In this document: piece after piece, positions 1 through 64,000 of the stretch
How the letters are laid out: every line of letters begins with the position of its first letter
Numbering within the stretch: the first letter of the stretch is position 1
DNA from: a virus
Reading direction: 5' to 3' (one strand)
Virus record (IMG/VR): IMGVR_UViG_3300038620_000134
Location: 1-64,000 of that record
Length of the DNA stretch: 64,000 nucleotides
Notes under the pieces: model-generated
Told to the model about the DNA's origin: nothing
Database searches by the model: none
What the model saw: only the letters and a program-made list of their open reading frames with translations
Translations under genes and position numbers: made by a program

Positions 1-320
1 TCTCCCGCGTTTACTTTTGCACTATCATCATCAGTATATTCATCATAAAGCATTAATACAACACCATCTTCTGTTATTCTTAAGTGATTGTCTCTGGGAT
101 AACCTCCTCTATAATTATCAATATTTTTAGTAACAAAAATTGACTTTAAAATCTCTTTAGCTGAACCCCATGAAAACTTATCGTAGCTATAAAAATTTTC
201 CACCCATTTACTTATATGTTCATGTAAACGTATAACGTGAGTGTATTGAGTTGTATTAAAAACATCTTCATTAATCTGATTCTGTTCACTTAAATAGTCT
301 CGAAAAGATTTTATTCGCAT
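1..320 (-). CDS. Partial CDS (runs off the window), putative capsid-internal protein
   Basis: Not in the ORF track. ATG at 320, open to base 1 by manual translation: MRIKSFRDYLSEQNQINED..., the same N-terminal motif as its neighbours. Confidence 0.8.
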   Translation of the reverse strand, partial: MRIKSFRDYLSEQNQINEDVFNTTQYTHVIRLHEHISKWVENFYSYDKFSWGSAKEILKSIFVTKNIDNYRGGYPRDNHLRITEDGVVLMLYDEYTDDDSAKVNAG

Positions 321-373
321 TGTTGATTTTTTATTTACTTTATTCTAACTTAGTCACTATATTACCACCTACA

Positions 374-1909
374 TTAGAACAGCTTTATTTTACCATTAAC
401 ATCAGAAACAGCTTTAACATCCTCTTCTGTAAACTGTTTATCATTTTTAAAACAAAAGAAAGCACCCCCAACTTCTTCAGGTGCACCTTTCAGGGATGTT
501 AAATTATTACGAGAACACATAAATCTACCCCCAACTTCTTCAGGTGCACCTTCCAGGGATGTTAATTTATTATCAGAACAATTAAAATCACCCCCAACTT
601 CTTCAGGTGCACCTTCAAGAGTTGTTAATTTATTAACAGGGCAAACAAAATCACCCCCAACTTCTTCAGGAGCACCTTCAAGGGATGTTAAATTATTATT
701 AGTGCAAACAAAATCACCCCCAACTTCTTCAGGAGCACCTTCAAGGGATGTTAATTCGTTATCATAACACATAAAACTACCCTCAACATTGTCAGGAGCA
801 CCTTCAAGGGATGTTAAATTATTATTAGAACACATAAAATTACCCCCAACATTGTCAGGAGCACCTTCAAGGGATGTTAAATTATTATTAGAACACATAA
901 AATCACCACTGACGTGTCCAAATTTATATTTTTTTATAACTTTTTTATAGTCCTCTGACTTATAATTAAAATTTACATCCCCATTAACATTAACAATGTT
1001 ATTTTTTGATATATTATAATTACCAGAAACAACATTTGAAAAAATATAATCTGTTTCATTAAAAATTGTTTTGTTATCATACGAATAAAGCCCATCGATA
1101 ACATCTCTAGTGAAAAATATAGCTTGTTCTGGTTCATTAGGATGAATGAACCAATCCTCTCCTTCATCAATAAATCCTTCAACACCCAAATCAAGATAAA
1201 TCTTTGTTTTAAGCTGTGGTCCGTTACTTTTCCCTAAAGCCAATAAAGCCAAATCAACATAATTATTTACAAAAAACCAAAGTATTTTTGTATACGAATC
1301 ATTATTTAAAGCATCTTCTAATTTTTCCCACTTTTCTTCAGGAACTTTTGAAATAACGTTAATATCGCTCACCAAACTATCTAAGTTAAAAAAAACTTCT
1401 GAAATATTTTCATTTATATAATTATACAATAATTCAAAAGCATCATCTGGAAGATTGTTTTTTAGTTTTTTGTTTGATTTACATACATCATAGAATTCTT
1501 TAATATGGTTAAAAGCATTTGAATTTTCAGTTAAAATTTTATTTTGTTTAATTTTATTTTGTTTAATTTTAAATAAATGAATTGTATTAGATTTATCAGG
1601 AACAAAAGGATAAACTTTTTCCAAACGTTTTTTTATTTCATCATTACTACTCTTATGTGTTAAATTTTTAGTTATTAAATCATAATCTTTTTTACTTAAC
1701 GGATATGCATAATATCCAGCAGGAGTATTATAACCAGTAAAAGGATTTATAAATGTTACAGTATCTTCTTCTCGAAATGAAATAAACCAGTTATCCAAAC
1801 TATCATTTCCAATAGTGTTTTTAATAAATTCAATAAAGTTTATTTTTCTATTAATTTCTGGATTTCTTCGTTTCTCTGTTAAATAGTCTTGAAAGGACTT
1901 TATTCGCAT
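374..1909 (-). CDS. LRR protein (7 full 21-aa repeats + cap); N-terminal domain shared with 10230..11186
   Basis: GGxFxCxxNxLTSLEGAPEEV repeats with a 63-bp period. N-terminus MRIKSFQDYLTE. WFISFR/TFINPFT/TPAGYY/IHPNEP motifs. Confidence 0.9.
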   Translation of the reverse strand: MRIKSFQDYLTEKRRNPEINRKINFIEFIKNTIGNDSLDNWFISFREEDTVTFINPFTGYNTPAGYYAYPLSKKDYDLITKNLTHKSSNDEIKKRLEKVYPFVPDKSNTIHLFKIKQNKIKQNKILTENSNAFNHIKEFYDVCKSNKKLKNNLPDDAFELLYNYINENISEVFFNLDSLVSDINVISKVPEEKWEKLEDALNNDSYTKILWFFVNNYVDLALLALGKSNGPQLKTKIYLDLGVEGFIDEGEDWFIHPNEPEQAIFFTRDVIDGLYSYDNKTIFNETDYIFSNVVSGNYNISKNNIVNVNGDVNFNYKSEDYKKVIKKYKFGHVSGDFMCSNNNLTSLEGAPDNVGGNFMCSNNNLTSLEGAPDNVEGSFMCYDNELTSLEGAPEEVGGDFVCTNNNLTSLEGAPEEVGGDFVCPVNKLTTLEGAPEEVGGDFNCSDNKLTSLEGAPEEVGGRFMCSRNNLTSLKGAPEEVGGAFFCFKNDKQFTEEDVKAVSDVNGKIKLF

Positions 1910-1925
1910 TATTATTTTTTTTTTA

Positions 1926-3176
1926 TTAAACTATTATTTTACCTTTAACATCAGAAACAGCTTTAACATCTTCTTTTGTAAAATCTTCTTCATTAAATCT
2001 ACAATTAAAGTTGCTTCCAACATATTCAGGAGCACCTTTAAGGGATGTTAGTTTATTAAACATACATTCAAAATATCCACCAACATATTCGGGTGCACCC
2101 TCAAGGGATTTTAAATTATTATATGTACAAAGAAAATGACCAACAACTGTTTTAGGTACACCTTTTAAATTTGATAAATTATTATCAGAGCAATCAAATT
2201 TACCACTAACATACCCAAATTTATAATTTTCTATAATTGTTTTATAAATTTGCGGTTGGCTTAATAAATCTACATGACCATCAACATGAATTGTACTTCC
2301 ATCTATCTTAAAAGTTCCTTCAACAACATCATTTAGTATAGCTTCAACTGAGGCATTTGGACTATATGCACACTTTCCAGCTCTATATAACCCTTTAAGT
2401 TGTTTGTATTTAGTTTTACTTAGTTTTTGATTCTTTTCAAGCCATGCATCAATGGTTTCTTTAAAACCTTTAACTGTTTCTCCTTTAATTTCTTCATTTC
2501 TAAACAGTGCAATTTCTTCACTATCTTCACTGACGTATGGTTTAATCAAAACCCGTGCAACGGGGTTATTAATGTTCAAGTCATCTTTTTTAATAAGATA
2601 TGCAATTATAGTTCCCTTTTTAACATCTTCCATTATATAAAATGTTTTACTTCCAGTATCTAAGTCCATACAACTAGTCCAACCTCTATCCGTGCTCATC
2701 CCCGCAATATCGTATGGATGCCGTGAAATAACTACTAAATAATCATCTTGTTTTCTTTGAGTTGATTTTTTAGAAAGTTCTTTTTCGTAATCACTTTTTA
2801 ATTTTTCAACATTTATATCACTCTTTTTAAGACCACTATCTTTCATTAAAACTTTTACAATACTGGTTGTTCTTTTATCCGAAACTGCTATATTCTTATT
2901 AAAATCTTCAACTTCATAATTTGTATATTCTAAAGCTTTATTTATTCTATCTCTAACATCTTTACTTATCTTTTGTTTCTCTTCCTCAGATTCTTTAAGT
3001 TCAAGATATAATCTATATTTCGGTTTTCCATTTTCTTTCTTTCCAAAAATATCTTGATAGAATTTTTCACCACCTGCTTCTTTCCATGTTTTAATATATG
3101 GTTTTGCTTGACTTGGATGAAGTGCTTCATCAATGGAACTCGAATTAATGTATTCTTGAAAAGATTTTAAGCGCAT
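1926..3176 (-). CDS. LRR protein paralog (3 repeats + cap)
   Basis: N-terminal domain (SRHPYDIAGMSTDRGWTSCMDL) nearly identical to 7686, 56053 and 61938. Confidence 0.9.
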   Translation of the reverse strand: MRLKSFQEYINSSSIDEALHPSQAKPYIKTWKEAGGEKFYQDIFGKKENGKPKYRLYLELKESEEEKQKISKDVRDRINKALEYTNYEVEDFNKNIAVSDKRTTSIVKVLMKDSGLKKSDINVEKLKSDYEKELSKKSTQRKQDDYLVVISRHPYDIAGMSTDRGWTSCMDLDTGSKTFYIMEDVKKGTIIAYLIKKDDLNINNPVARVLIKPYVSEDSEEIALFRNEEIKGETVKGFKETIDAWLEKNQKLSKTKYKQLKGLYRAGKCAYSPNASVEAILNDVVEGTFKIDGSTIHVDGHVDLLSQPQIYKTIIENYKFGYVSGKFDCSDNNLSNLKGVPKTVVGHFLCTYNNLKSLEGAPEYVGGYFECMFNKLTSLKGAPEYVGSNFNCRFNEEDFTKEDVKAVSDVKGKIIV

Positions 3177-3187
3177 TGTTAGTTTTT

Positions 3188-4015
3188 TTATTTATTTGAT
3201 TTGTGTTCTTTTATAGTATTTTTAGAACTATAATTAACAGTATTAAAAACTGTATTATCATCTAAATCAAAGGCTTTAAGTTTACCTTTTATATTATAAC
3301 CAAACTGTTCTGGATGAACATCTCGCCACTTTATCCCTTGCTCATATAAAGACTTTATAACATTTACAATTTCTTTTATAAAGTTAAATTGACTTTTTGT
3401 ATAAAATTCTAAAATTGTGTTTAGTATTTCATTTATAATTTTACGGTTAAACTGATGGCAAATCTCAACTAAAAAACTCATAAAAGATGTTATTTTACCT
3501 ATCTTCATATTATACTTTTCTTTTAACATATCTCTAAATTCAATACCATAAAAATACTCATAATCACCATCAATATCTCTATTAAATACTTCTTCAACAT
3601 CTTCAAATTTACTTATAAATTTATCCATACTATACAGTCTTTCTTGAATAATATAACCTATTTTATCTTTTTTAGCAGTTGACATATAACCTAGTGAAAT
3701 GTTATCAATATATCGCTCTGGAACATGAATTATACCGTGTTGATAAACTTTAATAGCATTTTTAATGTTATTTTCATAAAGGAATTTTGCCATTTTAAGA
3801 TCATTTATTCCACCAACTATATCATTATTGGAAGTGCTAACAAATTTCATAATACGAAATTTGTCAATGGCGAAAACAACACCCGAACCACCACGTCCTA
3901 AAAAAGTTAATTCTTTTTTATTGAGATTCATTTGTGGTTTTAACCAGTTAAAAAAAGGTTTATAGTCTGTTTTCTTTTTTGATTTTACATAATCTTTGAA
4001 TTTTTCCAACTCCAT
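3188..4015 (-). CDS. Protein kinase-like protein
   Basis: Gly loop LGRGGSGVV, Lys in RIMKF, catalytic-loop-like WRDVHPEQ, DFG-like AFDLD. Confidence 0.75.
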   Translation of the reverse strand: MELEKFKDYVKSKKKTDYKPFFNWLKPQMNLNKKELTFLGRGGSGVVFAIDKFRIMKFVSTSNNDIVGGINDLKMAKFLYENNIKNAIKVYQHGIIHVPERYIDNISLGYMSTAKKDKIGYIIQERLYSMDKFISKFEDVEEVFNRDIDGDYEYFYGIEFRDMLKEKYNMKIGKITSFMSFLVEICHQFNRKIINEILNTILEFYTKSQFNFIKEIVNVIKSLYEQGIKWRDVHPEQFGYNIKGKLKAFDLDDNTVFNTVNYSSKNTIKEHKSNK

Positions 4016-4061
4016 TAAAAATTGATTTTAATTTTTAGTTTTTTGATAGGTTATTACCGTT

Positions 4062-4089
4062 TATTTATTCAAATAAACAATAATAAATA
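4062..4089. promoter_or_regulatory. Back-to-back T4-like late promoters (AATAAATA on each strand)
   Basis: TATTTATT at 4062-4069 and AATAAATA at 4082-4089 between divergent genes; the T4 late consensus is TATAAATA. Confidence 0.55.
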
Positions 4090-4097
4090 AAGAAAAA

Positions 4098-5600
4098 ATG
4101 CCAGCTCCACATGATTGGCGGGTAAAGAAAAGATTTGATCCAGAGATTGAACTAGATGAACTATCAATACCCGATATATCACCAGAAGAACAGGATCAAT
4201 CAGGCTCCCATGAAGAAAAAAGACTGGGAAGTGTTTATCCTTTAATGAAAATTTTAAGCCAACAATTTAACCAAAATCATATTTTAAGGTTTAGATTAAG
4301 TTCAAGTGGCTACAAAGACTTTTTACCAACTATAAGCACAAGAATTAAAGATCCAAACTTAGATTTTTTGGATGCAAATTACCCACTTGATGGAGAAACA
4401 CTATCAGTCTTTTTAAGAACATATACTGATCAACTAAAACCACTAAGAAATGATTATTTAATAACTAGTGTAAATTCATCAACCTCTAGAAAAGAAGGTA
4501 GGGGGAATGAATACACAATAAATGGCTATCTTAAAGTTCCAAGACTTTTTGGTGAAGTTTGTAAATCCTTTAAAGAAAAAACAAGTTATGAAGTGTTACA
4601 AGAAATTGCTAAAGACTTAAATCTTGGTTTTGCGAGTAATGTAGATTCAACAGATGACAAAATGAATTGGATATGTCCATTTGATTCATATTTTAGATTT
4701 ATTAAAACGGTTTGTTCACATGCATATAAAGATGAAAAAAGCTTTTTTGTGTGTTTTATAGATATATACTATTACTTAAACTTTGTAGATGTTAATAAGT
4801 TGTTTAACGAATCAGATAATTTGGAACCCGCTCAAGATGGCTTTTACTACAATAATGATTATTATACAGGCAAAGATTTAGAAGAAAAATTATCAGAGGA
4901 AAATGTACTGTTTTTAACAAATGCTAATAGAGAACAAATGAAAGATAAGTATATTAAATCTTACACATTAGAAAACGAAAGTGGTGATATTGTTCGCAAC
5001 AACGGTTATAAACGATATGCAAAATTTTATGACCAAAACCAAAAGAGCTATGAAGATCAATTTGTTCAGCCTCAAAATACGGAAGCCAATGATGATAAAA
5101 GAATATTGCGCGGGCGTTTAGATGAGGAACATTGGAGGGATGAAAATAAACATAAGTGGCTAGGAATACAAACAAATACCGATGGTGGTAGTGTGCATCC
5201 TAACTACCTATACTCAAAAATTCAAAACTTTCAAAATTATCAAGAAATATACAAAATGCAATTAAATGTTACTTTAGGTTCATGGAACCCCAATATTCTT
5301 AGATTCCAACGGATGCCTCTATTTTTGTACTTTATTTCTAACTTCCATCAAGTTCAGAAAAACACCCCACCCGAAGAACAACAAGAAACAAAAGAAACCA
5401 AAACAAAACTAGATGAATTTCTTTCAGGAAAATATGTTGTAACTGATTTTGATATTCATTACGATATAGGAAATTCGCAAATTATTCAAAAAGTTACAAT
5501 GGTTAAACGGGAATGGGATACTAACTATAGTCTTCGCAGTAATCAAGAATTTCAACAACGTTTAGATGAAAGTTCTAATAAAGGTGTTTCGGAGAGCTAA
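4098..5600 (+). CDS. Putative baseplate hub / tail protein (gp27 or late-control-D-like)
   Basis: 500 aa with late promoter. The TSYEVLQEIAKDLNLGFASN...WICP segment resembles hub proteins; weak recognition. Confidence 0.45.
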   Translation: MPAPHDWRVKKRFDPEIELDELSIPDISPEEQDQSGSHEEKRLGSVYPLMKILSQQFNQNHILRFRLSSSGYKDFLPTISTRIKDPNLDFLDANYPLDGETLSVFLRTYTDQLKPLRNDYLITSVNSSTSRKEGRGNEYTINGYLKVPRLFGEVCKSFKEKTSYEVLQEIAKDLNLGFASNVDSTDDKMNWICPFDSYFRFIKTVCSHAYKDEKSFFVCFIDIYYYLNFVDVNKLFNESDNLEPAQDGFYYNNDYYTGKDLEEKLSEENVLFLTNANREQMKDKYIKSYTLENESGDIVRNNGYKRYAKFYDQNQKSYEDQFVQPQNTEANDDKRILRGRLDEEHWRDENKHKWLGIQTNTDGGSVHPNYLYSKIQNFQNYQEIYKMQLNVTLGSWNPNILRFQRMPLFLYFISNFHQVQKNTPPEEQQETKETKTKLDEFLSGKYVVTDFDIHYDIGNSQIIQKVTMVKREWDTNYSLRSNQEFQQRLDESSNKGVSES

Positions 5601-5603
5601 AGC

Positions 5604-6491
5604 TTATACCATTTTATGTATAAGAGTTTTATCTGTTGTATAAGGGGTTAAATCAACGTCAATTTTATTTAACTCTGGATATGGTTTTGGGTCAACTGAC
5701 AAAAATGAAAGTTCAATATCTTTATTATTTTTTAATATGTATTTTGCAACTGTCTTTAGCAATATCGGAGTACTATCAACTAAATAATTTCTTAATGAGT
5801 CATTTTTTACATTTCCAATAATATCTAGTTTTTTTATAACTATATCAGCTATTTCATATGCACTCATCGAATTCTCAATATCTATGTTATGATGATATTC
5901 TATCCCTAATAAACCTTCTATAACAGATACATAGTTATCATATTTTCTAATTTTTTGAACTAAATCAACTATAGCATTGTGTACATATTTGTTTAATTCT
6001 TTTTGTGTTAAGTGACCTTGTAAATTTTCACCTGTAAGTATAGTATTACTTTTACTAATTTTTAATAATGATATAGAAGGTTTTTCTTGTTCTTCTTTGA
6101 ATTCTTTAACTACATTTTTAATTTCATTTAACTTATTTATAAGTTCCTTTATTGATAAAAATTTAAATTTTTCATAATCATACTTAGTGCTATACATTAC
6201 AATATCTTTAGCTCTATGTCCAGCATCTAAAACTTTAGCATTTCCGTTAGCTGTTACTTCATATTTAAAAAACCAGTCAATTTCAGGATAATAAGTTATG
6301 TATATTACAAGCGATTTACTTTTTTCTGTCTTTTTTTGAACATCAATATAAGGAACATCAACTGATTGTTTTATTTTTTGTATAACACTTTTTACATCAT
6401 CTTTTGTATATACTTTTGATTCGTAAAGGCTATTATAACTTTGCTTATTTTCATCAATAAATTCATTGAATGTAGGTAGTTTGTTTTTCAT
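5604..6491 (-). CDS. Hypothetical protein with capsid-targeting-like N-terminus
   Basis: 295 aa; begins MKNKLPTFNEFIDE. Confidence 0.75.
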   Translation of the reverse strand: MKNKLPTFNEFIDENKQSYNSLYESKVYTKDDVKSVIQKIKQSVDVPYIDVQKKTEKSKSLVIYITYYPEIDWFFKYEVTANGNAKVLDAGHRAKDIVMYSTKYDYEKFKFLSIKELINKLNEIKNVVKEFKEEQEKPSISLLKISKSNTILTGENLQGHLTQKELNKYVHNAIVDLVQKIRKYDNYVSVIEGLLGIEYHHNIDIENSMSAYEIADIVIKKLDIIGNVKNDSLRNYLVDSTPILLKTVAKYILKNNKDIELSFLSVDPKPYPELNKIDVDLTPYTTDKTLIHKMV

Positions 6492-6503
6492 AATTAATTT
6501 TTT

Positions 6504-7100
6504 TTAGTCTTCTTTAGAAGGAAGCTTATCCCAGTTTTTCTTTAACTTTACTAATGCCCAATAATAAGGAGTGTTGCGGTAAAACCTGGGATCGCTTTTG
6601 TTTTTTCTTCGTATTCGTTGTTTTTGACGTCGTGTTAACTTTTGTTTTTTGGGATTATCTGGAAATCTACGTTTTAACTGCTCTTTTTTCTTTTCACCAC
6701 GCCAACCAAGTTTGTTTTGTGAAGCCCTAAAAGACTGCATTAACTTCTTTTTGGCTAAGTGCTTATCCTGTCTAACTACTTTAAGTGTATCTCTTAACAG
6801 TTTTCTACCACCAGCTCTATTAGGACTATAAACATCATCTATTGATTCATTTTCATCAATAACATTACGTCGCTTTAGTAATTTTTGAAGTCCATATCTT
6901 TCAAGATAGGGCTTTCCACGTTTTCGTATTTTACTTCTACGAAAGGCTCTTCTCATTTGTCTTCTATCACTTTCTGTAGTTCTACGTTTTTTTCTGGCTT
7001 TGCGAGCCTTATCACGAAGTCCCCTTCTAGAAAGATCCATGCTTATACCATCATCGCTTTCATATAATTCAAGATATTCATCAAAACTTTGTAAATTCAA
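6504..7100 (-). CDS. Highly basic Arg/Lys-rich protein, putative DNA-condensing internal protein
   Basis: Begins (M)NLQSFDEYLELYE, followed by long R/K tracts; TTG start. Confidence 0.7.
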   Translation of the reverse strand: MNLQSFDEYLELYESDDGISMDLSRRGLRDKARKARKKRRTTESDRRQMRRAFRRSKIRKRGKPYLERYGLQKLLKRRNVIDENESIDDVYSPNRAGGRKLLRDTLKVVRQDKHLAKKKLMQSFRASQNKLGWRGEKKKEQLKRRFPDNPKKQKLTRRQKQRIRRKNKSDPRFYRNTPYYWALVKLKKNWDKLPSKED

Positions 7101-7134
7101 TTTTTATACTTTTTAAGTATTTATTTCAATAAAA

Positions 7135-7163
7135 AAAATCCCACTTTTTAAAAGTGGGATTTT
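7135..7163 (-). terminator. Intrinsic terminator
   Basis: AAAATCCCACTTTT-T-AAAAGTGGGATTTT inverted repeat; the A-run at 7131-7138 gives the U-tract on the minus strand. Confidence 0.7.
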
Positions 7164-7191
7164 AAATTAATTTATAACTTAGTTAAAAACT

Positions 7192-7581
7192 TTATTGGCT
7201 ATAACCATATCTCATTTGAAGATAGTAACTTTCTTCACTACCGTCATAACCGTTTTTAATAGTTTTTCCTACACTAACATCATAAAAGTAATATGTTGCA
7301 TCTTCATTTCGCCAAGGAAATGGAATTAATCCAATTACAGATTTATTGTCAGTAGAGCTGTAAAGTGGTACTGATTCAGTAAAGCATTCTACAACGTTGT
7401 TATTTTCATCGTGAAACAATGGCCTACTAGTAACTTTCAGATTTGAATAGTTAGCCATATCTTTTAACAATTCACGATAAAAATAACTTAAAATATTTGC
7501 ATACTCTGGAATTTCAGGTTCCTTCAAGCATGACAGTTCAATTGTTTGGTTTGTTGTTTCTTTTTCAATTGATTTTTCCAT
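7192..7581 (-). CDS. Hypothetical protein
   Basis: 129-aa ORF followed by the terminator. Confidence 0.7.
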   Translation of the reverse strand: MEKSIEKETTNQTIELSCLKEPEIPEYANILSYFYRELLKDMANYSNLKVTSRPLFHDENNNVVECFTESVPLYSSTDNKSVIGLIPFPWRNEDATYYFYDVSVGKTIKNGYDGSEESYYLQMRYGYSQ

Positions 7582-7685
7582 AACTAATGATTTTTATAGG
7601 TTATACAATATAATGTTACTTCGTATACACATTAGAAAAATAATTAGTTTCAAGACCTAGACTGTTTTTAAAATTTTTTAACTTG

Positions 7686-9449
7686 TTAAACTATTATTTC
7701 ACCTTTAACATCAGAAACCGCTTTAACATCTTCTTTTGTAAATTTTTCTTCGTTAAGTCTACACTCAAAATTACCCCCAACTTCTTCAGGAGCACCTTCA
7801 AGGGAAATTAAATTGTTACGGTTACAATCAAAATCACCCCCAACTTCTTCAGGAGCACCTTCAAGGGAAGTTAAATTATTATTAGAACAATCAAAGTTAC
7901 CTCCAACTTCTTCAGGTGCACCTTCCAGGGATGTTAATTTATTAGCAGTACATTCAAAAGAATTTCCAATGTACTCAGGTACACCTTTAAGGGATGTTAA
8001 TTTGTTTTCAGTACAATCAAAAGAACCTTCAACGTGCTTAGGTGCACCTTTAAGAGATTTTAAGTTGTTTTCAGTACAATCAAAATCACCCCCAACTTCT
8101 TCAGGAGCACCTTCAAGGGAAGTTAAATTATTATTAGAACAATCAAAGTTACCTCCAACTTCTTCAGGTGCACCTTCCAGGGATGTTAATTTATTATAGT
8201 AACAATTAAATCCACCCCTAATTTTTTTAGGCGCGCCTTCAAGAGTTTTTAGTTTATTATATTTACAAATAAAATCACGTCCAACTTTTTCAGGTGCACC
8301 CTCAAGCGATGTTAAATTGTTTTCATCACAATAAAAATCACCCCCAACTTCTTTAGGTGCACCTTCCAGGGATGTTAATTTATTAAAAAAACAATAAAAA
8401 TCACCCCCAACTTCTTCAGGAGCACCTTTCAAGGATGTTAATTTATTATCACGACATTCAAAGTTGCCACTAACATATCCAAACTTATAGTTTTTTGTAA
8501 TTTTTTTGTAAAATATGGGTTCATCTTCTAATTTCAAATTACCCTTAATATTAATTGTGTTTCCATCTATTTCAAAAGTTCCTTCAACAAAATCATTTAG
8601 TATAGCTTCAACTGAAGCGTTTAGATTATATTCACATCTTCCCTCGTCATATAACCCTTTAAGTTGTTTGTATTTAGTTTTATTTAGTTTTTGATTCTTT
8701 TCAAGCCATGCATCAATGGTTTCTTTGAAACCTTTAACTGGTTCTCCTTTAACTTCATCTACTTCTTTATCTCTAAATAAAGCAATTTCTTCACCGTTTT
8801 CACTGACGTATGGTTTAATCAAAACCCGTGCAACAGGATTATTAATATTCAAGTCATCTTTTTTAATAAGATATGCAATTATAGTTCCCTTTTTAACATC
8901 TTCCATTATATGAAATGTTTGACCTCCAGTATCTAAGTCCATACAACTAGTCCAGCCTCTATTCGTGCTCATTCCTGCAATATCATAAGGGTGTCTTGAA
9001 ATCACTACAAGATAGTTATCTTGATTCCTTTGAGTTGATTTCTTATTAAGTTCTTTTTCGTAATCACTTTTTAACTTTTGAACATTTATATCACTTTTTT
9101 TAAGACCACTATCTTTCACTAAAACTTTTACAATACTGGTTGTTCTTTTATCCGAAACTGCTAGGTTTTGGTTAAAATTTTCAACTTCATAGTTTGTATA
9201 TTCTAAGGCTTTATTAATTCTATCTCTAACATCTTTGCTTATCTTTTGTTTTTGTTCTTCAGACTCTTCGAGTTCTAAGTAAAGTCTATATTTGGGTTTC
9301 CCATTTTCTTTCTTTCCAAAAATATCTTGATAGAATTTTTCACCACCTGCTTCTTTCCATGTTTTAATATATGGTTTTGCTTGACTTGGATGAAGTGCTT
9401 CATCAATGGAAGTCGAATTAATGTATTCTTGAAAAGATTTTAAGCGCAT
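7686..9449 (-). CDS. LRR protein paralog (11 repeats + cap)
   Basis: Same N-terminal domain; 11 GAP-type repeats counted. Confidence 0.9.
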   Translation of the reverse strand: MRLKSFQEYINSTSIDEALHPSQAKPYIKTWKEAGGEKFYQDIFGKKENGKPKYRLYLELEESEEQKQKISKDVRDRINKALEYTNYEVENFNQNLAVSDKRTTSIVKVLVKDSGLKKSDINVQKLKSDYEKELNKKSTQRNQDNYLVVISRHPYDIAGMSTNRGWTSCMDLDTGGQTFHIMEDVKKGTIIAYLIKKDDLNINNPVARVLIKPYVSENGEEIALFRDKEVDEVKGEPVKGFKETIDAWLEKNQKLNKTKYKQLKGLYDEGRCEYNLNASVEAILNDFVEGTFEIDGNTINIKGNLKLEDEPIFYKKITKNYKFGYVSGNFECRDNKLTSLKGAPEEVGGDFYCFFNKLTSLEGAPKEVGGDFYCDENNLTSLEGAPEKVGRDFICKYNKLKTLEGAPKKIRGGFNCYYNKLTSLEGAPEEVGGNFDCSNNNLTSLEGAPEEVGGDFDCTENNLKSLKGAPKHVEGSFDCTENKLTSLKGVPEYIGNSFECTANKLTSLEGAPEEVGGNFDCSNNNLTSLEGAPEEVGGDFDCNRNNLISLEGAPEEVGGNFECRLNEEKFTKEDVKAVSDVKGEIIV

Positions 9450-9475
9450 TGTTAGTTTTTATATTTATTTTATAA

Positions 9476-10159
9476 TTAACCTTTTAATTGAAAAACATAC
9501 AATCTATCAGATGCCTTTTTATAATCAATAACTTCATTACTAAAAAAATGGCCATCACCACTGTCCATTGTAAGAGTTAAATCTTCAGGATAATCACCGT
9601 ATTTTTCTCTAGCTTCTTCTATTGCATCTTTCCAATTATTTGCATCCAGTTCATATGCACCGAGTCCCCAGTAATGAACAGGAACATAACCATTATAAAG
9701 CGGATGATATTCAAAATCAGGAAACTCTCCCACGTAGTAACTGGCTAAGTAACGTTTTAGAGTATCTTCATCTAGTAAATCACAACTTATATTATCAAAA
9801 AACTTACTAGTATCAAAAGAATCTTCAAACAAATCATCTACACTTTCTATCCCACTTACATTCAACTTATCAATTAACTTCTGTACATCAACCTCTAAGT
9901 TGTTAAGCATATCTTTTTTAACTTCTTCTTCTTTTCCTTCTTTATAAGAGTCTTCTACAGCGCCACGAGCTAATTTTTCAAGTGAACATGAAGTATCAAC
10001 AGCATAACTTAACATAGCCTCTTTCCGTGTACGATTTTCATCTTGTGGAAAGGTAGAACTAAAGTTTCTTTCTAAATCTTCTTCAGGATGTTCAGTTGCT
10101 CTAACAACAAAAGTAGAACTTTCACTTTTTTCTAATATGTATTCTTGAAAAGATTTCAT
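9476..10159 (-). CDS. Acidic hypothetical protein with capsid-targeting-like N-terminus
   Basis: Begins MKSFQEYILE. Confidence 0.75.
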   Translation of the reverse strand: MKSFQEYILEKSESSTFVVRATEHPEEDLERNFSSTFPQDENRTRKEAMLSYAVDTSCSLEKLARGAVEDSYKEGKEEEVKKDMLNNLEVDVQKLIDKLNVSGIESVDDLFEDSFDTSKFFDNISCDLLDEDTLKRYLASYYVGEFPDFEYHPLYNGYVPVHYWGLGAYELDANNWKDAIEEAREKYGDYPEDLTLTMDSGDGHFFSNEVIDYKKASDRLYVFQLKG

Positions 10160-10229
10160 CTATAAAAATATTTTTGTTCTCTTAAAGAAGTTTCAAAATT
10201 GTAAACTACTGATTTTTAGTTTTTCTTAC

Positions 10230-11186
10230 TCATAAGTTACTTGGTAAGTTTTGTTTATTAAATTTAAAATCGTAAGAATGTATTTCATCTACTACATCCT
10301 TTGTAAAAAATACTGCCTGAGTGGGTTCATTAGGATGAATATAACCACCACCATCATCTTCAGATAAGTCATCAACAAAACCTTTAATATTAAGGTCTAG
10401 AAATATTTTTGTTTTTAATCTTGCTACATCTTTTGGGTTTGATTCAGTTCCTCCCAATTCACCAAATAAATCAACAAAGTACCATATTCTGTTAGGTTCC
10501 CAAACTTCTTCTATGGCTTCATATAAAGCATCAAGTGTTTCCCTTTTAAATGGATACTCTGCTTTAACATCTTCAATTAATTCACTTACTTTTTCATAAT
10601 AATCATCATATTCATCATGAACTTCACTTGGCATATGATAAACAACTATTCGTAAAAGATCAAATAATTCATCTATTATTTGAGAATATACTTTATAATT
10701 TTTTTCTGTAACATATTTATAAAGTTTTTTTAAATACACTCCATCAGATGATTCATGGTTTAGTATTTCTTCACCCAAGTAATTTTCCTTTACTTTAACC
10801 ATTTCAATTATATTAAGATTTTCCCATTCTGGAAGATATGGAAAAGACAATTTCATTGCCTGCCAAAACTCCTCTTCACCTTTCCATTTGCGTAATTCAA
10901 AATTTCCTGTATGCCATTTACTTAAATAATTTAACAAATAATCTGGCCATTGTTTTGTTGTAGTTGGATAGCAATAATAACCAGCAGGTGTTTCAAATTC
11001 TGTAAAAGGATTTATAAATGTTGTTGTTCTTTTTTTTCTAAATGAAATAAACCATGGTTCTAATCCATCATCAAAGTCATCTGTTACTCTAATTATAAAG
11101 TCATATAGGTTTTCTTTTTTATTAACGTCTGGACGTCTTCTTTTTTCTGTTATAAACTCGCTTAATGTTTTTATTCTATTTTTCAT
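10230..11186 (-). CDS. Stand-alone paralog of the 374..1909 N-terminal domain (possibly ADP-ribosyltransferase-like)
   Basis: Shared WFISFR, TFINPFT, TPAGYY.YP, KTKI.LDL, GF.D and IHPNEP.QA.FFT motifs. Confidence 0.75.
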   Translation of the reverse strand: MKNRIKTLSEFITEKRRRPDVNKKENLYDFIIRVTDDFDDGLEPWFISFRKKRTTTFINPFTEFETPAGYYCYPTTTKQWPDYLLNYLSKWHTGNFELRKWKGEEEFWQAMKLSFPYLPEWENLNIIEMVKVKENYLGEEILNHESSDGVYLKKLYKYVTEKNYKVYSQIIDELFDLLRIVVYHMPSEVHDEYDDYYEKVSELIEDVKAEYPFKRETLDALYEAIEEVWEPNRIWYFVDLFGELGGTESNPKDVARLKTKIFLDLNIKGFVDDLSEDDGGGYIHPNEPTQAVFFTKDVVDEIHSYDFKFNKQNLPSNL

Positions 11187-11222
11187 ATACTTTTTTTATT
11201 TATTTTAACATAAAGTTTTATT

Positions 11223-11456
11223 TTACAACAGTTCAAATTGCTTGAAATAACTTTTGGTTAAATAATCTGGTATGGGTTTACCGATTTCACTAACTGATAA
11301 AACTACTTGGACAGGATGGTTACTGCGTAAAGACCAACTTATTAATTGATTTTCTTCAATATAAATAAGTTTTTCAACGATTTTCAAAATTAGAGAATAA
11401 TCCTTTTCTCTTTTTTCTATTTTGGGTGAAGGTTGACAATATGCAGAACTATACAT
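11223..11456 (-). pseudogene. Truncated paralog of 36880..37329 (C-terminal half)
   Basis: SAYC.PSPKIEKREK...IPDYLTKSYFKQFEL is shared; the N-terminal half is absent. Confidence 0.6.
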
Positions 11457-11637
11457 TTAATACAAAATATGATATTACGGTTCCAATTATTATTGACATA
11501 ATTAAAATGCTATTTTAAGAAAAGTAACTACTGGTGGAATCGATGTTTTCGGCTTCATCTTCAATGATATAAGCAAAATTAATACCTTTACATCTTTTAT
11601 CCGGTTTTTTTAACATCTTTCAAATTGTTTAGTTTTT

Positions 11638-13545
11638 TTATTCAAAATGATTTACCATTTCATAATAAACATAACTAGGAACAGAGTGCTTTATTCGATT
11701 CCAATTATTAAAGTTGAACTGTTCATTTACGTAGTTCTTAAAAATATCAAAGTCTACACACACCACTCTTTTGTTAGAATCGCTTTCTAGAACACTTTGT
11801 GATAAATCACCAAAATCTGACTTATTTACAATTAGTTTATTAACTTTATAACCACTCTGATTTAACTTTTCAAAAATAGTTGATAGTGAACCCGCATTAG
11901 AAATAATATAATTTATATAATTATTGTCTTGTGAATCGACCATAGAACTAAGTAGAGATTCAGTAAAACTTTGTCCAAACAAATGTTCAGAACACACACA
12001 AACCGCAACGCTTTGAAGTCCATTCAAAGATGAATCAAATGAATAACTCAAGTGCTCTAAAGTAACTGGCTGAAAGTCATCTAAAACAACATTAACTAAA
12101 GTGTTATTATCATTAAACTCAAACTTCCAACACTCATTTTCTTTAATATTTTCATTACGTTCTAAATAAGATTCATAATAATTTTCACTTTTTTCATATT
12201 CATAATCAATTAGCAATTCTTCCTGATCATACGACTGCGGATCATTTGGGTCTTCTTCATAACTCATAACCTTATCCTCATCAAAAGTTATTTCTACTAA
12301 ATCATCTTCATCGCTTTCATCATCAATACTATAACTATTATTTTCAAATGTGTTTTCTTCACTTAAAGAATAGTTTTCAAGATAATTATCAATTTTTTTA
12401 ACATACTCATTAAACTTATGCAATATATTTTTTGTGAAAAACTCTGTTGTTTTCTTTTTTTTCTTTCTAAATGCACTTAATAAAATCTTAAAAACTTCTT
12501 TATAATTTTCATTTGATTCAATTAAATCTTTAGCTGCCTTAACACTAACATTATCAAAATTAATATCAAAGTTTTTAGACTTTAAGATTTCTGGTTTTTC
12601 AAAATCAATGTTATCATAGCGGCTTCCAAAATACTTTATAAAGTTTACAAAGATTTTACTCATAAAATTTACATATCGTTGATCCTTTGGAAGTCTAGAA
12701 TTAACTCTATACTTACTTAAATCTGTAACTTGTAAGTAATTAAGAAAGTCAATAAGCAAAAAATAGTAAAGGTTATTAAACTGCTCTCCACTTTCTTCAT
12801 CTCCCTTGTTAAAAACTTTAGAAACATACGGGTTTACAATCTTTGCAGTATAATCTTTTTCTTTCCCGTTTTTTCTGTAAAACTTAAATACAACACCTTC
12901 TATATTACTATCATCACTTTTATAGTTTAACTTTTTCTTACTAATATCACTAGTAACAATCCTAAGTAAAAATTTAACAAAGTTTGATGTTTTATAATAT
13001 TTCTGCCTATCTTGATTTGAATTCTTTTTATAGACAAAGTCTCTAACTTCATCTTTTTGCTTCTGGTTAAGGTAACCCTGAAAAAGTATGGGTGGATCAT
13101 CTACATCAAAAAAGTTAGCCCACTTTTTAAGTTCATCATAATCATCAATAACTTTTTTAACCTTTCCATTACGTCGAATTGTTATATCGGTTAAAATTAA
13201 ATAATTTTTAGGTGTGTAATTATATCTAATATAATTTGTTTTTAACTCTGGCAGATACATAAAGCCGAACCTGTAATCTTCTGGAATTTCATCTATCTTT
13301 CCATTAACCATACTTTCCAAATGATTAATAGGACTTTCATAATACTGAACAAGTGTTCTGTCAATGTAATTTATAGGAGTGGTATCATTTTTCTTATAAA
13401 ACAACACATGGTCACCACGCCTGCCAAGAGACAACCTGCTCCCATCAACCTTTTCAGTTATTGTAACCTTTCGACTTAACAGGTCATCTAAAAACTGTTT
13501 TCCATAAGTTTTTTCTATATCTTCAAGCGTTCTTATTGATGCCAT
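11638..13545 (-). CDS. RNA ligase-like nucleotidyltransferase fused to a degenerate HxGH cytidylyltransferase-like domain
   Basis: Motif I TEKVDGS, motif IV IEGVVFK, motif V AKIV. C-terminal DDFQPVTLEH resembles GRFQPxHxGH. Confidence 0.65.
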   Translation of the reverse strand: MASIRTLEDIEKTYGKQFLDDLLSRKVTITEKVDGSRLSLGRRGDHVLFYKKNDTTPINYIDRTLVQYYESPINHLESMVNGKIDEIPEDYRFGFMYLPELKTNYIRYNYTPKNYLILTDITIRRNGKVKKVIDDYDELKKWANFFDVDDPPILFQGYLNQKQKDEVRDFVYKKNSNQDRQKYYKTSNFVKFLLRIVTSDISKKKLNYKSDDSNIEGVVFKFYRKNGKEKDYTAKIVNPYVSKVFNKGDEESGEQFNNLYYFLLIDFLNYLQVTDLSKYRVNSRLPKDQRYVNFMSKIFVNFIKYFGSRYDNIDFEKPEILKSKNFDINFDNVSVKAAKDLIESNENYKEVFKILLSAFRKKKKKTTEFFTKNILHKFNEYVKKIDNYLENYSLSEENTFENNSYSIDDESDEDDLVEITFDEDKVMSYEEDPNDPQSYDQEELLIDYEYEKSENYYESYLERNENIKENECWKFEFNDNNTLVNVVLDDFQPVTLEHLSYSFDSSLNGLQSVAVCVCSEHLFGQSFTESLLSSMVDSQDNNYINYIISNAGSLSTIFEKLNQSGYKVNKLIVNKSDFGDLSQSVLESDSNKRVVCVDFDIFKNYVNEQFNFNNWNRIKHSVPSYVYYEMVNHFE

Positions 13546-13912
13546 TTTGATTTATTTGATTAATTTTAGAGGGTTTCGGTGCTTTTTGTCTAGCTCTAAC
13601 ATTTTTCATTCTTTGTGAATAACTTTTAGATGATCTTTCATTATGTTTTGTAAGTTGGCTTAAAACAGTTCCAACTAATCCAGCTGTTAACAAATATCCT
13701 ACATTTTCTTGCAAAAATTCTGGATATAAATCAGGACGTGCTAAGATAGTACCACCAGCGGCAGAAAGTCCTGCACATAAGTTTCTAACACGTTTCCAAA
13801 ATTTAGGAGTTGCCTCATCAACACATCTACGTTTGATACCCACAATTTCATCCCACAACGTTATAAAAAACTCTTTAATATTTTCCCATGCAGTTTTGAT
13901 CCATTTTTTCAT
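13523..13912 (-). CDS. Holin-like membrane protein
   Basis: TPKFWKRV followed by two hydrophobic segments and a basic C-tail. Confidence 0.55.
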   Translation of the reverse strand: MKKWIKTAWENIKEFFITLWDEIVGIKRRCVDEATPKFWKRVRNLCAGLSAAGGTILARPDLYPEFLQENVGYLLTAGLVGTVLSQLTKHNERSSKSYSQRMKNVRARQKAPKPSKINQINQNGINKNA

Positions 13913-13976
13913 TTTTATACTTTTTTATTATTTATTTATAAAAAATTTTAACAATAATAAATAAAAAAAAACTATT

Positions 13977-15422
13977 GTGATCTATCTTGACGATCCAAAA
14001 GAAAACCCCACTTATAATTCATTAACAGAATTTATTAATTACAAAACCAAAAATAAACTAAACAAACAAGACTTAACAAAGCTAGTTTTTGTTAAAAATC
14101 AACTAAAAAAATGTAAATCTATAAAGGAAGCAAAAACCATAATTATAAATGAACTATCCACAGGTTCAGATATTGAAAAAATGAACTTTTTAAGTCTTAA
14201 GGAAAAGCGAGAAATAAAAAGACCTTACCAAACCATTACAGAATCAAACGCTTATAGACACAGTCTAAAGCAAGCTAAAAGTGAAGTTAATCGTCTCAAC
14301 CTTAATACTCGTTCTATTTATCAACTAAATGAATACAAAGATGCTGGAGCACTATCTAAAAGTATCGGTGGTAGAAAGCTATTTAAAGAACTAACTCCTA
14401 CAGATGTATCGCTTGCAAAGTTAGAAATTAAGAAGATATATCAACAAAATTCAGAAATGCAAAAAAATTATCCAGACTTAATAGAAAGACTAGATAAAGC
14501 TTTTAATAAGTTTATAAAAATTTATAATGAAAAACCACAAAGGTTAAAGGATATTATCGCTAGAACAGAAAAAATGAAAAAAAATTATTTGAATGCTTAT
14601 ACAAGATATGTAAGACATGAAATTAAAGATACTTTACTAAACATTTTGAAAGATAAAAAAGATGTTAAACAGGAACAGGATTATATTGAAAAAGAGTTGG
14701 CAAAAGTGATGAATATTAAAGTATCTGAAGTAAAAGAAATTTTAACACTAAAAGATAAAAATATACAACGCTTGATGAGGCGGTACTTAAAAAGTAAAGA
14801 ATCTGTTGATGTAGCAGATGTAATAAATCTTGTAAGACAAGAACATGATGATAATTCAAAAAACTTTATGAACCAAAATTTTAAACTTGCTTATGTTTAT
14901 GAAGCTATAAAAGAAGTTTATAATAAATTTTTAGCTAAAATTAAAAGAACCCTAGAAAATTCTGCAAATCAGGATGTAAAAATTATAGAACGACCAGGAA
15001 AATTTAAAAAAGCAGGAAAAGCTTTAGCAAAATTTCTTTTTGGAAAATTTGTACAAAAAAGATATGACACTTTTCTAGATCTCAAAGATATTACTGGTTA
15101 CAGAGCAATGTGCGATAATTTAGATAGTTACTTAGACTTTTTAATTAAAGTATCTGAACTAAAACAATTTAAAATTTTTAAGCTGAAAAAAGCTATCGGT
15201 GAACCATCTCCATATCAAGGAACTAATTTTGGTTTAAGCTTCGAAGGAAGTGTATACACAGAACTACAAGTTGTACTTGACTATTCACAAGTAGCAGCGG
15301 ATATTGGTCATGACATTTTTTACAAAACTATTGTTCAAGTAGATCCAAAACAAGAAGAAAAAATCGTTGCCATTATTCAAATGGCACTAGCTTTAACTTT
15401 TTATGAAATGGAAAAGAAATAA
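13977..15422 (+). CDS. RelA/SpoT-family (small alarmone synthetase-like) domain protein
   Basis: C-terminal DLKDITGYR, YQGTN, TELQV and GHDIFYK match the synthetase motifs DxxGxR, YxxxH, ExQx and HxxxYK. Confidence 0.7.
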   Translation: MIYLDDPKENPTYNSLTEFINYKTKNKLNKQDLTKLVFVKNQLKKCKSIKEAKTIIINELSTGSDIEKMNFLSLKEKREIKRPYQTITESNAYRHSLKQAKSEVNRLNLNTRSIYQLNEYKDAGALSKSIGGRKLFKELTPTDVSLAKLEIKKIYQQNSEMQKNYPDLIERLDKAFNKFIKIYNEKPQRLKDIIARTEKMKKNYLNAYTRYVRHEIKDTLLNILKDKKDVKQEQDYIEKELAKVMNIKVSEVKEILTLKDKNIQRLMRRYLKSKESVDVADVINLVRQEHDDNSKNFMNQNFKLAYVYEAIKEVYNKFLAKIKRTLENSANQDVKIIERPGKFKKAGKALAKFLFGKFVQKRYDTFLDLKDITGYRAMCDNLDSYLDFLIKVSELKQFKIFKLKKAIGEPSPYQGTNFGLSFEGSVYTELQVVLDYSQVAADIGHDIFYKTIVQVDPKQEEKIVAIIQMALALTFYEMEKK

Positions 15423-15429
15423 CAGAAAC

Positions 15430-15873
15430 TTAATCATTAAGTTTTAAACTAATTTCACTTTTGAACTTATACATGTAATCTTTATACCGATCTGATTTTT
15501 GAAGAATCCCATTGCGTACATACGAAACAGTATCAAATTCTTCAAGAAAACCAAGATCGTAAAGAGGACTTTGAATCAGTGAAATATCTTCAGCCAAAGT
15601 ACCAAAGTCATTTAAGAGCTGTTCTTGTTTTTCTGATTCTGTTTTTCCATCGTTAATATCAAAAATGGTGGGAACAGCATCTGCAAATTCGCTTTCTTGC
15701 TTATCGCTTTTATCAGCCAATAACTTAATTTTTTCAAGGGATAAATCAAGTTTCTTAGCATATTCTGGCATTCCAGCTTTTTCTAAAACTTTTACATATT
15801 TAGAAAAAAGGTTAATAACCAAAGTTGGATTCTCAGTTAGTTCTTCAAAACGCTTATTTTTTCGATTTTCCAT
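15430..15873 (-). CDS. Hypothetical protein
   Basis: 147-aa ORF convergent with the RelA-like gene. Confidence 0.7.
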   Translation of the reverse strand: MENRKNKRFEELTENPTLVINLFSKYVKVLEKAGMPEYAKKLDLSLEKIKLLADKSDKQESEFADAVPTIFDINDGKTESEKQEQLLNDFGTLAEDISLIQSPLYDLGFLEEFDTVSYVRNGILQKSDRYKDYMYKFKSEISLKLND

Positions 15874-15954
15874 AAGTTCAACTTTTTTAGTTTGAAAAAT
15901 TTAACCTTCTGCACTAATATAACAACAAAATCAAATCTAAAGTTCAAAATAAAA

Positions 15955-15984
15955 ATCCCATAGCTATAATAAAAACTATGGGAT
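15955..15984 (-). terminator. Intrinsic terminator downstream of the SSB gene
   Basis: ATCCCATAG...CTATGGGAT preceded by an A-run. Confidence 0.55.
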
Positions 15985-16024
15985 CAAAACCAACATGTGA
16001 TACTAATTCAAAAACCGAAAAAGA

Positions 16025-17107
16025 TTATAAGTCGTCTAAAATATCATCAAAGTCATCTTCACTGTTGCCCCCAGAAGATTTATTAGAACCGGTACTACTA
16101 TCTTCACCCTCTAAATTATCTGGAAAACTTTTGTTGTCAGTAGAACTAGACTTTGAAATTCGATCCAGTTCATCTTCATCGTCTTCATCAGAACTTTTAC
16201 TTTTTGGTTTTGAAGATGAGTATTCCTTACCTATAATGTCCTTGTAATATTTTTCTTCAACGTGCTTTCTAATGAAAGCTTTGAGATTTTCAATAGTTTC
16301 TTCACTAGGTGGTTGATACTCGAACTGTTCAAAATCAGGGCTTTCACGCTCAAGATATTCTTTAACGCGTTGAAGGTCTTCTTCAGTATTACTAATCCTA
16401 ATGAGTTTTCCATTTTCATCATATTCAAACTCATTGTTCTCATTCGGAACCGCAATGGGTGTGACCTTTGATACAAAGCCACAAGCAGTATAATCGTTTT
16501 TAATTGGATCATCAGTTGGGTTTTCAACTTTGATGTTGAATTCTTTGGCTTCCAATAAGTTTGTTGGAAGCATCCTTTCATCTTCATCGTCATTCCAACG
16601 AAGATCCCTAACCTGCTTCCATATATGTTGATTAAGCTGCATAACCCTAATTTTTCCATTTAGTTCAGGATAAACCTTATCATCAATAATCTGAACTAAC
16701 ATAAAATGTTGGGGTTCACCTGAACGTTTGAAAAAGTCAGCTTTTTTAGCCTGCATAGGGTCTTTGTCCTTAAGGTTATAAAGCTTTTGCCACATTTTTC
16801 GAACTAAGTTATCTTCTTCTTTTGAGCGCCCCGCTGTTTCATCGTATTTTCCCTCCCAGCGAATCGGGCCTTCTTCTTCATCTCTAATGTTATAGTAAAT
16901 GTACTTACGAATAAACCATTTACTAGGATCTTTGTACCAAGGCACAAAACGTATTCTTGATTTGTAAACTCTGTCCTTTGCATCATGCGGACGGGGGCGG
17001 TACATTACTTCTTGAATACCACCCTTTTCATCATCAGATTCATTGGATGATGAACCAGATAGATTCAATTGAGAATTTGGCTTAAATAGATCTTTCAAGT
17101 CTGACAT
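16025..17107 (-). CDS. Single-stranded DNA-binding protein, T4 gp32-like
   Basis: IRFVP, VQIIDD..YPELNGKI and NDY..CGF motifs; Ser-rich linker; acidic tail DDFDDILDDL. Confidence 0.8.
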   Translation of the reverse strand: MSDLKDLFKPNSQLNLSGSSSNESDDEKGGIQEVMYRPRPHDAKDRVYKSRIRFVPWYKDPSKWFIRKYIYYNIRDEEEGPIRWEGKYDETAGRSKEEDNLVRKMWQKLYNLKDKDPMQAKKADFFKRSGEPQHFMLVQIIDDKVYPELNGKIRVMQLNQHIWKQVRDLRWNDDEDERMLPTNLLEAKEFNIKVENPTDDPIKNDYTACGFVSKVTPIAVPNENNEFEYDENGKLIRISNTEEDLQRVKEYLERESPDFEQFEYQPPSEETIENLKAFIRKHVEEKYYKDIIGKEYSSSKPKSKSSDEDDEDELDRISKSSSTDNKSFPDNLEGEDSSTGSNKSSGGNSEDDFDDILDDL

Positions 17108-17247
17108 AATCTTCTACTTTTTCGGATTTTTGATTAAAATATTGGATTTGAAACAACCGTCAAGTTTTTGGAATTCAAATTAATGGATAATATGACTGTT
17201 ATTTGCTTTACCAACTTATGAATTTCCAATAACTTAACTGCATAACA

Positions 17248-17278
17248 CAAATATACATAGGTTCGTTCAACTTGTCAA
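17248..17278 (-). promoter_or_regulatory. Early promoter TTGACA-N17-TATATTTG
   Basis: Read on the minus strand upstream of the SSB gene. Confidence 0.7.
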
Positions 17279-17649
17279 GTATAAATTTGATTTTTCTTTA
17301 AAATACTTTTTAGTCTGTAATGTTGTAATTCCTTAAAATTCTTTTTAGCTCCATGAACATAATAACAACAGTCTCTTTTAACATCAACTAAGTTTTTTAA
17401 TTCATGTGTAAAATTAATGTAAATTTTTGATGGTCCATCAGTTCTATGTGCAGTTCCTTTAACATACTTACTTTTTATAAGACTAAAACACATGCTATAC
17501 TCTACACTTATGCTTAACGAATCAACTAATATACAAGTATTTATAAGACGTGGTTTTTTATAGGTAGTATTAACACCGCCATATCGAACTAAAACTTTAT
17601 AACATGGATAACTAACATTAAAAAATTTTTGTTTTTTTGTATTGGTCAC
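17275..17649 (-). CDS. HRxDGP-motif family protein
   Basis: AHRTDGPS motif; basic C-terminal helix as in the neighbours. Confidence 0.65.
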   Translation of the reverse strand: MTNTKKQKFFNVSYPCYKVLVRYGGVNTTYKKPRLINTCILVDSLSISVEYSMCFSLIKSKYVKGTAHRTDGPSKIYINFTHELKNLVDVKRDCCYYVHGAKKNFKELQHYRLKSILKKNQIYT

Positions 17650-17678
17650 TAACTACTATTTTTTGACATATTTATAAG

Positions 17679-17751
17679 AGCTAGCAGGGAGACTCGAACT
17701 CCCAACCTTTTCATTACAAGTGAAATGCTCTGCCAATTGAGCTATGCCAGC
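17679..17751 (-). tRNA. tRNA-Thr(TGT)
   Basis: Reverse complement GCTGGCATAGCTCAATTGGCAGAGCA-TTTCA-CTTGTAA-TGAAA-AGGTTGGGAGTTCGAGTCTCCCTGCTAGCT. Confidence 0.92.
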
Positions 17752-18184
17752 TATTGGATTTATTCAACCTTTTAATTTTCTTTTTTAAGTTATGATGAAT
17801 AAACTCACACTTTGAAAAACATATTGTAAATGGATTGTCATAAACATACCCCATAAATATTTCATTGGTTATGCCTTCAAAATTTAAATCTACTGTTGCT
17901 GGTCCATCAAGTCTATGTTTAACTTGATCTAATTTATCTGAATGAAATCCATATCTAATGTTAAAGTAGACACCCACATAAAATCTAAATTTTACAACAA
18001 ACATTCCTGAATCAGACCCCCTGTGATATTCAGTATTGTACATAATAAGTGAAGGCTTGTAACAAGGAATATCTAAATAATCTTCAATCCGTTTTCCTAT
18101 GATTACTTTATAGTCTATTCCAAGGATGGTTTTTTTACTTCCAGTATTAAATTTTACAACTGCACCTTTCTTTCTATTTATCAT
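17714..18184 (-). CDS. HRxDGP-motif family protein
   Basis: KHRLDGPA motif; the 3' end overlaps tRNA-Thr. Confidence 0.7.
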   Translation of the reverse strand: MINRKKGAVVKFNTGSKKTILGIDYKVIIGKRIEDYLDIPCYKPSLIMYNTEYHRGSDSGMFVVKFRFYVGVYFNIRYGFHSDKLDQVKHRLDGPATVDLNFEGITNEIFMGYVYDNPFTICFSKCEFIHHNLKKKIKRLNKSNSWHSSIGRAFHL

Positions 18185-18665
18185 AATGACTAGTTTTTAG
18201 TAACCTTTTCTTAAGCTTATAGTCGTAAATTAATTTTTTAATTTCAGCAAAATGTTCTTTCATTTTGTTGCTTCCATTTTCTTTCATAAAACTGTAAAAA
18301 ATTTTAAATGTTTCTTTATCATTTGCATTATCTTTTCTTTCTATATCTAAGTAAGAAATAGTAAACAACTCATACAAGTTGTGATTGTCAGTTTCAATTA
18401 CAGCAACTTTTGTTGGGCCGTCTACTTTCAACACATTACAATAATAAATTAAATCGTAATAAAATCGTATTACACCATTAAATTTTTCAAATGTACAGTG
18501 TTTATTATTTTTATTATAGTGGACATCATAAGAAAACACATTGTATTTATAATAATGACTATAATATGGTAATGTTATAAGCTCTGTAATTTCAGTAATA
18601 ATATATTTATTCTTACTACTATAATCCAGTTCTAAAGTTGTTTTTCCTTTTTTGTAATTAATTAT
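18174..18665 (-). CDS. DGPT family tandem paralog; homologous start codon is ATA
   Basis: The frame is open upstream of 18539 to caactATA at 18665 (IINYKKG...LPYYSHY), aligning with MVNYKKR...LPYYSHY of the paralogs. Confidence 0.65.
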   Translation of the reverse strand: MINYKKGKTTLELDYSSKNKYIITEITELITLPYYSHYYKYNVFSYDVHYNKNNKHCTFEKFNGVIRFYYDLIYYCNVLKVDGPTKVAVIETDNHNLYELFTISYLDIERKDNANDKETFKIFYSFMKENGSNKMKEHFAEIKKLIYDYKLKKRLLKTSHYDK

Positions 18666-18670
18666 AGTTG

Positions 18671-19147
18671 TTACTTCAAATTGTAACTAGCTTTTAGTAA
18701 TCTTTTTTTAAATTTGTAATTGTAAATTAATTTTTTAACCTCAGCAAAATGCTCTTTCTTTTTATTGTTTTCAATTCCCCTAAAGTAATCATAAAGATAA
18801 ATTAAAGGTGTCTCTTTTCTATGCGTTTCTGTTATATTTAAATAGGAAACACCAAATAATTCATAATTATTGTCTTTTGTTGATTTAGTTATACAAACTC
18901 CTGTTGGACCATCTAACTTTAATCTATTATAGGGATCAATTAAACTATAACTAAACCGTATATTAATAATAAAATTGACATCTCTACTAACCCTTGCAAT
19001 TCCGTTACCATAGTCAAATAGATTAAATTTATGATAATGGCTATAGTATGGTAATCTGGCAAGTTCTTCAATAGTATTAATAATATTTCTACTAGTAATG
19101 TTGTGATTCTGTTTTAAACTTATTCTTCTTTTTTTGTAATTAACCAT
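18671..19147 (-). CDS. DGPT family tandem paralog
   Basis: MVNYKKRR...IEELARLPYYSHYHKFNLF...LKLDGPT. Confidence 0.8.
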   Translation of the reverse strand: MVNYKKRRISLKQNHNITSRNIINTIEELARLPYYSHYHKFNLFDYGNGIARVSRDVNFIINIRFSYSLIDPYNRLKLDGPTGVCITKSTKDNNYELFGVSYLNITETHRKETPLIYLYDYFRGIENNKKKEHFAEVKKLIYNYKFKKRLLKASYNLK

Positions 19148-19152
19148 AGTTG

Positions 19153-19626
19153 TTACTTTAAGTGATTGTTATTTTTTCGTAATCTTTTCTTAAGTTTATA
19201 ATTGTGAATTGATTTTTTAGCATTTAACAAATCTTCATTTGTTACGTTGTCTTTAACTCCTGTAAAGTAATCATGAAAAATAACTGTACTTGTATCTTCC
19301 CTGCCCGTTCCTGATACTTCTAAGTAGGAAACACCAAATAATTTATAGTTTTTGTGTTTTTCTGGTTTGACCATACGAACTTTTGTTGGACCATCTAACT
19401 TTAATATATTATAAAAATGAACTAAACTATAAACAAAATTTATAATTGCAAAGTCGTCATTTTCATGAACTTTCTTAATTCTGTCACCATAGTTAAATAG
19501 ATTAAATTTATGGTAGTGGCTATAGTATGGTAATCTGGCAAGTTCTTCAATACTATTAACAATGTTTCCATTCTTACTATTGTAATCTTGTTCTGAAGTT
19601 ACTCTTCTTTTTTTGTAGTTAACCAT
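19153..19626 (-). CDS. DGPT family tandem paralog
   Basis: Near-identical motifs to 18671..19147. Confidence 0.8.
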   Translation of the reverse strand: MVNYKKRRVTSEQDYNSKNGNIVNSIEELARLPYYSHYHKFNLFNYGDRIKKVHENDDFAIINFVYSLVHFYNILKLDGPTKVRMVKPEKHKNYKLFGVSYLEVSGTGREDTSTVIFHDYFTGVKDNVTNEDLLNAKKSIHNYKLKKRLRKNNNHLK

Positions 19627-19724
19627 AGTTGTTACTTTGATTTGAAGTGGTTTTTAACTATTTATATTTATTGTAACAAGCTGCAAATATAACAAAAATA
19701 CAACGCAGTAAGTTCTCAACTATT

Positions 19725-20055
19725 CTTAATTGTCTTTAATTGTTTTTAACTGTTTCAAAACCCTAACTGTTTTAAAACCCTAACCGTTCCAAAACCCCCA
19801 AACTGATTTAAAATATTTCCCACCCAGTTTGAAACTTCGTTCCACTTCGTTTCACCCACCCTATAATAGAACTATTTTCAATGTTTGCTAAGCAACCATA
19901 ATAGAAGGGAGTTTGAAACCGGTTTGTTGGTAGCAGTTTGAAGAAATTTTGAAATTTATGTTTGAACAGTTTGAAGTACAATTTGAGTTGCAGTTTGAAA
20001 GGTTTGAATTGTTTGAATTTTTTAGTGGTTGGAAAGATTTGAAAAAATTTTGAAC
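19725..20055. repeat. Short-repeat intergenic region, candidate replication origin
   Basis: Three imperfect AACTGTTT.AAAACCCT units, ACTTCGTT.C twice, and many (G)TTTGAA units, at a switch of coding strand. Confidence 0.5.
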
Positions 20056-20079
20056 TCAAGAGTTTTTGTGTTAGTTTTG
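20049..20079 (+). promoter_or_regulatory. Canonical Bacteroidota-type promoter (TTTG-N19-TAGTTTTG)
   Basis: Matches the -33 TTTG / -7 TAnnTTTG consensus, upstream of the clamp loader. Confidence 0.65.
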
Positions 20080-20106
20080 CATACTAAATAAAAACCACTT
20101 AGTATA

Positions 20107-21096
20107 ATGAATCCAAAGACAAAGAAGAAATTAGACACAAACATATGGACTGAACTTTTCAGACCTAGCACTGCTGGAAAGGTTTTGTTGCCTGAAAGAC
20201 TGCAAAATCAACTTTACAAGTTGAATGATAATCTTTATCAAAATCTTTTACTCGCAGGGCCTCCCGGAATAGGGAAAACCACCATTGCAAAGATTTTGGC
20301 ATCAAACTATAAGTATGCTTTTTGGAACATATCAGATCAATCTTCTGTAGAGGTACTAAGAAGTGAAGTTACTGACTTTTGTAAGTCTTATGCTAAAACG
20401 ATTGATGATAAAGGCAACAGTTCAAATATAAAAGTAGTTATATTCGATGAAATTGATGGGGCGTCAAAACAATTTTTAGATGCGCTTAGACCATTTGTTG
20501 AACAATATCAAAATGTACGTTTTATAGCTACATGCAACTATATTAACAAAATTACTGATCCTATTCGAGATCGTTTTGAACTAATGGATCTTGTTAATAT
20601 ATCAAACGATGAAGAAAAAGAGCTGAAAAACTTAATGGCAAAAAAAGCGAAAGGTATAATGGATGCTACTGGCATTGGTTATGATAACAAAGAAACTATT
20701 TACCATTTAGTTGATAAGAACTATCCTTCTTTTAGAAGTGTTGTAAAACGTTTACAAACACTTTATAACAATAACGAAGAGCTTAATTCTAAAAATTTGA
20801 GTTCTATTAACTATCAGTTAAAAGATGTTTATGAACTAATTTTATCTGGAAAGGGTGATCCACAAAAGAATTTTACAGTGCTATCGGCATATAAAAACAG
20901 TGTAGATGAAGTTCTTGAAGGGCTTGGAACAAATTTTATTGAATATATACGTGAATACCATCAAGATAAACTTACTTATTTACCTATCATAACAATAAAA
21001 GTTGCAGAATATCAAGCAAAACGTTTGCAAGTTATTGATACTTTTGTTAACTTGCTTGCATGCGTTTTCGATATTCAAACATCTATTCATCAGTGA
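20107..21096 (+). CDS. Sliding-clamp loader AAA+ subunit (T4 gp44 / RFC-like)
   Basis: WTELFRP, Walker A GPPGIGKTT, Walker B IFDEID, FIATCN. Confidence 0.92.
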   Translation: MNPKTKKKLDTNIWTELFRPSTAGKVLLPERLQNQLYKLNDNLYQNLLLAGPPGIGKTTIAKILASNYKYAFWNISDQSSVEVLRSEVTDFCKSYAKTIDDKGNSSNIKVVIFDEIDGASKQFLDALRPFVEQYQNVRFIATCNYINKITDPIRDRFELMDLVNISNDEEKELKNLMAKKAKGIMDATGIGYDNKETIYHLVDKNYPSFRSVVKRLQTLYNNNEELNSKNLSSINYQLKDVYELILSGKGDPQKNFTVLSAYKNSVDEVLEGLGTNFIEYIREYHQDKLTYLPIITIKVAEYQAKRLQVIDTFVNLLACVFDIQTSIHQ

Positions 21097-21167
21097 ATAA
21101 AAAAAGAGTAAACCAAATTACAACAACTTTGTTTTTTATTTTCTAACTCAAAAACAACATTTCAATT

Positions 21168-21404
21168 ATGCAAAATCAACAACAAGAAAAAAGAGAAAGG
21201 GTAGTTGTCTTGCTTAGAGACAGAACCAAAGAGTCCACTACAGGAAAATCAATTACTGTTAGTGAAGTTGATTCTTTGGATGGAACCAATAGTCATCCTC
21301 ACGACCGTTCTAGTTTTTTAATGGTTTTTAATGAGGAAGACGGTTCGTGGCAAGTTTTCGCCAGGGACCTAGTTGTATATGTTAAAAAATATTACGTTGA
21401 ATAA
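21168..21404 (+). CDS. Hypothetical protein
   Basis: 78-aa ORF with A-rich leader. Confidence 0.65.
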   Translation: MQNQQQEKRERVVVLLRDRTKESTTGKSITVSEVDSLDGTNSHPHDRSSFLMVFNEEDGSWQVFARDLVVYVKKYYVE

Positions 21405-21406
21405 CT

Positions 21407-22413
21407 ATGAATCGTTATTGCGATAACTCCAAAACAAATTTGATTGAAGATTATGTAGACCATCTCTTAGATGGTCTACTCTTCGCTTTTAATCCTGATA
21501 ATTCTAACGGTGAATGGTCATCTCATGTAACACCTTTTTAGGTGTTCATAACGATAATATTGAAATCTACATAACAGTTACTGAAAATGGTAAACTTGTA
21601 GTAACTGATGACAAAGTTACAATATTTGAAGCGAGTTCACTTCTTGACACAGACAAAGTTTCTGAACTTGTAAAAATTATTACAAACTTTTACTCTATTG
21701 AAGAATTTAATACCGAACTTTATATTACAACTGACCTGAACAATTTTAAAACTGATTTTACCAGATTTATTCAGGCTTTAATTGCTTCCCACTTTTTAAT
21801 TAGTAATATGAATAAGTTTAATAAAACACATAGAACTATTGATACTTATTTATACGAAATTGTTAAAAATTATTACTTAATACATAAGTCAGATGGTGAT
21901 TGTAAGTCTAACTTTTTTGTGGGCATTACAAGTGATAGTGATATGAATTCTAAAGTTAGTGAAATATCAAAAAAACATCCAAATATGTATGGATTCACTT
22001 CTTATCGTGTTGATTTAGATAAAAATTTTGATGAAGAAACCGCATTTGATTTTTTAGAAAATTTATTAAACCTAGTGATTAAATTAGCTAAGGAAGGATT
22101 TCTTATAATAGAAAATGATTATAACAAATATTTATTATCAGAGATTAGTAATTATTATAGTAAACTAGAGTTTGAAAATTATTGGAATAACCTTTCACCA
22201 GATACTGAACCAGAAGATGTTTTAAGAAAATTTGTATTTGACTATAAACACATATCAAATCCAAGTATTGATTACAAACCTCTTAAAATATACATGTTTA
22301 GAAGAAACTCAAATATATATAAGAAGGTGAAAACTAAAACAATAAATAAAAATGATAAAAACCTCGTTAGATGGTGGAAACAACTATGTAGTTTATTTGG
22401 CAAATTTTTTTAG
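21407..22413 (+). CDS. DUF1828-like protein split by a -1 frameshift near 21535
   Basis: ORF 21407..21541 ends HVTPF*; the -1 frame continues LGVHNDNIEIYITV...VVTDD, restoring the TPF...D.I.IY...DD motif. Confidence 0.5.
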
Positions 22414-22711
22414 GTTTTTGGAAAAAGATTTAAGTTCCTTGCCTTTAGACTACCATCCTTATATAGAAAGCAGTGGTCGATTGTATTCTTATATAGCCAA
22501 CCATTTAACTCTTTCACAATTAACAGAAGAAATTGAACATACTGAAGTAAATTATAAACAGGACATAATTTTGTTTTATTCATCTGATTTTAATGCTCAA
22601 CTTAAATTGGAATCTGTATTAAACAGTCTTTTAAAAGATTCCAATTTAGAGTACAAGTTAAACTCTGGTATTTGTTCTACATACTTAAAGTTTGATTTAA
22701 GTTCCGCTTAA
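22352..22711 (+). CDS. Hypothetical protein
   Basis: 119-aa ORF; start uncertain because it overlaps the upstream gene. Confidence 0.5.
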   Translation: MIKTSLDGGNNYVVYLANFFRFLEKDLSSLPLDYHPYIESSGRLYSYIANHLTLSQLTEEIEHTEVNYKQDIILFYSSDFNAQLKLESVLNSLLKDSNLEYKLNSGICSTYLKFDLSSA

Positions 22712-22716
22712 CTACT

Positions 22717-23625
22717 ATGAAATCACCTAATAACAGAACTTTAACACTATCAGAAAAAGAAAAAGAGTGTTATTCAAGTAAATTGATTTCTTTGAATAGC
22801 TCTAAGATTAATCCTCCATATGTAAATGTTACAATTAATGGTAATTATGAAAAAGGTGTTAGTTTAATACAGCCCAATTCAATTAATCTTTTAGTTGCTG
22901 ATCCACCTTACAACTTACCTAAAAAATACAATTCAAACACTTTTTCAACTTTAAGTTGGAAAGAATATGAAAACTTTACTCAAGATTGGATTGAAAAAGT
23001 GTTTCCTTTATTAACTTCAGATGCCAGTATTTATGTTTGTTGTGATTGGAAAAGTTCTTCAACTATTGAAAAAGTGCTTAATAAATATTTTTATTTACAG
23101 AATAGAATAACTTGGCAGCGAGAAAAAGGAAGGGGTTCTAAATCTAATTGGAAGAACTGTTTAGAAGATATTTGGTTTGCAACAGTATCTAACAATAGTT
23201 ATTATTTTGATGTAGACGCGGTTAAAGTGAAAAGACGTGTTAAAGCTCCTTACAAAGAAAACGGTAAACCCAAAGATTGGCAGGAAGAAAGCAATGGAAA
23301 CTTTCGGCTAACACATCCTTCTAACTTTTGGAATGATATTACTATTCCCTTTTGGTCAATGCCTGAAAATACGGAACATCCCACCCAAAAACCAGAAAAA
23401 CTAATTGCTAAACTTATATTGGCGAGTTCCAAAGTTGATGATATTGTTTTAGATCCTTTTTTAGGAAGTGGTACTACTTCGGTTGTTGCAAAGAAACTTA
23501 AAAGAAATTATATTGGCATTGAACTGGATAGTAAATATGCTTGTATCGCTGAAAAACGATTGGAACTAGCTGAAAAAGATTCAACAATACAAGGATATGA
23601 AGACGGTGTGTTTTGGAAATATTAA
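22717..23625 (+). CDS. DNA methyltransferase, N6-adenine/N4-cytosine, beta class
   Basis: DPPY precedes HPTQKP and DPFLGSGT. Confidence 0.93.
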   Translation: MKSPNNRTLTLSEKEKECYSSKLISLNSSKINPPYVNVTINGNYEKGVSLIQPNSINLLVADPPYNLPKKYNSNTFSTLSWKEYENFTQDWIEKVFPLLTSDASIYVCCDWKSSSTIEKVLNKYFYLQNRITWQREKGRGSKSNWKNCLEDIWFATVSNNSYYFDVDAVKVKRRVKAPYKENGKPKDWQEESNGNFRLTHPSNFWNDITIPFWSMPENTEHPTQKPEKLIAKLILASSKVDDIVLDPFLGSGTTSVVAKKLKRNYIGIELDSKYACIAEKRLELAEKDSTIQGYEDGVFWKY

Positions 23626-23837
23626 CTAAAATCAAGTTTTACATGAATTTAATAAACAAATTAAAAGCATTTTTTAACGGTAAAAAAACTGAAAAATCAG
23701 TTAAATTAAAATCAGCAGCTTTATTTGACCATCTAGGTGTTAAACAACTAAATAAACCCGCTGTGCTTTCTGAAATATTTAATGAAAAGCCTATTGGGCA
23801 TGAAAAATCTAATAATAGTTTACCAATAGGTTTTTAA
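23613..23837 (+). CDS. Small hypothetical protein
   Basis: Probable start is the internal ATG (MNLINKLKAFF). Confidence 0.5.
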   Translation: MEILTKIKFYMNLINKLKAFFNGKKTEKSVKLKSAALFDHLGVKQLNKPAVLSEIFNEKPIGHEKSNNSLPIGF

Positions 23838-23880
23838 AACATAATAAGTAATGAATCTTCATGTATTAGATGCTTATTGC

Positions 23881-23968
23881 AGGGGGATGGCAGAGCGGTC
23901 GATTGCACCGGTCTTGAAAACCGGCAGCCAGCTACGCTGGTTCGGGGGTTCGAATCCCTCTCCCCCTG
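23881..23968 (+). tRNA. tRNA-Ser(TGA)
   Basis: AGGGGGA/TCCCCCT acceptor stem, CCGGT-CTTGAAA-ACCGG anticodon arm, long variable arm, GTTCGAATC. Confidence 0.93.
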
Positions 23969-24001
23969 CTTATGGTTTTTAACTAAAAATTAAAGTTTTG
24001 C

Positions 24002-24032
24002 TTGACACCTTCAAAAAGATTTACTAGCTTTA
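24002..24032 (+). promoter_or_regulatory. Early promoter TTGACA-N17-TAGCTTTA
   Basis: Same architecture as seven other sites; probably drives 24067 and possibly tnpB plus the array. Confidence 0.65.
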
Positions 24033-24066
24033 CACCATTCCCGAAATTATTAAACTATTATAAGTT

Positions 24067-24687
24067 ATGACTAACACAACTAAATTTCCAATCGAAGAGC
24101 TTTACGCTGAGCCGGAAAAGTTTTTACTAGCAAGTGAAAATTACGATTTAGGTTACCCTGAGCTTTACTATTTAGCATATGGTAGCCTAATGAAGTGGCA
24201 TTCTTGTGAGGCTCATTTGGTCTTGGTGAAGTTAAACTCAAATAAATACGGGCTTGGAGAGTCTGATTTAGAAGAATTTGAGCTTCGCCTTAAAATGGTG
24301 GCTAGTCTTTATCAGAACTGGCAAAATGAGCTGCAAGATTATTGGCAGTTATGTGACGAGTTCGGGGCCAGATATTCTATCACTCTAAGTGATGTTTATA
24401 AAAATTCGCTTCCGTTAGATGACGAAGGCGAACACGAAATTGAAAAAGTTAAAAACTTGAGTATTGAAGCTGCTAAAAGAGCTATTAAAGCAGAAAACTT
24501 AGCGGCGGTTAGATGGCTAAACCAGTTCTGGTTGGAGGCTGATATTTGGAAACAATTGAATTCTAAACCAGATTCTAAAAGAGTTGTACAAGCCCGCTGG
24601 TTAAAAGAGCTTTTCGTGTTTGATCTTGTTGGAGAAGATAAGTATCCTATGTGGAAAAAACCATTATCGTCTTTTTCTGAACTTTAA
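24067..24687 (+). CDS. Hypothetical protein directly upstream of tnpB
   Basis: 206-aa ORF, no recognised motif. Confidence 0.75.
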   Translation: MTNTTKFPIEELYAEPEKFLLASENYDLGYPELYYLAYGSLMKWHSCEAHLVLVKLNSNKYGLGESDLEEFELRLKMVASLYQNWQNELQDYWQLCDEFGARYSITLSDVYKNSLPLDDEGEHEIEKVKNLSIEAAKRAIKAENLAAVRWLNQFWLEADIWKQLNSKPDSKRVVQARWLKELFVFDLVGEDKYPMWKKPLSSFSEL

Positions 24688-24783
24688 TTGTTTTAATTAT
24701 GCCAGACTTTACCAAAAATACGAAAAAGAAAATCAAAAACTAAAAAAGAATTATAAAGCTTTTTTAGTGATTATTGGCCTATT

Positions 24784-25974
24784 ATGAGTGAGCAAAAGAC
24801 AATTTATAGAGCCTACAAGTTTCGATTAAAGCCTACTAAAGAGCAAGCTGAACTGCTCGACAAGACTTTCGGCTGCGTACGGCTTATTTACAACTATATG
24901 CTGGCCCAGCGTAAGGAGCATTATGAAAAGACTGGTAAATCTCCGAATGTCTACGAGCAATCACGCCAACTCCCAGAATTAAAACGGACTGAAGAATTTG
25001 GCTTTTTGAAGGAAATCGACTCAGCTGCGTTGGTTAGTGCTGTTTGGGATTTGGACGATGCTTATCAAAGATTTTTCAAAAAACATGGTAAGTATCCTAA
25101 GTTTAAGTCTAAGCACAAAAGTAAAAAAAGTTATAGTTCCTTTTCTAACACGTGCAAAATAAAAGGTGATCGTGTATATGCGCCTAAGTTTAAGAAACAG
25201 GGTATAAAAGTCATTGCACACCGTCTTATTGTGGGCAAGACTAAGACCATGACCTTCAGCAAGACACCTAGCGGGAAGTATTACGTTTCTATCTTTGTAG
25301 AAGAGCTATATACGCCCCCCGAACCTACGGGTGAAGCTGTTGGTATTGACCTAGGTATAAAAGAGCTTGCTGTTACGTCGGACGGTCAGCGTTACGAGAA
25401 CGCGAAATATTTGCAGAAATACGAGAAAAAACTGGCAAAAGCTCAAAAAGATTTAGCCCGTAAAAAGGGAAGTAAGAAATGTGAGGAAAAAAGCAATAGC
25501 TATATCCGTCAAAAACAGAAAGTCGCCAAGCTGCATGAGAAGGTAGCAAATTCGAGAAAAAACTTGCTGCACGAAATATCGCGGGAAGTCGTAGATAACT
25601 ATGATACGATAGCTTTGGAAGACTTGAATGTTCAAGGTATGAAGCAAAACCGGAAACTGGCCAAAAATATCAGCGACGTTAGTTGGGGTATGTTCAAAGA
25701 AATGCTAAAATACAAGGCAGAACGAGATAATAAACAGGTTGTGGCGATAAACCGATATTATCCAAGCAGTAAAACCTGCCATATTTGCGGGGATGAGAAG
25801 GAAAATCTAAGTCTCTCGGAGCGAGAGTGGACGTGTTCAAACGGCCACGTCTTAGACCGGGACCTGAATGCAGCAATAAATATATTAAATCAAGGATTAC
25901 TAAAATTAGAATCGGCAGCAGATGTCGATAACACGGGTGGAGTCGAAGTAAATCCTGTTTCGACAGGTGTTTGA
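24784..25974 (+). CDS. tnpB: TnpB (IS200/IS605 family) RNA-guided nuclease, catalytic triad intact
   Basis: YRAYKFRLKPT...FGCVR.IYN N-terminus; RuvC GIDLG, ALEDL, DRDLNAA; Zn finger CHIC...CSNGH; no tnpA nearby. Confidence 0.95.
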   Translation: MSEQKTIYRAYKFRLKPTKEQAELLDKTFGCVRLIYNYMLAQRKEHYEKTGKSPNVYEQSRQLPELKRTEEFGFLKEIDSAALVSAVWDLDDAYQRFFKKHGKYPKFKSKHKSKKSYSSFSNTCKIKGDRVYAPKFKKQGIKVIAHRLIVGKTKTMTFSKTPSGKYYVSIFVEELYTPPEPTGEAVGIDLGIKELAVTSDGQRYENAKYLQKYEKKLAKAQKDLARKKGSKKCEEKSNSYIRQKQKVAKLHEKVANSRKNLLHEISREVVDNYDTIALEDLNVQGMKQNRKLAKNISDVSWGMFKEMLKYKAERDNKQVVAINRYYPSSKTCHICGDEKENLSLSEREWTCSNGHVLDRDLNAAINILNQGLLKLESAADVDNTGGVEVNPVSTGV

Positions 25975-26020
25975 CTATGAAACTCGAAGCTCTTTCAAAT
26001 TTGAAGAGGGAATACCTGAC
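25912..26020 (+). ncRNA. omegaRNA (reRNA) scaffold overlapping the tnpB 3' end
   Basis: Stems TCGGCA/TGTCGA, CGGGT/ACTCG, AGTCGAA/TTTGACT and CCTGT-TTCG-ACAGG; terminal hairpin ending in TGAC; layout typical of IS605 right ends. Confidence 0.75.
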
Positions 26021-26043
26021 GCAAGGAAGCGAGGAAAAACGGG

Positions 26044-26303
26044 GTCGGAGTCCCTCTGCAATTTTGAGAGGGTATCTGACTCATAGATAATTTTTATTTT
26101 ATTTATTCAGTAAAAAGTCGGAGTCCCTCTGCAATTTTGAGAGGGTATCTGACTTAATCCGCTTATTTATGTTACGAACTGATCACAAAAAAAGGTGAGA
26201 GTCCCTCTAACACTTTGAAAGGGTATCTGACAAAGAAGTGCTTGAGGCTTGCGATGCCAGAATTAAGTGAGAGTCCCTCTAACACTTTGAAAGGGTATCT
26301 AAT
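26044..26303 (+). CRISPR. Mini CRISPR array: 4 x 37-bp repeats of two variants, spacers 36/41/35 bp
   Basis: GTCGGAGTCCCTCTGCAATTTTGAGAGGGTATCTGAC at 26044 and 26117; GTGAGAGTCCCTCTAACACTTTGAAAGGGTATCTGAC at 26195; the same variant ending TAAT at 26267; spacers unique. Confidence 0.88.
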
Positions 26304-26394
26304 GTTGACAAGGTAAAATGAAAAATTGAACATGAAAGAAGAAGAGCGCTATTAGAAATAATAAGATATATTAAACCACCAAAATAAAAGTACT

Positions 26395-27702
26395 ATGAAT
26401 ATGGAATACCCTGAAATTTATGCGTTTTCTGGAAAAATAGGTTCTGGAAAAAACTTCATGGCAGAAAAAATATTTCCTGAATATCTTTCTTCTAAGTCCA
26501 CACTTGTAATGGCATTTGCCGATGTATTTAAAGTTAGGGCTATCATTGAAGAGGGTTTAGATGAAAAGAAAGTATTTGAAGGGCCGAAAGATGAGGAAAC
26601 ACGTAGAATCCTTCAAATTTATGGCACTGAAGAAGGACGTGATAAAAAAGGAGAAGATATATGGTGCAGGTATTTGGAACAGTATATTAGATTATATTCT
26701 CAAAGAAAATCTATTGAAAGGGTTATTATAACAGATTTACGTTTTGAAAATGAAGCAAACTATTTAAGATCACTTGGAGCTTATTTGATTCGTGTAGAAG
26801 CACCTAATAGAAACAAAAGTGCACTTGAACAAGAAGCGTCCAATAAAGATGGCAACGTTCAATATGATGTTTATAATAAAATTTCGCAACACCCTAGTGA
26901 AACAGGTTTAGATAACTGGACAGATTGGGATTTAGTAATTCATAATGATTACGAAGATTCTCCTTATATCCACATTCGTGATTGGGTAGTAAATCACCGC
27001 GAATCTAAACATTTTTATTCGCATGTTGTTTTGATAGATCTTGATGATACGGTTGTTAGTTGTGGTCAAAAATATCATGAAAAAATTGACAAAGCATGTG
27101 ATCTTATTATCAAGGAAAAATCTAAAAATTTAACTAAAAAACAAGTAAAAAATACTTTTAAAGAGTTGGATTCTGATCGCCTTAATTCTTTTTATGATCG
27201 CTATCGGCTTTCTAAAAAATTAAAAGAGTTGGGAGTTTACTATAACGTATCAAGTTCTACACTAGAAAAATTATATGAGCTGGGTATTCAAGTTTATAAA
27301 GATACGTTTGAATATCTTTCAGGGTCTTATGAAGCACTAAATTTACTTTGGAAAAATTTGGATAATAATGATAAATTGATTATCTTTACACTTGGAAGAC
27401 GCGAAGATCAAGTTCGAAAAATACACGAACTTGGGCTTTTTGATATTGAGCATGAAATTGTTGAAACAAGAAAATCTGATGATGTTTACCAACAAGTTAA
27501 AAAAGATTATCCAGCTAATAAATATACTATGATTGGAGATTCTTTGGAAAATGATGTTTATCCTGCATTATCAGCAGACTTTAACAATATTTATTGGGTA
27601 AATAGTTATTCTAATCAAAGCTCTTTGTATGATTATTTTGTTGTGAAAGACTTACAAGAGGCTGTTTATCATTTTTTAAACCTAAAAGATAAAGTAACAT
27701 GA
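26395..27702 (+). CDS. Deoxynucleoside monophosphate kinase fused to a HAD hydrolase
   Basis: SGKIGSGK, FAD..K, R.ILQ.YGTE and ITDLRFENE; then IDLDDTV...MIGDSLENDV. Confidence 0.88.
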   Translation: MNMEYPEIYAFSGKIGSGKNFMAEKIFPEYLSSKSTLVMAFADVFKVRAIIEEGLDEKKVFEGPKDEETRRILQIYGTEEGRDKKGEDIWCRYLEQYIRLYSQRKSIERVIITDLRFENEANYLRSLGAYLIRVEAPNRNKSALEQEASNKDGNVQYDVYNKISQHPSETGLDNWTDWDLVIHNDYEDSPYIHIRDWVVNHRESKHFYSHVVLIDLDDTVVSCGQKYHEKIDKACDLIIKEKSKNLTKKQVKNTFKELDSDRLNSFYDRYRLSKKLKELGVYYNVSSSTLEKLYELGIQVYKDTFEYLSGSYEALNLLWKNLDNNDKLIIFTLGRREDQVRKIHELGLFDIEHEIVETRKSDDVYQQVKKDYPANKYTMIGDSLENDVYPALSADFNNIYWVNSYSNQSSLYDYFVVKDLQEAVYHFLNLKDKVT

Positions 27703-27884
27703 GCAGAATAGAAAGCATACTTATTATATTAATTGCAGGAGCTGTTTTAATTATTTCTTTAATTAAAACATCAGAACAATGTAATACAGAAAAAACTTAT
27801 GTTTTAAATTGTGATACTACTAAAGTGTCTAACAATAAAACAGTAGTTAGTTGTGATACAATCACTGTAAACAACATACAATAA
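27699..27884 (+). CDS. Small membrane protein
   Basis: N-terminal hydrophobic helix; ATGA overlap with the upstream gene. Confidence 0.6.
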   Translation: MSRIESILIILIAGAVLIISLIKTSEQCNTEKTYVLNCDTTKVSNNKTVVSCDTITVNNIQ

Positions 27885-27936
27885 GTAAATAGCTTTACAT
27901 AAGTAAAGAAATTGTTGGATTTAACTTTAATTTGAA

Positions 27937-28431
27937 ATGATTGATATTTATAAAAGTTTAACAGAAGAAGAAAAGGCTGCTTGGCGACAAAAAAGTGATC
28001 CGCAAATTGAAAAACTTTTTATTAATTTTCCATCCGAAATTCAAACTCCAGATGGAAATTGGATGACTTTTTCAAAGCAACGAATAGACTTGGATGTAAA
28101 TACTTATCTTGGTAAAGTTAGTATATACAGTTCCTATTTGAAAGAATGGTTTGTTCATGAACTTTCTGTAATGGAATCACGGGTTTGGCCTATTGATAGA
28201 ATTGATTGGCTTTATCAAAATTATCCAAACTATAAAGATAAAAATGGATCATGGTTTTTACTTTGTCAAGCTAGTGTTTCAAGGTATGATCCTGAACTTC
28301 AATCATATGAGTCTGATGATACCTTAGATGATTGGGGTAGTCTCCCCCAATATGAAATGATTAAAAAGATTAAAGACTTACCTTTTAGTAGAGGCTGGAA
28401 TTTGTTAGATCAAAGGAAAGAAGCGGAATAA
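27937..28431 (+). CDS. Hypothetical protein
   Basis: 164-aa ORF. Confidence 0.7.
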   Translation: MIDIYKSLTEEEKAAWRQKSDPQIEKLFINFPSEIQTPDGNWMTFSKQRIDLDVNTYLGKVSIYSSYLKEWFVHELSVMESRVWPIDRIDWLYQNYPNYKDKNGSWFLLCQASVSRYDPELQSYESDDTLDDWGSLPQYEMIKKIKDLPFSRGWNLLDQRKEAE

Positions 28432-28462
28432 AAAGAAGATTAAAATTTTCTCGTTTCATTCC

Positions 28463-28493
28463 TTGACAACAATTACTTTTGTTCCTATCTTAG
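28463..28493 (+). promoter_or_regulatory. Early promoter TTGACA-N17-TATCTTAG
   Basis: Conserved spacing with the other sites. Confidence 0.65.
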
Positions 28494-28511
28494 AGTAAAA
28501 CTTTTCCAACT

Positions 28512-28925
28512 ATGATTATGATTTTTCGCGATTTTCAATTCTCCGACCCAGCGGATAATCTTTCCTTCGCTCACGCGGCGCTAGCACTACATCAAAGCGT
28601 ATCTATACTTTATGATTTCCATTTAATATGTGAAGAAAATCAAAACCTACTCAATCAAGTCAACCCCCAAATTATTGAAGAAAGCCTTGATTGGAGGTGG
28701 AATCAATTATTTGAGTTTGATTTCAGGGTGCGGGAATTTCTCCAAATCTCCCAGAATGAATTATACGAACTAACGGTACGAAGAAAAGGGTTTGATTTTT
28801 TGCTCAAACAAATCGAAAAAGAAACGTTAGAAATTTTTGAAAGGCAGCGTATTGAAGGTGATTATCACTTGGATTTACAAGGCACCGTTAAAAAGAAGAT
28901 GGCCGAGAATTGGCCATCTATTTGA
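28512..28925 (+). CDS. Hypothetical protein
   Basis: 137-aa ORF with caactATG start context. Confidence 0.7.
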   Translation: MIMIFRDFQFSDPADNLSFAHAALALHQSVSILYDFHLICEENQNLLNQVNPQIIEESLDWRWNQLFEFDFRVREFLQISQNELYELTVRRKGFDFLLKQIEKETLEIFERQRIEGDYHLDLQGTVKKKMAENWPSI

Positions 28926-28984
28926 AGTATAATTTTCTCACCGCATTTCCAAGTGAGAATAAGCATAAGGATTCCGATTTATAA

Positions 28985-29046
28985 CACCCGCCTTGGATCC
29001 TGAAGTGGAATTACTTTAAGCGGGTGGGTAATTCCACAAAGGATCC
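28985..29046 (+). ncRNA. Candidate pseudoknotted RNA upstream of tRNA-Asn
   Basis: Pairings CACCCGC/GCGGGTG, GTGGAATTAC/GTAATTCCAC and GGATCC/GGATCC. Confidence 0.5.
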
Positions 29047-29053
29047 GTTTTTT

Positions 29054-29126
29054 GGATGTGTAGCTCAATTGGTAGAGCATCTGACTGTTAATCAGAAGGT
29101 TGTTGGTTCAATCCCAACCACATCCG
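29054..29126 (+). tRNA. tRNA-Asn(GTT)
   Basis: GGATGTG/CACATCC acceptor stem, TCTGA-CTGTTAA-TCAGA anticodon arm, GGTTCAATCCC T arm. Confidence 0.92.
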
Positions 29127-29311
29127 CTACAGTAACTGACCGATGAAGAACCGGGGATGTGCCGAAGAAGTACTGGAGAAAATCAAACAGTTGGTATTAG
29201 CAAGATATGTTCTTTTTTATAAAGTTAGTATACCCGTTGAAAGTGGATAGCAATGGATAGCAATTTTAGACAAAATTAGAGCTGATTGTGATACACTAAA
29301 TTTTAACTATA

Positions 29312-29860
29312 ATGAACAATACTTATAAAATCCATACCGTTGATGATGCTATAAAATTTCTAAATTTTGCAAAAAAGATGTATGGTGGAAAGGCACCAGT
29401 AAAGATGTTTAACGGTGGTGAAGGATGTTATCATCTGAATGGTATGATAGAGGATGGAATTGTTCAACTAAACGAAGATGGTCTTTTTATAGATTCAGAA
29501 GGTTTTGAACATGAATCAAACATTCCCTTAAATAACTTTGTATGGAAAAATATTTCAAGTAGTAATAATATTATTTATGCAGAAAGTGATATATCTGGGG
29601 GTTTTGCAAAGGTAAAAATACATCATTTTAAAGATCATGACTTATATAATATAGTGTTAGAAAACAAGGAAGAAAGTAAATATGTATTTCCATCTCTTGA
29701 AAATGAAAATTTTAAGTACATATTAGATGGTTTTTTTGATTATATAACAAGTTATAAAAAAGAATCAGATTCATCTTTGTTTTTTTCAATTCTCCAAACT
29801 GATAAGGTTAATATATTTCTTGATCTTATTGATAACATGAACTTAGTACCTAAAGAATAA
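29312..29860 (+). CDS. Hypothetical protein
   Basis: 182-aa ORF. Confidence 0.7.
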   Translation: MNNTYKIHTVDDAIKFLNFAKKMYGGKAPVKMFNGGEGCYHLNGMIEDGIVQLNEDGLFIDSEGFEHESNIPLNNFVWKNISSSNNIIYAESDISGGFAKVKIHHFKDHDLYNIVLENKEESKYVFPSLENENFKYILDGFFDYITSYKKESDSSLFFSILQTDKVNIFLDLIDNMNLVPKE

Positions 29861-29864
29861 ATCA

Positions 29865-30350
29865 ATGAACAACGGGTCTGAATTAAAACAAAATGGGTGG
29901 CGTGTCTATTTAGATATAGATGGGGTTCTAAATAATGACAATACACCTCCATCTGATTCATTCGATCTTCCTAACATAGATTTAGAAAATGCTAGAGTTC
30001 TTTCAGAATGGTTAAGTTTTCGTTACGTTGAAATTGTTATAATTTCAGATTGGCGATATACAAATACAGATAATGTGTGGTGGGATGAAATACTTAGAGA
30101 AGCTGGAATAACGGGGTATATGAGTCTAGATGTTGCTCCGCTTATTGAACCATCTCCAAATCTTGATAACATAAAAAAACATAAATGCAAAGAGATTAAA
30201 AAACACTTATCTGAAAATCCAGTATTTCCTTTTGAAGGTGGTTGTTTTATTTTAGATGATTTGGATTTGAGAAAATGTATAAGCGAATTTCAATCTGAAC
30301 CTGTCAATCCTAGATTTGGTCTTCAAAAAGAACATTTACCAATTAAATAA
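29865..30350 (+). CDS. HAD-family phosphatase (RNA-repair-type HAD domain)
   Basis: LDIDGVLN, IVIISDWR, ILDD. Confidence 0.8.
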   Translation: MNNGSELKQNGWRVYLDIDGVLNNDNTPPSDSFDLPNIDLENARVLSEWLSFRYVEIVIISDWRYTNTDNVWWDEILREAGITGYMSLDVAPLIEPSPNLDNIKKHKCKEIKKHLSENPVFPFEGGCFILDDLDLRKCISEFQSEPVNPRFGLQKEHLPIK

Positions 30351-30378
30351 TTTTTATAATCCCTAAAAACTTTTAATC

Positions 30379-30903
30379 ATGCAAAACCAACTAAAAACAA
30401 TTTTAAATATATTAATTACAGTGTCATTATTGATTATGTTATTTAGCACTAACTTAAGTGCACAAAAAGTCAATTCATGGAAACATAAATATAATCCTGA
30501 AAGGCTTGAAAGCTTAGCTATAATGGATTATAAAAATAGTCAATACACTGTTAAGATAATGGGGGCTTATGTTTTTGCTAAAGAATTCAATGAACCTCAT
30601 ATCGTGTTCTTTTTTGATGTTATTGATAAAGATTTTACTTTTAGTAATTTCTACTTAGAAACTGATGACGGTAGAATAGAATTAACTTCTACTGAAAGTA
30701 TTTCTAACATAGACTTCATCATTACTGATACTCAACTTATGCACAAGGATATATTAGATAAAATTATAACTGATAGCTCCTTAAAAATTACCACTTCTTA
30801 TTATCAAGGAAGTTTAATATTTAATTACCCTCCATCGGAAATGGTGAACTTTTCGGAAATGAATATTGTAAGTCCTTTAGATGTTGTTTTAATCTTTGAG
30901 TAA
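30379..30903 (+). CDS. Secreted/periplasmic hypothetical protein
   Basis: Signal peptide ending LSA-Q; a Gln after the cleavage site is common in Bacteroidota. Confidence 0.7.
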   Translation: MQNQLKTILNILITVSLLIMLFSTNLSAQKVNSWKHKYNPERLESLAIMDYKNSQYTVKIMGAYVFAKEFNEPHIVFFFDVIDKDFTFSNFYLETDDGRIELTSTESISNIDFIITDTQLMHKDILDKIITDSSLKITTSYYQGSLIFNYPPSEMVNFSEMNIVSPLDVVLIFE

Positions 30904-30943
30904 AAGTAAAGTATTATAAGTAAATAATTTTAACTAGTCTAAT

Positions 30944-31402
30944 ATGAGTACACGTTCCATTATTTGTAAAGAAAACCAGGATGGAACCATCGAGGCAATT
31001 TATTGCCATTGCGATGGGTATCTTGAGCATAATGGATATATCCTGCAAAATTATTATAATGATCGTTCAAGTATTGAACAGTTAATAAATATGGGAGATA
31101 TTTCTTTTTTAGATAAGGAAATAGGAGAATATCACATAGAGGCATCTATACAAAATGATTTTAGCTCTAAATACGTAGATGCTTACCATAGAGATCATGG
31201 TGAAGAATTAAAGATTCACCATTATAGTAACCGAGAGGAGCTAAAAAATAAATTTAAGGACGATGTATTTATTGAATACGTTTATTTGTTTAGTAAAGAT
31301 AACCAGTGGATTCTTTTAAAGGGAGCAGGATACAATGATGTTTCTCTTAAAGGTGTTTTAGAAGATGAAGAAATAGAAGAGTTAATTGAAAAAGGTTACT
31401 AA
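30944..31402 (+). CDS. Conserved phage hypothetical protein
   Basis: MSTRS.I...IYCH.DGY motif, common in phages. Confidence 0.75.
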   Translation: MSTRSIICKENQDGTIEAIYCHCDGYLEHNGYILQNYYNDRSSIEQLINMGDISFLDKEIGEYHIEASIQNDFSSKYVDAYHRDHGEELKIHHYSNREELKNKFKDDVFIEYVYLFSKDNQWILLKGAGYNDVSLKGVLEDEEIEELIEKGY

Positions 31403-31417
31403 AATACAAAAATTAAT

Positions 31418-32080
31418 ATGTCTTTTTATCAAACGGAAAACCGTCTTTTAGAGAGCTATCTTCGATATAGTAATGGATATTACATACCATATTTTGAAGC
31501 TGAGCTGTTTCCTCTCGAATATGATATGGAGCCAACTGAAAAGATATTCGACCTAAACGTTGATACTTCTAGCTATGAAGAAGATATGGATTATTTGAGG
31601 TATGATATGGATAAACTTGTTTGGGAGAAGTCCAATGATGAAAATTATCCATTCGTGCTTATAGGGGAATGTGCTCAGCCTGATCTTATAATGCGTTATC
31701 GAATATTTGATAATGTAGAATACTTAACGGGTAATCCAGACCTAGGGACTGCAATGAAGGTTAAAGACCCAAAAATGAAACTTGAACTATCAAAACTTAA
31801 TACTTTTATTGATGAAGTTCCATCCGAATATTATTCAAAAGTTTTAATGACTTTTGGTCAATGTTTTTCGGTTCCAGTTGCAGTACAACCATATTTACCA
31901 AACCCTGATGATTTTAATGACTTAAAATTTTATCAATTTAGTTACTATGTTTTAGGTCTTGATGGATGGTGGTTTGGTTATATTCCAGCAAACAATAATA
32001 CGGGCCAATTCAAAAATTTGAGCGACCTTAGAAAAGCCGTAAATGATATTGTTTCTAGTGAAGAAGTGGATATAACGTAA
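31418..32080 (+). CDS. Hypothetical protein
   Basis: 220-aa acidic ORF. Confidence 0.7.
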   Translation: MSFYQTENRLLESYLRYSNGYYIPYFEAELFPLEYDMEPTEKIFDLNVDTSSYEEDMDYLRYDMDKLVWEKSNDENYPFVLIGECAQPDLIMRYRIFDNVEYLTGNPDLGTAMKVKDPKMKLELSKLNTFIDEVPSEYYSKVLMTFGQCFSVPVAVQPYLPNPDDFNDLKFYQFSYYVLGLDGWWFGYIPANNNTGQFKNLSDLRKAVNDIVSSEEVDIT

Positions 32081-32141
32081 ACCAGTTATTCATTAAAGCC
32101 AGTCAAATTTTATTTTTTTTTACTTTAAATTCAATTAAGCT

Positions 32142-33119
32142 ATGCAAACTATCACAGAACAAAAAGCAACAGTAGAAATTGAAAACATTTCTTATGTATT
32201 GGACGGAATGAACAAAATCAGTAAAGCTAAAAGGGGAGTTCCTGGTTACCGCTTTAACCGTTCCAATTCGAAAAAACTTTCGACTTATGATATGGAAGAT
32301 GTTTATAAAAACGCTAAAGATATACTTAATAGGTACAAGTCAGAACTTATTGAGCATTATTTACTTGCTAGCAGTCCCATTTGTAATTTTAACCTAATTT
32401 ATTCTGAGAAAGTGGGACATCATTTTCAAAACTTTACTTTGTCTAATGAAAAAGGTAAAGAAGTAATACATTTGGATTTATTTCATTATTTTAAGGATTA
32501 TGAAAATCCACATAAATTGTTAAGAAAGGATTATGCTTGTGTTAATGATGAAATATTTCCTTTTGAAATTGTCTTACTCGAAAGCTTATTTTCAAATTTT
32601 TGTAAAGCTTTTGAGTCAATAATATTTACTGGATCAAAAGAAACTAATAACCCCATTAATGGATTGTTAGTACAACATAATAATAACTTAGAACCGGCTT
32701 CAGCAAAACTTAATGATGCTAACTTTTTAGAAGATTTTGAAAAGTTGGTTTCTGAAACAATACCTGAAAAAGTAAACAGTGAAAATATTATTTGGTTTTT
32801 ACCAAATAAACATTATGAAAAATACTGTCATAGTTATAAGACAAAATATAGCGAATATCCAAATATGGATGATGATGGAGGTATCTTTTTTGATACCGCA
32901 AAGCGGAACATTAAAATTGTTCCAACCGAGTTTTTAACAAATAAAGAACATTTTGTTGTATCAAGTAGTAATGTTTATATTGCTTTTTTCTGTTCAATAT
33001 TACAGCTTGATTATGACTTTTCTACTTCTACTGAAAGCCTTCAAAACGTTTTTGAGGGAGTTTTAGGACTTAGTTGTTTTAATATTCAAGATTCCACTCA
33101 AAAAGTAAACGTGTATTAA
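32142..33119 (+). CDS. Divergent HK97-fold major capsid-like protein
   Basis: FCKAFESIIFTGS...PINGLL, IIWFLP...Y and IKIVPTEFL resemble HK97-type capsid motifs. Confidence 0.5.
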   Translation: MQTITEQKATVEIENISYVLDGMNKISKAKRGVPGYRFNRSNSKKLSTYDMEDVYKNAKDILNRYKSELIEHYLLASSPICNFNLIYSEKVGHHFQNFTLSNEKGKEVIHLDLFHYFKDYENPHKLLRKDYACVNDEIFPFEIVLLESLFSNFCKAFESIIFTGSKETNNPINGLLVQHNNNLEPASAKLNDANFLEDFEKLVSETIPEKVNSENIIWFLPNKHYEKYCHSYKTKYSEYPNMDDDGGIFFDTAKRNIKIVPTEFLTNKEHFVVSSSNVYIAFFCSILQLDYDFSTSTESLQNVFEGVLGLSCFNIQDSTQKVNVY

Positions 33120-33176
33120 AAATATGATTTTTTATCGAAGAACTTTTGGAAAACTTAGAAAAGAAGTTAAACAAAC

Positions 33177-33359
33177 ATGAAACTTTCCGAAAGGGATAAA
33201 GAACGAATAATCGATACCATCCGAAATGGAGGCCAACTGGAAAAGGAGGACATCTACAAACTCTTTAATAATGAAGAAGATGTTTTCCTTTTCTGGAACG
33301 GTCGTAACGAAGAAGTTACCAAAACTGTTTTACCTTTTGAACATGTAGAAATAAATTAA
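33177..33359 (+). CDS. 60-aa protein resembling the N-terminus of type III R-M Mod subunits
   Basis: MKLSE.DK..II..I..G..L...LF....V.L.WNG...EV...VLPF..VE pattern. Confidence 0.6.
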   Translation: MKLSERDKERIIDTIRNGGQLEKEDIYKLFNNEEDVFLFWNGRNEEVTKTVLPFEHVEIN

Positions 33360-33379
33360 AAAATAAATAAATCAAAACT

Positions 33380-33652
33380 ATGAAAATCAAAAACGTTGGA
33401 GACGCCATAAAACACTTATTAGATATAGCCATTCTTGCGTATCTAATTTATAGCATCGGCTATGCAGGCTGGCAGGTTTTTGCTTTAGCCCCAGAGGGAA
33501 TTACCGGCCCGTTGTACGCTAGTGCTAAAGATATTGATCCCGATTTACTTCATTCCCGAAGGCTATATGCCATTGAAACCTACGTCTTGGTAATTGCCTT
33601 GGTGATTTACAAGCTTAATCGCCAACGGTTCTGGCAATTTAAGGATATTTAA
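33380..33652 (+). CDS. Small membrane protein
   Basis: Two hydrophobic segments. Confidence 0.65.
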   Translation: MKIKNVGDAIKHLLDIAILAYLIYSIGYAGWQVFALAPEGITGPLYASAKDIDPDLLHSRRLYAIETYVLVIALVIYKLNRQRFWQFKDI

Positions 33653-33697
33653 CTAAAAACTTTTATTTTCTAACTTCAAAATAAAATTTCAACAACT

Positions 33698-34015
33698 ATG
33701 AATAAAACAAAACAAATTCAACAAGTTTTAGAAAAAAATTTTTCTCTTCAAACAACCTTTGGTTTAGAGGAGAAAGTAAACATCCAAGTAGAAGAAAATC
33801 CAGCAACTCAGAATTATCAAGTTACTTTTTTCAAACCACTTTTTTCCGAGGAGGCAGCACCAGAAATAAAGGGGAGTTTCTTGCTTCCACATCAAACGGC
33901 ACAAACCTTATTAGAAGATAAAAATTGGTCGCGTTTAGCGCTTTCTGCTGTCGCCGATGGTGATCAACATTCTTACCAACTTTCTTTGGTTTATGATTTA
34001 AAAGTAGTTATGTAA
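33698..34015 (+). CDS. Hypothetical protein
   Basis: 105-aa ORF. Confidence 0.65.
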   Translation: MNKTKQIQQVLEKNFSLQTTFGLEEKVNIQVEENPATQNYQVTFFKPLFSEEAAPEIKGSFLLPHQTAQTLLEDKNWSRLALSAVADGDQHSYQLSLVYDLKVVM

Positions 34016-34027
34016 AAAAATAGAAAT

Positions 34028-34336
34028 ATGCAAAACGTTTCTAACTGGGCGCAAAAAATAATTCAAAAAGATCATTATAACAATCATTATGATGATCTGC
34101 TAAATTTTATTGATTTTTATTTCTTTAAAAGATGCAACCCGGATTTTATAGAGCATGATATCGATGAAGAAAGTATAATATTTTTTATTGAGTTTTATGG
34201 CTATGAGTATATAATTGTAGAAAAGGAAATTGACGAAAATGAGGTGCACTACTCTATATTCTATAAAGAAGAAGAGATAATTAGCGAATATAATACCCTT
34301 GGCAAGTTTAAAGAATGGTTTAAGAGTATAAATTAA
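34028..34336 (+). CDS. Hypothetical protein
   Basis: 102-aa acidic ORF. Confidence 0.65.
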   Translation: MQNVSNWAQKIIQKDHYNNHYDDLLNFIDFYFFKRCNPDFIEHDIDEESIIFFIEFYGYEYIIVEKEIDENEVHYSIFYKEEEIISEYNTLGKFKEWFKSIN

Positions 34337-34439
34337 GTAACCAAGTATTATGACTAATTTTGATAGCTTTAAATGTCCTTCATTGACAACGCTTGTTATC
34401 CTATCTTAGCAGCAATAAATACCTAAAAAATAAAAAGTT

Positions 34440-36521
34440 ATGACTTCATATAATGAAAAAATAGCACAAAAATTAGAAGAATTAGACAACAATTATATTA
34501 AAAGTGGTGCTATATATGATAACCAGGTTGACGCAGCCAAAGAAATAATAAAAAGCTTTACTAAAGTTGATTCAGGAAAGAGTGAAAATGATAGCAGAAA
34601 TAGACATGTTATTTTATTAGCTCAAATGCAAAGTGGAAAAACCGGTGTGTGTAATGCCGTATGTAATATGCTTGAATATGTAAATCCCGATAATCAAATT
34701 AAATTGTCTAGTTATTTTGGTATAAAGCGTTACTTTTTTATAACTGGAATGAATGATGTTGCTTTAAGAGATCAAACTGCTAATCGCGTCAAAAATGAAA
34801 TTATTAATTCATATTCAAAAATTGACAATAATGAAGATGACCATTTAGGTAAGTATATTGTAACTGGTGATAATATAGCAAAACCAGAAGCAAAATACTT
34901 TATTGAAAAAAATAGTGATTTAAAAAAGGAAATAAATGCAAACATAGAAGACTGTATAGTATTTATTGATGAATCCCACTATGGTTCTAAAGAAGAAAAC
35001 GTGTTGACTAAATTTTTAAAAAATAATGATATTGATTGGAAAAACGATCCACAAAAATTAAAAAATAACAATATTTATATTGTTTCTATTTCAGCAACTC
35101 CTTTTACTGAAAGTTATAGTGATAAGAATGAAAGTAAACCTAAAATATCACTAGAAACAGATAATAATTATTATGGAGTAAAAGAATTTTTAGATTTGGG
35201 ATTGATTCATCATGCAGATAAAAAAAGTGATTTTAAAAGTAAGAGTTTTTTTCCCCAACCTAGTAAAAAAAAACGTTTGGAAAACTTTAGAAACTACATT
35301 GCACAAAACTTCTTAGGTTCTAAGGTAACCGTTGAACAAATGGTCAATATCTTTAACTACTACTTTTCCGATATAATGAGAGAAAAACAAGCCAAGAGCA
35401 ATCAATTCAAACAAAAAATGAAAATGCTTTTTGATATTGAAGATAAGAAAAGTGGAAGAACTCGTTACTATAAAATTAATAGTATAAAAAACTTTGATAA
35501 TTTTGATGACAAATATTTTATTAATAAATTTAAACCTGAAATAAAAAGTACTAAACAAGAACCTAACATTGTTGAGTATCTTAAAGATGCACATTCTAGA
35601 ATGAAGCAAAATTCACAAAGTTTAACACCTATAGGTGTATGTATTGTAAGATGTGATGGTAAAAAAATTCAAAAACTAAAAAATAATGACTTTATTAGCA
35701 GTTATTTTAGGATAATAGAGTTTAATAATGAAAACTACAAAAAATTAAATTTTGGTACTGAATTAAAAGATAAAATTGAACTAATGATAAAATCCGCTTC
35801 AGATTCTAATAAACATGCAAATGATAATTCAAACAAACCTCTTTTAATATTGATTAAAGGGGCTTTTCGTGCAGGTATAACTATACCTAATTATTATAAA
35901 GATTACATATATATGATATATGATATTGCTAATAAACCCCACACTACAGCTCAAGGTTTACTTGGTAGAATGTGTGGTTATAGAAGTAACGATAGTAACA
36001 TAGAAAATACTGCTTTTTATGTAAATAAAGATCATGCAGAAAAATATGCAGATTGGGTAAAGAATAACTTTAAAAGAAAATACATACCAATAAAAAAGAA
36101 AAAAAGAAGCAGTGTAAAATGTGCAACAGAAAATAAATTATCTTTTGGTCTTGACTTGGATTCTGTTAAAAAATTAAAAAAATCAAACGATCTAAAAAAA
36201 ACATTAAGTGAATTAAATGTTTCTATAGACTTTGATTATATAGGAGAGACATACTTAGCAAATAACTATCGAAATTATACAGAATATAGTCAAAGTGTTA
36301 AAGACAAATGGTATGATATAATTAACAGTAATGAACGTGGTGTACCAAGTTATAGGCATAAGAAAAAACCTTTAACTGAAGATGATATTGGAAAAACATA
36401 TATACATTTAGCTTTGAATGACATTGATAATGAACTTTATATATATAAAGGAAAAATTGTCAAAAGTAATCCACAACACAAAGAATTATATGAAAAGCAT
36501 AAAGACACTTCTGAATTTTAA
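34440..36521 (+). CDS. SF2 helicase/ATPase-like protein
   Basis: AQMQSGKTG (motif I), FIDESH (II), SATP (III), QGLLGRMCGY (VI). Confidence 0.8.
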   Translation: MTSYNEKIAQKLEELDNNYIKSGAIYDNQVDAAKEIIKSFTKVDSGKSENDSRNRHVILLAQMQSGKTGVCNAVCNMLEYVNPDNQIKLSSYFGIKRYFFITGMNDVALRDQTANRVKNEIINSYSKIDNNEDDHLGKYIVTGDNIAKPEAKYFIEKNSDLKKEINANIEDCIVFIDESHYGSKEENVLTKFLKNNDIDWKNDPQKLKNNNIYIVSISATPFTESYSDKNESKPKISLETDNNYYGVKEFLDLGLIHHADKKSDFKSKSFFPQPSKKKRLENFRNYIAQNFLGSKVTVEQMVNIFNYYFSDIMREKQAKSNQFKQKMKMLFDIEDKKSGRTRYYKINSIKNFDNFDDKYFINKFKPEIKSTKQEPNIVEYLKDAHSRMKQNSQSLTPIGVCIVRCDGKKIQKLKNNDFISSYFRIIEFNNENYKKLNFGTELKDKIELMIKSASDSNKHANDNSNKPLLILIKGAFRAGITIPNYYKDYIYMIYDIANKPHTTAQGLLGRMCGYRSNDSNIENTAFYVNKDHAEKYADWVKNNFKRKYIPIKKKKRSSVKCATENKLSFGLDLDSVKKLKKSNDLKKTLSELNVSIDFDYIGETYLANNYRNYTEYSQSVKDKWYDIINSNERGVPSYRHKKKPLTEDDIGKTYIHLALNDIDNELYIYKGKIVKSNPQHKELYEKHKDTSEF

Positions 36522-36541
36522 TTAAAATAAATAAAGTAAAA

Positions 36542-36871
36542 ATGTCAACATCTTTACACTTTGATATAGGGCTTCCAGTTGAAAGTGAATTATCCAAATA
36601 CAATTTAAGTGTTTATCAAGATGATGTTGATTCAAAGTTTCTTTGTTATAATAATCAAGATATTATTCCTATCTTAAATGAAAATTTAGAAGATTGTTTA
36701 ATTTTAACTGCAAAAGGAAATAAAATACAAGAAGTAATAAAAATATTAGTTGAAGAATTTGGGGGGCGTTTCATAACCGATGATGAACTTGAGCTAATAA
36801 TTTATGGAGAAATAGAAGAAAGTGAAGCATTTAATTATTCAATGGATACATATTATTACAAAAGTAAATAA
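36542..36871 (+). CDS. Hypothetical protein
   Basis: 109-aa ORF. Confidence 0.65.
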   Translation: MSTSLHFDIGLPVESELSKYNLSVYQDDVDSKFLCYNNQDIIPILNENLEDCLILTAKGNKIQEVIKILVEEFGGRFITDDELELIIYGEIEESEAFNYSMDTYYYKSK

Positions 36872-36879
36872 CATTTAAA

Positions 36880-37329
36880 ATGTCTTTTAATCTTTTCACT
36901 AAACTACTTCCTATTCATTCTCATGATTTAATATCTGAACTATCATGGTTAGGTTGGATTGATTACGGTGTTTACTTGCGTCTTAAAGAAAATATAAAAC
37001 TTCAACAAATTGCTTATATCTACTATGGTTTTTACCTTACAATGTATGATAAAGCACCAACCGTAGAACAACCCAAATCAGGTGGTCATTTTGTATATCT
37101 TCCATTGTATAAATCTGCTTATTGTAAGCCATCACCTAAAATAGAAAAAAGAGAAAAAGAATACTTATTAGCTAAAAGAGTTATAGATAAATTGATTTAC
37201 ATAGAGGAAGAACAAATGATTAGTTGGTGCTTCAAAGAAAAACATCCAGTAACTATTGTACCATCGGTTGGTAACAATTTGATACCTGATTACTTAACTA
37301 AAAGTTATTTTAAGCAATTTGAATTATAA
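36880..37329 (+). CDS. Hypothetical protein (full-length paralog of 11223..11456)
   Basis: Shared C-terminal half. Confidence 0.7.
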   Translation: MSFNLFTKLLPIHSHDLISELSWLGWIDYGVYLRLKENIKLQQIAYIYYGFYLTMYDKAPTVEQPKSGGHFVYLPLYKSAYCKPSPKIEKREKEYLLAKRVIDKLIYIEEEQMISWCFKEKHPVTIVPSVGNNLIPDYLTKSYFKQFEL

Positions 37330-37445
37330 ATAAATACTTAAACAATAGTATTAAAGTGCAACTAATGTTAAGTTGTTAGCTGATAGGTTAGAAAACAATG
37401 TCCGATATTGTGAAGTTGATTGTGCTAAATTACTATAACAAATTC

Positions 37446-37476
37446 TTGACAATGTGGCATTTTATTTTTATATTTG
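37446..37476 (+). promoter_or_regulatory. Early promoter TTGACA-N17-TATATTTG
   Basis: Followed by TAGTAGATTGTTAAA, also found after the 39954 promoter. Confidence 0.72.
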
Positions 37477-37512
37477 TAGTAGATTGTTAAAAAGTTAAAC
37501 ACCACATCAACT

Positions 37513-37884
37513 ATGCAACTGGTTAATTTAACACCCCATTCCCTTCATCTTTATTCGGATGAAGGAAACTACATTTCTACCTTTGAAAGTAGAGGCCAAA
37601 TTCGTCTTGGTAGCTCTTTTCAAGAAGTAGAACGGCGACATTTCTCTAATGCAGAAGGGAGTATTCCAATCAAAGATATGTTCTTTGATGATAGCGCCTA
37701 TATTGAAATTGATGGTCAACAGTATAATACACTTCCTGAACCTAAGGAAGATACCGTATATGTAGTTTCCAAAATGGTCAAGAACGCGTTTCCAGAGCGC
37801 GAAGATTTTTTCGTTGTAAGCGAAACCGTAAGAGATGAAAATGGTAAAATCTGCGGTTTTAAAAGTCTTTCAAAGGGAGTTTAA
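37513..37884 (+). CDS. Conserved phage hypothetical protein
   Basis: NLTPH...LPEP....YVVS.MV...RD..G.I.G motif family. Confidence 0.75.
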   Translation: MQLVNLTPHSLHLYSDEGNYISTFESRGQIRLGSSFQEVERRHFSNAEGSIPIKDMFFDDSAYIEIDGQQYNTLPEPKEDTVYVVSKMVKNAFPEREDFFVVSETVRDENGKICGFKSLSKGV

Positions 37885-37904
37885 TATAGTTTAACTCCCT
37901 TTGA
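37870..37904 (+). terminator. Hairpin / probable terminator
   Basis: TCAAAGGGAGTT...AACTCCCTTTGA. Confidence 0.5.
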
Positions 37905-38028
37905 TAAATTAAAAAATCTATTTGATTAACAGAAACAATTTAGAATAGTTAAACACAAATAGACAGAACATACGACGGCATTAATGAGGCTTCTATTTAG
38001 GTGAGTTGTAAGATAACTTACCTGAATA

Positions 38029-38116
38029 GCCGGAGTGGCGGAAAGGAAGACGCTGCAGACTTAAAATCTGTTGGGATAATAAGCCCGTGGGAGTTCGAAT
38101 CTCCCCTCCGGCACCA
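38029..38116 (+). tRNA. tRNA-Leu(TAA), CCA encoded
   Basis: GCCGGAG/CTCCGGC acceptor stem, GCAGA-CTTAAAA-TCTGT anticodon arm, variable arm, ACCA end. Confidence 0.93.
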
Positions 38117-38151
38117 TCAGTTCAATTGAAAAACTTAAACTCAATCCCAAT

Positions 38152-38505
38152 ATGTCTAAACATGGTGAAGAATTTCATCACCTGTGATATCACCTGTACA
38201 TTGAATATAAAGGTAAAAAATATGAATTGGTTATTACTACTTCTTCTGATTCTGGAGAAACTGTAAAGTTTTCCACGAAGAAACATGATATTGAATTTGA
38301 CCTTGTTACTACGTCTTCTGATTTTGGGGAGGTTGTAACCGTTAAGTCTATTACAAAAAATATTCCTGATTTTCTTATACCAAAAACCTTATTTATTAAT
38401 CAAAAAGGCTCTGATTGGGAAGTTTATCGTGGAGAATCATTCGAAGATTATCAAAAAAGATTGAAAGAAGAAAATTGTTCAATATTTATAAGTAACTTAA
38501 CTTAA
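38152..38505 (+). pseudogene. Hypothetical gene interrupted by an in-frame TGA at 38185
   Basis: ATG 38152 gives MSKHGEEFHHL*YHLYIEYKGKKYELVITT, in frame with ORF 38227..38505. Confidence 0.45.
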
Positions 38506-38525
38506 TAACTTAAACTTTTTTAACC

Positions 38526-38876
38526 ATGAACTTGAGCATCAATAAAAGGCAAGAAAAAGGAAAAACCGCCATTTTAATTAGTCCGGCTTTTGGTGGCGGC
38601 TGGAGCACCGAAACAAGTAATAATAAACTCCGCGAGGCAGCGCTTTTCGATTCCCGCCTGATTGAGGCGGTTGAAAATGGAGATCAACAAGCCTTTGCTT
38701 ATCGAGTAGCCGAGATCAATGCAGCCTTCGCAGATAAATCACCGTTGAGAATTGGCTTGTTGGACGAGCGAGAACTTAATAATTTGCAAATAGAATGGGT
38801 GGATCAACCTTTCTATGTTCGAGAATACGACGGAGCAGAAATGCTTATTTTGGAAGAACAGTTGATTTCCCCCTAA
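38526..38876 (+). CDS. Conserved phage hypothetical protein
   Basis: A.L.SP.FGGGWS...EYDGAE motif. Confidence 0.75.
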   Translation: MNLSINKRQEKGKTAILISPAFGGGWSTETSNNKLREAALFDSRLIEAVENGDQQAFAYRVAEINAAFADKSPLRIGLLDERELNNLQIEWVDQPFYVREYDGAEMLILEEQLISP

Positions 38877-39002
38877 AGATTTATTTATTAAGTAAAACTA
38901 TGTATCTATTTTTGTTGTTTGTACTTCTTAGAAAGCAATTCACCAGATCTCTGAATTAAGATTGAAAAATTTTAAAGATTGCAACTTTTTTGGATGCAAC
39001 TC

Positions 39003-39033
39003 TTGACCCGGACTACTCTTTTGCCTAAATTGG
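39003..39033 (+). promoter_or_regulatory. Early promoter TTGACC-N17-TAAATTGG
   Basis: Conserved spacing with the other sites. Confidence 0.55.
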
Positions 39034-39096
39034 CAATTAGAAAGTTAGCACGGTAAAGAGCTAACTATTAGTTTAACCACTTAAAAACTTTGAATT

Positions 39097-39330
39097 ATGT
39101 TTACTATTAACGGAAACCCCAGAGTAAGTGTTCAAGAGTGTCAAGAAGATGAACTCTACCTCGATGCCATATACTTTCGGAATCGGGGTTCTTTAGGGCA
39201 CTGGGATGAAATTAAAGTTAACGCTGCAGAAGGTAACAATTGCCATTTAGGTCACATTTCCTTAAAACAATTCGAAGCAGTAAAAGAAATTGCTCGCCAA
39301 ATTCACCAGAAAAACGGTTATAAATTTTAA
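39097..39330 (+). CDS. Hypothetical protein
   Basis: 77 aa, with its own promoter and terminator. Confidence 0.7.
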   Translation: MFTINGNPRVSVQECQEDELYLDAIYFRNRGSLGHWDEIKVNAAEGNNCHLGHISLKQFEAVKEIARQIHQKNGYKF

Positions 39331-39351
39331 ACAGAACTAACCGTCTTTTAC

Positions 39352-39378
39352 CCAGCTAGCAAACTAGCTGGATTTTTT
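39352..39378 (+). terminator. Intrinsic terminator
   Basis: CCAGCTAG-CAAA-CTAGCTGG-ATTTTTT. Confidence 0.75.
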
Positions 39379-39431
39379 ACATTTAAAAATTTACTATCAA
39401 CAAAAAAATTTGAAATTCTTTGTCTGTAAGC

Positions 39432-39462
39432 TTGACAATTCCCTGTTTCTTTATTAACTTTA
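39432..39462 (+). promoter_or_regulatory. Early promoter TTGACA-N17-TAACTTTA
   Basis: Conserved spacing with the other sites. Confidence 0.65.
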
Positions 39463-39488
39463 AACTAAATAAAGATTAAAGATTAACT

Positions 39489-39944
39489 ATGGTACTCGTA
39501 GCAGTTACAGCAGAAGATTTACGTTTCGTATCATTAACGGACGAAGAAGGGTTGTGTTTAAGTGAGGATGCTGTTCGAAAAGGGCAGATAACTCAGCAGC
39601 GGATTGACGTTAGCTGGGAAAACTTGGATGCCGTAATTCCACACGGCGACTTTATAGATTACAAAGGAAATTTAGTAACCGTTGAAAAGTTATTTGTAGC
39701 TGTTCAACGCACGGCTGTAGGAACTATTTTGCGTTCCGAAGGACTTTATAATAGCTTCAAAGATCAGCCGAGGAAGGCTCTACAGGCTGTTTACGAACTA
39801 GCCGTAGAAAACTTGGAGGCAAATGAGCGTTACCGCAGAGAGTGGAATCGTAAGCATAACAGCGGCGGTCTAATGCCGTCGAAGCGCGTAAAGCTTTCAA
39901 CAGCTTGGGATAATGACCATGTAGACTGGGAAAATAAAAATTAA
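39489..39944 (+). CDS. Hypothetical protein
   Basis: 151-aa ORF. Confidence 0.7.
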   Translation: MVLVAVTAEDLRFVSLTDEEGLCLSEDAVRKGQITQQRIDVSWENLDAVIPHGDFIDYKGNLVTVEKLFVAVQRTAVGTILRSEGLYNSFKDQPRKALQAVYELAVENLEANERYRREWNRKHNSGGLMPSKRVKLSTAWDNDHVDWENKN

Positions 39945-39953
39945 AATTATCCC

Positions 39954-39984
39954 TTGACAATACCAAATTTTTGTATTATACTTG
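39954..39984 (+). promoter_or_regulatory. Early promoter TTGACA-N17-TATACTTG
   Basis: Overlaps the ORF-track start at 39971, so the true start is likely ATG 40019. Confidence 0.7.
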
Positions 39985-40018
39985 TAGTAGATTGTTAAAC
40001 GATAAACCATTTTCAATT

Positions 40019-41080
40019 ATGAGTAATCAAGTTAAAAGGACGGATATTTTTAAGGTTGACCTGAGTTTGGTCAACATTGTTCAAGATTTCAATGCCCGTG
40101 ATTTTTCAGACCCGGAAAATATTGCGCGGGTAAACGAAATAGCAAAGTCCATTGAGGCTCGCGGGCAGATCCATCCCGTTAATGCTTTCAAAGAAGACGG
40201 GAAGTATTGGTTAATCGACGGCGAAACTCGGTTTCGTGCCATTAAGCAAATTCAGGATAACCTGAATGAAAATGGCAATACCGAGGCTGCTGATAACATT
40301 CGAATCCTTCTTCGGGTTGTTCCAAAATCAGAAACTGGAGAAGAAAATCGGATGTTTATGATGTTGGCGGCAAATGATTCTAAGCCGCTTAATCCAATAG
40401 AAACAGCGTTTGCTTACAAGCGCCTAACTAACATGGGTTATACGGCTAGTGAAATTTCCCGCCAACTGGGGGTTTCTGTTCCCAACGTAACCAATACGCT
40501 TTATCTTGCAACTGCTCCAAAATATTTGCAAGATGCGGTTAAGGACAAGAAGATTGCCGTAACGACAGTAGTTAAGCTTATTCGGGAATCTGAAAATCCC
40601 GATAAAGCCAAGGAGGTTGTTGAAGACTTGATTGAAAATCAGGGGTATTCGAAAGTCAAAGCAAAAGATTTAAGCCTTGACCAGAACCACTCCAGTTCAA
40701 ATCAAGAGCCAACCGAAGAACCGATCGAGGAATCGACTGAAGAACCAACTCAAAACACCGACAATGGCTTCGATTCCGAAGTTTCTAAAGAGCCTAATAA
40801 AAGTTCGGAAAAGAAGCCCGGCTCAAATAACCCCAAAAAGGAAAAGATTCAAGGTAAAGTTCAAAATATTATTGAAAGTCTTGATTCCGATAATTCCTTT
40901 GAATTTTACCTAGAGAAGGTTCTTCAAATGGTTGGTGATAGCGAAGTAAGTTCCGAAGAAGTTATCAAGTACATTCAAAGTAACCGTACAAGCGAAACGA
41001 CTGAAATTGATGACTTCTTTGGTGGAGAAAATAACGTTATTGAATTTGAAAACGCTGAATTCACTAACTTTTATAACTAA
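40019..41080 (+). CDS. ParB/Srx-like domain protein with HTH
   Basis: FNAR, IA.SI...GQIHPV, LIDGETRFRA, and HTH-like ASEISRQLGVSVPNV. Confidence 0.82.
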   Translation: MSNQVKRTDIFKVDLSLVNIVQDFNARDFSDPENIARVNEIAKSIEARGQIHPVNAFKEDGKYWLIDGETRFRAIKQIQDNLNENGNTEAADNIRILLRVVPKSETGEENRMFMMLAANDSKPLNPIETAFAYKRLTNMGYTASEISRQLGVSVPNVTNTLYLATAPKYLQDAVKDKKIAVTTVVKLIRESENPDKAKEVVEDLIENQGYSKVKAKDLSLDQNHSSSNQEPTEEPIEESTEEPTQNTDNGFDSEVSKEPNKSSEKKPGSNNPKKEKIQGKVQNIIESLDSDNSFEFYLEKVLQMVGDSEVSSEEVIKYIQSNRTSETTEIDDFFGGENNVIEFENAEFTNFYN

Positions 41081-41100
41081 GTTAAAGGTTAGAATAGTTG

Positions 41101-41185
41101 GATGCACCTGAAGAAGTTGGGGGTGATTTTAATTGTAACCGTAACAATTTAGCATCCCTTGAAGATACAACCTAAAAAGGTTGGG
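41101..41185 (+). repeat. Orphan non-coding LRR repeat cassette
   Basis: Reads DAPEEVGGDFNCNRNNLASLEDT, then after a 1-nt insertion PKKVG; nearly identical to 63147..63230. Confidence 0.85.
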
Positions 41186-41192
41186 AAAGTTT

Positions 41193-41223
41193 ACAGGATG
41201 GTTTACAACCATCCTGTTTTTTT
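41193..41223 (+). terminator. Intrinsic terminator
   Basis: ACAGGATGGTT-TAC-AACCATCCTGT followed by a T-run, between convergent genes. Confidence 0.75.
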
Positions 41224-44200
41224 ATATATTAGACTGTAGTATATTGTAAACCAGTTTTCCTGATATATTAACCTTTTTGTTTGTTTTAATACTTTCGTTT
41301 ACTTCACCCGAAAACATAAACCAAACATCTTCATTATTTGTGGGGTATGGTACAAATTCTACGCGTTCATTATCTACAAGTGCTTCTATAATAACGGGGC
41401 AAGACTTTACAAATTCGGAATAACTCATTTCCTTTAGATTTGCAGACGCCTTGTTTTTATATTTCAACTTTTTAATTTCAATGCCAGAATTGTTTAGTTG
41501 CTCCATATTTTCAACCATTTGAACATTGTTATATTCTTTCGTTGAATTCGCTTTGTCTTTTACATATTTTTCACGACTTGACATTAGCATTGCTGCCATA
41601 TCCGATCCATACATTTTAGATAAGCTTTCAAAAGACGATTCGTTCTTTTTGTCATCACTACCAACCATTGAACCTTGTTCTAATGAATCGTGTGTTTGCT
41701 GTTTTCTATCAGATTTACGAACCGCGTCACTTAATCCAGCAAGATTCATTCTTTGGGCATATGTACTTTTTATGTTATCTACCTGATCCTGTGTATCTGT
41801 TAATTCCGAAGGGTATGATGCGTTTGCATCTCCAGTATCACTAACTGTAAAATAACGGTTTGCACCAGAATGGTATCCACTTACATATGCGTCTTCTTGT
41901 TCATCTTTCAGTCTTACATTATCACCTGGATGAAAGCGTTTTGTTGCTCCTGTTTTTTGGATTGCCTCATCGACCTGTTGATATTTATCTTTAAGCTCTT
42001 GTAGTTGTTTTTCTAATTTTGAACGCATTACTTTTACTTGACTTGATTCTTGAACACTACTACTAGATTTAGCAATTTTATCAAGATTTTCATTAACTTT
42101 GTTAATTTTTTTCATAATTTTTTCGCGCTCAATTTCATATTGTTTTACAGCAGATTCGCGCTCATTAAGAATATCGTGGAAAAGATAACTTGCATCCACA
42201 TCATGGTTTTCTTGAATAAGCTGTAAAGCATTATTTGCATTAGTTTTTTCAAACTTATTTTCATATGTTATGGGATCAATATGATGAATGTAAACTTGAT
42301 TTGCAATTTTATAAACATTTGTTACCATACCTTCATAAAGCTTGGATTCAAAGGTTTTTGCAAAGTCCAACCAAACCATATTGTCAATTATATCCAATCC
42401 ATTTTCAATTACTTGGGTAATATTGTCTCTACCCATAACAAGTCCAAGATAGCTAATTCGATTTAGCATTGATTCCTTGTTACTCGCCTCAAATACTTTA
42501 TTGTTAATGTTTACTGTTTTGTATTCAAAGGGATACATTTCATTAATGTTCTTCTTAAAGTATATGCAGCCGTCTTCTCTATCGTAGTCAACATTATAGA
42601 TTTCTTCAAATATACCTTGAATTGTGTCAGCCAAATTTTCTGATTGCTCATGTGTTATAGATGGGCATTCATATATTCCAGTTTCTTTTTCATTGCCATA
42701 TCCACTTAGTATATCTCTTTTATCTTTTTCTAACAAATTATCAATACTTGTTACAGGTGGATATTCACTCTTATTGTTTTGTATTTCAACGCGATTTTGA
42801 GAACCCTCAAATATTAACGTATCGTTTTTGTAATAAAATTCTTTAAGCGAACTAACTTTTTCAGTTAAAGAGTTTGGTGCGGTATTTTCATTTATTCTAA
42901 AAATTTGATTTCCATTTTTAATTAAGAAGTAATCACCGCTGTTAAAAAAGTATTGGTGTCTGGAATCGCCATATTCAAAAAGAGCATAAACATTTTTTAC
43001 ACTCACTGAATTTGTTTCGCTTTCTGAAGTAAAATCATATTGGCGAAGCTTAGTGCTATAATTGACTTTATCTTGTGCTTTTGAAGCCTTAAATGAATTG
43101 TTTGTTGCAATTTTTTGAAGATTGTCAAGTAAAGTATCCACAAATTCATAAAGTCCTCTAAACTTATTAAGTTCAGTGGTAACATAGCTAGTTGCTTGAT
43201 ATTCTGGGAGTGAAAATGCACGTTCTAATATATCTATAATTTTACTATATTGTTCTGGATACTGTGAGTTCTCCAGTATATCTTTTGTTTGTGCAATTGC
43301 AACGTAAGGTCTTAAATTAGTAAGATTTCGTTTAAGTGTTGAAATGCTGTTAGAAACAGCATTATCGTACTGCCAATTAGCCAACCCATTCATTACATTT
43401 TCAATAAGCATGTAATCACGGGGTTCATTATTCTTTTGTTCATATACTTGATCTACAAAGTATTGAAGTTGAATATTGGTAGCATAAGCATCTGTTTGTT
43501 GAAGATCATTAAGAACTTGTTTAACTCCAAGATCCCTCACATCATTTTTACGTTTTTCGCTTTCTAAAAAGCTACGGATGTATTCATCTTTACGATCACT
43601 GTTAATTTCTAAATCTGCGAGTTCTCTTTCTAGAAGTTTACGGAGTTCTGCTTCATTTAATCCGTAGTTCAGTACATTCTTAAATTCTTGTAGTTTTTCT
43701 TTTATTCTGTAATCTGATGTATTTCTTTCACATTTTTCAATATCATTATTTAGTTTTTCAGCTTGTTTGCGGTTTACTTCTTTTTGACTTTCCGAAAGTT
43801 GATAATTTGCAAACTTGTTTAAAACTAAATCTACTATACTGCTTCTATGATCACAGTTTTTAATATTTTCAATTAGTATTCTAATTTTGTCTTCATTCTT
43901 TTCAAGAACTTTTTGCATTTGAATTGCGTGTTGAACACGTTCTATAACTTGTGGGGACTTTACTGTTTTTAGTATAAAGTCCGTAAGCTCATTAAAGTTT
44001 TCGGGAATAAGTTCATAAGATACTTTTTCTACAAGTTTATTGGCTGTTTTGTTTTGCTTAAATTCTTTAAGATTTACTACAATTGAATTTTGTAGTTTAC
44101 GCTCATCAAAATTCTTTTCAAGTATTTTAGTAGCAACTTCATAAAGATTTTGGTCTTTGTTAAAGTAAGCTACTCTAGCCACTTCATCAAGTTTAATATA

Positions 44201-44662
44201 ATTTTCTAATCTATTAAAGTTTTCAGAAATATTATTTAATTTTCTTGAATAATAATCTGAACTTCTACCAAGTTCTTGAAATTCACTCATAAACTGGGTG
44301 TAAACTTCACATTCTTTATTATCTGCTAAATACCGATTTAGTTCAATTACGGATTCCTGTATTCCATGAGATTCACCAAAGTCATCTTCTACATTGTTAA
44401 TAAAGTTTCTTATACCTAGATTATCAATGTTGTGTTTTGAGCGTTCCAGTTCTAGAAGTTTTTGAATACTGGAATTTTCAATTAGCTTTTGGCTTAATAC
44501 ATTCACGTTATCAAACCTTGCAAATAATTCACGTCTCACATTGATTTCATTAAGTTGATTTTGCTTACAATAACTGATAAAGTCATTGAAGGCTTCTCTA
44601 ACCTGTTCGTTTTTCAGGCTGTTAGATACTTTTTTGATTCTTTTGAAAATGCTTATACTCAT
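41222..44662 (-). CDS. Large coiled-coil late protein (possible head core/scaffold)
   Basis: 1146 aa, TAAATA promoter, many L/I-x-E motifs; family not recognised. Confidence 0.7.
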   Translation of the reverse strand: MSISIFKRIKKVSNSLKNEQVREAFNDFISYCKQNQLNEINVRRELFARFDNVNVLSQKLIENSSIQKLLELERSKHNIDNLGIRNFINNVEDDFGESHGIQESVIELNRYLADNKECEVYTQFMSEFQELGRSSDYYSRKLNNISENFNRLENYIKLDEVARVAYFNKDQNLYEVATKILEKNFDERKLQNSIVVNLKEFKQNKTANKLVEKVSYELIPENFNELTDFILKTVKSPQVIERVQHAIQMQKVLEKNEDKIRILIENIKNCDHRSSIVDLVLNKFANYQLSESQKEVNRKQAEKLNNDIEKCERNTSDYRIKEKLQEFKNVLNYGLNEAELRKLLERELADLEINSDRKDEYIRSFLESEKRKNDVRDLGVKQVLNDLQQTDAYATNIQLQYFVDQVYEQKNNEPRDYMLIENVMNGLANWQYDNAVSNSISTLKRNLTNLRPYVAIAQTKDILENSQYPEQYSKIIDILERAFSLPEYQATSYVTTELNKFRGLYEFVDTLLDNLQKIATNNSFKASKAQDKVNYSTKLRQYDFTSESETNSVSVKNVYALFEYGDSRHQYFFNSGDYFLIKNGNQIFRINENTAPNSLTEKVSSLKEFYYKNDTLIFEGSQNRVEIQNNKSEYPPVTSIDNLLEKDKRDILSGYGNEKETGIYECPSITHEQSENLADTIQGIFEEIYNVDYDREDGCIYFKKNINEMYPFEYKTVNINNKVFEASNKESMLNRISYLGLVMGRDNITQVIENGLDIIDNMVWLDFAKTFESKLYEGMVTNVYKIANQVYIHHIDPITYENKFEKTNANNALQLIQENHDVDASYLFHDILNERESAVKQYEIEREKIMKKINKVNENLDKIAKSSSSVQESSQVKVMRSKLEKQLQELKDKYQQVDEAIQKTGATKRFHPGDNVRLKDEQEDAYVSGYHSGANRYFTVSDTGDANASYPSELTDTQDQVDNIKSTYAQRMNLAGLSDAVRKSDRKQQTHDSLEQGSMVGSDDKKNESSFESLSKMYGSDMAAMLMSSREKYVKDKANSTKEYNNVQMVENMEQLNNSGIEIKKLKYKNKASANLKEMSYSEFVKSCPVIIEALVDNERVEFVPYPTNNEDVWFMFSGEVNESIKTNKKVNISGKLVYNILQSNI

Positions 44663-44756
44663 GGAATAAGAGTTTTTTTGGTTTGTTTTATTTATTTATT
44701 GTTTACAAAAAAAGCTTTGTTATTTATTATTAGTTTTAATAAATAGTAAAAAAAGT

Positions 44757-45842
44757 ATGAATCACTTTCAAATATTATATAATTCAGGTATTTTAACAGA
44801 AGATGAAGACCTAGAATTAGAATATGTAGATGATGACATAAACGAAGATATAGTTGAAATTGAATTTGATGAAGGTATATATGAACGCGGGCTTGGTTTC
44901 AGTATGAGAGATGTTCCCGGTTCGGAAAATGTAAGTAAAGCTATTAGTAGTGCTGGCGAACAAGTTGTAGGATACTTTAAGAAAGTTTTAAGATACAAAA
45001 AAGCAAAAAAACGCCTTAAAAAGTATTTAAAAAAGTATAACAAAATAATGAATAATTCTGTTGATGAATATGTTAAAATATACAAAGACTGGTTAGATGA
45101 ATATAACAAAATTGAAGATGATGATAAACTTAGTAAAGAAGATAAAAAACAAAAAGAAGAAGAGTTAAAAGAAGATGTAAAAAAACAAAAAGAAGAAGTA
45201 GAAGCAGATGTTGAAGGAAAAATAGAAGAAGCATCTGCAAAACTTGATGATATAATTGAAAAACTTGAAGGTCACCACAAAAAAGTTATTGAAGCTAGAA
45301 AGAAAGCTGGTGAAACAAAAGCTAACTTAGAAGCAGAAAGAAAAATAACTAAAGAAAAAATTAAACTTACCGATAACAGTAAACATAAAAAAGAAATCAA
45401 AAGTAATTTTAAAGAGGTTGAGAAAGAAAAGAAAGAAAAAATAGAAAGTTATAAAGAAACTGCTGATAATGCCGAAGAAGAAGCTAAAGAAAAAAGAAAA
45501 GAAAAGGAACAGGAAATGGAAGAAAGGGCTGGGGAGCATAGAAAAGAAATGGAAAAATTACAAAAAGAGTATAAAGAAATATATGATAAGTTAAATAAAG
45601 TAGTTAATAAAAAAGGAAGTAAAGACAAGGCTGAAGAACTTTTAGATGATCTTTTTGTAAAAGATAAAGAAATTAAAAAAGTTTTTGATAAGTATTTAAA
45701 AGCTATGGGCAAAAAACCTAAAGAAGGAAGTTACTACAACCTTAAAGGCGAAGATAAAAAGGAAATAAGAAATAATGTTAGACAAATGGTGGCTAAACCA
45801 GAGGATAAAAATGAATCGATTTTAATTCTTGACTTTGACTAA
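44757..45842 (+). CDS. K/E-rich coiled-coil late protein
   Basis: Acidic N-terminus with LTE/INE/IYE motifs; AATAAATA upstream. Confidence 0.7.
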   Translation: MNHFQILYNSGILTEDEDLELEYVDDDINEDIVEIEFDEGIYERGLGFSMRDVPGSENVSKAISSAGEQVVGYFKKVLRYKKAKKRLKKYLKKYNKIMNNSVDEYVKIYKDWLDEYNKIEDDDKLSKEDKKQKEEELKEDVKKQKEEVEADVEGKIEEASAKLDDIIEKLEGHHKKVIEARKKAGETKANLEAERKITKEKIKLTDNSKHKKEIKSNFKEVEKEKKEKIESYKETADNAEEEAKEKRKEKEQEMEERAGEHRKEMEKLQKEYKEIYDKLNKVVNKKGSKDKAEELLDDLFVKDKEIKKVFDKYLKAMGKKPKEGSYYNLKGEDKKEIRNNVRQMVAKPEDKNESILILDFD

Positions 45843-47413
45843 ATTTTTACTTTATGTATTTCATAAGGGTGTTGTTTTTTGTCGTACACTTTTTTTCTTT
45901 CATTCATGTGTTTAAGTGAATAATTTACATAGTTGTACTTATAGCCATCTGCAAAAGTGTAAGACGTTTTGAAATTGTCTGCTATATCGTAAAAGTTAAT
46001 CTCATTTTTGTTTTCATGGGTTCTTAACCCCCTACCAAGCGTTTGCATGATAGTTATTTGAGATTTGTAGTTTTGAGCAAGAATTATGTTATGTAAATTA
46101 TGTATGTTAATTCCTGTAGAAACACATCCAAAAGATGCTATTAAAATTTTATTTGTTCCTTCTTCCATCTTTTCTACAAATTCCCGTCTTTGCTCTTTAT
46201 CGGTGTGACCATCAATGTAATAAATTTCTTTTCCTTTTGTTTCGCTTTTTAATCTTTGATAAATTCGTTTTCCATACTCCCACTTAACATCATTAAAAAG
46301 AACCATTGAATTATTTTCGAATTCTTTAACAAAATTTACAAGCCAAGTAAGTCTTTTGTTATTTTGTATAATTTTTAACTGTTCTTTTGAATATAGATCT
46401 GTGGATTCTATTTTTTTAGAACCTGCTAAATAAGCCAATTCTTTTCTTTCATCTTTGCTTAAGTAGTTTAGTTCATATATTTGTATATTAACGGGTGATG
46501 AATAACCTTTATCTATAAGTTCTTTAGCAGGAACATCAACGACAATTGGGCCTATTGAACTCTGTAAAGTGAAAAAGTCAGCGGTTCCTTCAATATCTAA
46601 TGTTTTTATAGTTCCTGAAACACCATACTTATAATTAACATTTGTACAACGTTTTTGAAGAATGTTTTTAATTGTTGTGGTTTTTGCTTTATGTGATTCA
46701 TCACAAACCACCATATCAAAGTCTTTGAAAAAATCTTTATCTTGATTATTAAGTGTTTGATAAGTAGAAATCAAAATTTCGGAATCATTAGTAAACGTGT
46801 CTATACCCGAATACTTTTGAGCTACGTTTAAATTACCTTTAGTCCAATCGTGGTAAGTACAGAAATCACCATAACCCTGTGCAACTAGTCCTACAGTAGG
46901 AACAATAACAAGCATTTTTCCATTAAGTTTACCCATTTCTTTAAGATAGGAGTAAAGAACATAAATAATAAAGGTTTTTCCTCCAGATGTTCCAATTTGT
47001 GCTTGTCCAAATCTATACTTAGCTAGTTTATATATAGTATCAATTTGATAATCCCTTTTATCAAAACCTAATCTGTCAGTAAATTTTGATTGAACATAGC
47101 TGTCAATATAATCTTTGGTTACGTCTAAATTAAATGTTTCTTTAAGCCCGTCTATTTTAAGATCTGATTTAACTTGTTTTGAAAAGTTGTACAATTCATA
47201 CCATAACCCAATTGGTATTCTTTGTGCTTTTGTAAAGAATTTTATTTCACCGTCAAAACCACGGAAACTCCTACCTTTCTTTTCTGCTACCTTCTTTTTA
47301 ATCCAAAAATCTTTAACTTTTCTTGTAAAATAAGTTTCTAAATTTTTAACATCAGTTTCTGTTCCATCTACTAAGCGAAGGTATTTTTCATTTGATTCTA
47401 CTTCAAATCTCAT
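45839..47413 (-). CDS. uvsW: UvsW-like DNA helicase
   Basis: RDYQ, GTSGGKT, IVPT, DESH, GVSGT, STGINI, QTLGRGLR and YDIAD. Confidence 0.9.
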   Translation of the reverse strand: MRFEVESNEKYLRLVDGTETDVKNLETYFTRKVKDFWIKKKVAEKKGRSFRGFDGEIKFFTKAQRIPIGLWYELYNFSKQVKSDLKIDGLKETFNLDVTKDYIDSYVQSKFTDRLGFDKRDYQIDTIYKLAKYRFGQAQIGTSGGKTFIIYVLYSYLKEMGKLNGKMLVIVPTVGLVAQGYGDFCTYHDWTKGNLNVAQKYSGIDTFTNDSEILISTYQTLNNQDKDFFKDFDMVVCDESHKAKTTTIKNILQKRCTNVNYKYGVSGTIKTLDIEGTADFFTLQSSIGPIVVDVPAKELIDKGYSSPVNIQIYELNYLSKDERKELAYLAGSKKIESTDLYSKEQLKIIQNNKRLTWLVNFVKEFENNSMVLFNDVKWEYGKRIYQRLKSETKGKEIYYIDGHTDKEQRREFVEKMEEGTNKILIASFGCVSTGINIHNLHNIILAQNYKSQITIMQTLGRGLRTHENKNEINFYDIADNFKTSYTFADGYKYNYVNYSLKHMNERKKVYDKKQHPYEIHKVKI

Positions 47414-47505
47414 TTTTCTAATTTTATATTACTTATTAAATATACTGACTTTATGTATGTTTATTTATTATTTAAAGTATGGTTATATTATTAACGGTTG
47501 TATTT

Positions 47506-48246
47506 TTAGTTTTTTAGCTGATTTTTAATTTTTTTACGCGTAAATTCTCTTTTAAGATATTGTTTATATTTTTTTATACTTGTTATATCACCGCTATGCT
47601 CTCCAGATAGTAATAAAAATCCGAACATAGTTATGTTAACACGTTGTGTGTTTTTGTCATAAGAAACGTAAGATGGCCCATCTTTTCTATTTCTATAGCT
47701 ACGGGGGAACAACCCTATTCTTGTGCTTTCTTTCATTACTTTTTTTATGTATTGGACGTTTTTAATTTGACCATCACTATAATATGTAAATTTTGAAGGT
47801 TTTTCACTTCTTCTCATTTTTTTCTTTTTTTCATTCGATTGCTGTTCATATACAAAACACTTTATTTTATATTCCATTTCACTTTTAAACCCCCTAATAA
47901 ACGCTGGTTTGTTTTTTCTATAATAAAAATATTTAAAAAATGGGTCATCAAAACTTATTTTATCAAGTGAGCACCTGCGATTATCACTTATATTATAACG
48001 TACAACATGTTCGGCTGGAAAATCACCAAGTGGTTTATTTTTTATTGTGTCATTTTTAAGGTTGTAAACATGAGAAAAAGAACCCACTGAACTTATTTTA
48101 TTCATTACATCTTCTATAGCAAAATTTGTGTTTGTATCCACTAAAAAAGTAGAATGAACCATGAGCATTTCTGACGCTGTTCTTTTTATTAGTTTTCTAT
48201 AATATACACTTGTGTTTAAGTATTTTTTTATTAGTTCAATTTTCAT
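47506..48246 (-). CDS. Hypothetical protein with RKDGPS/KPA motifs (related to the HRxDGP family)
   Basis: RKNKPAF, RSEKPSK, RKDGPS. Confidence 0.65.
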   Translation of the reverse strand: MKIELIKKYLNTSVYYRKLIKRTASEMLMVHSTFLVDTNTNFAIEDVMNKISSVGSFSHVYNLKNDTIKNKPLGDFPAEHVVRYNISDNRRCSLDKISFDDPFFKYFYYRKNKPAFIRGFKSEMEYKIKCFVYEQQSNEKKKKMRRSEKPSKFTYYSDGQIKNVQYIKKVMKESTRIGLFPRSYRNRKDGPSYVSYDKNTQRVNITMFGFLLLSGEHSGDITSIKKYKQYLKREFTRKKIKNQLKN

Positions 48247-48375
48247 TTTTTTATTTAGTTTATGTTTATACAGTTAGTTGGTTTGCTGCCGGTATTGGCC
48301 TATAATATAACAAACTATCCATTTAAAAAGTGGATAGTTCTAAAGGTTGGAAAAATAAAAAGTAATACGATGTAA

Positions 48376-48762
48376 TTACTTTAAATCTTTGTTTTGGTCG
48401 TATATCATAGTTTGTACATAGTCAATATCTTTATGGCCATATTTTGTTATTTGACCTGGATATATTAAACGGATATGATTTCCATTGTTTACTCCTTCTG
48501 CGTGTAAAAGCAAATCAGTTAATGCCACATTACGTTCATGGTAAGAGCCATTAACTATAATGTGAACCTGCTTTCTATTGTAAGTTGTGTATAAATTGCT
48601 AACTTCATCATAGTGTTTAGACCTTACTGGATTAAAGTTTTTCACACTATCATAAACATAACCGTCAACATCCCTATCTGAAAATGCATATTCTGATACA
48701 TTTTCAGGATTTATTAAAAGGTATGTTCCCTCTGGACTTGTTGATTCTATGTGTTCGCTCAT
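48376..48762 (-). CDS. Hypothetical protein
   Basis: 128 aa; hairpin AACTATCCATTT...AAGTGGATAGTT at about 48313-48339 downstream. Confidence 0.7.
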   Translation of the reverse strand: MSEHIESTSPEGTYLLINPENVSEYAFSDRDVDGYVYDSVKNFNPVRSKHYDEVSNLYTTYNRKQVHIIVNGSYHERNVALTDLLLHAEGVNNGNHIRLIYPGQITKYGHKDIDYVQTMIYDQNKDLK

Positions 48763-48785
48763 ATTAAGAGATAGTTAATAGTTAA

Positions 48786-49289
48786 TTACCAATCAATTTC
48801 TACTTCATGTGCAGTATCGTCAACCTCATTGTATCTTGGAAGATATTGCGGAACCCACTGTTTGTTATTAGAATCATAGTGCATAATCTTAACACGAAAA
48901 GGCATACATGTTTCTAATATTTCAAACAGAAATTCTGTTAAGTTTTCTGTTCCACCATTCATATATATAACAATAAGCCCGCCGTCAATAACATGATTGA
49001 GGGCTTTTGCGTTCGATTCTGTCTCTTCCCCTTTAAATTCGGATGGTGGATATTCATCACTTCGGTCATATATAAAGTAATCAGTAAACATTCTACCGTT
49101 TTGGTATTGATTTACTCTTCTTACTTTAGTTGTTCCATCTTCAAATTCTTCGGTTTCTCGTCGAAAACCCTTTTGGATTTCATCATGTGGTATCGGAAAG
49201 TGTCTTGGATTTACATGGTCTGAATTTTCAAAGTCTTCTTTGCGATAAGTGCAATAGTCACCCTCGCCCTGCAACTGAAATTTTTTCAT
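48786..49289 (-). CDS. Hypothetical protein
   Basis: 167-aa ORF. Confidence 0.7.
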   Translation of the reverse strand: MKKFQLQGEGDYCTYRKEDFENSDHVNPRHFPIPHDEIQKGFRRETEEFEDGTTKVRRVNQYQNGRMFTDYFIYDRSDEYPPSEFKGEETESNAKALNHVIDGGLIVIYMNGGTENLTEFLFEILETCMPFRVKIMHYDSNNKQWVPQYLPRYNEVDDTAHEVEIDW

Positions 49290-49330
49290 AAGCCAAAGTT
49301 TCGGTTAAGTGATACAAAATTAAAGTTTTG

Positions 49331-49361
49331 CTAAATTAATACTTTTTTTTGTCTTTGTCAA
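49331..49361 (-). promoter_or_regulatory. Early promoter TTGACA-N17-TAATTTAG
   Basis: Minus strand, upstream of 49289. Confidence 0.6.
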
Positions 49362-49410
49362 GTGTTATTGCAGTTGTGTTAAAAATTCCAATGCAATAAA
49401 TAAAACAAAA

Positions 49411-49608
49411 ATGCTTAAAATCAGCTTAACACCAATAATTATACTTTTTGGTTTGCTGCTGTTTGCTTTTTTAGGCATCACTTTTATTAACTATTTTTCA
49501 AAAAAGAGTTGGTGGAATGAACTATATTCACTTATTTTTCTTTTAACTTATGCTATAATTCTTTTTATTTTGTTAGTAAACGGATTTTACTGGATGCATC
49601 ATATCTAA
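49411..49608 (+). CDS. Small two-helix membrane protein
   Basis: Hydrophobic; AATAAATA upstream. Confidence 0.6.
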   Translation: MLKISLTPIIILFGLLLFAFLGITFINYFSKKSWWNELYSLIFLLTYAIILFILLVNGFYWMHHI

Positions 49609-49612
49609 TACA

Positions 49613-50059
49613 TTACTTTAACTCAACGGATTCAATCATAGTTTCAAGACTTTTAATATCGTTTGGATACTTCATTATAGCTTTGTGCATTTCTAAATTA
49701 AATTCAGTATCATCATAAAGTTTAATAAATTCTCTTATTACGTTAGCTTTTTGAATTTCATTTTTATTCCATGATGTATTTAACTTATCATGTATAGCTT
49801 CAAGTTTTCGTGATTTAAAAACCAATCTTTTTAGGTCTTCTAATTCTTTATCGGATACTTTACTTGATTCTGTTTTTCTTTTAAAATCTTTAAGGTGTTG
49901 ATTGTATTTTTTATCTAAATATAAATCAACATCTTGTAACAAACTTTTCCAATTTTCTTCAGCTTTATTTGGATTTTTTGGAATGTTCCACATTCTTTTT
50001 TTAATGTCATAAACTTTGTTATCACTTCCTCCAATATATTCACTAAAAGTTCGTATCAC
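49613..50059 (-). CDS. Hypothetical protein with capsid-targeting-like N-terminus
   Basis: Begins (M)IRTFSEYI; GTG start. Confidence 0.65.
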   Translation of the reverse strand: MIRTFSEYIGGSDNKVYDIKKRMWNIPKNPNKAEENWKSLLQDVDLYLDKKYNQHLKDFKRKTESSKVSDKELEDLKRLVFKSRKLEAIHDKLNTSWNKNEIQKANVIREFIKLYDDTEFNLEMHKAIMKYPNDIKSLETMIESVELK

Positions 50060-50106
50060 TTTTTTTTGTTATTTATTAAAATAATAAATAGTAAAAAAGC
50101 AAAACT

Positions 50107-50307
50107 ATGAATTTTATAAAAAGAACACTTTTTGGATACAATAAAATTATATGGTTTTTTTGGGTATTGTTTAACGGATTAGGAATATACCACTTTATTA
50201 ATAATGAGCCAGTTATTGGCTGGACGTTAGTTGGTGTTATTAACACAATTTTTATAGTATTTTTGTTAATAGAACATAGAAGATGGAAGAAAAATCAAAA
50301 TAACTAA
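50107..50307 (+). CDS. Small two-helix membrane protein
   Basis: Hydrophobic with a basic tail. Confidence 0.6.
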   Translation: MNFIKRTLFGYNKIIWFFWVLFNGLGIYHFINNEPVIGWTLVGVINTIFIVFLLIEHRRWKKNQNN

Positions 50308-50311
50308 TAAT

Positions 50312-50899
50312 TTGAAAATTAAAAGTTCATGGGATTACATTAATGAGGGTCTAAAAAAGGGAAATGTTTATATAGATATTACCCGCCGCAATCCTGTATC
50401 ATTTGACAGGACACCTACAATTATTGTTCGAATGACAGTGGGCAGCAAGTATTTAAATTATTTGTTCACTTTAAGAGAAGAAGTACCCGGAAAGTTTAAT
50501 CTCGAAATAGGTATGGATTTCGATGTTTATAAACGGAAAATCGGTGGTAAAGCCAGAAGTCTTATTGCTTATAGGCCAAATCGAACCTCTGTTGATCACA
50601 TACATGAAGCATGGGGATATGCAAAAGAATGGCTAAAAGATCCGAATAATTGGGATATGTATTTTGGAAAGCGTGGAATAGATATTCCAACAAAACGAGT
50701 AAAAATTTATAAAGTAATTGTACATCTTACTAAAGAAATGAATGATAATAAAAGAGCTTGGCTTTGGTATTATCGTTTTCTAAGAGAATTTATAGATGGC
50801 AATGGCACAGTATCAAAACATTTTTTAAGAAAACGTCTTAGTAGAGATATAGAAGCATTTTTTAATAATCCACTAACCGTAAAAAAGAATAAGAAATGA
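50312..50899 (+). CDS. Hypothetical protein
   Basis: Begins (M)KIKSSWDYINE; TTG start. Confidence 0.65.
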   Translation: MKIKSSWDYINEGLKKGNVYIDITRRNPVSFDRTPTIIVRMTVGSKYLNYLFTLREEVPGKFNLEIGMDFDVYKRKIGGKARSLIAYRPNRTSVDHIHEAWGYAKEWLKDPNNWDMYFGKRGIDIPTKRVKIYKVIVHLTKEMNDNKRAWLWYYRFLREFIDGNGTVSKHFLRKRLSRDIEAFFNNPLTVKKNKK

Positions 50900-51687
50900 G
50901 AACAACAGGTATAACACCATCAGAAAAAGAAGACTTTGCATCTGAAAACAGAAAAACCGATACTTATGTGGGTGAAATTGTAGATGCATCCGACCCCGAA
51001 CAAAAATATAGGGCGAGAGTTAGGGTTCATGGTTTATTTGATGACTTAGATTCAGATGCTATTCCGTGGGCAATTCCGGGTAATGCAACAAATTTTTCGG
51101 GTGGTGGTGCTGGAAACGTTAGTTATCCAAAAGAGGGTAGCAGAGTTATGGTAAGATTTTTTAACGGGGATATTTACCATCCAATTTACTATTTTAATAT
51201 GCACTTAGATGATAATATGGCTAATGAAATTGCAAATCCCTATGAAAATTCACATTCGATACTTTATGATAGTGATGAAGAACTTAAAATATATTACAAC
51301 AATAATCAAGGACTATATTTTGAATTAAAAGGTGCAACTGCTGTTATTAATAATGATGGTAATATAACTTTGAATCATTCAGATTCTCAATCTACCATAG
51401 AACTTGTTGGTGGTGATATAAGAATTACCAGTAATGCAACAGTTGATGTATCAACACAAAGACAAGCCACTATAACAGCGCAAACTGTTCATGTAAATGG
51501 AACACAAACAGATATAGGTGCAAGTCCAATATTTTCAGCAGTCAATGGAGAAACCCTTATGGGAACACTTAAAGCAATTGCGAGTGCAGTTGATGCTAAG
51601 TTTCCGCCTACGCCGGGAGTAACTGCAAGCTCTGTAAATGCGGCTGAACAAACAATTCTTTCACAAACTGTTTCTACATCTCCTTAA
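50896..51687 (+). CDS. Baseplate central spike (gp5/VgrG OB-fold)
   Basis: GEIVD..DPE...RARVRV.G...PWA...P..G..V.V.F..GD...P followed by a beta-rich C-terminus. Confidence 0.85.
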   Translation: MRTTGITPSEKEDFASENRKTDTYVGEIVDASDPEQKYRARVRVHGLFDDLDSDAIPWAIPGNATNFSGGGAGNVSYPKEGSRVMVRFFNGDIYHPIYYFNMHLDDNMANEIANPYENSHSILYDSDEELKIYYNNNQGLYFELKGATAVINNDGNITLNHSDSQSTIELVGGDIRITSNATVDVSTQRQATITAQTVHVNGTQTDIGASPIFSAVNGETLMGTLKAIASAVDAKFPPTPGVTASSVNAAEQTILSQTVSTSP

Positions 51688-51701
51688 AAAATATAAAAAA
51701 A

Positions 51702-53921
51702 ATGGCTATAAAGTTTATACAAGGAACACCATATTGTGAATCAGATTCTAATCCAAGTGGAGAAGAACTTAGAAATATTTTTAATAATAATCTTCCAACC
51801 TTTGATTTTAATGCTAATGTACCCATATCACCACAAAAAGCAGCATCTGAATTAGTAAAACAAAACCCCGATCATTTTGAAAATAATGAAACAGATGTTT
51901 CTAAATTAGATACAAATAAAAAAATAGAAGATTATAAAAATAAAAATAATTTAAAACTTAATGTTAAACCAGATCTTGGTGAAAGTTTTGATGCTGCAAC
52001 CAGAAAAGATGAACTTGTTGAAGAATACTTTAATCAAGTTGCGAATCAACAACCAGATGAAGATGAACCTTTTAGACCGAGTAAACAAGAGGTTCTTAAC
52101 GCGTGTAAAAAAAGAGACAGTTCAGATTCAGAATCGAATGAAAGTGAAGCAAACCAAGAAAATTCAAATAATGACTTTTCCCCAACAATAAATGAAATTC
52201 TTGAAACCTGCAAACAATTACCAAGTGAAGTTCCAGTTGAGTATCCACAACCAAACCTTCCAGTACCAACAGATTTTTCACAAAGAGAACAAGATCAAAT
52301 TAATGATCTTATGAACAAAATGAATTTACCTAATGAAGAAGATGAAAAACAGGCAGAAAAATGCAAAAACGAAATTGAAAAAATATCAAAAGATATTCGC
52401 CAGAAAGTAGACCAATACCAAAAAGACTTGGAAAGATTTCCAAATCTTGAACACGAATATTTTGTAAAGGAACTTAATTATCAAATACTTAAAGGAAAAG
52501 CAGATGTTATTCAAAATTATCTTGATAGTCAAAGTGGAAACAATAAATCTTTTAATATAAGTTATGTCCCCTATATTAATGATCCAAATAATATTGAAGC
52601 CGATGAAGCAAATGATCCATCGGAATCAGTTGATTTTGACCGTTTAGTGAGTCAAGAAAACCAGTATTTACAAAACGAAGTAGATAAATTTGCGGGTAGG
52701 TTTATAGAGTTTGGTCTTAGACCCGAAAGTACAGATTTTCGCAAATTCAAACTTTTTGAAAAACGTACAATCGGAGGAAACATTGCTGAATTCTATGATA
52801 ACATAGATGCAGGAACCGAAGAAGAACGCAAAGAAAAAGATTACAATGAAAAACGTAAAAAACGCGAAAACGAAAGAAAACAAAAATTAATATATGATCC
52901 TTTTGAAAAATTAAAAACACAAGCTAATAATTATGGTGCGCTTTTTGGAATTCGATTTATTGTATTTTCACAGGTTTTTGGTAGTTCTGGACTAAGTGAT
53001 GCAATTACTGAATTTAATGAATTTGAACAATCATATACCTCCAAAAAACAGGAATATGAAAAACTAAAAAAGAAAATAGAAAATTTTGAACAAACTATAA
53101 AAAATGATGTTAATCTTCAAATAGAACAGGTAAAGTGTAGACAGAACCAAAAAAACAAAACAGGCGATGAAGAACCATCTGAAGATGAACTAAATAAAAG
53201 TTTTGATCTCGAAGATGCTTCTTTTCCATCTCCCGAAGATTCACCACCGACGGAACTTAAATACTGGCAAAAATTTGCACTAAGCGCAACAGTAGGGTCT
53301 TTAATTGTTCCACTTACATGGACAACTGGTGTTCTTATACCATCACCTTCGGGGGTGATTAAAGTTCCCGTGCCTGTAATATGGACTGCTTTATTTGTTC
53401 AACCTACACCTAATAGACTACTAGTGTTTTTTCTGGGTATAAATGGTATAATACCATGTCCATTTCTTTTTGAAATTAGTTTTAGTGGTGGAAGTGCACC
53501 TATTTTTCGAGTAGGTCTTAGGGGAAACAACCAAAGTATAAAATCAAAAGCACCTATAGGTGCGGGGGGTGAAGTTCAAACTATTCCGGCTCAATTTCCA
53601 CCATTTGTTGCATATACTCCTCCAGTGTTATGTACTGGATTTTCTTTTACAAAACTTCAAAATATAGATTTAAGGCCGGTGGTTTTTGCATTAGCATCCA
53701 GTCCATTTTTAACACCAGCAAAACTTGCAAAGTTTGCTACTAATAAGGCGGCAATAAAAACAAATATTTTTGCAAGAGATGATTTACCATCTTATAAACG
53801 TTTACCAGGTTCCAACCCGCTAAAAAATCCAGTTTTTTACTTTTTTGTAGCTGGTTTTAATGAAGCATCTAAGGAATTGAGTGGTGTTGAAAAACCACCC
53901 AGTCCTGCACCCTATCAATAA
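51702..53921 (+). CDS. Hypothetical structural-region protein
   Basis: 739 aa; acidic coiled-coil followed by a Pro-rich hydrophobic C-terminal domain. Confidence 0.7.
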   Translation: MAIKFIQGTPYCESDSNPSGEELRNIFNNNLPTFDFNANVPISPQKAASELVKQNPDHFENNETDVSKLDTNKKIEDYKNKNNLKLNVKPDLGESFDAATRKDELVEEYFNQVANQQPDEDEPFRPSKQEVLNACKKRDSSDSESNESEANQENSNNDFSPTINEILETCKQLPSEVPVEYPQPNLPVPTDFSQREQDQINDLMNKMNLPNEEDEKQAEKCKNEIEKISKDIRQKVDQYQKDLERFPNLEHEYFVKELNYQILKGKADVIQNYLDSQSGNNKSFNISYVPYINDPNNIEADEANDPSESVDFDRLVSQENQYLQNEVDKFAGRFIEFGLRPESTDFRKFKLFEKRTIGGNIAEFYDNIDAGTEEERKEKDYNEKRKKRENERKQKLIYDPFEKLKTQANNYGALFGIRFIVFSQVFGSSGLSDAITEFNEFEQSYTSKKQEYEKLKKKIENFEQTIKNDVNLQIEQVKCRQNQKNKTGDEEPSEDELNKSFDLEDASFPSPEDSPPTELKYWQKFALSATVGSLIVPLTWTTGVLIPSPSGVIKVPVPVIWTALFVQPTPNRLLVFFLGINGIIPCPFLFEISFSGGSAPIFRVGLRGNNQSIKSKAPIGAGGEVQTIPAQFPPFVAYTPPVLCTGFSFTKLQNIDLRPVVFALASSPFLTPAKLAKFATNKAAIKTNIFARDDLPSYKRLPGSNPLKNPVFYFFVAGFNEASKELSGVEKPPSPAPYQ

Positions 53922-53962
53922 CCATTAAATTTGTTAATAATAAATACAAAAAATAATAAAAG

Positions 53963-55345
53963 TTGCAAATTGATTTATTAAATTCTAACCATATTTTTCT
54001 TATTCAAAATAGTTACATAGGTTTTGAATTTGAATTTTTTAGTGATAAAGGCAGAAATGATGTTGCAAGTGAATTATCAAAAACTTTGAAAAAGAAAGTA
54101 GTTGTTGCGAATAAATATCATTCAGATGTTGATATATCCTATAAGCAGTTTAAGATTGAACCAGATTTTTCTGGGGGAAAGAGAATGTTTGAACTGGTAA
54201 CTTATCCTCTTAATTATTTTGAAGCAAAAACAATTTTAATTAATACATTAAGCTATATTAAAAAAAATGGATATACTACAGAAAGGTGTGCTCTTCATGT
54301 TAACATATCGTTTAATCATTCAAAATTTGAAAATAGGGTAGAACTTAAAAACATAAATCCATTAAATTTAATACTTGACATTGATGAAGACTATATATAT
54401 AATAAGTTTCCAACACGCAAAAATTCTGTTTATGCAAGAAGCGTTAAGTGGGTTAGCCCCGTTCAAAAGTTTAATTTTCATAAATCACCATTAGTATTAA
54501 AAAACCATAGTAATGTATCATATCCAAAATCTAAATATTATGGAATAAACTTTTCTAAATTAAAAGACAATTATTTAGAGTTTCGTTACTTGGGAGGTAA
54601 AAATTATGAAAATAAAATTAAACAAGTATTAGAATTAACAGAATACTTTATTTTACTCACAGGAAAAGAACTACTCAATAATAATTCAATAGTTATAAAA
54701 GGTGAAAATGATAGAAAAGAAGAATTAGAAAAAATCGTTAACCGCCATCAAAAAATTGTTAATTCAATAAGAACTTTTGATTACTTTTTAGAAAACTATA
54801 ATAACAGAATTAAACTTAGTGTTGACTTAAAGTTCAACCCCAAACTTATTGAAACATACTATTATAAACTAAGAGAAAAAATTTATGAAATTCTAATATT
54901 TTCAAATTTAAAACAGGGGTGGATTAATTATGATTCTGATAAAGGTAAAGTTCAGCTTAAAAGTGCTCATGCCGTAAACATTTATTTAATGAAAGACTGG
55001 CAAATAGTCGATTGTAAATTTGATAACGCAATTTTTGAATCATGTGAAATGTATAGTACGAATGTTGATAATTCTAAAATTCAAGATTCTTTGGTACAAA
55101 ACTCTAACACCATTGAAAATTCTAAAATTATTAATTCAATGGTAGCACAAGGAACAAAGTGTAAAGATTGTTATATAGATATAAAGAAAAATACATTTAA
55201 TGGAAAAACCGAAGGTGGAATTATTAGATCAGCCAAAATTGGAAGTCTTGCTAAAATAGATGATAAAACAGAAATAATAAGTTCACAAAGTGAAGATAAG
55301 GACAAAATAGAAAACACATATAACAAACTATTTCCAAAATTATAA
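53963..55345 (+). CDS. Putative amidoligase (COOH-NH2 ligase type) with C-terminal beta-helix-like repeats
   Basis: GFEFEF, EPDFSG..MFELVT, CALHVN, KY.GIN and LEFR. Confidence 0.8.
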   Translation: MQIDLLNSNHIFLIQNSYIGFEFEFFSDKGRNDVASELSKTLKKKVVVANKYHSDVDISYKQFKIEPDFSGGKRMFELVTYPLNYFEAKTILINTLSYIKKNGYTTERCALHVNISFNHSKFENRVELKNINPLNLILDIDEDYIYNKFPTRKNSVYARSVKWVSPVQKFNFHKSPLVLKNHSNVSYPKSKYYGINFSKLKDNYLEFRYLGGKNYENKIKQVLELTEYFILLTGKELLNNNSIVIKGENDRKEELEKIVNRHQKIVNSIRTFDYFLENYNNRIKLSVDLKFNPKLIETYYYKLREKIYEILIFSNLKQGWINYDSDKGKVQLKSAHAVNIYLMKDWQIVDCKFDNAIFESCEMYSTNVDNSKIQDSLVQNSNTIENSKIINSMVAQGTKCKDCYIDIKKNTFNGKTEGGIIRSAKIGSLAKIDDKTEIISSQSEDKDKIENTYNKLFPKL

Positions 55346-55350
55346 ACTTT

Positions 55351-56019
55351 ATGAAAACACTAACTAAGCAATTAAAGGAAGACTGGTTTTTAAAAGACCA
55401 CATAGACTTTGAATACCAACAATATAGGTTATTAGCATATTTACAAAAAGTTGAAAATGAGTTTTTTTACACAAGAATTTATCCACACTTAGATGTTTTA
55501 AAGAAGTTAAAAAAGAATATTGATAGTTTTATGTACTCATCAAAAAGATGGGAAAAAGCAATTTCAGATTATAACATATCAACAGAAAAAAGCAATGAAC
55601 TCCAAAACCTGCTGTTCTGGGCACAATCTGAAATATATTCAAAAATTAAAAAGGGTGAAGAAATACTGACCACAGTGTCAAATTATACGCATATGAAAGT
55701 TTTGCAACGGGGTTCCGATAACAAACCAGATCATGGTTATATCGCAATTCAACATGAGAATGGATGTTCAATCTACTATTATAGATACGATAGTTCTAAA
55801 GTATATGATAAAGCTATAAAAATTCAAAACAAAGAACTTAAAAGATTATCACAAAGTGCAACAGAAGATGAATTAATAAACATTATGGAAGATTTAGAAA
55901 ATAGAGATGACCACCATAGATTCCATTGGATATATTTTAATAATGAAGCCAGACCACCACTGCGCGAAACATTACTTCCTGCAATAAAAATTAAAATTTA
56001 TAAAACTTTTTACTTTTAG
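55351..56019 (+). CDS. Hypothetical protein resembling a conserved Bacteroidota family
   Basis: DW....IDFEY.QY.LLAYLQ.V...F....IYP...P.L.ETLLP, recognised from memory. Confidence 0.6.
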   Translation: MKTLTKQLKEDWFLKDHIDFEYQQYRLLAYLQKVENEFFYTRIYPHLDVLKKLKKNIDSFMYSSKRWEKAISDYNISTEKSNELQNLLFWAQSEIYSKIKKGEEILTTVSNYTHMKVLQRGSDNKPDHGYIAIQHENGCSIYYYRYDSSKVYDKAIKIQNKELKRLSQSATEDELINIMEDLENRDDHHRFHWIYFNNEARPPLRETLLPAIKIKIYKTFYF

Positions 56020-56026
56020 GTTACTA

Positions 56027-56034
56027 TATAAATA
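56027..56034 (+). promoter_or_regulatory. T4-type late promoter TATAAATA
   Basis: Exact consensus, 18 bp upstream of the LRR gene ATG. Confidence 0.65.
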
Positions 56035-56052
56035 AATAAAAAAAAAATAACA

Positions 56053-57573
56053 ATGCGAATAAAATCTTTCCAAGAATACATTAATTCGACTTCCATTGAT
56101 GAAGCACTCCATCCAAGTCAAGCAAAACCATATATTAAAGCATGGAAAGAAGCTGGAGGTGAAAAATTTTATCGTGACATCTTTGGAAAGAAAGAAAATG
56201 GAAAACCCAAATATAGACTTTACTTGGAGCTTAAAGAATCCAAAGAGCAGAAACAAAAGATAAGCAAAGATGTTAGGGATAGAATCAATAAAGCTTTAGA
56301 ATATACAAATTATGAAGTTGAAGATTTTAATCAAAATTTAGCAATTTCAAAAGATGGTGAAAATACTAAAAAAGTAACAAGTGAACTTTCAAAAAATAAA
56401 AAATTAAAAAAACAAGATGAAATTAATATAGATAAACTCCTTCAAGATTACAGTGAGGAACTAAGTAAAAAGTCAACCCAAAGAGAACAAGACGATTATC
56501 TTGTAGTAATTTCACGGCATCCATACGATATTGCGGGGATGAGCACCGATAGAGGTTGGACTAGTTGTATGGACTTAGATACTGGAAGTCAAAAATTCTA
56601 TGTAATGGAAGATGTTAAAAAGGGAACAATTATAGCTTATTTAATTAAAAAAGATGACTTGAATATTAATAATCCTGTTGCACGGATTTTAATAAAACCT
56701 TATGTTAGTGGGGACGGTGAAGAAATTGCACTGTTTAGAGATAAAGAAGTAGATGAATTTAAAGGAGAACCAGTTAAGGGATTTAAAGAAACAATTGATG
56801 CTTGGCTAGAAAAGAATCAAAAGTTAAGTAAAACCAAGTATTATCAACTTCAAGGATTGTATAAAGATGGAAAGTGTGAATATAATCCAGATGCTCCAGT
56901 TAAAGCTATACTAAATGATTTTGTTAAAGGAACTTTTGAAGTAGATGGAAACACAATTAGTGTTAATGGGAATGTAAATTTACGTAGAAAACCTAAAGTT
57001 TTTAAAAAAATTACAAAAAACTATAAGTTTGGATATGTTAGTGGTAATTTTAATTGTTCTAATAATAATTTAACATCCCTTGAAGGTGCACCTGAAGAAG
57101 TTGGGGGTTATTTTATTTGTGAGTATAACAAATTAACATCCCTTGAAGGTGCCCCTGAAAAAGTTGGGGGTAGTTTTATGTGTTCTCGTAATGGATTAAC
57201 ATCCTTGGAAGGTGCACCTGAAGAAGTTGTAAGTGGTTTTATTTGTGATGATAATAATTTAACATCCCTTAAAGGTGCCCCTGAAAAAGTTGGGGGTAGT
57301 TTTATTTGTTATAGGAATGGTTTAACATCCCTTGAAGGTGCACCCGAAAAAGTTGGAGGTGAATTTGATTGTAGATTTAATCAATTAACATCCCTTGAAG
57401 GTGCACCTGAAAAAGTTGGAGGTGATTTTTATTGTAGATTTAATCAATTAACATCCCTTGAAGGTGCACCTGAAAAAGTTGGAGGTGATTTTTATTGTGG
57501 TAAGAATAAAAAAGATTTTACAAAAGAAGATGTTAAAGCTGTTTCTGATGTTGAAGGTGAAATAAAAGTTTAA
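56053..57573 (+). CDS. LRR protein paralog (7 repeats + cap)
   Basis: Same N-terminal domain with one divergent block (ISKDGENT...DYSEE). Confidence 0.9.
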   Translation: MRIKSFQEYINSTSIDEALHPSQAKPYIKAWKEAGGEKFYRDIFGKKENGKPKYRLYLELKESKEQKQKISKDVRDRINKALEYTNYEVEDFNQNLAISKDGENTKKVTSELSKNKKLKKQDEINIDKLLQDYSEELSKKSTQREQDDYLVVISRHPYDIAGMSTDRGWTSCMDLDTGSQKFYVMEDVKKGTIIAYLIKKDDLNINNPVARILIKPYVSGDGEEIALFRDKEVDEFKGEPVKGFKETIDAWLEKNQKLSKTKYYQLQGLYKDGKCEYNPDAPVKAILNDFVKGTFEVDGNTISVNGNVNLRRKPKVFKKITKNYKFGYVSGNFNCSNNNLTSLEGAPEEVGGYFICEYNKLTSLEGAPEKVGGSFMCSRNGLTSLEGAPEEVVSGFICDDNNLTSLKGAPEKVGGSFICYRNGLTSLEGAPEKVGGEFDCRFNQLTSLEGAPEKVGGDFYCRFNQLTSLEGAPEKVGGDFYCGKNKKDFTKEDVKAVSDVEGEIKV

Positions 57574-57715
57574 TAAAAACTTAATAAAACTATATACTAA
57601 CAAAAGCAATATCATGAGCTTTTTTGCTTACTTTAGATTTATAAGTATTTTCTAATCGATAGCGATACTCCCTTAAAAATTTTGATTAACTCTCCCATTC
57701 ATTTTTTAAAGGATT

Positions 57716-57898
57716 TCAAAATAGTAACGTTACTTTATCAGTATTTTGTAAAACCTTTTTTCTGTTTTCATACAACGCTTTATCCATGTTACATCTATCT
57801 GGAAAATAAAACAGCCTAGCATCAGTTGTTCCAATATAAATATAGGTATAAAACTCACGTTTTAATTCATAGTAGGCAGGATCTAACTTATTAAGCAC
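57716..57898 (-). CDS. Small hypothetical protein
   Basis: 60 aa; start uncertain. Confidence 0.4.
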   Translation of the reverse strand: MLNKLDPAYYELKREFYTYIYIGTTDARLFYFPDRCNMDKALYENRKKVLQNTDKVTLLF

Positions 57899-57939
57899 CT
57901 CTTCAAGTGTACAAACATTAATTGTAACTTTTAAATTTG

Positions 57940-58152
57940 TTACTGTTTTATAAGTTCATACAGCACTGCTACTAATGGTATATTAAAAATAAAAATACCT
58001 ATTAAACTAAAGACTTTTTCAAAAGTAGTTGATTCGTCTTTAAATAAGAGTATATAAAATTTAACATATCCAATTAAATAAGCTGTAAAGTATACTGAAA
58101 GTATGATAACTGTTAAATAATCCATAATTAAAAAAATTTGAACTTTAGCCAA
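57940..58152 (-). CDS. Small membrane protein
   Basis: Two hydrophobic helices; probable start MDYLTV; early promoter upstream. Confidence 0.55.
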   Translation of the reverse strand: MAKVQIFLIMDYLTVIILSVYFTAYLIGYVKFYILLFKDESTTFEKVFSLIGIFIFNIPLVAVLYELIKQ

Positions 58153-58189
58153 GTTTTCTTTAGAAGAAAATTCTTTTCCACTTCAATCT

Positions 58190-58220
58190 TAAATATAATA
58201 CATTTAAGACCCTCTGTCAA
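58190..58220 (-). promoter_or_regulatory. Early promoter TTGACA-N17-TATATTTA
   Basis: Minus strand, conserved spacing. Confidence 0.6.
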
Positions 58221-58294
58221 GCTTCAATTAAAAAATATTAAAAGTGTTACACTTTTTTAAGTAAAATAAATAAATAAATAAAAAAAATCAAAGC

Positions 58295-61200
58295 ATGGCA
58301 GAAGTCGCAACTAATTTTAACGTTAATCTTGATAGATACAAAGCATCTGGCGTATATTTAGCTGAAATAGATCGTTCAGCCGAACAACAACAAACTGCAA
58401 GCCCAACAACTCGTGTTGTAATTGGTTTTTCCCGTAAAGGCCCCGTTATGACACCTGTTTATTTGGAACGCAAAGAAACAGCACGTGATGTTTTTGGTGA
58501 AATTGATGAATCACTTGAAAGAAAAGGGTCATTTTTTCACAGAACTATTGATACTTGCCTGAATGAAGGACCTGTTTTTGCAATTAACATGATTCCATTT
58601 GTTAATGAAGTTGATGACTTAGGCAATCCAACTGCCGATGCTGATGTTGCTCCATATAGGTCTTTTTCAACTGATGTTACTGGTGATAACGGACGCGGTG
58701 AATGGGACACACCCACACCATCTCCAGATGTTTTTCCATTCAATCATCCTCGGTTTTCGGGTTACAATCTAAGACTTTATACAAGTTACTATAACAAAGA
58801 ACGTTTTTGGTTTCCAAGTGTAGATAATCTTTTAGCAACTCGCGTTGATGAAGATAAAGTTACAAATCTAAATGGTAGAGTAATTGGTGGAAAAATTCTT
58901 AACTTTGTTAATCTGGGCAAAACACCTATAACTGTTTTTGTAAGAAAAGCACCATCAAATAAAACTGATGGTTTTAGATTAACTGCTCGTGAATGGTATG
59001 AAGATAACGAAGATATTCCACCTTTTGTTAAAGAGTCTGATTATATATCAGATTACTTTTTAGAAGTAATATTAGTAAAAGGTAATTTTGGAAAGTCTTC
59101 ATATGAAGATTTAAGTAATGATCAGTTTTTAAATCCCTATTTTACAGAAAATGGAATAATTGCTGATAAGTTTGATGAACTACTTGATAGCAATTTAATT
59201 CCTGTAATTTCTCGATTTGTTGGAACCATTATTCCAAACTTCCGAGATAAGCAAGATATTGACTGGTTTATAGAAGATATAATTAACCGCCAATTTGCAA
59301 GAACTGGATTATTTTGTGCTGTTGACACAAATGAACTTGATCGCTATGAAACAGGGCAAAATGATTACTATGTAGATTTTGTAGGTCACAGACTTTTAGA
59401 CACAAGTAACTTTACTGAAAATAATCCAGACTGGAATGGTAACATTGACTTCTTAAGCTACAGAACTCCATTCAAAGAGAATCTTAAATATGAACAAGTT
59501 TCTTTGCCTATTAATATGGCCAATCCGAATTCTATTTTTGCTGGTGATGCTAATTTTACCAGTGATAGTGTTTCTGAATTAAGTAATGATGATTTAATTT
59601 CTAATAATGTTATTGAATTTTTAGAAAATCAAAATTCCGATAGCAGATTTTCATTTTACATTTATGATACAATAGATCAAGCAACAGGTAGTTATTACGC
59701 CAATTCACTTTTTGATAAGCTTAGTAATTTAACTCCTAATGATTCTTATATTGTTTTAGATATTGTTTTAGATGACAATAATGTAAATACACCACCTGTA
59801 ACAACTAAGCTTTACACTCAAGTTAAAAAGCTACTTCAACAAAATGTTGGAAATCAAACTGCCATTAAAGTTGAAGTTGAAAACTTGACTGATGTTAGTG
59901 GAAGCACTAACATGGAACCATATACAAATATAAGTTTAGAAAGTGGTGCCTTTACCCATCTGGTTTTTGAAAGAGATGGTTTTAATGCTGGTATTGGATC
60001 ATCTCCCACCTTCTTATATGCGAATAAAAATTCAAAATTATATCAAGATTGGAAAAATGGTGTTATTGCCGATGGTGATAAAGTGTTCCATGATATTGGC
60101 TCCACCAATGATACATATTTTGATGAATTTTACACCATTGAGTTTGAACAAACAAAAGACCCAAACTTTAAGGATCTTGTTTTGAAAGTTAACTTCTTTA
60201 ACCCGAATGGAAGTTCCTTTAACATTTCTAATCTTATTTTCCAAGCTGGTGAAAACTATGTTAAAAATTCAAATAATCCTGATGCAACAAGTCCAGCAGC
60301 TTTAACACCAAATCAAGCTGGTTACTTAAATGTTGTTTCTAATAGTGGAAGTCTTAATACTTATGTTGATTATCAAGCATTTCCCGATACCAGTGTTAAA
60401 AATCGAGTGTTAATACCTGATATACCAGCATGGAGAGATGATGCACGACCTGGTAACTTTATTCGGGCTAAGGATCGTAATGATAATCCCATCCTTGCCC
60501 GTATTACTAGAGTTCGTGGTGGTTATGAATACAATGGAATGAAATGGTTAAATGTAGAAAGTGTTGCAAGAATTGAACCATTTGAAGTTTTTGGAACACC
60601 CGAAACTACACCACAGGGATATACAATAAAAGGAACTGTAGAAATTTGGCGCCCTATTGAAAATAGTATCAAGTATATTGATGGTACTTATTTGAATGGA
60701 CTTCAACTAAATGATAATCACATACCAAAACCGAATGAAAGTTATGTTAGAGAATTTTATAAGCTGTTAGAAGATACGAATCTTAAAGAAGCTCTTTCAG
60801 ATAAAAATCAAATTACATGGAGGTATGTAGTAGATACATTTAACCAAGGACTTGATGAAATGTCTGGCGGTAAACAATATCTTACACGTCTTGCTAAAAG
60901 CCGTTGGAAAGCATTGGCATTTGTTAATGCTCCATCCATTCAAGAATTTATTGATAGTACTGACCCAATTTTTACTGAACTGCCAACGCCTAGAAGCCCA
61001 CGCCCAACGCTAAAAACTGAATACATAGCAACGGGTGGTAACTTAGATCAAAATCCAAACAGGATTTATTCGTTGCCAGATTTTGATAATGGTGCGAGTC
61101 ATTCTGGTTTCTTTATTCCAAATATTATAATTCGAGATGGTAACAAAACAGTTTCTGTTCCACCTGCTGCATACATTTCAAATCTTTATGTAAGAAAGTT

Positions 61201-61744
61201 CAAAAATGGTAATCCATTTCAAGCAATTGGTGGTAATAGAAAGGGTAGAATTACTGGTGCTAACATATCTGGATTAGAGTATGACTTTACCAAATCAGAT
61301 AGGGCCAATATAGAACCCTTTGGACTAAATCCAATGGTTAAACGACCAGATGGGTCTATTGTTGTAATGGGTGAAAGAACAGCGTATCAACGCGTTAATT
61401 CTCAACTAAACGGATTGCATGTTCGGGATGTTCTTATTTCAATTGAAATTCAAATTGAGAATATATTGGAAACTTATCTTTTTGAACCCAATGATGATGC
61501 AACAAGAAACGCAATTGAAAATGAAATTAGTTCATATCTTGAAACTGTTTTTGTAAATGATGGCATTCGACAAAATTATGAGGTGAAAATGGATTCTTCA
61601 AACAATGGGCCGGATGTTATTTCAGAAAACTTTGGCATTGTTGATGTTAAAGTTGAACCCGTTGGTGCTATTTACAAATATCTTAACAGGGTTTCTATTT
61701 TACCAAGTGGTGGACTAAATTCATCTGGATTTCAACCCGCTTAA
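58295..61744 (+). CDS. Contractile tail sheath protein (T4 gp18-like) with large insertions
   Basis: SGVYLAEIDRS, GFSRKGPV..P, VPPAAY, G.RKG.I, GLNP, GERT, LHVRDVL and LFEPND..TR. Confidence 0.93.
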   Translation: MAEVATNFNVNLDRYKASGVYLAEIDRSAEQQQTASPTTRVVIGFSRKGPVMTPVYLERKETARDVFGEIDESLERKGSFFHRTIDTCLNEGPVFAINMIPFVNEVDDLGNPTADADVAPYRSFSTDVTGDNGRGEWDTPTPSPDVFPFNHPRFSGYNLRLYTSYYNKERFWFPSVDNLLATRVDEDKVTNLNGRVIGGKILNFVNLGKTPITVFVRKAPSNKTDGFRLTAREWYEDNEDIPPFVKESDYISDYFLEVILVKGNFGKSSYEDLSNDQFLNPYFTENGIIADKFDELLDSNLIPVISRFVGTIIPNFRDKQDIDWFIEDIINRQFARTGLFCAVDTNELDRYETGQNDYYVDFVGHRLLDTSNFTENNPDWNGNIDFLSYRTPFKENLKYEQVSLPINMANPNSIFAGDANFTSDSVSELSNDDLISNNVIEFLENQNSDSRFSFYIYDTIDQATGSYYANSLFDKLSNLTPNDSYIVLDIVLDDNNVNTPPVTTKLYTQVKKLLQQNVGNQTAIKVEVENLTDVSGSTNMEPYTNISLESGAFTHLVFERDGFNAGIGSSPTFLYANKNSKLYQDWKNGVIADGDKVFHDIGSTNDTYFDEFYTIEFEQTKDPNFKDLVLKVNFFNPNGSSFNISNLIFQAGENYVKNSNNPDATSPAALTPNQAGYLNVVSNSGSLNTYVDYQAFPDTSVKNRVLIPDIPAWRDDARPGNFIRAKDRNDNPILARITRVRGGYEYNGMKWLNVESVARIEPFEVFGTPETTPQGYTIKGTVEIWRPIENSIKYIDGTYLNGLQLNDNHIPKPNESYVREFYKLLEDTNLKEALSDKNQITWRYVVDTFNQGLDEMSGGKQYLTRLAKSRWKALAFVNAPSIQEFIDSTDPIFTELPTPRSPRPTLKTEYIATGGNLDQNPNRIYSLPDFDNGASHSGFFIPNIIIRDGNKTVSVPPAAYISNLYVRKFKNGNPFQAIGGNRKGRITGANISGLEYDFTKSDRANIEPFGLNPMVKRPDGSIVVMGERTAYQRVNSQLNGLHVRDVLISIEIQIENILETYLFEPNDDATRNAIENEISSYLETVFVNDGIRQNYEVKMDSSNNGPDVISENFGIVDVKVEPVGAIYKYLNRVSILPSGGLNSSGFQPA

Positions 61745-61765
61745 ACTTTTTACCTAGGATCGTTG

Positions 61766-61800
61766 AAGGGAAGAAATAATATTATTTTCTTCCCTTTTTT
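61766..61800 (+). terminator. Intrinsic terminator after the sheath gene
   Basis: AAGGGAAGAAA...TTTCTTCCCTT followed by TTTT. Confidence 0.75.
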
Positions 61801-61814
61801 ATATAAATAAAATA

Positions 61815-61919
61815 TCAGAAAGTATTAACTGTAATTTTAATTGTATTAACAATAAAAAAAAAGAATTTACAGAAGAAGTTAAGGATGTTATAAATGTTGA
61901 AGGAGAAATAGGGGTTTAA
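61815..61919 (+). pseudogene. Remnant of an LRR-gene terminal repeat and cap
   Basis: Reads SESINCNFNCINNKKKEFTEEVKDVINVEGEIGV*, versus PEKVGGDFYCGKNKKDFTKEDVKAVSDVEGEIKV*; TATAAATA at 61802; no ATG. Confidence 0.7.
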
Positions 61920-61937
61920 TAAATAAAAAAAATAATA

Positions 61938-63761
61938 ATGCGAATAAAATCTTTCCAAGAATACATTAATTCGAGTTCCATTGATGAAGCACTCCATCCA
62001 AGTCAAGCTAAATCTTATATTAAAGCATGGAAAGAAGCTGGAGGTGAAAAATTTTATCGTGACATCTTTGGAAAGAAAGAAAATGGAAAACCCAAATATA
62101 GACTTTACTTAGAACTCGAAGAGTCTGAAGAACAAAAACAAAAGATAAGTAAAGATGTTAGAGATAGAATCAATAAAGCTTTAGAATATACAAACTATGA
62201 AGTTGAAAATTTTAATAAGAATATAGCGGTTTCGGATAAAAGAACAACCAGTATTATAAAAGTTTTAATGAAAGATAGTGGTCTTAAAAAGAGTGATATA
62301 AATGTTCAAAAGTTAAAAAGTGATTACGAAAAAGAACTTAATAAGAAATCAACTCAGAGAAAACAAGATAACTATCTTGTAGTGATTTCGCGTCATCCAT
62401 ACGATATTGCTGGAATGAGCACGGATAGAGGTTGGACTAGTTGTATGGACTTAGATACTGGAGGTCAAACATTTCATATAATGGAAGATGTTAAAAAGGG
62501 AACTATAATTGCATATCTTATTAAAAAAGATGACTTGAATATAAACAACCCTGTTGCACGGGTTTTAATAAAACCTTATGTTAGTGAAGATAGTGAAGAA
62601 ATTGCTTTATTTAGAGATAATTATAAAGAAATTAAAGGAGAACCAGTAAAGGGATTTAAAGAAACAATTGATGCTTGGCTAGAAAAGAATCAAAAGTTGA
62701 GTAAAAGTAAGTACAAACAACTTAAAGGACTATATGACGAGGGAAGATGTGCTTATAATCCAGATGCTTCAATTGAAGCTATATTAAATGATTTTGTTAA
62801 AGGAACTTTTGAAGTAGATGGAAACACAATTAGTGTTAATGGGGATGTAAATTTACGTAGAAAACTTGAAGTTTTTAAAAAAATTACAAAAAACTATAAG
62901 TTTGGATATGTTAGTGGTGATTTTTACTGTTCTAATAACGACTTAACTTCTCTTGAGGGTGCTCCTGAAGAAGTAGGTGGTAATTTTAATTGTGAGTATA
63001 ACAAATTAACATCCCTTGAAGGTGCACCTGGAGAAGTTGGGGGTGATTTTGATTGTAAATTTAATAATTTACGAACACTTGAAGGTTCACCTGAAAAAGT
63101 TGGGAGTAATTTTAGTTGTATATTTAATAAATTAACAACTCTTGAAGGTGCACCTGGAGAAGTTGGGGGTGATTTTGATTGTTCCCATAACAATTTAGCA
63201 TCCCTTGAAGATGCACCTAAAAAGGTTGGGGGTGAATTTAATTGTCTTGGTAATAGTTTAACATCCCTTAAAGGTGCCCCTGAAAAAGTTGGGGGTAAAT
63301 TTAACTGTAGTGGAAACCAATTAACATCACTCGAAGGTGCTCCTGAAAAGGTTGGGGATAATTTTATTTGTAGATCTAATAAATTAACTTCCCTTGAGGG
63401 TGCTCCTGAAAAGGTTGGGGGTAGTTTTATTTGTTATAGGAATGATTTAACATCCCTTAAGGGCACACCTAAAAAGGTTGGGGATGATTTTTATTGTATG
63501 AATAATAAATTAACATCCCTTGATGGAGGACCTGAAGAAGTTGGGGGTCGTTTTGATTGCTCTCATAATAAATTAACTTCCCTTGATGGTGCTCCTAAAA
63601 AAATTGGAAGTGATTTTAGTTGTACGTTTAACAAATTAACATCTCTTCAAAGTGCACCCGAAAAAGTTGGAGGTGATTTTGATTGTAGATTTAATAGAGA
63701 AAATTTTACAAAAGAAGATGTAAAAGCTGTTTCTGATGTTGAAGGTGAAATAAAAGTTTAA
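61938..63761 (+). CDS. LRR protein paralog (12 repeats + cap)
   Basis: Same N-terminal domain; 12 repeats counted. Confidence 0.9.
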   Translation: MRIKSFQEYINSSSIDEALHPSQAKSYIKAWKEAGGEKFYRDIFGKKENGKPKYRLYLELEESEEQKQKISKDVRDRINKALEYTNYEVENFNKNIAVSDKRTTSIIKVLMKDSGLKKSDINVQKLKSDYEKELNKKSTQRKQDNYLVVISRHPYDIAGMSTDRGWTSCMDLDTGGQTFHIMEDVKKGTIIAYLIKKDDLNINNPVARVLIKPYVSEDSEEIALFRDNYKEIKGEPVKGFKETIDAWLEKNQKLSKSKYKQLKGLYDEGRCAYNPDASIEAILNDFVKGTFEVDGNTISVNGDVNLRRKLEVFKKITKNYKFGYVSGDFYCSNNDLTSLEGAPEEVGGNFNCEYNKLTSLEGAPGEVGGDFDCKFNNLRTLEGSPEKVGSNFSCIFNKLTTLEGAPGEVGGDFDCSHNNLASLEDAPKKVGGEFNCLGNSLTSLKGAPEKVGGKFNCSGNQLTSLEGAPEKVGDNFICRSNKLTSLEGAPEKVGGSFICYRNDLTSLKGTPKKVGDDFYCMNNKLTSLDGGPEEVGGRFDCSHNKLTSLDGAPKKIGSDFSCTFNKLTSLQSAPEKVGGDFDCRFNRENFTKEDVKAVSDVEGEIKV

Positions 63762-64000
63762 CAGAATAAATAAAGAAAACTAAAATGATTAATAATAATA
63801 TATTTCGTTTTTTAACACAAGGGAGGGGTCCAAACTATTATGAAAGAAACTACTCAAATTCTTATAATAAATTTGGTAAACGGTTATATAATGTATATCG
63901 AAAAAGAAATGACAATTTATTAAATACTGGCTTTGAATATAAAGGCAAAATATTTCAAAAAACAATTTCACCTATTATTTACAATGATCCAGTAAGAAAA

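Follow-up and report, generated by a model that had tools for sequence, protein, structure and literature searches.

Leucine-rich repeat proteins with a variable face and a T4-like leader in a large uncultured phage

Introduction

Why would a phage keep five genes built from the same short leucine-rich repeat (LRR), with a nearly invariant framework and a few highly variable positions? These genes (A to E) are located in a window of 64,000 nucleotides, positions 1 to 64,000 of the IMG/VR virus record IMGVR_UViG_3300038620_000134, which is the whole stretch of DNA analysed here. The whole record has 81.7 kb and, at 31% completeness, represents only part of the genome of a large, uncultured phage. 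A sequence-only reading of the window had likened the family to an antibody or lamprey VLR repertoire, where recombination between 63-bp units generates binders, possibly against host defence proteins. The answer that we favour, and to which we give an even chance of being right, is that the five genes encode inherited effectors that would be packaged in the phage head, injected into the host and aimed by their LRRs, the packaging and the targets being predictions.

Composition of the repeat family

Tandem Repeats Finder located a 63-bp array in each of the five genes (Table 1). When anchored on the G-A-P motif, genes A to E contained 7, 3, 11, 7 and 12 LRR units, respectively (40 in total), and the anchors were exactly 21 residues apart in 35 of 35 within-gene intervals, corresponding to a DNA period of 63 bp. 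At the N-terminal side of each array there was a half unit, GYVSGxFxCxxNx, and at the C-terminal side all five genes had the common cap FTxEDVKAVSDVxGxIxV. Thus, the anchoring reproduced both the repeat numbers and the constant cap that had been read from the sequence previously.

The unit register was L1-T-S-L4-E-G-A-P8-E-E-V11-G-G-x14-F15-x16-C17-x18-x19-N20-x21, where all 40 units had L1, L4, P8, F15, C17 and N20. Entropy reached 2.3-3.4 bits at positions 14, 16, 18, 19 and 21 only, while position 10 had 1.8 bits and the remaining unit positions had at most 1.2 bits. This per-position profile over the 40 units agreed with the near-invariant framework and the variable x positions described earlier.

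The family is slightly bigger than first noted. Namely, it also includes a leader-bearing gene at the contig edge, an LRR-less paralog of the front domain N2 and a stray repeat unit. The latter (83 bp, non-coding) is a relic of a lost copy. The rest of the 81.7-kb record (17.7 kb outside the window) was also searched and contained no additional LRR copy.

Table 1. Coordinates of the LRR genes and associated features in the window
Feature	Coordinates	Strand	63-bp array (Tandem Repeats Finder)	Description
Gene A, 511 aa	374..1909	-	459-907	Leader MRIKSFQDYLTE, N2 (~residues 13-290), LRR N-cap, 7 units (440-880), C-cap
Gene B, 416 aa	1926..3176	-	2017-2137	Leader, front domain N1, 3 units (array 1989-2177), C-cap
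Gene C, 587 aa	7686..9449	-	7760-8449	Leader, N1, 11 units (array 7749-8441), C-cap
Gene D, 506 aa	56053..57573	+	57062-57499	Leader, N1, 7 units (array 57070-57510), C-cap
Gene E, 607 aa	61938..63761	+	62943-63696	Leader, N1, 12 units (array 62943-63698), C-cap
~4-unit block in gene E, common to the G002 gene-A ortholog	63106..63371	+		90.2% over 266 bp
Edge gene (sixth leader-bearing gene), truncated by contig end	3..320	-		Starts MRIKSFRDYLSE...; body unlike N1 or N2
LRR-less N2 paralog, 318 aa	10230..11186	-		35% identity to gene A residues 1-300; leader variant MKNRIKTLSEFITE
Stray single LRR unit	41098..41185	+		No start codon, stop inside; spacer between ParB-like gene and convergent gene
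ATAAATA(AATA) late-promoter-like motif	56028..56038	+		21-25 bases 5' of gene D
ATAAATA motif	61919..61925	+		19 bases 5' of gene E
ATAAATA motif	3189..3195	-		19 bases 5' of gene B
ATAAATA motif	9462..9468	-		19 bases 5' of gene C
Triple ATAAATA	58266..58280	+		5' of tail sheath gene (58295-61744)

Fold of the repeat and its variable face

A phmmer search against PDB sequences matched the solved LRR of InlJ (PDB 3bz5) in register over 162 residues (E 7.3e-15). In this alignment F15, C17, N20 and L1 corresponded to the L, C, N and L/I of InlJ, and the Cys was matched in every aligned repeat. SspH1 (5e-7) and IpaH7.8 (3e-4) were returned as well, and the matches were confined to the LRR part. 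The NCBIfam family internalin_J matched at E 2.4e-20, with a score of 72 bits as compared to the family cut-off of 1700. In the AlphaFold model, pLDDT of the LRR part was at least 94, and each unit had one short strand at F15-x16. Foldseek with this model identified YopM (E 3.9e-6), SspH2, IpaH3 and InlJ, and LRR structures filled the listing. By homology and modelling, the repeat is an internalin-J-type cysteine-ladder LRR, which would form a right-handed solenoid with an Asn ladder. Therefore, the variable residues can be assigned to the x positions of the concave strand. The placement on this strand had already been proposed from the sequence, and both the InlJ register and the predicted strand bore it out.

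The phage repeat resembled InlJ of Listeria monocytogenes in having a 21-residue period, an Asn ladder, the L-T-x-L continuation and a strand whose second core residue is Cys instead of the Leu of LxxLxLxxN, but the second half of the unit (E-G-A-P-E-E-V-G-G) was different. Moreover, InlJ is secreted and anchored in the cell wall on the bacterial surface, whereas the phage proteins have other N- and C-terminal parts, in which Pfam and NCBIfam revealed no internalin-specific domain other than LRR. The overall architecture was similar to the IpaH/SspH and YopM type III effectors, where a short LRR solenoid is combined with a separate effector domain and paralogs differ in the LRR face. Unlike IpaH/SspH, the phage proteins had the effector-like domain first and the LRR last, a 21-residue unit with Cys instead of a 20-residue one, and no C-terminal NEL E3 ligase domain in Pfam scans. 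Delivery would differ from that of type III effectors too, since here it would occur by phage ejection.

Selection on the variable codons

The sequence-only reading had proposed a dN/dS analysis of the units. Over all unit pairs, piN/piS was 1.8 at the five variable codons and 0.32 in the framework. For 31 nearest-neighbour pairs, dN at the variable codons divided by dS was 1.75 (bootstrap 1.29-2.41) versus 0.29 for the framework, where the value above 1 was a rough estimate because paralogous nearest-neighbour units were compared and the codon bias of the genome was strong. In the same pairs, the amino acid was replaced in 91 of 155 variable codons, as compared to 63 of 496 framework codons. 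Thus, the variable codons outpaced synonymous sites.

Recombination between units and genes

Recombination in this family is real but evolutionary in pace. In the N1 coding parts of genes B-E, the topology supported by 67 informative sites changed in runs (clustering reached in 0 of 10000 shuffles), so these N-terminal domains are mosaics. Units C5 and C9 were identical at 63 of 63 bases, which represents a tandem duplication of one unit in gene C. Sharing of residues within a gene was above chance (12 pairs versus 4.1 expected; reached in 2 of 2000 shuffles). Blocks also moved between phages: a gene with a different N-domain in the record of a related phage (G002) carried a gene-E block of 2-4 units, identical at 124 of 126 bases (63168-63293).

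The modules that had been reported as recurring across genes did exist. Namely, FMCSRN was found in A6 and D2, CEYNK in D1 and E1, and D4 matched E8 at 57 of 63 bases, including a 45-base stretch with one difference. However, recurrence between genes was not above chance, with 3 pairs sharing at least four of the five variable residues versus 1.16 expected (227 of 2000 shuffles reached this number), and the identity within and between genes was equal (48.0 vs 47.5 of 63 bases). Since nearest units differed by dS of about 0.2, most units were old. Thus, recombination of 63-bp units as a source of diversity was upheld with respect to mosaics, duplication and block exchange, but no programmed generator was found in the 81.7-kb record.

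A programmed system similar to antibodies or VLRs, in which frequent unit recombination or targeted mutagenesis makes new binders within the phage population, would fit variation that is limited to binding-face codons, the evident unit duplication and block exchange, and the stray unit in a spacer. The family indeed resembles lamprey VLRs in the fixed LRR framework, the caps at both ends, the varying unit number and the variable concave strand. In VLRs, the germline gene is incomplete and is filled by somatic assembly with silent cassettes that flank it. In contrast, every phage gene was complete and inherited, with its own promoter-like motif and leader, and there was no cassette bank: the sole extra unit of the 81.7-kb record was the 83-bp relic. 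The unit divergence, the equal identities and the chance-level recurrence between genes speak against such a system as well. We therefore consider it very improbable, and the antibody-like mechanism of the sequence-only reading was not supported.

A diversity-generating retroelement was considered separately and rejected. There was no adenine bias (95 of 135 differences at variable codons involved A versus 73% expected from composition), an RVT_1 search of the 81.7-kb record, itself a fragment, gave no reverse transcriptase match, and no near-identical template copy was found.

The stretch was present in four tidal-flat runs, where contigs from the arrays were only 150-450 bases long. In these short contigs, the arrays had many variant joints, as frequent unit recombination would produce, and they were indistinguishable from paralogs or related phages mapping there. 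The single-copy sheath region was covered without any difference in run X1. A separate 1,099-bp contig, possibly from the same sample, repeated the gene D array letter for letter, which argues against ongoing diversification.

Leader and upstream motif

New here are a T4-like leader on all five genes and the edge gene and a late-promoter-like motif before most of them, the same as that of the tail sheath gene. The leader had 12-17 residues and ended in [LI]xE, the end sites being LTE-K in gene A, LSE-Q in the edge gene and IDE-A in genes B-E. The gp21 cleavage site follows the rule [LI]xE. According to the T4 record, ipII and ipIII start with MKTYQEFIAE-A and ipI with MKTFKEF...ITE-A, while the leaders of this phage read M-R-I-KSFQDYLTE-K and KSFQEYINSSSIDE-A. 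In the 81.7-kb record, just 6 ORFs had the strict leader pattern, and these had three unrelated protein bodies. Residues 1-15 of the structural model were disordered. A looser pattern also matched twice elsewhere, at an internal start (26458) and in an ORF of 87 aa (78468); these two unrelated ORFs were not counted.

The T4 proteins IPI, IPII, IPIII and Alt carry a similar leader, K-[ST]-[FY]-x-[ED]-[FY]-h ... [LI]xE followed by A or K, on unrelated proteins, and they also form a multi-member, diverse set. However, the T4 internal proteins have 95-193 aa and no LRRs, whereas the proteins described here have 416-607 aa with a repeat binding module and are predicted to be packaged and cleaved. 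In the available text of PMC3012670, the internal proteins of T4 appear as a varied group directed against host defences, with the capsid-targeting sequence as their sole common part. Because of this, the earlier suggestion that the repertoire may act against host defence fits the T4-like leader.

Similar leaders were found outside this phage. Among 148 N1 representatives that were mutually <50% identical, 71 had an E-A-h-x-[PLI]-[ST] junction no further than residue 60 (in most cases at residue 8-15), although E-A-L-x-P-S is the first conserved element of N1 and its conservation thus need not mean a cleavage site. L or I occupied E-2 in 60 of 70 N1-family leaders. In other jumbo phages, LRR-only paralogs bore T4-like leaders of their own. 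Peptidase_S77, the T4-type prohead protease, was detected in 2 of 5 records searched (G002 and G005), and G002 also holds gene A orthologs. The present 31%-complete record contained no head gene and no prohead protease.

ATAAATA was located within 45 bases upstream of 19 of the 59 ORFs, including the sheath gene, a baseplate-module gene and genes B-E, while about 1-1.5 such ORFs were expected from the 84 sites in 81.7 kb. Gene A and the edge gene had variants of ATAAATA only. Judging by its place before the tail sheath gene, the motif resembles a late-gene promoter.

The leader and its upstream region were nearly identical as DNA across the genes, as expected from copied gene starts, and in G002 a B-type upstream region was joined directly to an A-type gene. 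Together with the lack of a protease or head gene in this record, these observations would fit late intracellular proteins that stay unpackaged and find their binding partners, proteins of the host or of the phage, in the cell that makes them (for example in host takeover, control of assembly or superinfection exclusion), with the common N-terminus being a relic of descent and gene-start recombination. We regard this explanation as unlikely. The leader was kept on three unrelated bodies, descent within one phage cannot explain the [LI]xE-A junction in the diverse N1 representatives, and the LRR-only paralogs of other jumbo phages had leaders of their own.

If the proteins are packaged effectors, their genes would be transcribed late, alongside the virion genes, and the leader would direct the products to the core of the prohead and be cut off there by a gp21-type protease. 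The proteins would then be ejected with the DNA into the next host cell, and the LRR face would bind a host protein, bringing the front domain to it. Over evolutionary time the panel would gain variety through tandem duplication and loss of units and gene conversion among paralogs. Co-occurring phages would also swap blocks of several units, and in each unit five codons would be under diversifying selection.

Front domains

N1, the front domain of genes B-E, was very widespread in phages and had the invariant residue set D/R/W/C/Y/D/P. It also occurred within two proteins of ~1800 residues, one of them with ART-PolyVal, and its other partners included the repeat modules DUF4116 (7 of 36 scanned) and WG_beta_rep (6 of 36). 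Foldseek against PDB returned nothing for N1 at E of at most 0.001, a profile search of PDB sequences was also empty, and VIA-align gave middling, weak GNAT-fold rows (best Z 5.8). Nine weak structural rows of PcfJ-like type (E 0.015-0.2) were present among the 50 matches listed in BFVD, with an Atlas lead of 0.88. Profile comparison itself did not place N1 in PcfJ (PF14284), with no Pfam match and an hhalign probability of 0.2%. The label 'putative exonuclease' on an Erwinia phage homolog of N1 found no support either.

N2, the front domain of gene A, was rarer than N1. An Atlas language-model lead pointed to ART-type domains (ART-PolyVal, RES, DUF3990) with a score of 0.84, and the structure rows had TM of 0.5-0.6. 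The invariant residues of N2 included R46, T62 and E259, the catalytic set of the ADP-ribosyltransferase fold being R-S/T-E or H-Y-E. There was no Pfam match for N2 at E up to 10 and none by PDB profile; Pfam applied to its homologs identified LRR only.

Genomic position

Gene D was located between the baseplate genes and the tail sheath gene, and gene E directly 3' of the latter. This position in the tail module, on either side of the sheath gene and with the same upstream motif, would suit proteins on the virion surface or tail (adhesins or accessory fibres) that recognise the host, their LRR face binding the host envelope and the paralogs widening or switching the host range. Reports on other phages, as far as their available text goes, point in the same direction: candidate host-recognition proteins of phage Goslar have LRR or beta-helix domains, and an LRR-like protein was reported in a vibriophage tail module. 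Nevertheless, we find a role in host recognition at the virion surface or tail unlikely. Genes A, B and C had non-structural genes as neighbours, and the leader was similar to a head-targeting peptide, not to a tail-assembly motif. Domain scans detected no fibre, trimerisation, baseplate-attachment or carbohydrate-binding domain. Additionally, N1 was found in giant proteins of the polyvalent type, and a Vibrio phage LRR protein with 56% identity adjoined a DnaB-like helicase.

Distribution and wider implications

Beyond this phage, we tentatively suggest, while considering it more doubtful than probable, that T4-related and jumbo phages have widespread and so far undescribed head-packaged effectors. 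In these, an exchangeable, fast-evolving LRR array would aim an enzymatic front domain (N1, PcfJ-like or the ART-like N2) at proteins of the host, for instance those of defence systems, and co-occurring phages would draw on a common specificity pool of circulating LRR blocks. Such phage proteins would parallel the LRR-guided type III effectors known from bacteria. If the packaged-effector reading is correct, the idea of T4 internal proteins, a diverse cargo with only a head-targeting tag in common that is injected first and aimed at host defences, would hold for a great many uncultured phages, and the cargo would be a modular binding scaffold with specificity readable from five residues per repeat. 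If it is wrong, nothing would set these genes apart from other LRR paralogs, in which a variable face is usual. In addition, a small 21-residue cysteine-ladder scaffold that varies naturally at defined positions could be of interest for binder engineering.

We found no paper on this family in the literature on LRR proteins of jumbo or huge phages and on internal head proteins. LRRs in dsDNA viruses are the topic of a review (Arch Virol 2021), as cited in the available part of PMC10945359, and PMC5512222, on polyvalent proteins, had no mention of PcfJ, LRR, DUF4116 or ART-PolyVal. In annotated phage records, the surroundings of the homologs were all 'hypothetical', and the proteins of phages and metagenomes that share N1, or the same array and caps behind a PcfJ domain, are all uncharacterised. 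Since N1 (2322 representative clusters) and the LRR array with its caps (>3900 database proteins, many metagenomic ones with a PcfJ N-domain) are abundant and unannotated, one result in a cultured relative would annotate thousands of proteins. A search for strain-level relatives returned, among viral contigs, only distant ones (33-55%) plus one at 78% whose array differed, and among metagenome contigs two distant matches (41% and 50%). The multi-copy organisation itself was common to other jumbo-phage records, which had 5-18 LRR copies each.

The LRR arrays and their variable face

From sequence, the five leucine-rich repeat (LRR) genes of the window (A to E) were best read as a panel of leader-tagged proteins that is inherited and recombines. 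In this reading, the LRR array would direct the front domain of each protein to host targets, and delivery would probably be from the phage head. What the window added was the fusion of LRRs to large front domains of two types, a family-wide [LI]xE-A junction of N1 (the front domain of genes B to E), and a documented block transfer between paralogs that differ in architecture.

When the 21-residue units were counted by their G-A-P anchor, the spacing was exactly 21 residues and the total was 40. The LRR arrays described by the sequence-only reading were confirmed, and its count for each gene and the modules that it cited were correct on recount. Six positions were invariant in all 40 units. 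High entropy was limited to unit positions 14, 16, 18, 19 and 21, with position 10 moderate. In all five genes the array was also capped at both ends, N-terminally by an LRR cap that includes a half unit and C-terminally by FTxEDVKAVSDVxGxIxV.

A Pfam scan of the LRR genes gave no model at its cut-off. The AlphaFold model of the gene E product, built on a 16-sequence alignment, had a mean pLDDT of 83.6 (at least 94 throughout the array). Every unit had a short strand at F15-x16, and positions 10-11 made a second bridge. YopM, SspH2, SDS22, IpaH3 and InlJ were among the Foldseek matches of this model in the PDB (7 rows at E <=0.001). By sequence, the closest solved relative was internalin J (3bz5; E 7.3e-15), followed by SspH1 (5e-7) and IpaH7.8 (3e-4). 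Because the internalin J alignment was in register, with phage F15, C17, N20 and L1 on its L, C, N and L/I, it placed the five variable positions at the x positions of xLxCxxNx, i.e., on the strand and the following turn. It is established that the x positions of the strand form the concave face in LRR proteins. Thus, with this last step taken from general knowledge, the alignment supported the earlier claim that the variable residues lie on the concave strand.

Divergence and selection of the units

Mean likeness between units was 47.6 of 63 bases (48.0 within genes vs 47.5 between genes), and units 5 and 9 of gene C were the only identical ones. Over all unit pairs, piN/piS was 1.8 at the five variable codons vs 0.32 in the framework, and synonymous diversity was equal (0.31 and 0.33, respectively). 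Among 31 nearest-neighbour pairs, the amino acid changed at 91 of 155 variable codons vs 63 of 496 framework codons. For these pairs, dN of the variable codons over dS of all codons was 1.75 (bootstrap 1.29-2.41) vs 0.29 for the framework, values that are rough since the units are paralogs, the pairs are non-independent and codon bias is strong. A ratio above 1 at the variable codons against a low one in the framework points to diversifying selection on these five codons.

Front domains

N1 covered residues ~18-275, carried the motif S-R-H-P-Y-D-I-A-G-M-S-T-D-R-G-W-T-S-C and was found in 2322 representative clusters at E <=0.001. Of the 36 representatives scanned, 7 had DUF4116 repeats behind N1 and 6 had WG repeats, with no known module there otherwise; N1 was also embedded in two proteins of ~1800 residues, one of them with ART-PolyVal. 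Its invariant residues included H153, D156, R164, C169, Y193 and D199. By pattern search, at least two LRR units were present in only 4 of 148 N1 representatives. The N1 model was confident (pLDDT 88.8); its comparison with solved structures gave no clear relative, just GNAT-like rows with Z <=5.8. The BFVD matches listed were jumbo-phage proteins that are uncharacterised, with PcfJ-like proteins as weak matches. When N1 was compared by profile with PcfJ-LRR proteins, the outcome was negative.

The front domain of gene A (N2, residues 13-290) was distinct from N1 and had few relatives (6 proteins including gene A); the repeat-less paralog at 10230-11186 was among these six. An Atlas lead connected it to ART-type families (score 0.84); it is a lead only, and Pfam and PDB profile searches gave it no support.

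Because PcfJ domains were joined to the same LRR module in many metagenomic proteins, the array behaves as a portable module. Other jumbo-phage records had 5-18 copies each of the same LRR. Tandem clusters encoding small LRR-only proteins (177-346 aa) were located at ~38.7-50.6 kb of G005 (locus L009; 319 kb, complete) and ~33.7-48.1 kb of G003 (locus L012), with 12 and 18 matches to the array, respectively.

The N-terminal leader and expression signals

All five genes started with M-R-[IL]-K-S-F-Q-[ED]-Y-[IL], gene A included despite its different body, and an ORF at the window edge (3-320, minus) started likewise with a third kind of body. In the T4 record, ipII and ipIII start with MKTYQEFIAE-A and ipI with MKTFKEFTSTTTPVSTITE-A. 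The leaders of the window closely resembled these, sharing K-[ST]-[FY]-x-[ED]-[FY]-h and after it [LI]xE with A or K as the next residue. The T4 protease gp21 cleaves after [LI]xE. Cleavage of this kind would make A18 the mature N-terminus in genes B to E, behind a 17-residue leader, and K13 that of gene A. An E-A-h-x-[PLI]-[ST] junction occurred within the first 60 residues of 71 of 148 N1 representatives, mostly at residue 8-15, and L or I stood two residues ahead of the junction E in 60 of 70. The LRR-only paralogs of the jumbo-phage records G005 and G003 each had their own conserved leader of a similar type (MKRIxNYKTFINE... or MKLQELFLKEE...). The Peptidase_S77 (T4 gp21) domain was found in G002, a further phage record, and in G005; it was absent from the present record, a 31%-complete fragment, and no head genes were found across its whole 81.7 kb. 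In a review, the T4 internal proteins were described as diverse anti-defence proteins whose sole shared part was the capsid-targeting sequence (PMC3012670).

Of 59 ORFs, 19 had ATAAATA upstream at a distance of no more than 45 bases. Among them were genes B to E, the N2-only paralog, a baseplate-module gene and the sheath gene, which had three copies that overlap; variants of the word preceded gene A and the edge gene. Since the record had 84 such sites on both strands, simple arithmetic gave ~1 upstream occurrence by chance. The word resembles TATAAATA, the T4 late promoter.

Recombination and turnover

The sequence-only reading had proposed an antibody-like or VLR-like repertoire produced by recombination. 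A role of recombination was supported by mosaics, unit sharing and a block shared with G002. In the N-terminal coding parts of genes B to E, 67 informative sites were split 35/22/10 over the three quartet groupings, in runs (adjacent agreement 48 vs 26.0 ± 3.6, reached in 0 of 10000 shuffles). Within genes, 12 unit pairs shared at least 3 of the 5 variable residues vs 4.1 expected (2 of 2000 shuffles). Module recurrence across genes held for the examples cited earlier, but between-gene sharing was no higher than chance, either for at least 3 of 5 residues (22 vs 15.6; 115 of 2000 shuffles) or for at least 4 of 5 (3 vs 1.16; 227 of 2000).

G002 carried a gene A ortholog (72.6% identity over 1338 bp) with a 266-bp array piece 90.2% identical to gene E. 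At window 63168-63293, 124 of 126 bases were identical, including the unusual framework L-A-S-L-E-D-A-P-K-K of unit 5 of gene E, and this was the clearest case of block exchange. Also in G002 (locus L013, 10833-11164 vs window 4033-3881 and 3324-3145), a B-type upstream region and start were fused directly to the A-type gene, and the bodies of ORF 3188-4015 and gene B were absent. Because of this fusion, the promoter and leader stretch that the genes have in common may serve as a recombination joint by which whole genes are added or deleted.

Contigs from two tidal-flat sequencing runs (X1 and X2; joints at window 57104 to 63582) had array letters of a relative, G001, between LRR framework sequences. 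Therefore, related LRR-bearing phages co-occur in these samples, which would permit the observed block exchange.

The antibody-like or VLR-like mechanism itself was not supported. All five genes were complete, nothing resembling a donor cassette bank and no reverse transcriptase was found in the 81.7-kb record, and the differences between units had no adenine bias. We read recombination and turnover of the LRR genes as real, but acting over evolutionary time. One broken LRR unit was located in a spacer (41098-41185). Directly 3' of it, between two convergent genes, a hairpin with a T run (41186-41221) looked like a terminator.

Genomic setting

The IMG/VR record was 81,724 bp long and judged 31% complete, and the window, its first 64 kb, had a G+C content of ~30%. 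Because PHROG matches included sheath and baseplate proteins as well as a clamp loader, a helicase, a dNMP kinase, a ParB-like protein and a DNA methyltransferase, the window was assigned to a large myovirus genome.

Features of the window
Feature	Position	Strand	Units	Remark
Gene A	374-1909	minus	7	ORF with 63-bp tandem array
Gene B	1926-3176	minus	3	ORF with 63-bp tandem array
Gene C	7686-9449	minus	11	ORF with 63-bp tandem array
N2 paralog	10230-11186			repeat-less
tRNA Thr-TGT	17678-17751			
tRNA Ser-TGA	23881-23969			
tRNA Asn-GTT	29054-29127			
tRNA Leu-TAA	38029-38116			
Baseplate hub and baseplate proteins	50896-51687			PHROG match
Gene D	56053-57573	plus	7	ORF with 63-bp tandem array
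Tail sheath	58295-61744			PHROG match
Gene E	61938-63761	plus	12	ORF with 63-bp tandem array

A TnpB-type gene (24784-25974, plus) was located within the phage replication-gene region; it had HTH_OrfB_IS605, OrfB_IS605 and Cas12f1-like TNB domains and a PHROG 'transposase' match (E 5e-130). Several ORFs of 700-1358 aa had no match whatsoever. Two large ORFs gave only weak Pfam hints: 11638-13545 (minus) hinted at an RNA ligase (25 bits, below the cut-off), and 34440-36521 (plus) at a GREB1-type SF2 helicase with circular permutation (26.3 bits, at the cut-off).

Across the whole record, a GGA-containing Shine-Dalgarno-like word was found 4-20 bases before the start in just 1 of 58 ORFs, and A-rich stretches preceded the starts instead. 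Such stretches without Shine-Dalgarno words are typical of Bacteroidota and their phages, and this weak usage may be a clue to a Bacteroidota host.

What the first reader, a model, noticed from the sequence alone, without database searches (positions are those of the whole stretch)
24784..26303. Phage TnpB fused to a CRISPR array whose repeat matches the omegaRNA 3' hairpin: candidate TnpB-to-Cas12 intermediate
Seen: a 396-aa TnpB with intact RuvC D/E/D and no tnpA, cas1 or cas2 in the window. An IS605-type right-end scaffold ends in CTCGAAGCTCTTTCAAATTTGAAGAGGGAATACCTGAC (25983-26020). After a 23-nt guide come four 37-bp repeats such as GTCGGAGTCCCTCTGCAATTTTGAGAGGGTATCTGAC, separated by unique 36/41/35-nt spacers. 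The scaffold end aligns with the repeat (TCG.AG, CTCT...AGAGGG hairpin, TA.CTGAC), so it acts as a degenerate repeat 0. Known: TnpB is the Cas12 ancestor and its guide follows the omegaRNA 3' end. Inference: the phage has domesticated a compact multi-guide nuclease in which the omegaRNA is split into a tracr-like scaffold plus crRNAs, probably aimed at competing phages or the host.
Basis: partly seen in the sequence, partly recalled or inferred. Interest (0 to 1): 0.95.

Follow-up and report, generated by a model that had tools for sequence, protein, structure and literature searches.

The report
Phage TnpB with self-derived guide array
A large uncultured phage carries a transposon-type RNA-guided DNA cutter (TnpB) whose guide RNA's last 37 letters have been copied four times behind it with new guide-like inserts, a young example of the already published step from transposon nuclease to CRISPR-Cas12.

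Summary
A 396-aa ISDra2-like TnpB (24784-25974) sits in a myovirus-like record of 81.7 kb from tidal-flat metagenomes. Alignment with relatives shows that its omegaRNA ends at 26020. After a 23-nt guide come four 37-nt repeats with unrelated 35-41-nt spacers.

The repeats are copies of the last omegaRNA module: the helix-3 strand, the stem-4 hairpin and the pseudoknot strand. The scaffold loop (CAG, against GAA in relatives) and the tails of R0-R3 (CTG, against TTC) have changed together. This ties the repeats to this scaffold.

Against function:
- R3 and R4 are degenerate.
- Spacer lengths are irregular.
- No target was found.
- No Cas1, Cas2 or TnpA lies in the record.
- Of 150 relatives scanned, only one distant locus (Segatella copri) has an array.

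Best reading (about 0.55): a young, immobile TranC-like system in which scaffold and array crRNAs assemble in trans. Rival: inert duplication debris.

The kind is in print (TranC, phage-borne CauTranC9, Cas12r). This scan has also noted phage TnpB mini-arrays on other DNA: 95 notes holding my search words, in at least 51 genomes (8 shown). I rate it a new member of a known kind, interest about 0.5.

The parts
24784..25974 (+). tnpB, 396 aa, ISDra2-like, RuvC D189/E279/D360 and zinc-finger cysteines present. The ORF stops 46 nt before the omegaRNA end.
   Evidence: Pfam. PDB: ISDra2 TnpB 8h1j E 3e-65 over residues 9-395. Invariant columns. Single copy in the record. Stop position.
25896..25982 (+). 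omegaRNA scaffold, the tracr-like part. Stem 1 is 25912-25918 with 25922-25928. The pseudoknot loop CAG is 25919-25921. The helix-3 5' strand CGGGT is 25934-25938. Helix 4 is 25941-25946 with 25976-25981. An inner hairpin is 25954-25967. The 5' limit of the RNA was not determined.
   Evidence: Alignment A2 of 43 sequences. Pair counts: 87.4% of cells paired against 34-45% when slid, and 0 of 500 shuffles reach it.
25983..26020 (+). R0, the omegaRNA 3' module: helix-3 3' strand CTCG, stem 4, and tail ending CCTGAC. It is homologous to the right end of related elements. Its tail is 2 nt longer than the family's.
   Evidence: Similarity to relatives stops exactly after this position.
26021..26043 (+). 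G0, the 23-nt cis guide of the omegaRNA, 57% G+C.
   Evidence: No exact 20-mer in IMG/VR.
26044..26080 (+). R1, 37 nt. Folds as one long hairpin (outer stem GUCGGA/UCUGAC plus stem 4).
   Evidence: MFE -19.4 kcal/mol, z -5.5.
26081..26116 (+). S1, 36 nt, 11% G+C. Nucleotides 10-27 are the antisense of the phage's own recurrent promoter/leader motif.
26117..26153 (+). R2, identical to R1.
26154..26194 (+). S2, 41 nt.
26195..26231 (+). R3, the variant repeat. It matches R1 at 30 of 37 positions. Stem 4 has one mismatch, the helix-3 strand is lost, and the pseudoknot triplet is kept.
26232..26266 (+). S3, 35 nt, 43% G+C.
26267..26303 (+). R4, the terminal degenerate repeat. Its tail TCTAAT keeps only 2 of 3 pseudoknot pairs.

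Best explanation
This is an immobilised ISDra2-type TnpB kept by a large phage. It has a complete omegaRNA and, behind it, a short array born from that omegaRNA's own last 37 nt.

Inferred mechanism.
- The tnpB mRNA runs on through the array. No terminator-like site lies on the + strand.
- The scaffold part (about 25896-25982) serves as a tracr-like RNA.
- Each repeat supplies the stem-4 hairpin, the pseudoknot strand and, in R1 and R2, part of the helix-3 strand.
- Scaffold plus repeat-spacer RNA therefore rebuild an omegaRNA-like fold in trans and load TnpB with S1 and S2, less surely S3, besides the cis guide G0.

The likely use is conflict with other mobile elements or phages. That part is inference only.

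Shown here: the anatomy, the homology of repeat and omegaRNA end, and the matched pseudoknot change. Inferred: transcription, processing, trans assembly and cleavage.

A sub-variant cannot be excluded: the strongly self-folding R1 and R2 might act without the scaffold, as reported for Cas12r.
For: 1. The protein is a full-length, catalytically intact TnpB.

2. In 109 of 158 relatives the omegaRNA ends in a GGGTAGTTCAC-like motif (up to 2 mismatches), after which similarity stops. The window's R0 aligns to it.

3. The ISDra2-type fold described in passages of PMC10097598 fits the family. On 43 sequences 87.4% of cells pair against 34-45% for slid partners, 22 of 29 pairs show changes on both sides, and 0 of 500 shuffles reach the score.

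4. In the pseudoknot the window is the only row with C-G at pair 27-162 (GC 38, CG 1) and one of two rows with G-C at pair 29-160. R1, R2 and R3 carry the same CTG as R0. The repeats therefore fit this scaffold.

5. R0 and R1 are closer to each other (29 identical columns) than either is to any of 97 relatives' ends (best 25-26).

6. R1 and R2 are identical although their flanks are unrelated. The terminal repeat is the degenerate one.

7. The locus is the same, where covered, in contigs of three tidal-flat runs.

8. Precedents work at the bench: a clade 9 TranC representative and Cas12r (passages).
Against: - No RNA data. No RNA holder was listed among the runs.
- No protospacer was found for G0, S1, S2 or S3.
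- Helix 3 can re-form in trans at only 3 contiguous pairs (of 5) for R1 and R2, and at 1 of 5 for R3 and R4 (read).
- R1 and R2 fold into a -19.4 kcal/mol hairpin that hides the pseudoknot strand.
- R3, R4 and R0 fold no better than shuffles (z -1.3, -0.6 and +0.4).
- Spacer lengths of 36, 41 and 35 nt are irregular.
- S1 is low-complexity and looks like the phage's own promoter region.
- The array is not conserved. Of the 149 related loci scanned besides the distant locus L191, none has one. No close relative exists (best 55-56% identity).
- The relatives in A2 were chosen by their conserved tail. The window's uniqueness at the pseudoknot is therefore biased by that selection.
Confidence: 0.55

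Rival explanations
1. Inert debris. The four units are by-products of recombination, slippage or past transposase action at the right end, carried along when the element entered the phage. TnpB uses only its cis omegaRNA and G0, if it is used at all.
For: - R3 and R4 are degenerate in stem 4 and in the helix-3 strand, and R4 also in the pseudoknot.
- Spacer lengths are irregular.
- No targets were found.
- No array lies in 149 of the 150 relatives scanned.
- No adaptation genes are present.
- A frameshifted copy of the gene exists on another contig.
Against: - Plain tandem duplication would copy the spacers too, yet the spacers are unrelated.
- R1 and R2 are 37 of 37 identical, with sharp borders.
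- The lineage-specific pseudoknot triplet is kept in R1-R3.
- The array is unchanged, where covered, in three runs.
Confidence: 0.27
2. DNA-level or regulatory role. One option is that the repeats are spare right ends, each a hairpin with a cleavage-site tail, that a Y1 transposase supplied in trans could use, giving nested transposon forms. Another is that the promoter-like motif in S1 on the minus strand drives antisense RNA across R1, G0 and the omegaRNA to shut TnpB off late in infection.
For: - Each repeat keeps the right-end hairpin and tail.
- R1 and R2 pair end to end.
- S1 holds a perfect copy of the phage's promoter/leader motif on the minus strand, followed by an ATG.
Against: - No Y1 transposase lies in the record and there is only a single tnpB copy.
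- The ATG in S1 lies 5 nt further from the motif than in the genuine gene starts.
- No data on transcription.
Confidence: 0.1
3. Borrowed array. The repeats come from a host CRISPR system and R0 only resembles them by convergence.
For: Other phage TnpB loci noted by this scan were read as using host-type arrays (unchecked notes). I also recalled an outline resemblance to a Bacteroidota class 2 repeat type. That is a lead only.
Against: - No Rfam CRISPR-DR family or any other family matches at E up to 10, apart from two chance hits.
- The repeat pattern with up to 3 mismatches gives only scattered hits in 93 of 401 Bacteroidota genomes, never an array, at about the rate of the reversed control.
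- There were 2 single hits in IMG/VR and 57 in metagenomes. None of the 59 loci had a second site or a TnpB.
- The repeat aligns with the family's omegaRNA end module by module.
Confidence: 0.05

Closest known systems
TranC, transposon-CRISPR intermediates (Jin et al., Cell 2025; paper not held; known here from passages in PMC13565253, PMC13639567 and bioRxiv 10.64898/2026.03.27.714800)
   Same: - A TnpB-derived effector of IS605 type.
- A short downstream array without cas1 or cas2.
- Repeats of 32-38 bp and about 3-20 repeats.
- A right-end RNA read as split into tracr and crRNA.
   Different: - Clade membership could not be tested because the sequences are in supplements, which are closed.
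- The only TranC sequence seen here, LaTranC, matches only residues 231-369 (E 9e-33), whereas ISDra2 TnpB matches the full length (E 3e-65).
- Here the complete cis omegaRNA and its guide are still in place.
- The repeat holds the whole last hairpin.
- The array is not shared with any relative found.
CauTranC9 (bioRxiv 10.64898/2026.03.27.714800; passages only)
   Same: - Encoded by a Caudoviricetes genome.
- TnpB-sized (clade mean 414 aa) without enlarged REC or WED domains.
- A 38-bp repeat and 5 repeats.
- No accessory cas genes.
   Different: - Its spacers match phages and it cut in a PAM screen. Neither is shown here.
- It is said to lack the ISDra2 C-terminal domain. The window's protein aligns to ISDra2 up to residue 397 of 410, though it is about 15 aa shorter than its close relatives.
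- Sequence relatedness is unknown.
Cas12r of Thermus Lalka phages (bioRxiv 10.64898/2026.04.20.719267; abstract and passages)
   Same: [quoted passage not shown]
- Proposed conflict between mobile elements.
   Different: - 564 aa, 29-bp repeats, 31-33-nt spacers.
- Works with crRNA alone.
- From a thermophile branch.
- Function shown at the bench.
ISDra2 TnpB-omegaRNA (PMC10097598, PMC8612924)
   Same: - Protein architecture.
- omegaRNA fold, with the pseudoknot between the stem-1 loop and the nucleotides just before the guide.
- The guide follows the right end.
   Different: - No TnpA, a single copy, and no recognisable left end.
- The ORF is uncoupled from the last 46 nt of the RNA.
- Four extra copies of the 3' module.
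L191, Segatella copri iAP1412 locus found here
   Same: - A TnpB of the same broad family (40% identity).
- Four repeats of about 36-38 nt at 64-66-nt spacing, starting 51 nt after the stop.
   Different: - It sits in another subclade.
- Its repeat is not palindromic.
- Its spacers are about 28 nt.
- It is in a bacterial genome.

Membership tests
TranC / TnpB-derived type V intermediates | Effector is a TnpB-like RuvC nuclease of IS605 or IS607 descent with an intact D/E/D triad | tested here: met
TranC / TnpB-derived type V intermediates | Adjacent array of at least 3 repeats of about 32-38 bp with unique spacers, downstream of the gene | tested here: met
TranC / TnpB-derived type V intermediates | Right-end RNA functionally split: array crRNAs are used together with a tracr-like scaffold | not testable with these tools
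   Only sequence fit could be judged. The pseudoknot triplet is matched. Helix 3 is partly matched in R1 and R2 and not in R3 and R4.
TranC / TnpB-derived type V intermediates | The gene-array link is conserved across a clade | tested here: not met
   Of 150 related loci scanned, only L191 has an array, and it lies in another subclade. No relative closer than 55-56% identity exists, so the test is weak.
TranC / TnpB-derived type V intermediates | Falls inside a published TranC clade | not testable with these tools
   Clade sequences are in closed supplements. It is not close to LaTranC.
IS200/IS605 OMEGA element (mobile TnpB) | omegaRNA overlapping the gene's 3' end with the conserved fold and a sharp right end | tested here: met
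IS200/IS605 OMEGA element (mobile TnpB) | Y1 TnpA present, or several copies in the genome | tested here: not met
   No Y1_Tnp match and one tnpB copy. The record is about 31% complete.
IS200/IS605 OMEGA element (mobile TnpB) | Recognisable left end and TAM | tested here: inconclusive
   The upstream 160 nt does not align with relatives. Only 96 nt lie between the upstream gene and tnpB.
Adaptive type V CRISPR-Cas | Adaptation genes cas1 and cas2 | tested here: not met
Host-type CRISPR array (curated repeat families) | Repeat matches a known CRISPR-DR family or arrays in candidate hosts | tested here: not met

The most novel reading that the evidence does not exclude
The array was born in this phage lineage without Cas1-Cas2. 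Only the 37-nt 3' module of the element's own omegaRNA was copied each time, together with a new guide, by a capture route not yet described. One candidate route is recombination between right-end copies after break repair. In this reading S1 was taken from the conserved late promoter/leader/start region of phages of its own kind. The phage would then aim TnpB at the gene starts of related competitors, while a 5-nt difference in the seed spares its own genes.
Probability: 0.12. Interest if true: 0.8.

Novelty: new member of a known kind. Interest (0 to 1): 0.5.

Why it matters
The full omegaRNA with its own guide is still in place. The array repeats are plainly its last module, and scaffold and repeats share a lineage-specific pseudoknot change. 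This makes the locus a clean natural snapshot of how an array can start from an omegaRNA. That step was proposed in PMC10691335 and PMC10097598 and is documented for TranC.

The system is 396 aa and is directly testable. One can ask whether a TnpB-sized enzyme accepts its 3' RNA module in trans, and how spacers arise without Cas1-Cas2.

It does not open a new category. Phage-borne cases are in print and are common in this scan.

Tried and rejected
Searches that found nothing.
- Near or distant DNA relatives of 24000-27000 in GenBank phages: none.
- Synteny through the downstream kinase gene: one 41% relative only, no empty-site comparison possible.
- Left end and TAM: the upstream alignment was uninformative.
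- Spacer targets in GenBank phages: only chance hits, E at least 4.
- Spacer targets in IMG/VR by exact 20-22-mers of S1, S2, S3 and G0: none. Matches with mismatches would have been missed.
- Own-genome spacer matches: only the S1 motif, plus a 12-nt exact match of S3.
- Repeat pattern in IMG/VR (2 loci) and metagenomes (57 loci): single chance hits, no second site, no TnpB nearby.
- Rfam: nothing relevant.

Checks that were inconclusive or negative.
- RNAalifold alone found only stem 4 and an alternative pairing of the tail. I therefore wrote the structure by hand, following the ISDra2 description, and counted pairs.
- Sigma-70-type promoter scan: 1 site against 4.5 expected, so uninformative.
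- 13-nt and 10-nt inverted matches between the spacers and the tnpB start region: judged to be chance.
- 'R1 is more canonical than R0': rejected overall, since mean identity to relatives is 21.1 against 20.8. Only the 11-nt tail length is canonical.

Sequencing runs. No RNA holder was listed. Parts of the stretch were without cover in X2-X4.

Not done: structure prediction and the representative-library search. The PDB sequence match seemed enough.

Supplements of the TranC-related papers are closed. They may hold the CauTranC9 sequence and clade lists that would settle membership.
Full report
Where it lies. The window is the first 64 kb of an 81,724-nt IMG/VR virus record. The record is linear, about 31% complete and 30% G+C.
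- PHROGs finds a tail sheath (58295-61744), a DNA helicase and a dNMP kinase, the last being the gene just downstream at 26395-27702.
- Contigs of four tidal-flat metagenome runs hold the stretch or parts of it.
- The tnpB region has 37-44% G+C against 25-33% around it. This fits a horizontal origin.
- The closest cellular TnpBs are from Bacteroidota, at 48-53% identity.

The observation.
- The repeat core occurs four times in the window and never in 100 shuffles. It occurs nowhere else in the record.
- R1 and R2 are identical. R3 and R4 differ at 2 of 37 positions. The two pairs differ at 7 of 37, an A,A,B,B pattern.
- The spacers are unrelated to one another.

The protein. The 396-aa ORF has the three TnpB Pfam domains.
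- It aligns over its whole length with ISDra2 TnpB (8h1j, E 3e-65). It matches LaTranC only over the RuvC part (E 9e-33).
- D189, E279, D360 and three zinc-finger cysteines are invariant in 21 of 21 homologues.
- The best homologue among 5.8 billion clusters is 55-56% identical. Its own 90% cluster holds only two fragments from a 1,230-nt contig, which read as a frameshifted copy.

The RNA. In 109 of 158 related loci the region after tnpB ends in a GGGTAGTTCAC-like motif (up to 2 mismatches), after which similarity stops. The window's ...GGGAATACCTGAC (to 26020) aligns with it.

I wrote an ISDra2-type structure for the family: stem 1, two long-range helices, stem 4, and a pseudoknot between the stem-1 loop and positions -5 to -3. 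I took this from the description in PMC10097598 (passages) and from the alignment.
- On 43 sequences 87.4% of cells pair, against 34-45% when partners are slid by 1-3 columns.
- 22 of 29 pairs show changes on both sides, and no shuffle of 500 reaches the observed values.
- RNAalifold on its own gave only stem 4 and an alternative tail pairing.
- Caveat: the relatives were chosen by their conserved tail, so variation in the tail is under-sampled.

What the repeat is. Read against this structure, the 37-nt repeat has three parts.
- The 3' strand of helix 3 (GTCG in R1 and R2, CTCG in R0).
- The whole stem-4 hairpin.
- The 11-nt tail that carries the pseudoknot strand.

The family's loop and tail triplets are GAA and TTC. 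The window has CAG (25919-25921) and CTG, so two of the three pairs have changed on both sides. R1, R2 and R3 carry the same CTG. The repeats, with T at position -6, could add a fourth pair with A25922. R0 cannot.

R0 and R1 share 29 of 40 aligned columns. That is more than any of 2,943 random genomic 38-mers or 3,000 shuffles, and more than either shares with any of 97 relatives' ends (best 25-26). The array therefore descends from this lineage's own omegaRNA end. Its repeats fit this scaffold.

A minor contig in run X1 (depth 4 against 11.4) changes R0's tail to the repeat's TCTGAC. It also carries two changes in G0.

Points against a working array.
- Helix 3 can form in trans at only 3 contiguous pairs (of 5) for R1 and R2, and at 1 of 5 for R3 and R4.
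- R3 and R4 have a mismatch in stem 4.
- R4's tail keeps 2 of 3 pseudoknot pairs.
- R1 and R2 fold into a -19.4 kcal/mol hairpin (z -5.5) that closes over the pseudoknot strand. R3, R4 and R0 fold no better than shuffles.
- Spacer lengths vary: 36, 41 and 35 nt.
- No Cas1, Cas2 or Y1 transposase lies in the record, and there is no second scaffold copy.
- No RNA run was available.

Spacers. No significant match was found in GenBank phages. No exact 20-22-mer was found in IMG/VR for S1, S2, S3 or G0.

- Nucleotides 10-27 of S1 are the exact antisense of AATAAATAAAATAAAAAT.
- That 18-mer recurs at 4 other sites in the record with at most 1 mismatch, and at 25 other sites with at most 3. Many of these sites end at or next to a start codon.
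- Next to the perfect copy (80727-80744) the match continues into the start codon, except for 5 extra nt in S1's guide-proximal part.
- S1 thus looks like a copy of a late-type promoter/leader/start region of a phage of this kind, and it would not match the phage's own sites in the seed.
- The same claim for S2 rests on one 8-mer. I judge it weak.

Relatives.
- Of 79 IMG/VR relatives, none has spaced repeats next to the gene. Two hits lay more than 700 nt away.
- A more tolerant scan of 150 viral and cellular loci flagged three. Two are tandem repeats lying 260-740 nt past the stop. One is real: L191 of Segatella copri, with 40% identity and four repeats of 36-38 nt at 64-66-nt spacing.
- I built a FastTree of 139 unique proteins. 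Rows with an HSP start above residue 15, with stops, or shorter than 340 aa were dropped. The window sits on a long branch inside a 26-tip clade (support 0.96). L191 sits with three array-less Collinsella loci (0.911). Their common clade holds 30 tips. The two arrays look independent.
- The repeat itself is not found elsewhere. There were 2 single hits in IMG/VR and 57 in metagenomes, none with a second site or a TnpB. There was no Rfam family. In 401 Bacteroidota genomes only scattered hits appeared, at about the rate of the control.

What is known.
- PMC10691335 (passages) lists 40 V-U branches. It notes that arrays usually lie downstream, and it proposes an origin by serial duplication of omegaRNA segments.
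- PMC10097598 (passages) proposes both a split and a condensed-and-duplicated route.
- TranC (Jin et al. 2025, not held) is described in PMC13565253 and PMC13639567 (passages).
- bioRxiv 10.64898/2026.03.27.714800 (passages) reports the phage-borne, TnpB-sized CauTranC9.
- bioRxiv 10.64898/2026.04.20.719267 (abstract and passages) shows a working phage Cas12r that needs no tracrRNA.
- This scan has noted phage TnpB mini-arrays on other DNA: 95 notes holding my search words, in at least 51 genomes, of which 8 were shown.

Verdict. The finding is real. It is a tidy, apparently very young and lineage-private case of a known kind. Its particular merits are:
- the retained cis omegaRNA and guide;
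- the palindromic repeat that holds the whole last hairpin;
- the shared pseudoknot change.

Function and targets are open. I put 0.55 on a working trans-assembled multi-guide TnpB, 0.27 on inert debris, and the rest on DNA-level, regulatory or borrowed-array readings.

Noticed in passing
window 23881-23969: tRNA-Ser (tga) about 800 nt upstream of tnpB. Metagenome contigs of other organisms pile up on it (depth up to about 1,900), with many loose ends on both sides. tRNA-Asn lies at 29054-29127.
   Followed up: partly
genome-wide, e.g. 4082, 36526, 49395, 56031 (+), 80727 (-): A recurrent motif AATAAATAAAnnAAAAAT ending at or next to start codons. It is probably the phage's late-type promoter plus a very short leader. 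A perfect antisense copy lies in spacer S1.
   Followed up: partly
window 459-907, 7760-8449, 57062-57499, 62943-63696: Long arrays of 63-nt tandem repeats inside large ORFs. They encode 21-aa leucine-rich-like units. Earlier notes of this scan read them as a variable protein family.
   Followed up: no
window about 25321-25326 (poly-C tract in tnpB): Two protein fragments (P0122, P0123) from a 1,230-nt JGI contig are the same TnpB broken by a frameshift that starts at this C run. This could be a sequencing error, decay, or phase variation.
   Followed up: partly
window 25972-26020: In many relatives the tnpB ORF ends at the TAG inside the conserved GGGTAGTTCAC, 5 nt before the RNA end. Here a TGA stops it 46 nt earlier, so the last RNA module is free of coding constraint and the protein is about 15 aa shorter.
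   Followed up: partly
L191 3782-4015 (Segatella copri iAP1412): A TnpB relative (40% identity) followed by four repeats of 36-38 nt with about 28-nt spacers. It is a bacterial TranC-like locus with a non-palindromic repeat.
   Followed up: partly
window 26015, 26031, 26039: A minor contig in run X1 (depth 4) carries C>T in R0's tail, which makes it identical to the array repeats' tail. It also carries two changes in the cis guide G0.
   Followed up: no
window 26172-26333 (-) and 25997-26084 (-): Small minus-strand ORFs (53 aa and about 29 aa) run through the repeats. The second starts at the ATG of the promoter-like copy in S1. They are probably not genes.
   Followed up: no

Follow-up and report, generated by a model that had tools for sequence, protein, structure and literature searches.

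The array of four 37-nt repeats and three spacers that lies 70 nt downstream of a TnpB-like gene carries, in its first spacer, a sequence that resembles this phage's own gene starts more closely than expected by chance (composite p about 0.004-0.007). The resemblance is well supported for spacer 1, the likeness of spacer 2 to a promoter is a chance match, and no target was found for the array. Because spacer 1 looks like a late-gene start and goes unmatched in the 81.7 kb of this phage, and because spacer 3 appears phage-derived and non-self, the best reading is that the guides are directed against a related, non-identical T4-like phage, with spacer 1 taken from a late-gene start of that source phage; we put this forward tentatively, at slightly less than an even chance. 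The sequence examined comprised the 64,000-nt window and the whole 81,724-bp contig, which amounts to ~31% of the genome according to CheckV.

A TnpB-like nuclease gene followed by a repeat-spacer array

The features of the locus are as follows.

24784-25974, plus strand: gene for a TnpB-like RNA-guided nuclease, 396 aa (Pfam and phmmer)
25984-26020, plus strand: R0, a degenerate repeat-like sequence that closes the presumed omegaRNA scaffold and ends in ..GAAGAGGGAATACCTGAC as opposed to ..GAGAGGGTATCTGAC in the repeats
26021-26043, plus strand: g0, possible native guide, 23 nt between R0 and repeat 1
26044-26080, plus strand: repeat 1, variant A, 37 nt, identical to repeat 2
26081-26116, plus strand: spacer 1, 36 nt, 11% G+C; reverse complement, AATAAATA followed by a 15-nt leader and ATGA
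26117-26153, plus strand: repeat 2, variant A
26154-26194, plus strand: spacer 2, 41 nt; reverse complement holds CATAAATA only
26195-26231, plus strand: repeat 3, variant B
26232-26266, plus strand: spacer 3, 35 nt, giving KEVLEACDARI in frame 1, similar to a seg-type GIY-YIG motif
26267-26303, plus strand: repeat 4, terminal, variant B, with the 3' end altered to TAAT

The nuclease has the three Pfam domains of a TnpB protein, namely HTH_OrfB_IS605 (74.8 bits), OrfB_IS605, which is the RuvC part (95.1 bits), and the zinc-finger domain Cas12f1-like_TNB (81.2 bits), and it matches the ISDra2 TnpB chains 8h1j/8bf8 over its full length (phmmer, E 3e-65). D189 (GIDLG), E279 (ALEDL) and D360 (DRDLNAA) align to the RuvC residues of the ISDra2 chain, for which we assumed the catalytic residue numbers; the chain offsets agree with them. 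The three residues are thus kept, and the loss of RuvC catalytic residues that defines TldR proteins was not found. The closest relatives are 55-56% identical and none of them is in IMG/VR; Parabacteroides phage PF672P2 encodes a 50%-identical TnpB without an array. No second tnpB scoring above the Pfam cut-off was found on the contig. Transposon ends and a single flank guide, the setting expected of a transposon-borne TnpB, were not found, and several repeat-spacer units follow the gene.

R0 starts 10 nt past the TGA stop of tnpB. The g0 segment has ~57% G+C, unlike the phage, and lacks a seed match in the contig, where its single 12-nt match carries 1 mismatch. The repeats bound the spacers on either side with a near-regular period of 72-78 nt. 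In placing its array after a RuvC effector, and in the kinship of its repeats with the 3' end of the omegaRNA, the locus has an arrangement described for type V (V-U/TranC-like) systems (PMC10691335). The G+C content of the 24.1-26.3 kb segment is 0.38-0.44, compared with 0.25-0.30 in its surroundings. The array is identical in contigs from 3/4 tidal-flat sequencing runs, with 0 differences over 26052-26296 in run X1, and the reads of the four runs contained no empty-site joint, array variant or second copy. Neither cas1 nor a Y1 transposase was found on the contig, the repeat pattern was absent from IMG/VR, a promoter/terminator consensus scan of 23800-26500 did no better than on shuffles, and an Rfam search returned a tRNA as the sole match. 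No RNA run is among the sequencing runs listed as holding the locus.

Spacer 1 resembles the gene starts of the phage

In an unbiased count, AATAAATA was the commonest 8-mer upstream of genes, present within 50 nt upstream of 23/87 crude gene calls. It occurs 54 times on both strands together, and 26/54 copies are correctly oriented with a called ATG 0-45 nt downstream. Three of these sites are listed here.

4082-4089, plus strand: AATAAATA copy, separated by 8 nt from the downstream ATG at 4098
58273-58280, plus strand: AATAAATA copy, separated by 14 nt from the downstream ATG with which the tail sheath gene (58295-61744) begins
61918-61925, plus strand: AATAAATA copy, separated by 12 nt from the downstream ATG at 61938

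The octamer sought upstream of genes, TATAAATA or NATAAATA, was found here in its NATAAATA variant. For the exact T4 octamer, TATAAATA, there is no enrichment (8 + 11 observed versus 19 + 17 expected), and it precedes 3/87 genes. A NATAAATA late promoter with a free first base is described for T4-like phages, in which the T at -13 is reported to be poorly conserved (PMC1524935, PMC2984593), and AATAAATA fits this T4-type pattern, which makes it a putative late promoter in this phage. It is distributed over the 1-14 kb and 41-81 kb blocks, which include the tail sheath gene, although most motif-bearing genes have no known function, and it is rare in the 14-41 kb block (presumably early genes: clamp loader, methylase, kinase). 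Other T4-type genes on the contig encode a UvsW-like helicase, a gp44-like clamp loader and a SegE-like endonuclease. T4-type late promoters depend on the late sigma factor gp55, acting with gp33 and gp45; no gp55 homologue (phrog_234, phrog_12791) was found on the 81.7-kb fragment, ~31% of the genome, and a further batch of 10 small proteins gave no late-transcription match in PHROGs.

The plus strand of spacer 1 (26081-26116) is TCATAGATAATTTTTATTTTATTTATTCAGTAAAAA. As the original prediction stated, its reverse complement reads TTTTTACTG-AATAAATA-AAATAAAAATTATCT-ATG-A. The spacer is enclosed by identical 37-nt repeats, and the layout to which it was likened does recur before 4098, 58295 and 61938, with AATAAATA located 8, 14 and 12 nt before the respective ATG. 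The composite AATAAATA-N6..20-ATG arose in 0.67% of 200,000 spacer 1 shuffles and is present in 317/81,323 (0.39%) of the contig 36-mers, in 144/2,956 (4.9%) of the AT-rich ones and in 735/1,080,554 (0.07%) of the 36-mers from other seg-bearing phage loci (1.08 Mb). On a 27-nt position weight matrix built from the 23 AATAAATA sites, spacer 1 scores 15.2 bits, a score reached at 35/163,396 contig positions, among which the 23 training sites are expected. The best local alignment of spacer 1 to the 87 upstream regions scored 36, which 1/300 shuffles reached, and an uninterrupted 18/18 match falls on a real gene start at 80727-80744.

Sequences resembling spacer 1 in other seg-bearing viral contigs also lie at gene starts, and an A-rich leader followed by ATG was seen by eye in 5/8 of the best matches. 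The best of them (26/36, in L049) stands behind TATAAATA, and record G001 has a 21/24 match, likewise at a gene start. Near-matches to spacer 1 are common (2-3 mismatches in 20 nt), with 228 sites at up to 5 mismatches in 1.2 Mb.

Spacer 2 and spacer 3

Spacer 2 had also been taken for the antisense of a late promoter. Its reverse complement does contain CATAAATA, but the likeness does not exceed chance. ATAAATA is present in 3.2% of the contig 41-mers; the base before it is A in 23/23 real sites and C in spacer 2; the 10 nt after it are not A-rich; and spacer 2 scores -11.2 bits on the matrix, with 8,302 positions scoring at least equally. We read the likeness of spacer 2 to a promoter as coincidence. 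No relatives of spacer 2 were found in the contig, IMG/VR, GTDB genomes, the 80 seg-bearing loci or the whole viral records.

Spacer 3, in contrast, has a counterpart that the earlier reading of the sequence did not mention. In frame it encodes KEVLEACDARI, a conserved motif of SegE-like GIY-YIG homing endonucleases, and it corresponds to the coding interior of this seg-like gene family. The contig has a single GIY-YIG gene, and the first 12 nt of spacer 3 equal its sequence at codon 58 (contig positions 77343-77354) in the same frame, so that the phage's own seg site offers guide 3 a perfect 12-nt seed followed by 3 mismatches at guide positions 13-17. On a position-specific scoring matrix from 119 homologues, the phage's own protein excluded, the spacer 3 peptide scores 9.3 bits, compared with 10.0 for the corresponding segment of the phage's own protein. 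The score was reached by 5/20,000 shuffles and 6/11,506 contig 35-mers, figures to be read with the fact that the seg family was picked only after the spacer 3 match had been noticed. At the nucleotide level the likeness is unremarkable: 20% of spacer 3 shuffles share a 12-mer with the contig, and 32 positions in the 80 loci attain an identity of 21/35, counting positions where one or more of the six leading 4-nt blocks of spacer 3 match, with 3/32 at homologous seg sites. Spacer 3 also looks phage-derived and non-self. Translated in all six frames, g0 and spacers 1 and 2 gave no peptide match in the contig or among 240 proteins.

Searches for protospacers

The absence of an exact protospacer from the window, noted in the original prediction, extends to the whole 81,724-bp contig, and blastn-short of all guides against the contig, one part of the check that accompanied it, returned no protospacer. 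Spacer 1 in its full length, 3 mismatches being allowed, had none in the 81,724 bp, and neither spacer 1 nor spacer 2 has a match in the contig for its leading 12, 16 or 20 nt. Exact 24-mers of spacers 1, 2 and 3 were absent from IMG/VR, as was spacer 3 with its third codon positions left free, and exact 24-mers of spacers 2 and 3 were absent from GTDB genomes. A blastn search of the whole array (E <= 10) against 50,697 INPHARED phage and 72,556 PLSDB plasmid records returned only matches at E >= 0.3, in the AT-rich core. The whole record LR756500.1, which holds the best helicase relative, contained no protospacer; in the 80 seg-bearing IMG/VR loci (1.08 Mb) the best match was 21/22, in the low-complexity core; and across 20 whole viral records, up to 3 mismatches allowed, there was 1 spacer 1 match, as against 1 for the reversed control. 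A viral target of a phage array has been defined as a match of >24 nt with <=1 mismatch (PMC7162821), and none of this kind, in another virus, was found in the collections searched.

The JGI metagenomes contained a single exact 24-nt match to spacer 1 (L003), which we do not regard as a target. The match stops at 24 nt, with 2/12 of the following nucleotides matching (by eye), and lies inside a Lys/Ile-rich coding frame on a very AT-rich contig that does not look like phage; for a 24-mer with 22 A/T, ~1 chance match is expected in such a collection (an estimate, not computed). TTGAT, which we take to be the ISDra2 TAM, stands beside the G001 near-match but beside only 2/228 spacer 1 near-matches (background 0.0025), and the F-D codons that spacer 3 would require for it occur in 0/120 seg homologues; we set this candidate TAM aside.

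A possible role against a related phage

Beyond the features observed directly (the sequences themselves, the statistics on the motif, the family and catalytic residues of the protein and the lack of self-matches in 81.7 kb), we infer the existence of a target phage. Spacer 1 would derive from the NATAAATA-type late promoter, short A-rich leader and ATG of another T4-like phage. The array would be transcribed on the plus strand together with the upstream TnpB-like gene and processed into RNAs that each consist of the 3' part of a repeat and then a spacer, and TnpB would cleave double-stranded DNA at sites beside a TAM that match the ~20 leading nt of the guide. In guide 1 this stretch would run over the ATG and the leader and take in the presumed transcription start, with the promoter octamer at spacer positions 20-27; guide 3 would likewise act on a seg-like GIY-YIG homing-endonuclease gene. 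Since the nearest look-alikes in the phage differ in or just past the seed, the phage would spare itself. Relative to the presumed mRNAs, guide 1 has the antisense and guide 3 the sense orientation, which makes DNA targeting likelier than antisense regulation.

The original prediction that the guides target late promoters or leaders of a related phage is thus supported in part. Its relatedness component agrees with the late-start-like spacer 1, the absence of a self-match and the phage-like spacer 3. Promoter targeting as a general theme of the array is not supported, as it applies to at most one guide and spacer 3 lies in the coding interior of the seg-like family. A wider proposal, which we consider speculative and on balance unlikely, is that a T4-like jumbo phage turned TnpB and copies of a guide-RNA end into a programmable weapon for RNA-guided marker exclusion of sibling phages, an RNA-guided equivalent of the T4 Seg/Mob homing endonucleases. 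The guides would target alleles by which siblings differ, namely a late-gene start (promoter, transcription start and ATG) and the seg-type homing-endonuclease gene of a rival. A relative that co-infects the cell would be cleaved, and the diverged alleles of the carrier, its seg allele matching the 12-nt seed perfectly but not the positions beyond, would be spared.

The array may instead be a record of past insertions, a view we find unlikely although it accounts for several features. The repeat-spacer units would then be the transposon right end with former insertion flanks, omegaRNA guides of this kind serving restorative homing, and would have been stacked by duplication or recombination. 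Spacer 1 would mark the place next to a late gene where an earlier insertion lay, and the array would be a historical record or a collection of homing guides, not an anti-phage weapon. The repeats do resemble the R0 scaffold end directly after tnpB, spacer lengths vary (36, 41 and 35 nt), the two repeat variants are paired, and the contig has neither cas1 nor a Y1 transposase; serial duplication of omegaRNA segments is proposed as an origin of arrays (PMC10691335), and TnpB is described as a homing endonuclease whose flank is its guide (PMC13565253). As a flank, however, spacer 1 would start 4 nt into the reading frame of the late gene (directly after ..ATGA), so the insertion would sever the promoter and ATG from the gene body. 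Moreover, repeats stand on both sides of the spacers at a near-regular period, the four runs show no empty-site joint or second copy, and the contig has no second tnpB. A plainer account, that spacer 1 is no more than a highly AT-rich spacer whose promoter look, like that of spacer 2, is coincidental, appears improbable to us. The feature was selected after being seen, near-matches are common, an exact 24-nt match occurs in an unrelated coding region (L003) and the same composite is present in 4.9% of AT-rich contig 36-mers; the AT-rich 36-mers of this phage are, however, mostly promoter regions themselves, which makes this null generous, and coincidence would also have to explain the rank within 35/163,396 positions, the alignment score reached by 1/300 shuffles, the 18/18 match at 80727-80744 and the scarcity of the composite (0.07% of 36-mers) in other seg-bearing loci.

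An idle array, acquired horizontally with spacers suited to a former host or phage community, would account for the raised G+C of 24.1-26.3 kb, for best TnpB relatives that are 55-56% identical and absent from IMG/VR, for the hairpin-stem mismatch in repeat variant B and the degenerate last repeat, and for the lack of targets in the searched collections. We nevertheless give this account little probability: the open reading frame is intact with its catalytic residues kept, the array is identical in contigs from 3/4 tidal-flat runs, and spacer 1 carries the phage's own AATAAATA variant, which is 5-6 times denser here than in other seg-bearing phage loci (0.39% vs 0.07%) and so argues for acquisition within the community of this lineage. 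Regulation of the phage's own late promoters, leaders or mRNAs by the guides, timing late expression in a TldR- or antisense-like manner, was the other option of the original prediction and fares worst, being in our view very unlikely. Although spacer 1 runs antisense to a leader of the late type, the sequence covers ~31% of the genome (CheckV), and phage-encoded RNA-guided repressors derived from TnpB are on record (PMC10705468, PMC13565253), seed matches of spacers 1 and 2 are absent from the 23 starts that bear the motif and from the rest of the 81.7 kb, RuvC D/E/D is intact, unlike in TldR, and guide 3 is mRNA-sense where guide 1 is antisense. T4-type transcription is described as starting ~6 nt downstream of the octamer (PMC1524935/PMC2984593), and therefore only ~14 nt of guide 1 could pair with the RNA. 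The reading that the guides are directed at a related phage is the one we carry forward, at the strength given above.

Relation to known systems

Mini-CRISPR arrays of archaeal viruses are said to have no effector of their own and to rely on the host's Cas proteins. They share with the present array that they are very short, virus-borne and read as weapons against close relatives (Medvedeva et al. 2019, PMC6858448); here, a nuclease gene adjoins the array, and the relatedness of the target would follow only from motif-level similarity. The compact CRISPR arrays described from huge phages (PMC7162821) are likewise phage-borne, have few repeats, lack cas1/cas2 and have effectors that keep their catalytic residues, and intergenic or promoter targeting is discussed for them (Al-Shayeb et al. 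2020, PMC7162821). The effector is TnpB-sized here (396 aa), the repeats are like an omegaRNA end, and no target at the threshold of that study was found. Cas12r of Thermus Lalka phages (bioRxiv 10.64898/2026.04.20.719267) also pairs a phage type V effector with an array, is reported to be expressed in infection and has spacers against rival mobile elements; it belongs to another effector family, and its targets in integrative elements were found, whereas none were found here.

On the nuclease side, ISDra2 TnpB (IS200/IS605) has the same domain architecture, full-length similarity and RuvC triad, but the present locus lacks tnpA and recognisable transposon ends and has several guides, not one. 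Similarity to the TranC structures 9jfo/9jfq is confined to the C-terminal part of the TnpB-like protein. In the omegaRNA-derived type V arrays (V-U candidates), the array downstream of the gene occupies the omegaRNA position, as here, and the serial-duplication origin mentioned above is proposed for them (PMC10691335). TldR proteins, as described in PMC10705468, are TnpB-derived, often phage-borne and have guides complementary to a promoter region; they have lost RuvC activity and their guide matches a host promoter exactly, whereas RuvC is intact here and the searched sequence holds no matching promoter.

The Seg/Mob homing endonucleases of T-even phages are described as agents of intronless homing and marker exclusion, in which the nuclease cuts a co-infecting relative where substitutions differ (PMC13565253), and guide 3 similarly mismatches the phage's own seg allele. 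Recognition is by protein in those enzymes and would be by RNA here if the guides act, with cleavage putative. That phage arrays are directed against other phages, regulatory regions included, is already published as a concept. If the proposed reading is true, this array would represent RNA-guided inter-phage exclusion in a T4-like lineage by a TnpB-sized nuclease in place of a full Cas12. It would link two classes of selfish nuclease, the protein-guided Seg/Mob enzymes and the RNA-guided TnpB, in one arena, and it would provide a natural case for how a phage tells self from near-self.

Organization of the array and its surroundings

The IMG/VR contig (81,724 bp; the window covers its first 64 kb; CheckV completeness of 31%) carries a tail sheath gene, a gp44-like clamp loader, a SegE-like GIY-YIG endonuclease, and a UvsW-like helicase whose best relative, at 34% identity, belongs to a 462-kb uncultured phage, with T4-like cyanophages next. 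The stretch under study (26081-26194) runs from spacer 1 through repeat 2 to the end of spacer 2 in a short array, which begins 70 nt past the stop of a tnpB-like gene.

Features of the tnpB-array locus and of the seg-type gene considered with it
24784-25974, +, tnpB-like gene, 396 aa, three TnpB domains
25984-26020, +, R0, degenerate repeat-like piece ending ..GGGAATACCTGAC, versus ..GGGTATCTGAC in the repeats
26021-26043, +, g0, 23-nt G+C-rich stretch directly after R0
26044-26080, +, repeat 1, 37 nt, identical to repeat 2
26081-26116, +, spacer 1, 36 nt
26117-26153, +, repeat 2, 37 nt, identical to repeat 1
26154-26194, +, spacer 2, 41 nt
26195-26231, +, repeat 3, second repeat variant
26232-26266, +, spacer 3, 35 nt
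26267-26303, +, repeat 4, second variant and last repeat, 3′ end TAAT versus TGAC in the other repeats
Contig 77172-77720 (L007:13172-13720), outside the window, +, SegE-like GIY-YIG homing-endonuclease gene (PF19835, 28.5 bits versus a 25-bit cutoff)

The 396-aa protein aligns over its full length to ISDra2 TnpB (E value of 3e-65), and its D189, E279, and D360 fall on RuvC residues of the ISDra2 TnpB chain. No Y1 transposase, Cas1, or second TnpB was found over the 81,724 bp. The locus is present in four tidal-flat metagenome runs; the array is covered in contigs of three of them, without variants. One of the four runs, X1, contains a minority variant (depth 4 of 15.4) at window positions 26015, 26031, and 26039, in which, through a C>T change at 26015, R0 comes to end like the array repeats (..ATCTGAC) and the remaining two changes fall in g0.

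The G+C content of positions 24100-26300 is 0.38 to 0.44, versus 0.25 to 0.30 in the phage DNA around them. The raised stretch also includes a 206-aa open reading frame (ORF; 24067-24687; no match in Pfam or PHROG), which may have arrived together with tnpB. Positions 23881-23968 (+) encode a tRNA whose variable arm is long (Rfam tRNA, 55.7 bits); its anticodon loop, CUUGAAA by eye, is Ser(UGA)-like, and its very high read depth in the metagenome runs is drawn from other organisms. On the other side, TTGACA occurs directly 3′ of the last repeat (26304-26312), ahead of a kinase/HAD fusion gene (26395-27702).

A gene-start motif of the phage is found in spacer 1

Crude gene calling (nonoverlapping ORFs of ≥60 aa starting with ATG) gave 87 genes; within 50 nt of their starts, on the upstream side, the most frequent 8-mer was AATAAATA, which precedes 23 of them. 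It has 54 copies over both strands, 26 of which lie in the correct orientation 0 to 45 nt ahead of a called ATG, usually with a gap of 8 to 14 nt (most commonly 12). The genes bearing it, including that for the tail sheath, cluster at 1 to 14 kb and 41 to 81 kb, and it is mostly missing from the 14- to 41-kb block, which contains replication and nucleotide genes. The T4 octamer in its exact form, TATAAATA, shows no enrichment (19 observed versus ∼36 expected; 3/87 genes). According to excerpts of PMC1524935 and PMC2984593, the late-promoter octamer occupies −13 to −6, its first base is poorly conserved in T4-like phages, and that of cyanophage S-PM2 is given as NATAAATA. Because of the poorly conserved first base, the AATAAATA motif can fairly be called a "T4-like late promoter," with the caveats that gp55 was not found on the 81.7-kb fragment and that such short gaps would leave leaders of only a few nucleotides.

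A second promoter-like class, TTGACA followed ∼17 nt on by TATCTTAG, precedes the presumably early genes starting at 28512 and 34440. Five genes start with ATGCGA or ATGCGC (374-1909 [−], 1926-3176 [−], 7686-9449 [−], 56053-57573 [+], and 61938-63761 [+]), four of them preceded by the AATAAATA motif. Scanning three of the five (7686-9449, 56053-57573, and 61938-63761) gave matches to phrog_7816 and phrog_21719; the five look like a paralogous family, possibly of duplicated structural genes.

The original prediction held that spacers 1 and 2 are antisense to T4-like late promoters, and for spacer 1 the layout was confirmed: its reverse complement reads TTTTTACTG AATAAATA AAATAAAAATTATCT ATG A, in which the motif is followed by an A-rich leader of 15 nt and then by ATG. 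The composite of AATAAATA, 6 to 20 nt, and ATG arises in 0.67% of 200,000 shuffles of spacer 1 and occurs in 0.39% of the 36-mers of the contig as a whole, 4.9% of its AT-rich ones, and 0.07% of 36-mers from 1.08 Mb of other phage loci bearing seg (homing-endonuclease) genes. On a 27-nt weight matrix built from 23 sites, spacer 1 scores 15.2 bits, attained at 35 of 163,396 contig positions, a set expected to include the 23 training sites. When spacer 1 is aligned locally to the 87 upstream regions, the best match (18/18 contiguous, a score attained by 1 of 300 shuffles) falls where a DUF5856 gene begins (contig 80337-80726, minus strand). Among the eight best spacer-1-like matches in other phage contigs, five are at gene starts by eye, the best being 26/36 behind TATAAATA; a 21/24 match in a complete 174-kb record is likewise at a gene start. 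Given these rates, ranks, and matches, the likeness of spacer 1 to the gene-start motif is real and goes beyond composition. The DUF5856 gene start was rejected as the target itself, since the spacer's leader is longer by five bases and its upstream part is unrelated.

In L091, a complete 174-kb IMG/VR record, an identical 19-nt sequence occurs at ∼1501, a gene start where it makes up leader plus ATG, and again at ∼1929, ∼430 nt away. The pair suggests that T4-like genomes contain recurring leader cassettes and that sequences close to spacer 1 are not hard to find.

For spacer 2, the promoter likeness is at chance level, and this half of the prediction was not confirmed. Its reverse complement does contain CATAAATA, but the A that precedes ATAAATA in 23/23 genuine sites is missing, the 10 nt after ATAAATA (AGCGGATTAA) are not A-rich, and the spacer contains no ATG. 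Its matrix score of −11.2 bits is equaled or bettered at 8,302 positions, and ATAAATA occurs in 3.2% of contig 41-mers.

Searches for protospacers

The absence of an exact protospacer, originally noticed in the window, extends to the whole contig, where no guide had a match and where 12-, 16-, and 20-nt seeds of spacer 1, spacer 2, and g0 gave none. Exact 24-mers of spacers 1, 2, and 3 were not found in IMG/VR, nor were those of spacers 2 and 3 in 185,579 species genomes; the repeat pattern was not found in IMG/VR, and when the array was compared by blastn with 50,697 phage records and 72,556 plasmid records, only noise came back. A protospacer in another virus, the key point for the original claim, was not found in the collections searched. 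A metagenome scan with spacer 1 gave one exact 24-nt match, at the repeat-proximal end of the spacer, in contig L003 (JAEEGH010832760.1, 138-161). The match lies inside a Lys/Ile-rich ORF adjoining a BspA-like leucine-rich-repeat ORF; we read it as chance because it ends at 24 nt, is in a coding frame, and belongs to a contig that is very AT-rich and not phage-like in appearance.

Spacer 3 resembles a seg-type gene

The first 12 nt of spacer 3 are identical to contig 77343-77354 (identity of 17/20 and 21/35 over longer stretches), in frame at codon 58 of the contig's only GIY-YIG gene, in the conserved KEVL region. The carrier's own seg allele thus offers guide 3 a perfect 12-nt seed, with 3 mismatches at guide positions 13 to 17. 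Spacer 3 translates as KEVLEACDARI versus KEVLYDCKGEE in the own SegE-like protein. The pattern NF..E[VI]L occurs in 64/120 seg homologues and KE[VI]LE.C in 3/120; both are at 0/120 in control TnpB homologues. On a position matrix from 119 homologues (own protein excluded), the spacer 3 peptide scores 9.3 bits versus 10.0 for the own segment, the spacer's score being attained by 5/20,000 shuffles and 6/11,506 contig 35-mers, to be read with the caution that the seg family was picked only after the match was seen.

Shuffled spacer 3 gives an exact first-12 match to the contig in 1.3% of cases and any 12-mer match in 20%. An identity of 21/35 is common by itself: among positions with at least one match in the spacer's first six 4-nt blocks, 32 in 80 loci attain it, and only 3 of these are homologous seg sites. 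No closer source was found in 80 seg-bearing loci, in 20 whole records, or by a codon-degenerate pattern. Spacer 3 probably originates from a seg-type homing-endonuclease gene.

Possible function of the array

The repeats are similar to the scaffold end, which lies on the same strand shortly after tnpB, and the guide follows the repeat in TnpB/Cas12 systems, an arrangement described in PMC10691335; we therefore infer that reading the spacers on the + strand gives the guides. Guide 1 would then pair with the sense strand where a late gene starts: ATGA, the leader, and the putative start site would fall within its first ∼20 nt and the octamer at guide positions 20 to 27, and only ∼14 nt of it could occur in RNA. 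Guide 3 would have the same sense as seg mRNA. One antisense and one sense guide, an intact RuvC, and the short stretch of guide 1 that could be present in RNA argue for DNA targeting over antisense or repressor action. The intact RuvC also sets the protein apart from TldR, the nuclease-dead TnpB-like repressors. The suggestion that the phage regulates its own late genes gains no support from these features or from the contig seed searches, and self-regulation of the carrier's genes by the guides is highly improbable.

Spacers 1 and 3 have the look of DNA from T4-type phages that resembles the carrier's own without matching it exactly; the AATAAATA variant carried by guide 1 is 5 to 6 times denser in the carrier than in other seg-bearing phage loci. 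The spacers could also be relics of earlier transposon flanks, which is unlikely: such an insertion would cut a late gene 4 nt past its ATG. That the promoter likeness of spacer 1 is coincidence has a rather low probability, and we give little credence to an array that was inherited and is inactive.

The literature describes compact arrays without cas1/cas2 in huge phages (PMC7162821), archaeal-virus mini-arrays in interviral conflict (PMC6858448), an experimentally shown phage type V system acting against rival mobile elements (bioRxiv 10.64898/2026.04.20.719267), and duplication of omegaRNA segments downstream of TnpB as an accepted route to type V arrays (PMC10691335). Solved structures exist for TranC intermediates. 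Of the proposal that the guides are aimed at late promoters of a related phage, the related phage stands as the best reading and the promoter-targeting theme is not supported. The simplest reading, offered tentatively from these sequence relationships, is that the array may arm the carrier, on a small scale, against related phages encountered during coinfection.

Follow-up and report, generated by a model that had tools for sequence, protein, structure and literature searches.

The LRR fragment described here lies in the short interval between two convergent genes of a phage, far from any gene that encodes the same repeat (Table 1). The DNA analysed, hereafter the window, comprises positions 1–64,000 of a linear IMG/VR record of 81,724 b (IMGVR_UViG_3300038620_000134), the completeness of which is ~31% according to CheckV. 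The window has a G+C content of ~30% and four tRNA genes, and the PHROG matches in the record include a 1149-aa tail sheath, a DNA helicase and a dNMP kinase, hence the record represents a fragment of a large (jumbo-type) myovirus. The DNA runs that contain the locus are tidal-flat metagenomes.

Upstream of the fragment is a parB-like gene, while downstream are a hairpin resembling an intrinsic terminator and, just beyond it, the stop codon of a gene on the opposite strand. The 1146-aa product of the latter matched only itself and two proteins at 22–24% identity in a search of 5.8 billion proteins. The parB-like gene is part of a block of raised G+C content (0.35–0.43 from ~37.4 to 41.0 kb, compared with ~0.29 elsewhere), which may have been acquired, and the fragment sits at the right edge of this block. 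The hairpin palindrome is unique in the window, with one half-site elsewhere that is not palindromic, and was therefore discarded as a candidate repeated element or parS-like site.

Table 1. Coordinates of the fragment, its neighbours and its relatives in the window
Feature	Position	Strand	Description
LRR paralogue A	374–1909	−	LRR gene
LRR paralogue B	1926–3176	−	LRR gene
LRR paralogue C	7686–9449	−	LRR gene
Second-closest unit	7776–7859	−	gene C unit 525, GAPEEVGGDFDCNRNNLISLEGAPEEVG; 72/84 identical to the fragment
parB-like gene	39971–41080	+	369 aa; stop codon 41078–41080; HTH_ParB 46.5 bits (cut-off 22.6); phrog_1033, E 9.7e-42
Orphan LRR fragment	41101–41185	+	1.35 units of the 63-bp repeat; unique in the window
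Gene-A segment of the fragment	41103–41136	+	34 nt identical to 578–611 (minus strand)
Gene-C segment of the fragment	41132–41151	+	20 nt identical to 7809–7828 (minus strand); covers hypervariable codons AAC CGT
Gene-E-type segment of the fragment	41142–41185	+	41142–41166 (25 nt) = 63188–63212; 41170–41185 (16 nt) = 63215–63230
Intrinsic-terminator-like hairpin	41193–41217	+	11-bp perfect stem (5 G-C pairs), 3-nt loop, then T7
Convergent gene	41222–44662	−	1146 aa; no Pfam or PHROG match; stop codon just beyond the hairpin
LRR paralogue D	56053–57573	+	LRR gene
LRR paralogue E	61938–63761	+	607 aa; 12 regular units
Closest unit	63147–63230	+	gene E units 398–419, GAPGEVGGDFDCSHNNLASLEDAPKKVG; 77/84 identical to the fragment, which has one extra A

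The parent repeat and its predicted fold

The five paralogues share an architecture of an N-terminal domain of ~330 aa, for which there was no Pfam match, followed by 21-aa (63-bp) repeats with the consensus LTSLEGAPxxVGGxFxCxxNx, and then a constant tail. The variable residues of this phage LRR family sit in the xFxCxxN stretch. The units conform to the length of 20–29 residues and the LxxLxLxxNxL-type core by which LRRs are recognised. An AlphaFold2 model of paralogue E, built from a 16-sequence alignment, had a pLDDT of 94–98 across the repeat array, and all four of its PDB matches at E ≤ 0.001 were LRR proteins, the best being YopM (4ow2_A, E 1.4e-6), then SspH2 and IpaH3. The earlier assignment of the repeat as an LRR is thereby borne out, with the parent repeat being, by predicted fold, an LRR solenoid, even though Pfam LRR_4 scored below its gathering cut-off (24.1 compared with 27 bits). 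The repeat family is large, with 3911 proteins at E ≤ 1e-5 among the 8000 candidates scored. A literature search of limited scope turned up no paper on this phage LRR family, which is not to claim that none exists.

Extent and coding capacity of the fragment

The preliminary description had placed an intergenic LRR unit between the parB-like stop codon and the terminator, ~15 kb from the nearest LRR gene. Both statements hold: the fragment begins 20 nt after the stop codon, and the nearest LRR gene (paralogue D) begins 14.9 kb away, at 56053. The 85-mer occurs once in the window, and searches allowing up to three mismatches found no match in 100 shuffles. When the region 40981–41300 was compared with the window by BLAST, similarity to LRR units was limited to 41100–41186, and the flanks were no more LRR-like than random DNA, as 35 of 600 random record segments scored at least as highly as the left flank and 104 of 600 at least as highly as the right. 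On these counts, two candidate extensions were dropped: the left flank as the 3′ end of an LRR gene (GTTAAAGGT..ATAGTT), and the terminator region as a YRNGLTSL unit.

The fragment does not retain the capacity to encode a repeat. Its translation in the LRR frame is DAPEEVGGDFNCNRNNLASLEDTT, followed by a TAA codon that is reached because of one extra A near 41169, which causes a +1 frameshift. There is an in-frame TAG at 41095–41097, one codon upstream, no start codon in the LRR frame, and truncation at both ends; its open frame is 25 aa. It therefore has the properties of a gene relic, in combining homology to a paralogue (77/84 to gene E), disabling lesions and the lack of an intact frame.

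No other remnants of the family were found in the 81.7 kb of the record using tblastn with protein E, including any remnant of the N-terminal domain near the fragment. The scan of the whole record for further orphan units, which the preliminary description had proposed, likewise found no second example, with the other matches all within the five genes, although more orphans could sit in the portion of the genome that this ~31% complete record lacks. The absence of an N-terminal-domain remnant anywhere near also led to the rejection of the idea that the G+C-rich parB block is an island inserted into an LRR gene. In this record together with eight loci from other phages, two of which (L034 and L035) resemble duplicates of each other, a hidden Markov model of the unit identified 48 clusters, and 47 of these fell within open frames of 140 aa or more. 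The exception was the fragment, and this frequency of one in 48 clusters outside an open frame suggests a rare accident, rather than a class of designed elements.

Fidelity of the assembly

A contig misjoined at a repeat that also occurs in an LRR gene could generate such an arrangement. The Logan contigs of two runs, X1 and X2, end at 41132, the next contig of X1 starts at 41103, and none bridges the fragment, as might be expected were the join artefactual. However, the break corresponds exactly to the 34-mer at 41103–41136 that is common to gene A, and it is this identity that forces a k=31 graph to branch. Furthermore, on either side, the unique sequence and the adjoining half of the fragment are found together in a single contig, and the two flanking contigs are alike in depth (11.8 and 10.5). 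The alternative pairing of edges would also cut gene A short, while that in the assembly leaves it with the usual C-terminal tail of its family. Hence it is highly improbable that the fragment is an artefact of assembly.

The fragment as a mosaic of expressed paralogues

The closest relative of the fragment is a unit of gene E, at 91.6% identity by BLAST (63149–63230, with 6 mismatches and 1 gap over 83 nt), followed by a unit of gene C at 85.5% (7776–7857). Among 39 in-gene 84-nt windows, the identity to the nearest neighbour ranged from 67 to 84, so the fragment, at 77, ranks towards the top of the values for the family, and its pairing with 63147–63230 is specific. The seven substitutions and the extra A that had been listed between these two copies were all found as claimed: six of the seven differences are on adenines of the fragment, and one is on a G.

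These differences can be assigned to the two copies by comparison with the rest of the family. Firstly, at columns 2 and 67 of the alignment, the fragment has an A where 38 and 37, respectively, of the 39 in-gene windows have a G (37 and 36 of 38 when the gene E partner is left out), meaning these are changes on the side of the fragment. Secondly, at column 11, it is gene E that is peculiar, with a G where 37 of the 38 other units have an A, and the change is therefore on its side. Thirdly, columns 31, 37, 38 and 41 are the hypervariable x positions of xFxCxxN. Columns 11, 31, 37 and 38, which account for four of the six adenine differences, are in states that units of other paralogues also carry. 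Every base of the fragment is present in the family at its column, with rare bases at columns 2 and 67 only, and the sole further private change is the inserted A. Column 2, being at the very edge of the homology, may represent flanking sequence rather than a substitution, and the A at 41167 (a G-to-A change) and the adjacent extra A could be a single event.

The remaining sequence can be assembled from expressed genes, with which the fragment shares exact tracts of 34, 25, 24 and 20 nt. The preliminary description had reported a core identical to a repeat of gene C, and the identity is real, although it extends over 20 nt rather than 18. The gene-E-type segment is interrupted by the G-to-A change at 41167 and the extra A. 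When the fragment was covered by in-gene units using dynamic programming, the best mosaics had 7, 4, 2 and 1 mismatches at 0, 1, 2 and 3 breakpoints, respectively. Hence two breakpoints leave just two mismatches and the extra A, and most of the 'adenine' differences are variants common to other members of the family. By this measure, the fragment ranked 9th of 40, tied with three in-gene units, and thus it behaves as an ordinary family member.

Such mosaicism is general in the family, with several units having two or fewer mismatches to a mosaic. Exchange is also apparent within genes, as two units of gene C are identical (84/84), and two of gene D nearly so (81/84). Between phages, LRR modules are ~90% identical in records that otherwise share almost nothing. 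A record of 110 kb from a different contig set, G007, has an A-type LRR gene with the module LTTLEGAPEEVGGDFDCSHNNLASLEDAPKKVGGEFNCLGNS, which shares 90% identity with gene E across 266 nt. The G007 unit differs from 63147–63230 at one of 84 positions, column 11, where it has the A found in the fragment and the family. Judged from these sequences, it is evident that modules are exchanged patch-wise among the five paralogues and across phages, and the DCSH state of gene E is old, stable and common to two otherwise unrelated phages. As this module is near-unchanged in G007, the NCNR state of the fragment is the derived one, and recombinant, being within the 20 nt identical to gene C.

The backgrounds against which these modules are shared were themselves divergent. 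When 81 G000 ORFs (ATG start, at least 80 aa) were compared with the whole of G001 and G007, ten matched at E ≤ 1e-8, five of which were LRR genes. The ParB-like gene was absent from each of the eight other LRR-bearing records (G001, G007 and the remainder of G002–G008), and the 1146-aa gene was neither found by a dedicated search of G001 nor matched in G007 in the ORF comparison. Searches for relatives covering the site returned none with the ParB-like protein in viral or metagenome contigs, none with the 1146-aa protein in viral contigs, and none with its C-terminal 399 aa in metagenome contigs; the exact 21-nt pattern of the left junction had no match in viral contigs.

Adenine differences and the possibility of a DGR

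The preponderance of adenines among the differences had led to the suggestion that the fragment is a DGR-like template. It would then be the template repeat (TR), copied with adenine-specific errors into cDNA that replaces the unit at 63147–63230, the putative variable repeat (VR). Six of the seven differences being on adenines of the fragment is in keeping with this, as are its AAY codons and the ~90% identity of the copies, which Wu et al. 2018 (PMC5758913) give as typical of TR-VR pairs. The same source describes some DGRs with indels and non-adenine changes, so the indel in the fragment is not alone decisive against a DGR. The record is also ~31% complete, such that a reverse transcriptase could sit in the missing part.

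However, the adenine bias is weakened when it is considered in the context of the family. Among 1504 pair-by-base tests on family members, the two smallest nominal P values were 0.0029 for the fragment against gene C and 0.0056 against gene E, the latter being the pair in which the bias was originally noticed, yet this number of tests means they fail multiple-testing correction, being far from the corrected threshold. Nor is the fragment enriched in adenine, as its count of 27 is inside the range of the 39 in-gene windows (20–33, median 25). Moreover, 22 of its 28 adenines, including the extra one, are unchanged in the gene E unit, and four of the six adenine sites that do differ have the states of other paralogue units.

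The components of a DGR were also lacking. It had been noted that the window encodes no reverse transcriptase, and this extends to the whole 81,724-b record, in which RVT_1 had no matches at E ≤ 1, with nothing within 40 kb on either side of the fragment; the Avd-type family PF05635 likewise had no matches at E ≤ 1 in the 81.7 kb. Some DGRs use accessory proteins other than Avd. No reverse transcriptase was found in any of the eight other LRR-bearing records either, and three of G002–G008 are 100% complete according to CheckV.

Finally, the target does not resemble a VR. It differs at one of 84 positions from the unit of another phage, hence it is neither hypervariable nor being diversified. 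It is internal to an LRR array that runs on in frame after 63230, and has no IMH-like end, whereas in DGRs the VR terminates in an IMH that an inverted repeat often follows (Wu et al. 2018, PMC5758913). The only inverted repeat here (41193–41217) instead adjoins the putative TR, rather than the putative VR, and the homology stops at the same point in both copies. The same source also describes VRs as mostly C-terminal, with C-type-lectin and Ig folds as the VR classes, as against an LRR fold for this target, and places the TR of the prototype Bordetella phage beside the reverse transcriptase, in one cassette of adjoining genes. The template hypothesis is therefore not supported by the 81.7 kb of the record, and is close to being refuted, a DGR being the most improbable of the origins considered for this fragment.

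Transcription, RNA structure and peptides

The position of the fragment between a gene and its terminator raises the alternative that it acts as a regulatory RNA, either antisense or a structured 3′ untranslated region, or that it encodes a 16-aa peptide, MHLKKLGVILIVTVTI. The terminator is predicted for the plus strand only, as the minus-strand fold is a hairpin followed by AAACUUU, with no U tract (the hairpin has no T run on this strand). Consequently read-through from the 1146-aa gene could yield a candidate RNA antisense to all LRR mRNAs, and this putative transcript would be perfectly complementary to gene A over 34 nt. On the plus strand, the predicted fold consists of the terminator, a small CAACCU/AGGUUG hairpin and a stem inherent to every unit, with a z-score of −3.4. 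The extra A and the G-to-A change at 41167 lengthen the small hairpin, and the A at 41102 creates the ATG of the hydrophobic 16-aa frame. Yet it is the terminator that contributes most to the low folding z-scores, there was no Rfam match at the gathering score (three fell well short of it, at E 0.08–0.58), and the 16-aa frame, which has no convincing ribosome-binding site, is expected by chance. We therefore regard a function as an RNA or a peptide as very unlikely.

Exchange with expressed genes and the possibility of a silent donor

The mosaic structure of the fragment is also compatible with its being a silent donor or exchange-partner cassette, which would swap patches with expressed paralogues by homologous recombination, and thereby enlarge the repertoire. 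The exact tracts of 34, 25 and 20 nt are shared with three different expressed genes, and would in principle be long enough for phage recombinases. The mosaicism throughout the family, and the movement of modules between phages, are also in keeping with such a role.

Nevertheless, several observations are difficult to reconcile with donation. This is the one orphan in 81.7 kb, with none in the loci of the eight other LRR-bearing records; when the whole of G001–G008 was searched with a 63-aa three-unit query, the best 150 of 250 matches each lay within an open frame of 140 aa or longer, without stops, although short orphans could be hidden among the 100 weaker ones. Known silent-cassette systems use many donors. 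The extra A is in the conserved framework, meaning exchange tracts crossing it would break the recipient gene, and its combination with the A at column 67 is absent from every expressed unit. Over 38000–46000, Logan contigs from four DNA runs on tidal flats had no other letters at the fragment's locus, although contigs lose rare variants, uncovered stretches carry no information, and the gene E region is outside this interval. An invertible or shufflon-type system was considered and discarded, as the record has no serine or tyrosine recombinases. The proposal of a gene-conversion donor, which the preliminary description had put first, is thus not supported, given the single copy, the frameshifted framework and the lack of variants in these contigs. 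That the fragment serves as such an exchange partner is unlikely, and that it is a silent cassette maintained by selection, trading patches with the five paralogues and perhaps with the LRR genes of co-infecting phages, is more doubtful still. Were it true, this jumbo phage would have a recombination-based LRR repertoire with non-coding storage copies, as a viral analogue of vls and VLR.

Discussion

The fragment is probably a relic, young and non-coding, that recombination among LRR paralogues left behind. Of the origins suggested by the preliminary description, this corresponds to debris from mobile repeat units, which is favoured by the mosaic of paralogues, the frameshift, the stop codon and the truncated ends. 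Frequent recombination, or patch-wise gene conversion, would shuffle 63-bp LRR modules among the five paralogues and between phages, and the fragment would have arisen as a by-product, landing in the small gap that separates the parB-like gene from the terminator it has in common with the convergent 1146-aa gene. Without the 85 nt, this spacer consists of 20 nt and the hairpin, which is a normal, compact convergent junction, and the layout expected if the fragment were inserted.

We infer that the insertion was a single templated event, or patch copy, which would have started in the conserved GCACCTGAAGAAGTTGGGGGTGATTTT block and ended in the next such block. The alternative route, by which a former sixth paralogue was lost to leave a scar, would be less parsimonious, as it needs at least two deletions, and there is no trace of an N-terminal domain or C-terminal tail. 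The sequence GTTGG, which occurs as a direct repeat of 5 nt at the two junctions (41097–41101 and 41180–41184), fits microhomology-mediated insertion or return, but is only a hint, since 8.8% of random sites show the same.

Following such an insertion, the relic would have decayed neutrally for a short time, with a bias towards AT, in a genome with ~30% G+C, and the only private changes, two family-rare A bases and an inserted A, are consistent with this. To judge from the alignment, its retention of nearly all family-consensus bases would reflect either youth or constraint. Its lack of function is likewise an interpretation: if transcribed at all, it would be a passive passenger in the 3′ untranslated region of the parB-like gene.

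While the fragment is minor in itself, its identification as a probable relic removes the attractive but unsupported reading of the locus as a DGR or donor cassette. It also serves as a marker, suggesting that patches of 63-bp LRR modules pass from one paralogue to another, and here even into non-coding DNA. The ~90% identity of modules across phages supports recombination, rather than mutagenesis by a reverse transcriptase, as the process diversifying this widespread phage LRR family.

The parent proteins resemble the short bacterial LRR proteins of the YopM, IpaH and SspH type in having 21-residue repeats, in a solenoid that in the phage family is predicted. The likeness is nevertheless in fold only, at 13–26% identity, with the phage proteins carrying a different N-terminal domain of 330 aa, and the fragment itself encoding nothing.

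As in the TR/VR pair of a DGR of the Bordetella phage BPP-1 type, a non-coding copy is ~90% identical to part of a gene, and most differences are on adenines of the former. The similarity ends there: no reverse transcriptase or Avd was found in the 81.7 kb, the target is internal to an LRR array and without an IMH-like end, and the hairpin is beside the wrong partner. Unlike a VR, the target unit is conserved in another phage, and the adenine sites are standing variants of the family.

Borrelia vls, Neisseria pilS and the LRR cassettes of lamprey VLR are gene-conversion systems that draw upon silent cassettes. The fragment has in common with them that it is an unexpressed partial copy, sharing a framework with expressed genes in a family that undergoes patch-wise exchange. 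However, it is a single cassette rather than an array, its framework is frameshifted, neither machinery nor a signal dedicated to recombination is nearby, and there is no evidence of donation.

Fragments and relics of genes left by ectopic recombination in multigene repeat families form a general category, and it is to this that the fragment is closest. Like other such relics, it is homologous to functional paralogues, truncated at both ends, frameshifted, intergenic and mosaic, with neither start codon nor promoter. It differs from them in being very short, at 85 nt, and very young, with two rare substitutions and one indel, and in its location in a compact phage genome, where junk is rare (one of the 48 unit clusters sampled). 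Hence the fragment is ordinary in kind: the young relic of a recombining repeat family.

The orphan fragment and its surroundings

Within the 85-nt non-coding LRR fragment lies a frame of 16 codons (window 41103-41153; MHLKKLGVILIVTVTI), the ATG of which depends solely on the A at 41102, a position at which the LRR family has G. This small frame is probably a product of chance. The parB-like gene upstream of the fragment, together with several small ORFs that found no match in Pfam or PHROG, occupies a block spanning window 37400-41000, in which G+C content is 0.35-0.43, as against about 0.29 elsewhere. The rise in G+C begins near a tRNA-Leu (38029-38116), and the block may be an acquired segment. 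Separately, a 693-aa protein (window 34440-36521) barely exceeded the cut-off of the Pfam model cpSF2-GREB1, a circularly permuted SF2 helicase, scoring 26.3 bits against a threshold of 26.2.

Duplication and exchange of LRR modules

Gene C, one of the LRR paralogs of this record, contains two windows, 7839-7922 and 8091-8174, that belong to a 252-bp higher-order repeat and are identical at 84 of 84 positions, a pattern that points to recent internal duplication or conversion.

Similarity also extends between separate phages. A 266-nt block of LRR units in gene E (window 63106-63371) is 90% identical to part of an A-type LRR gene of another LRR-bearing phage record, G007 (L037:11133-11398). 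Only 10 of the 81 ORFs in the present record matched either G007 or a further such record, G001, at E <= 1e-8, and five of these ten are the LRR genes. These sequence comparisons suggest that LRR genes, or modules of them, pass from one large phage to another to which it is otherwise unrelated.

Two shorter stretches are likewise shared, one with G007 and one with G001. Within a 275-aa ORF (window 3188-4015, minus strand), 45 aa are 91% identical to positions 46516-46650 of G007, which directly adjoin the LRR gene of that phage; the ORF itself is unrelated, and the common stretch may represent a shared leader or N-terminal module. Outside the window, 87 nt at 79109-79195 of the record are 92% identical to L031:8363-8449 in G001, within DNA that is otherwise unrelated, and a 24-aa tblastn match (79124-79492) falls in the same place. 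A tRNA is one possible identity for this stretch, and some other small conserved element is another.

LRR gene batteries in other large phages

Other large phage records (G002, G003 and G006) carry back-to-back tandem batteries, each comprising 5 to 14 short LRR genes with open frames of 140-354 aa. When a three-unit LRR query was compared with whole records, 76 matches were found in G004, another LRR-bearing phage record, and 64 in G003. Among jumbo phages, the LRR genes form a large multigene family.

Positions of tandem LRR gene batteries in other large phage records
Feature	Locus	Record	Positions in locus
LRR gene battery	L032	G002	49-3436
LRR gene battery	L033	G003	1323-15517
LRR gene battery	L036	G006	6764-16028
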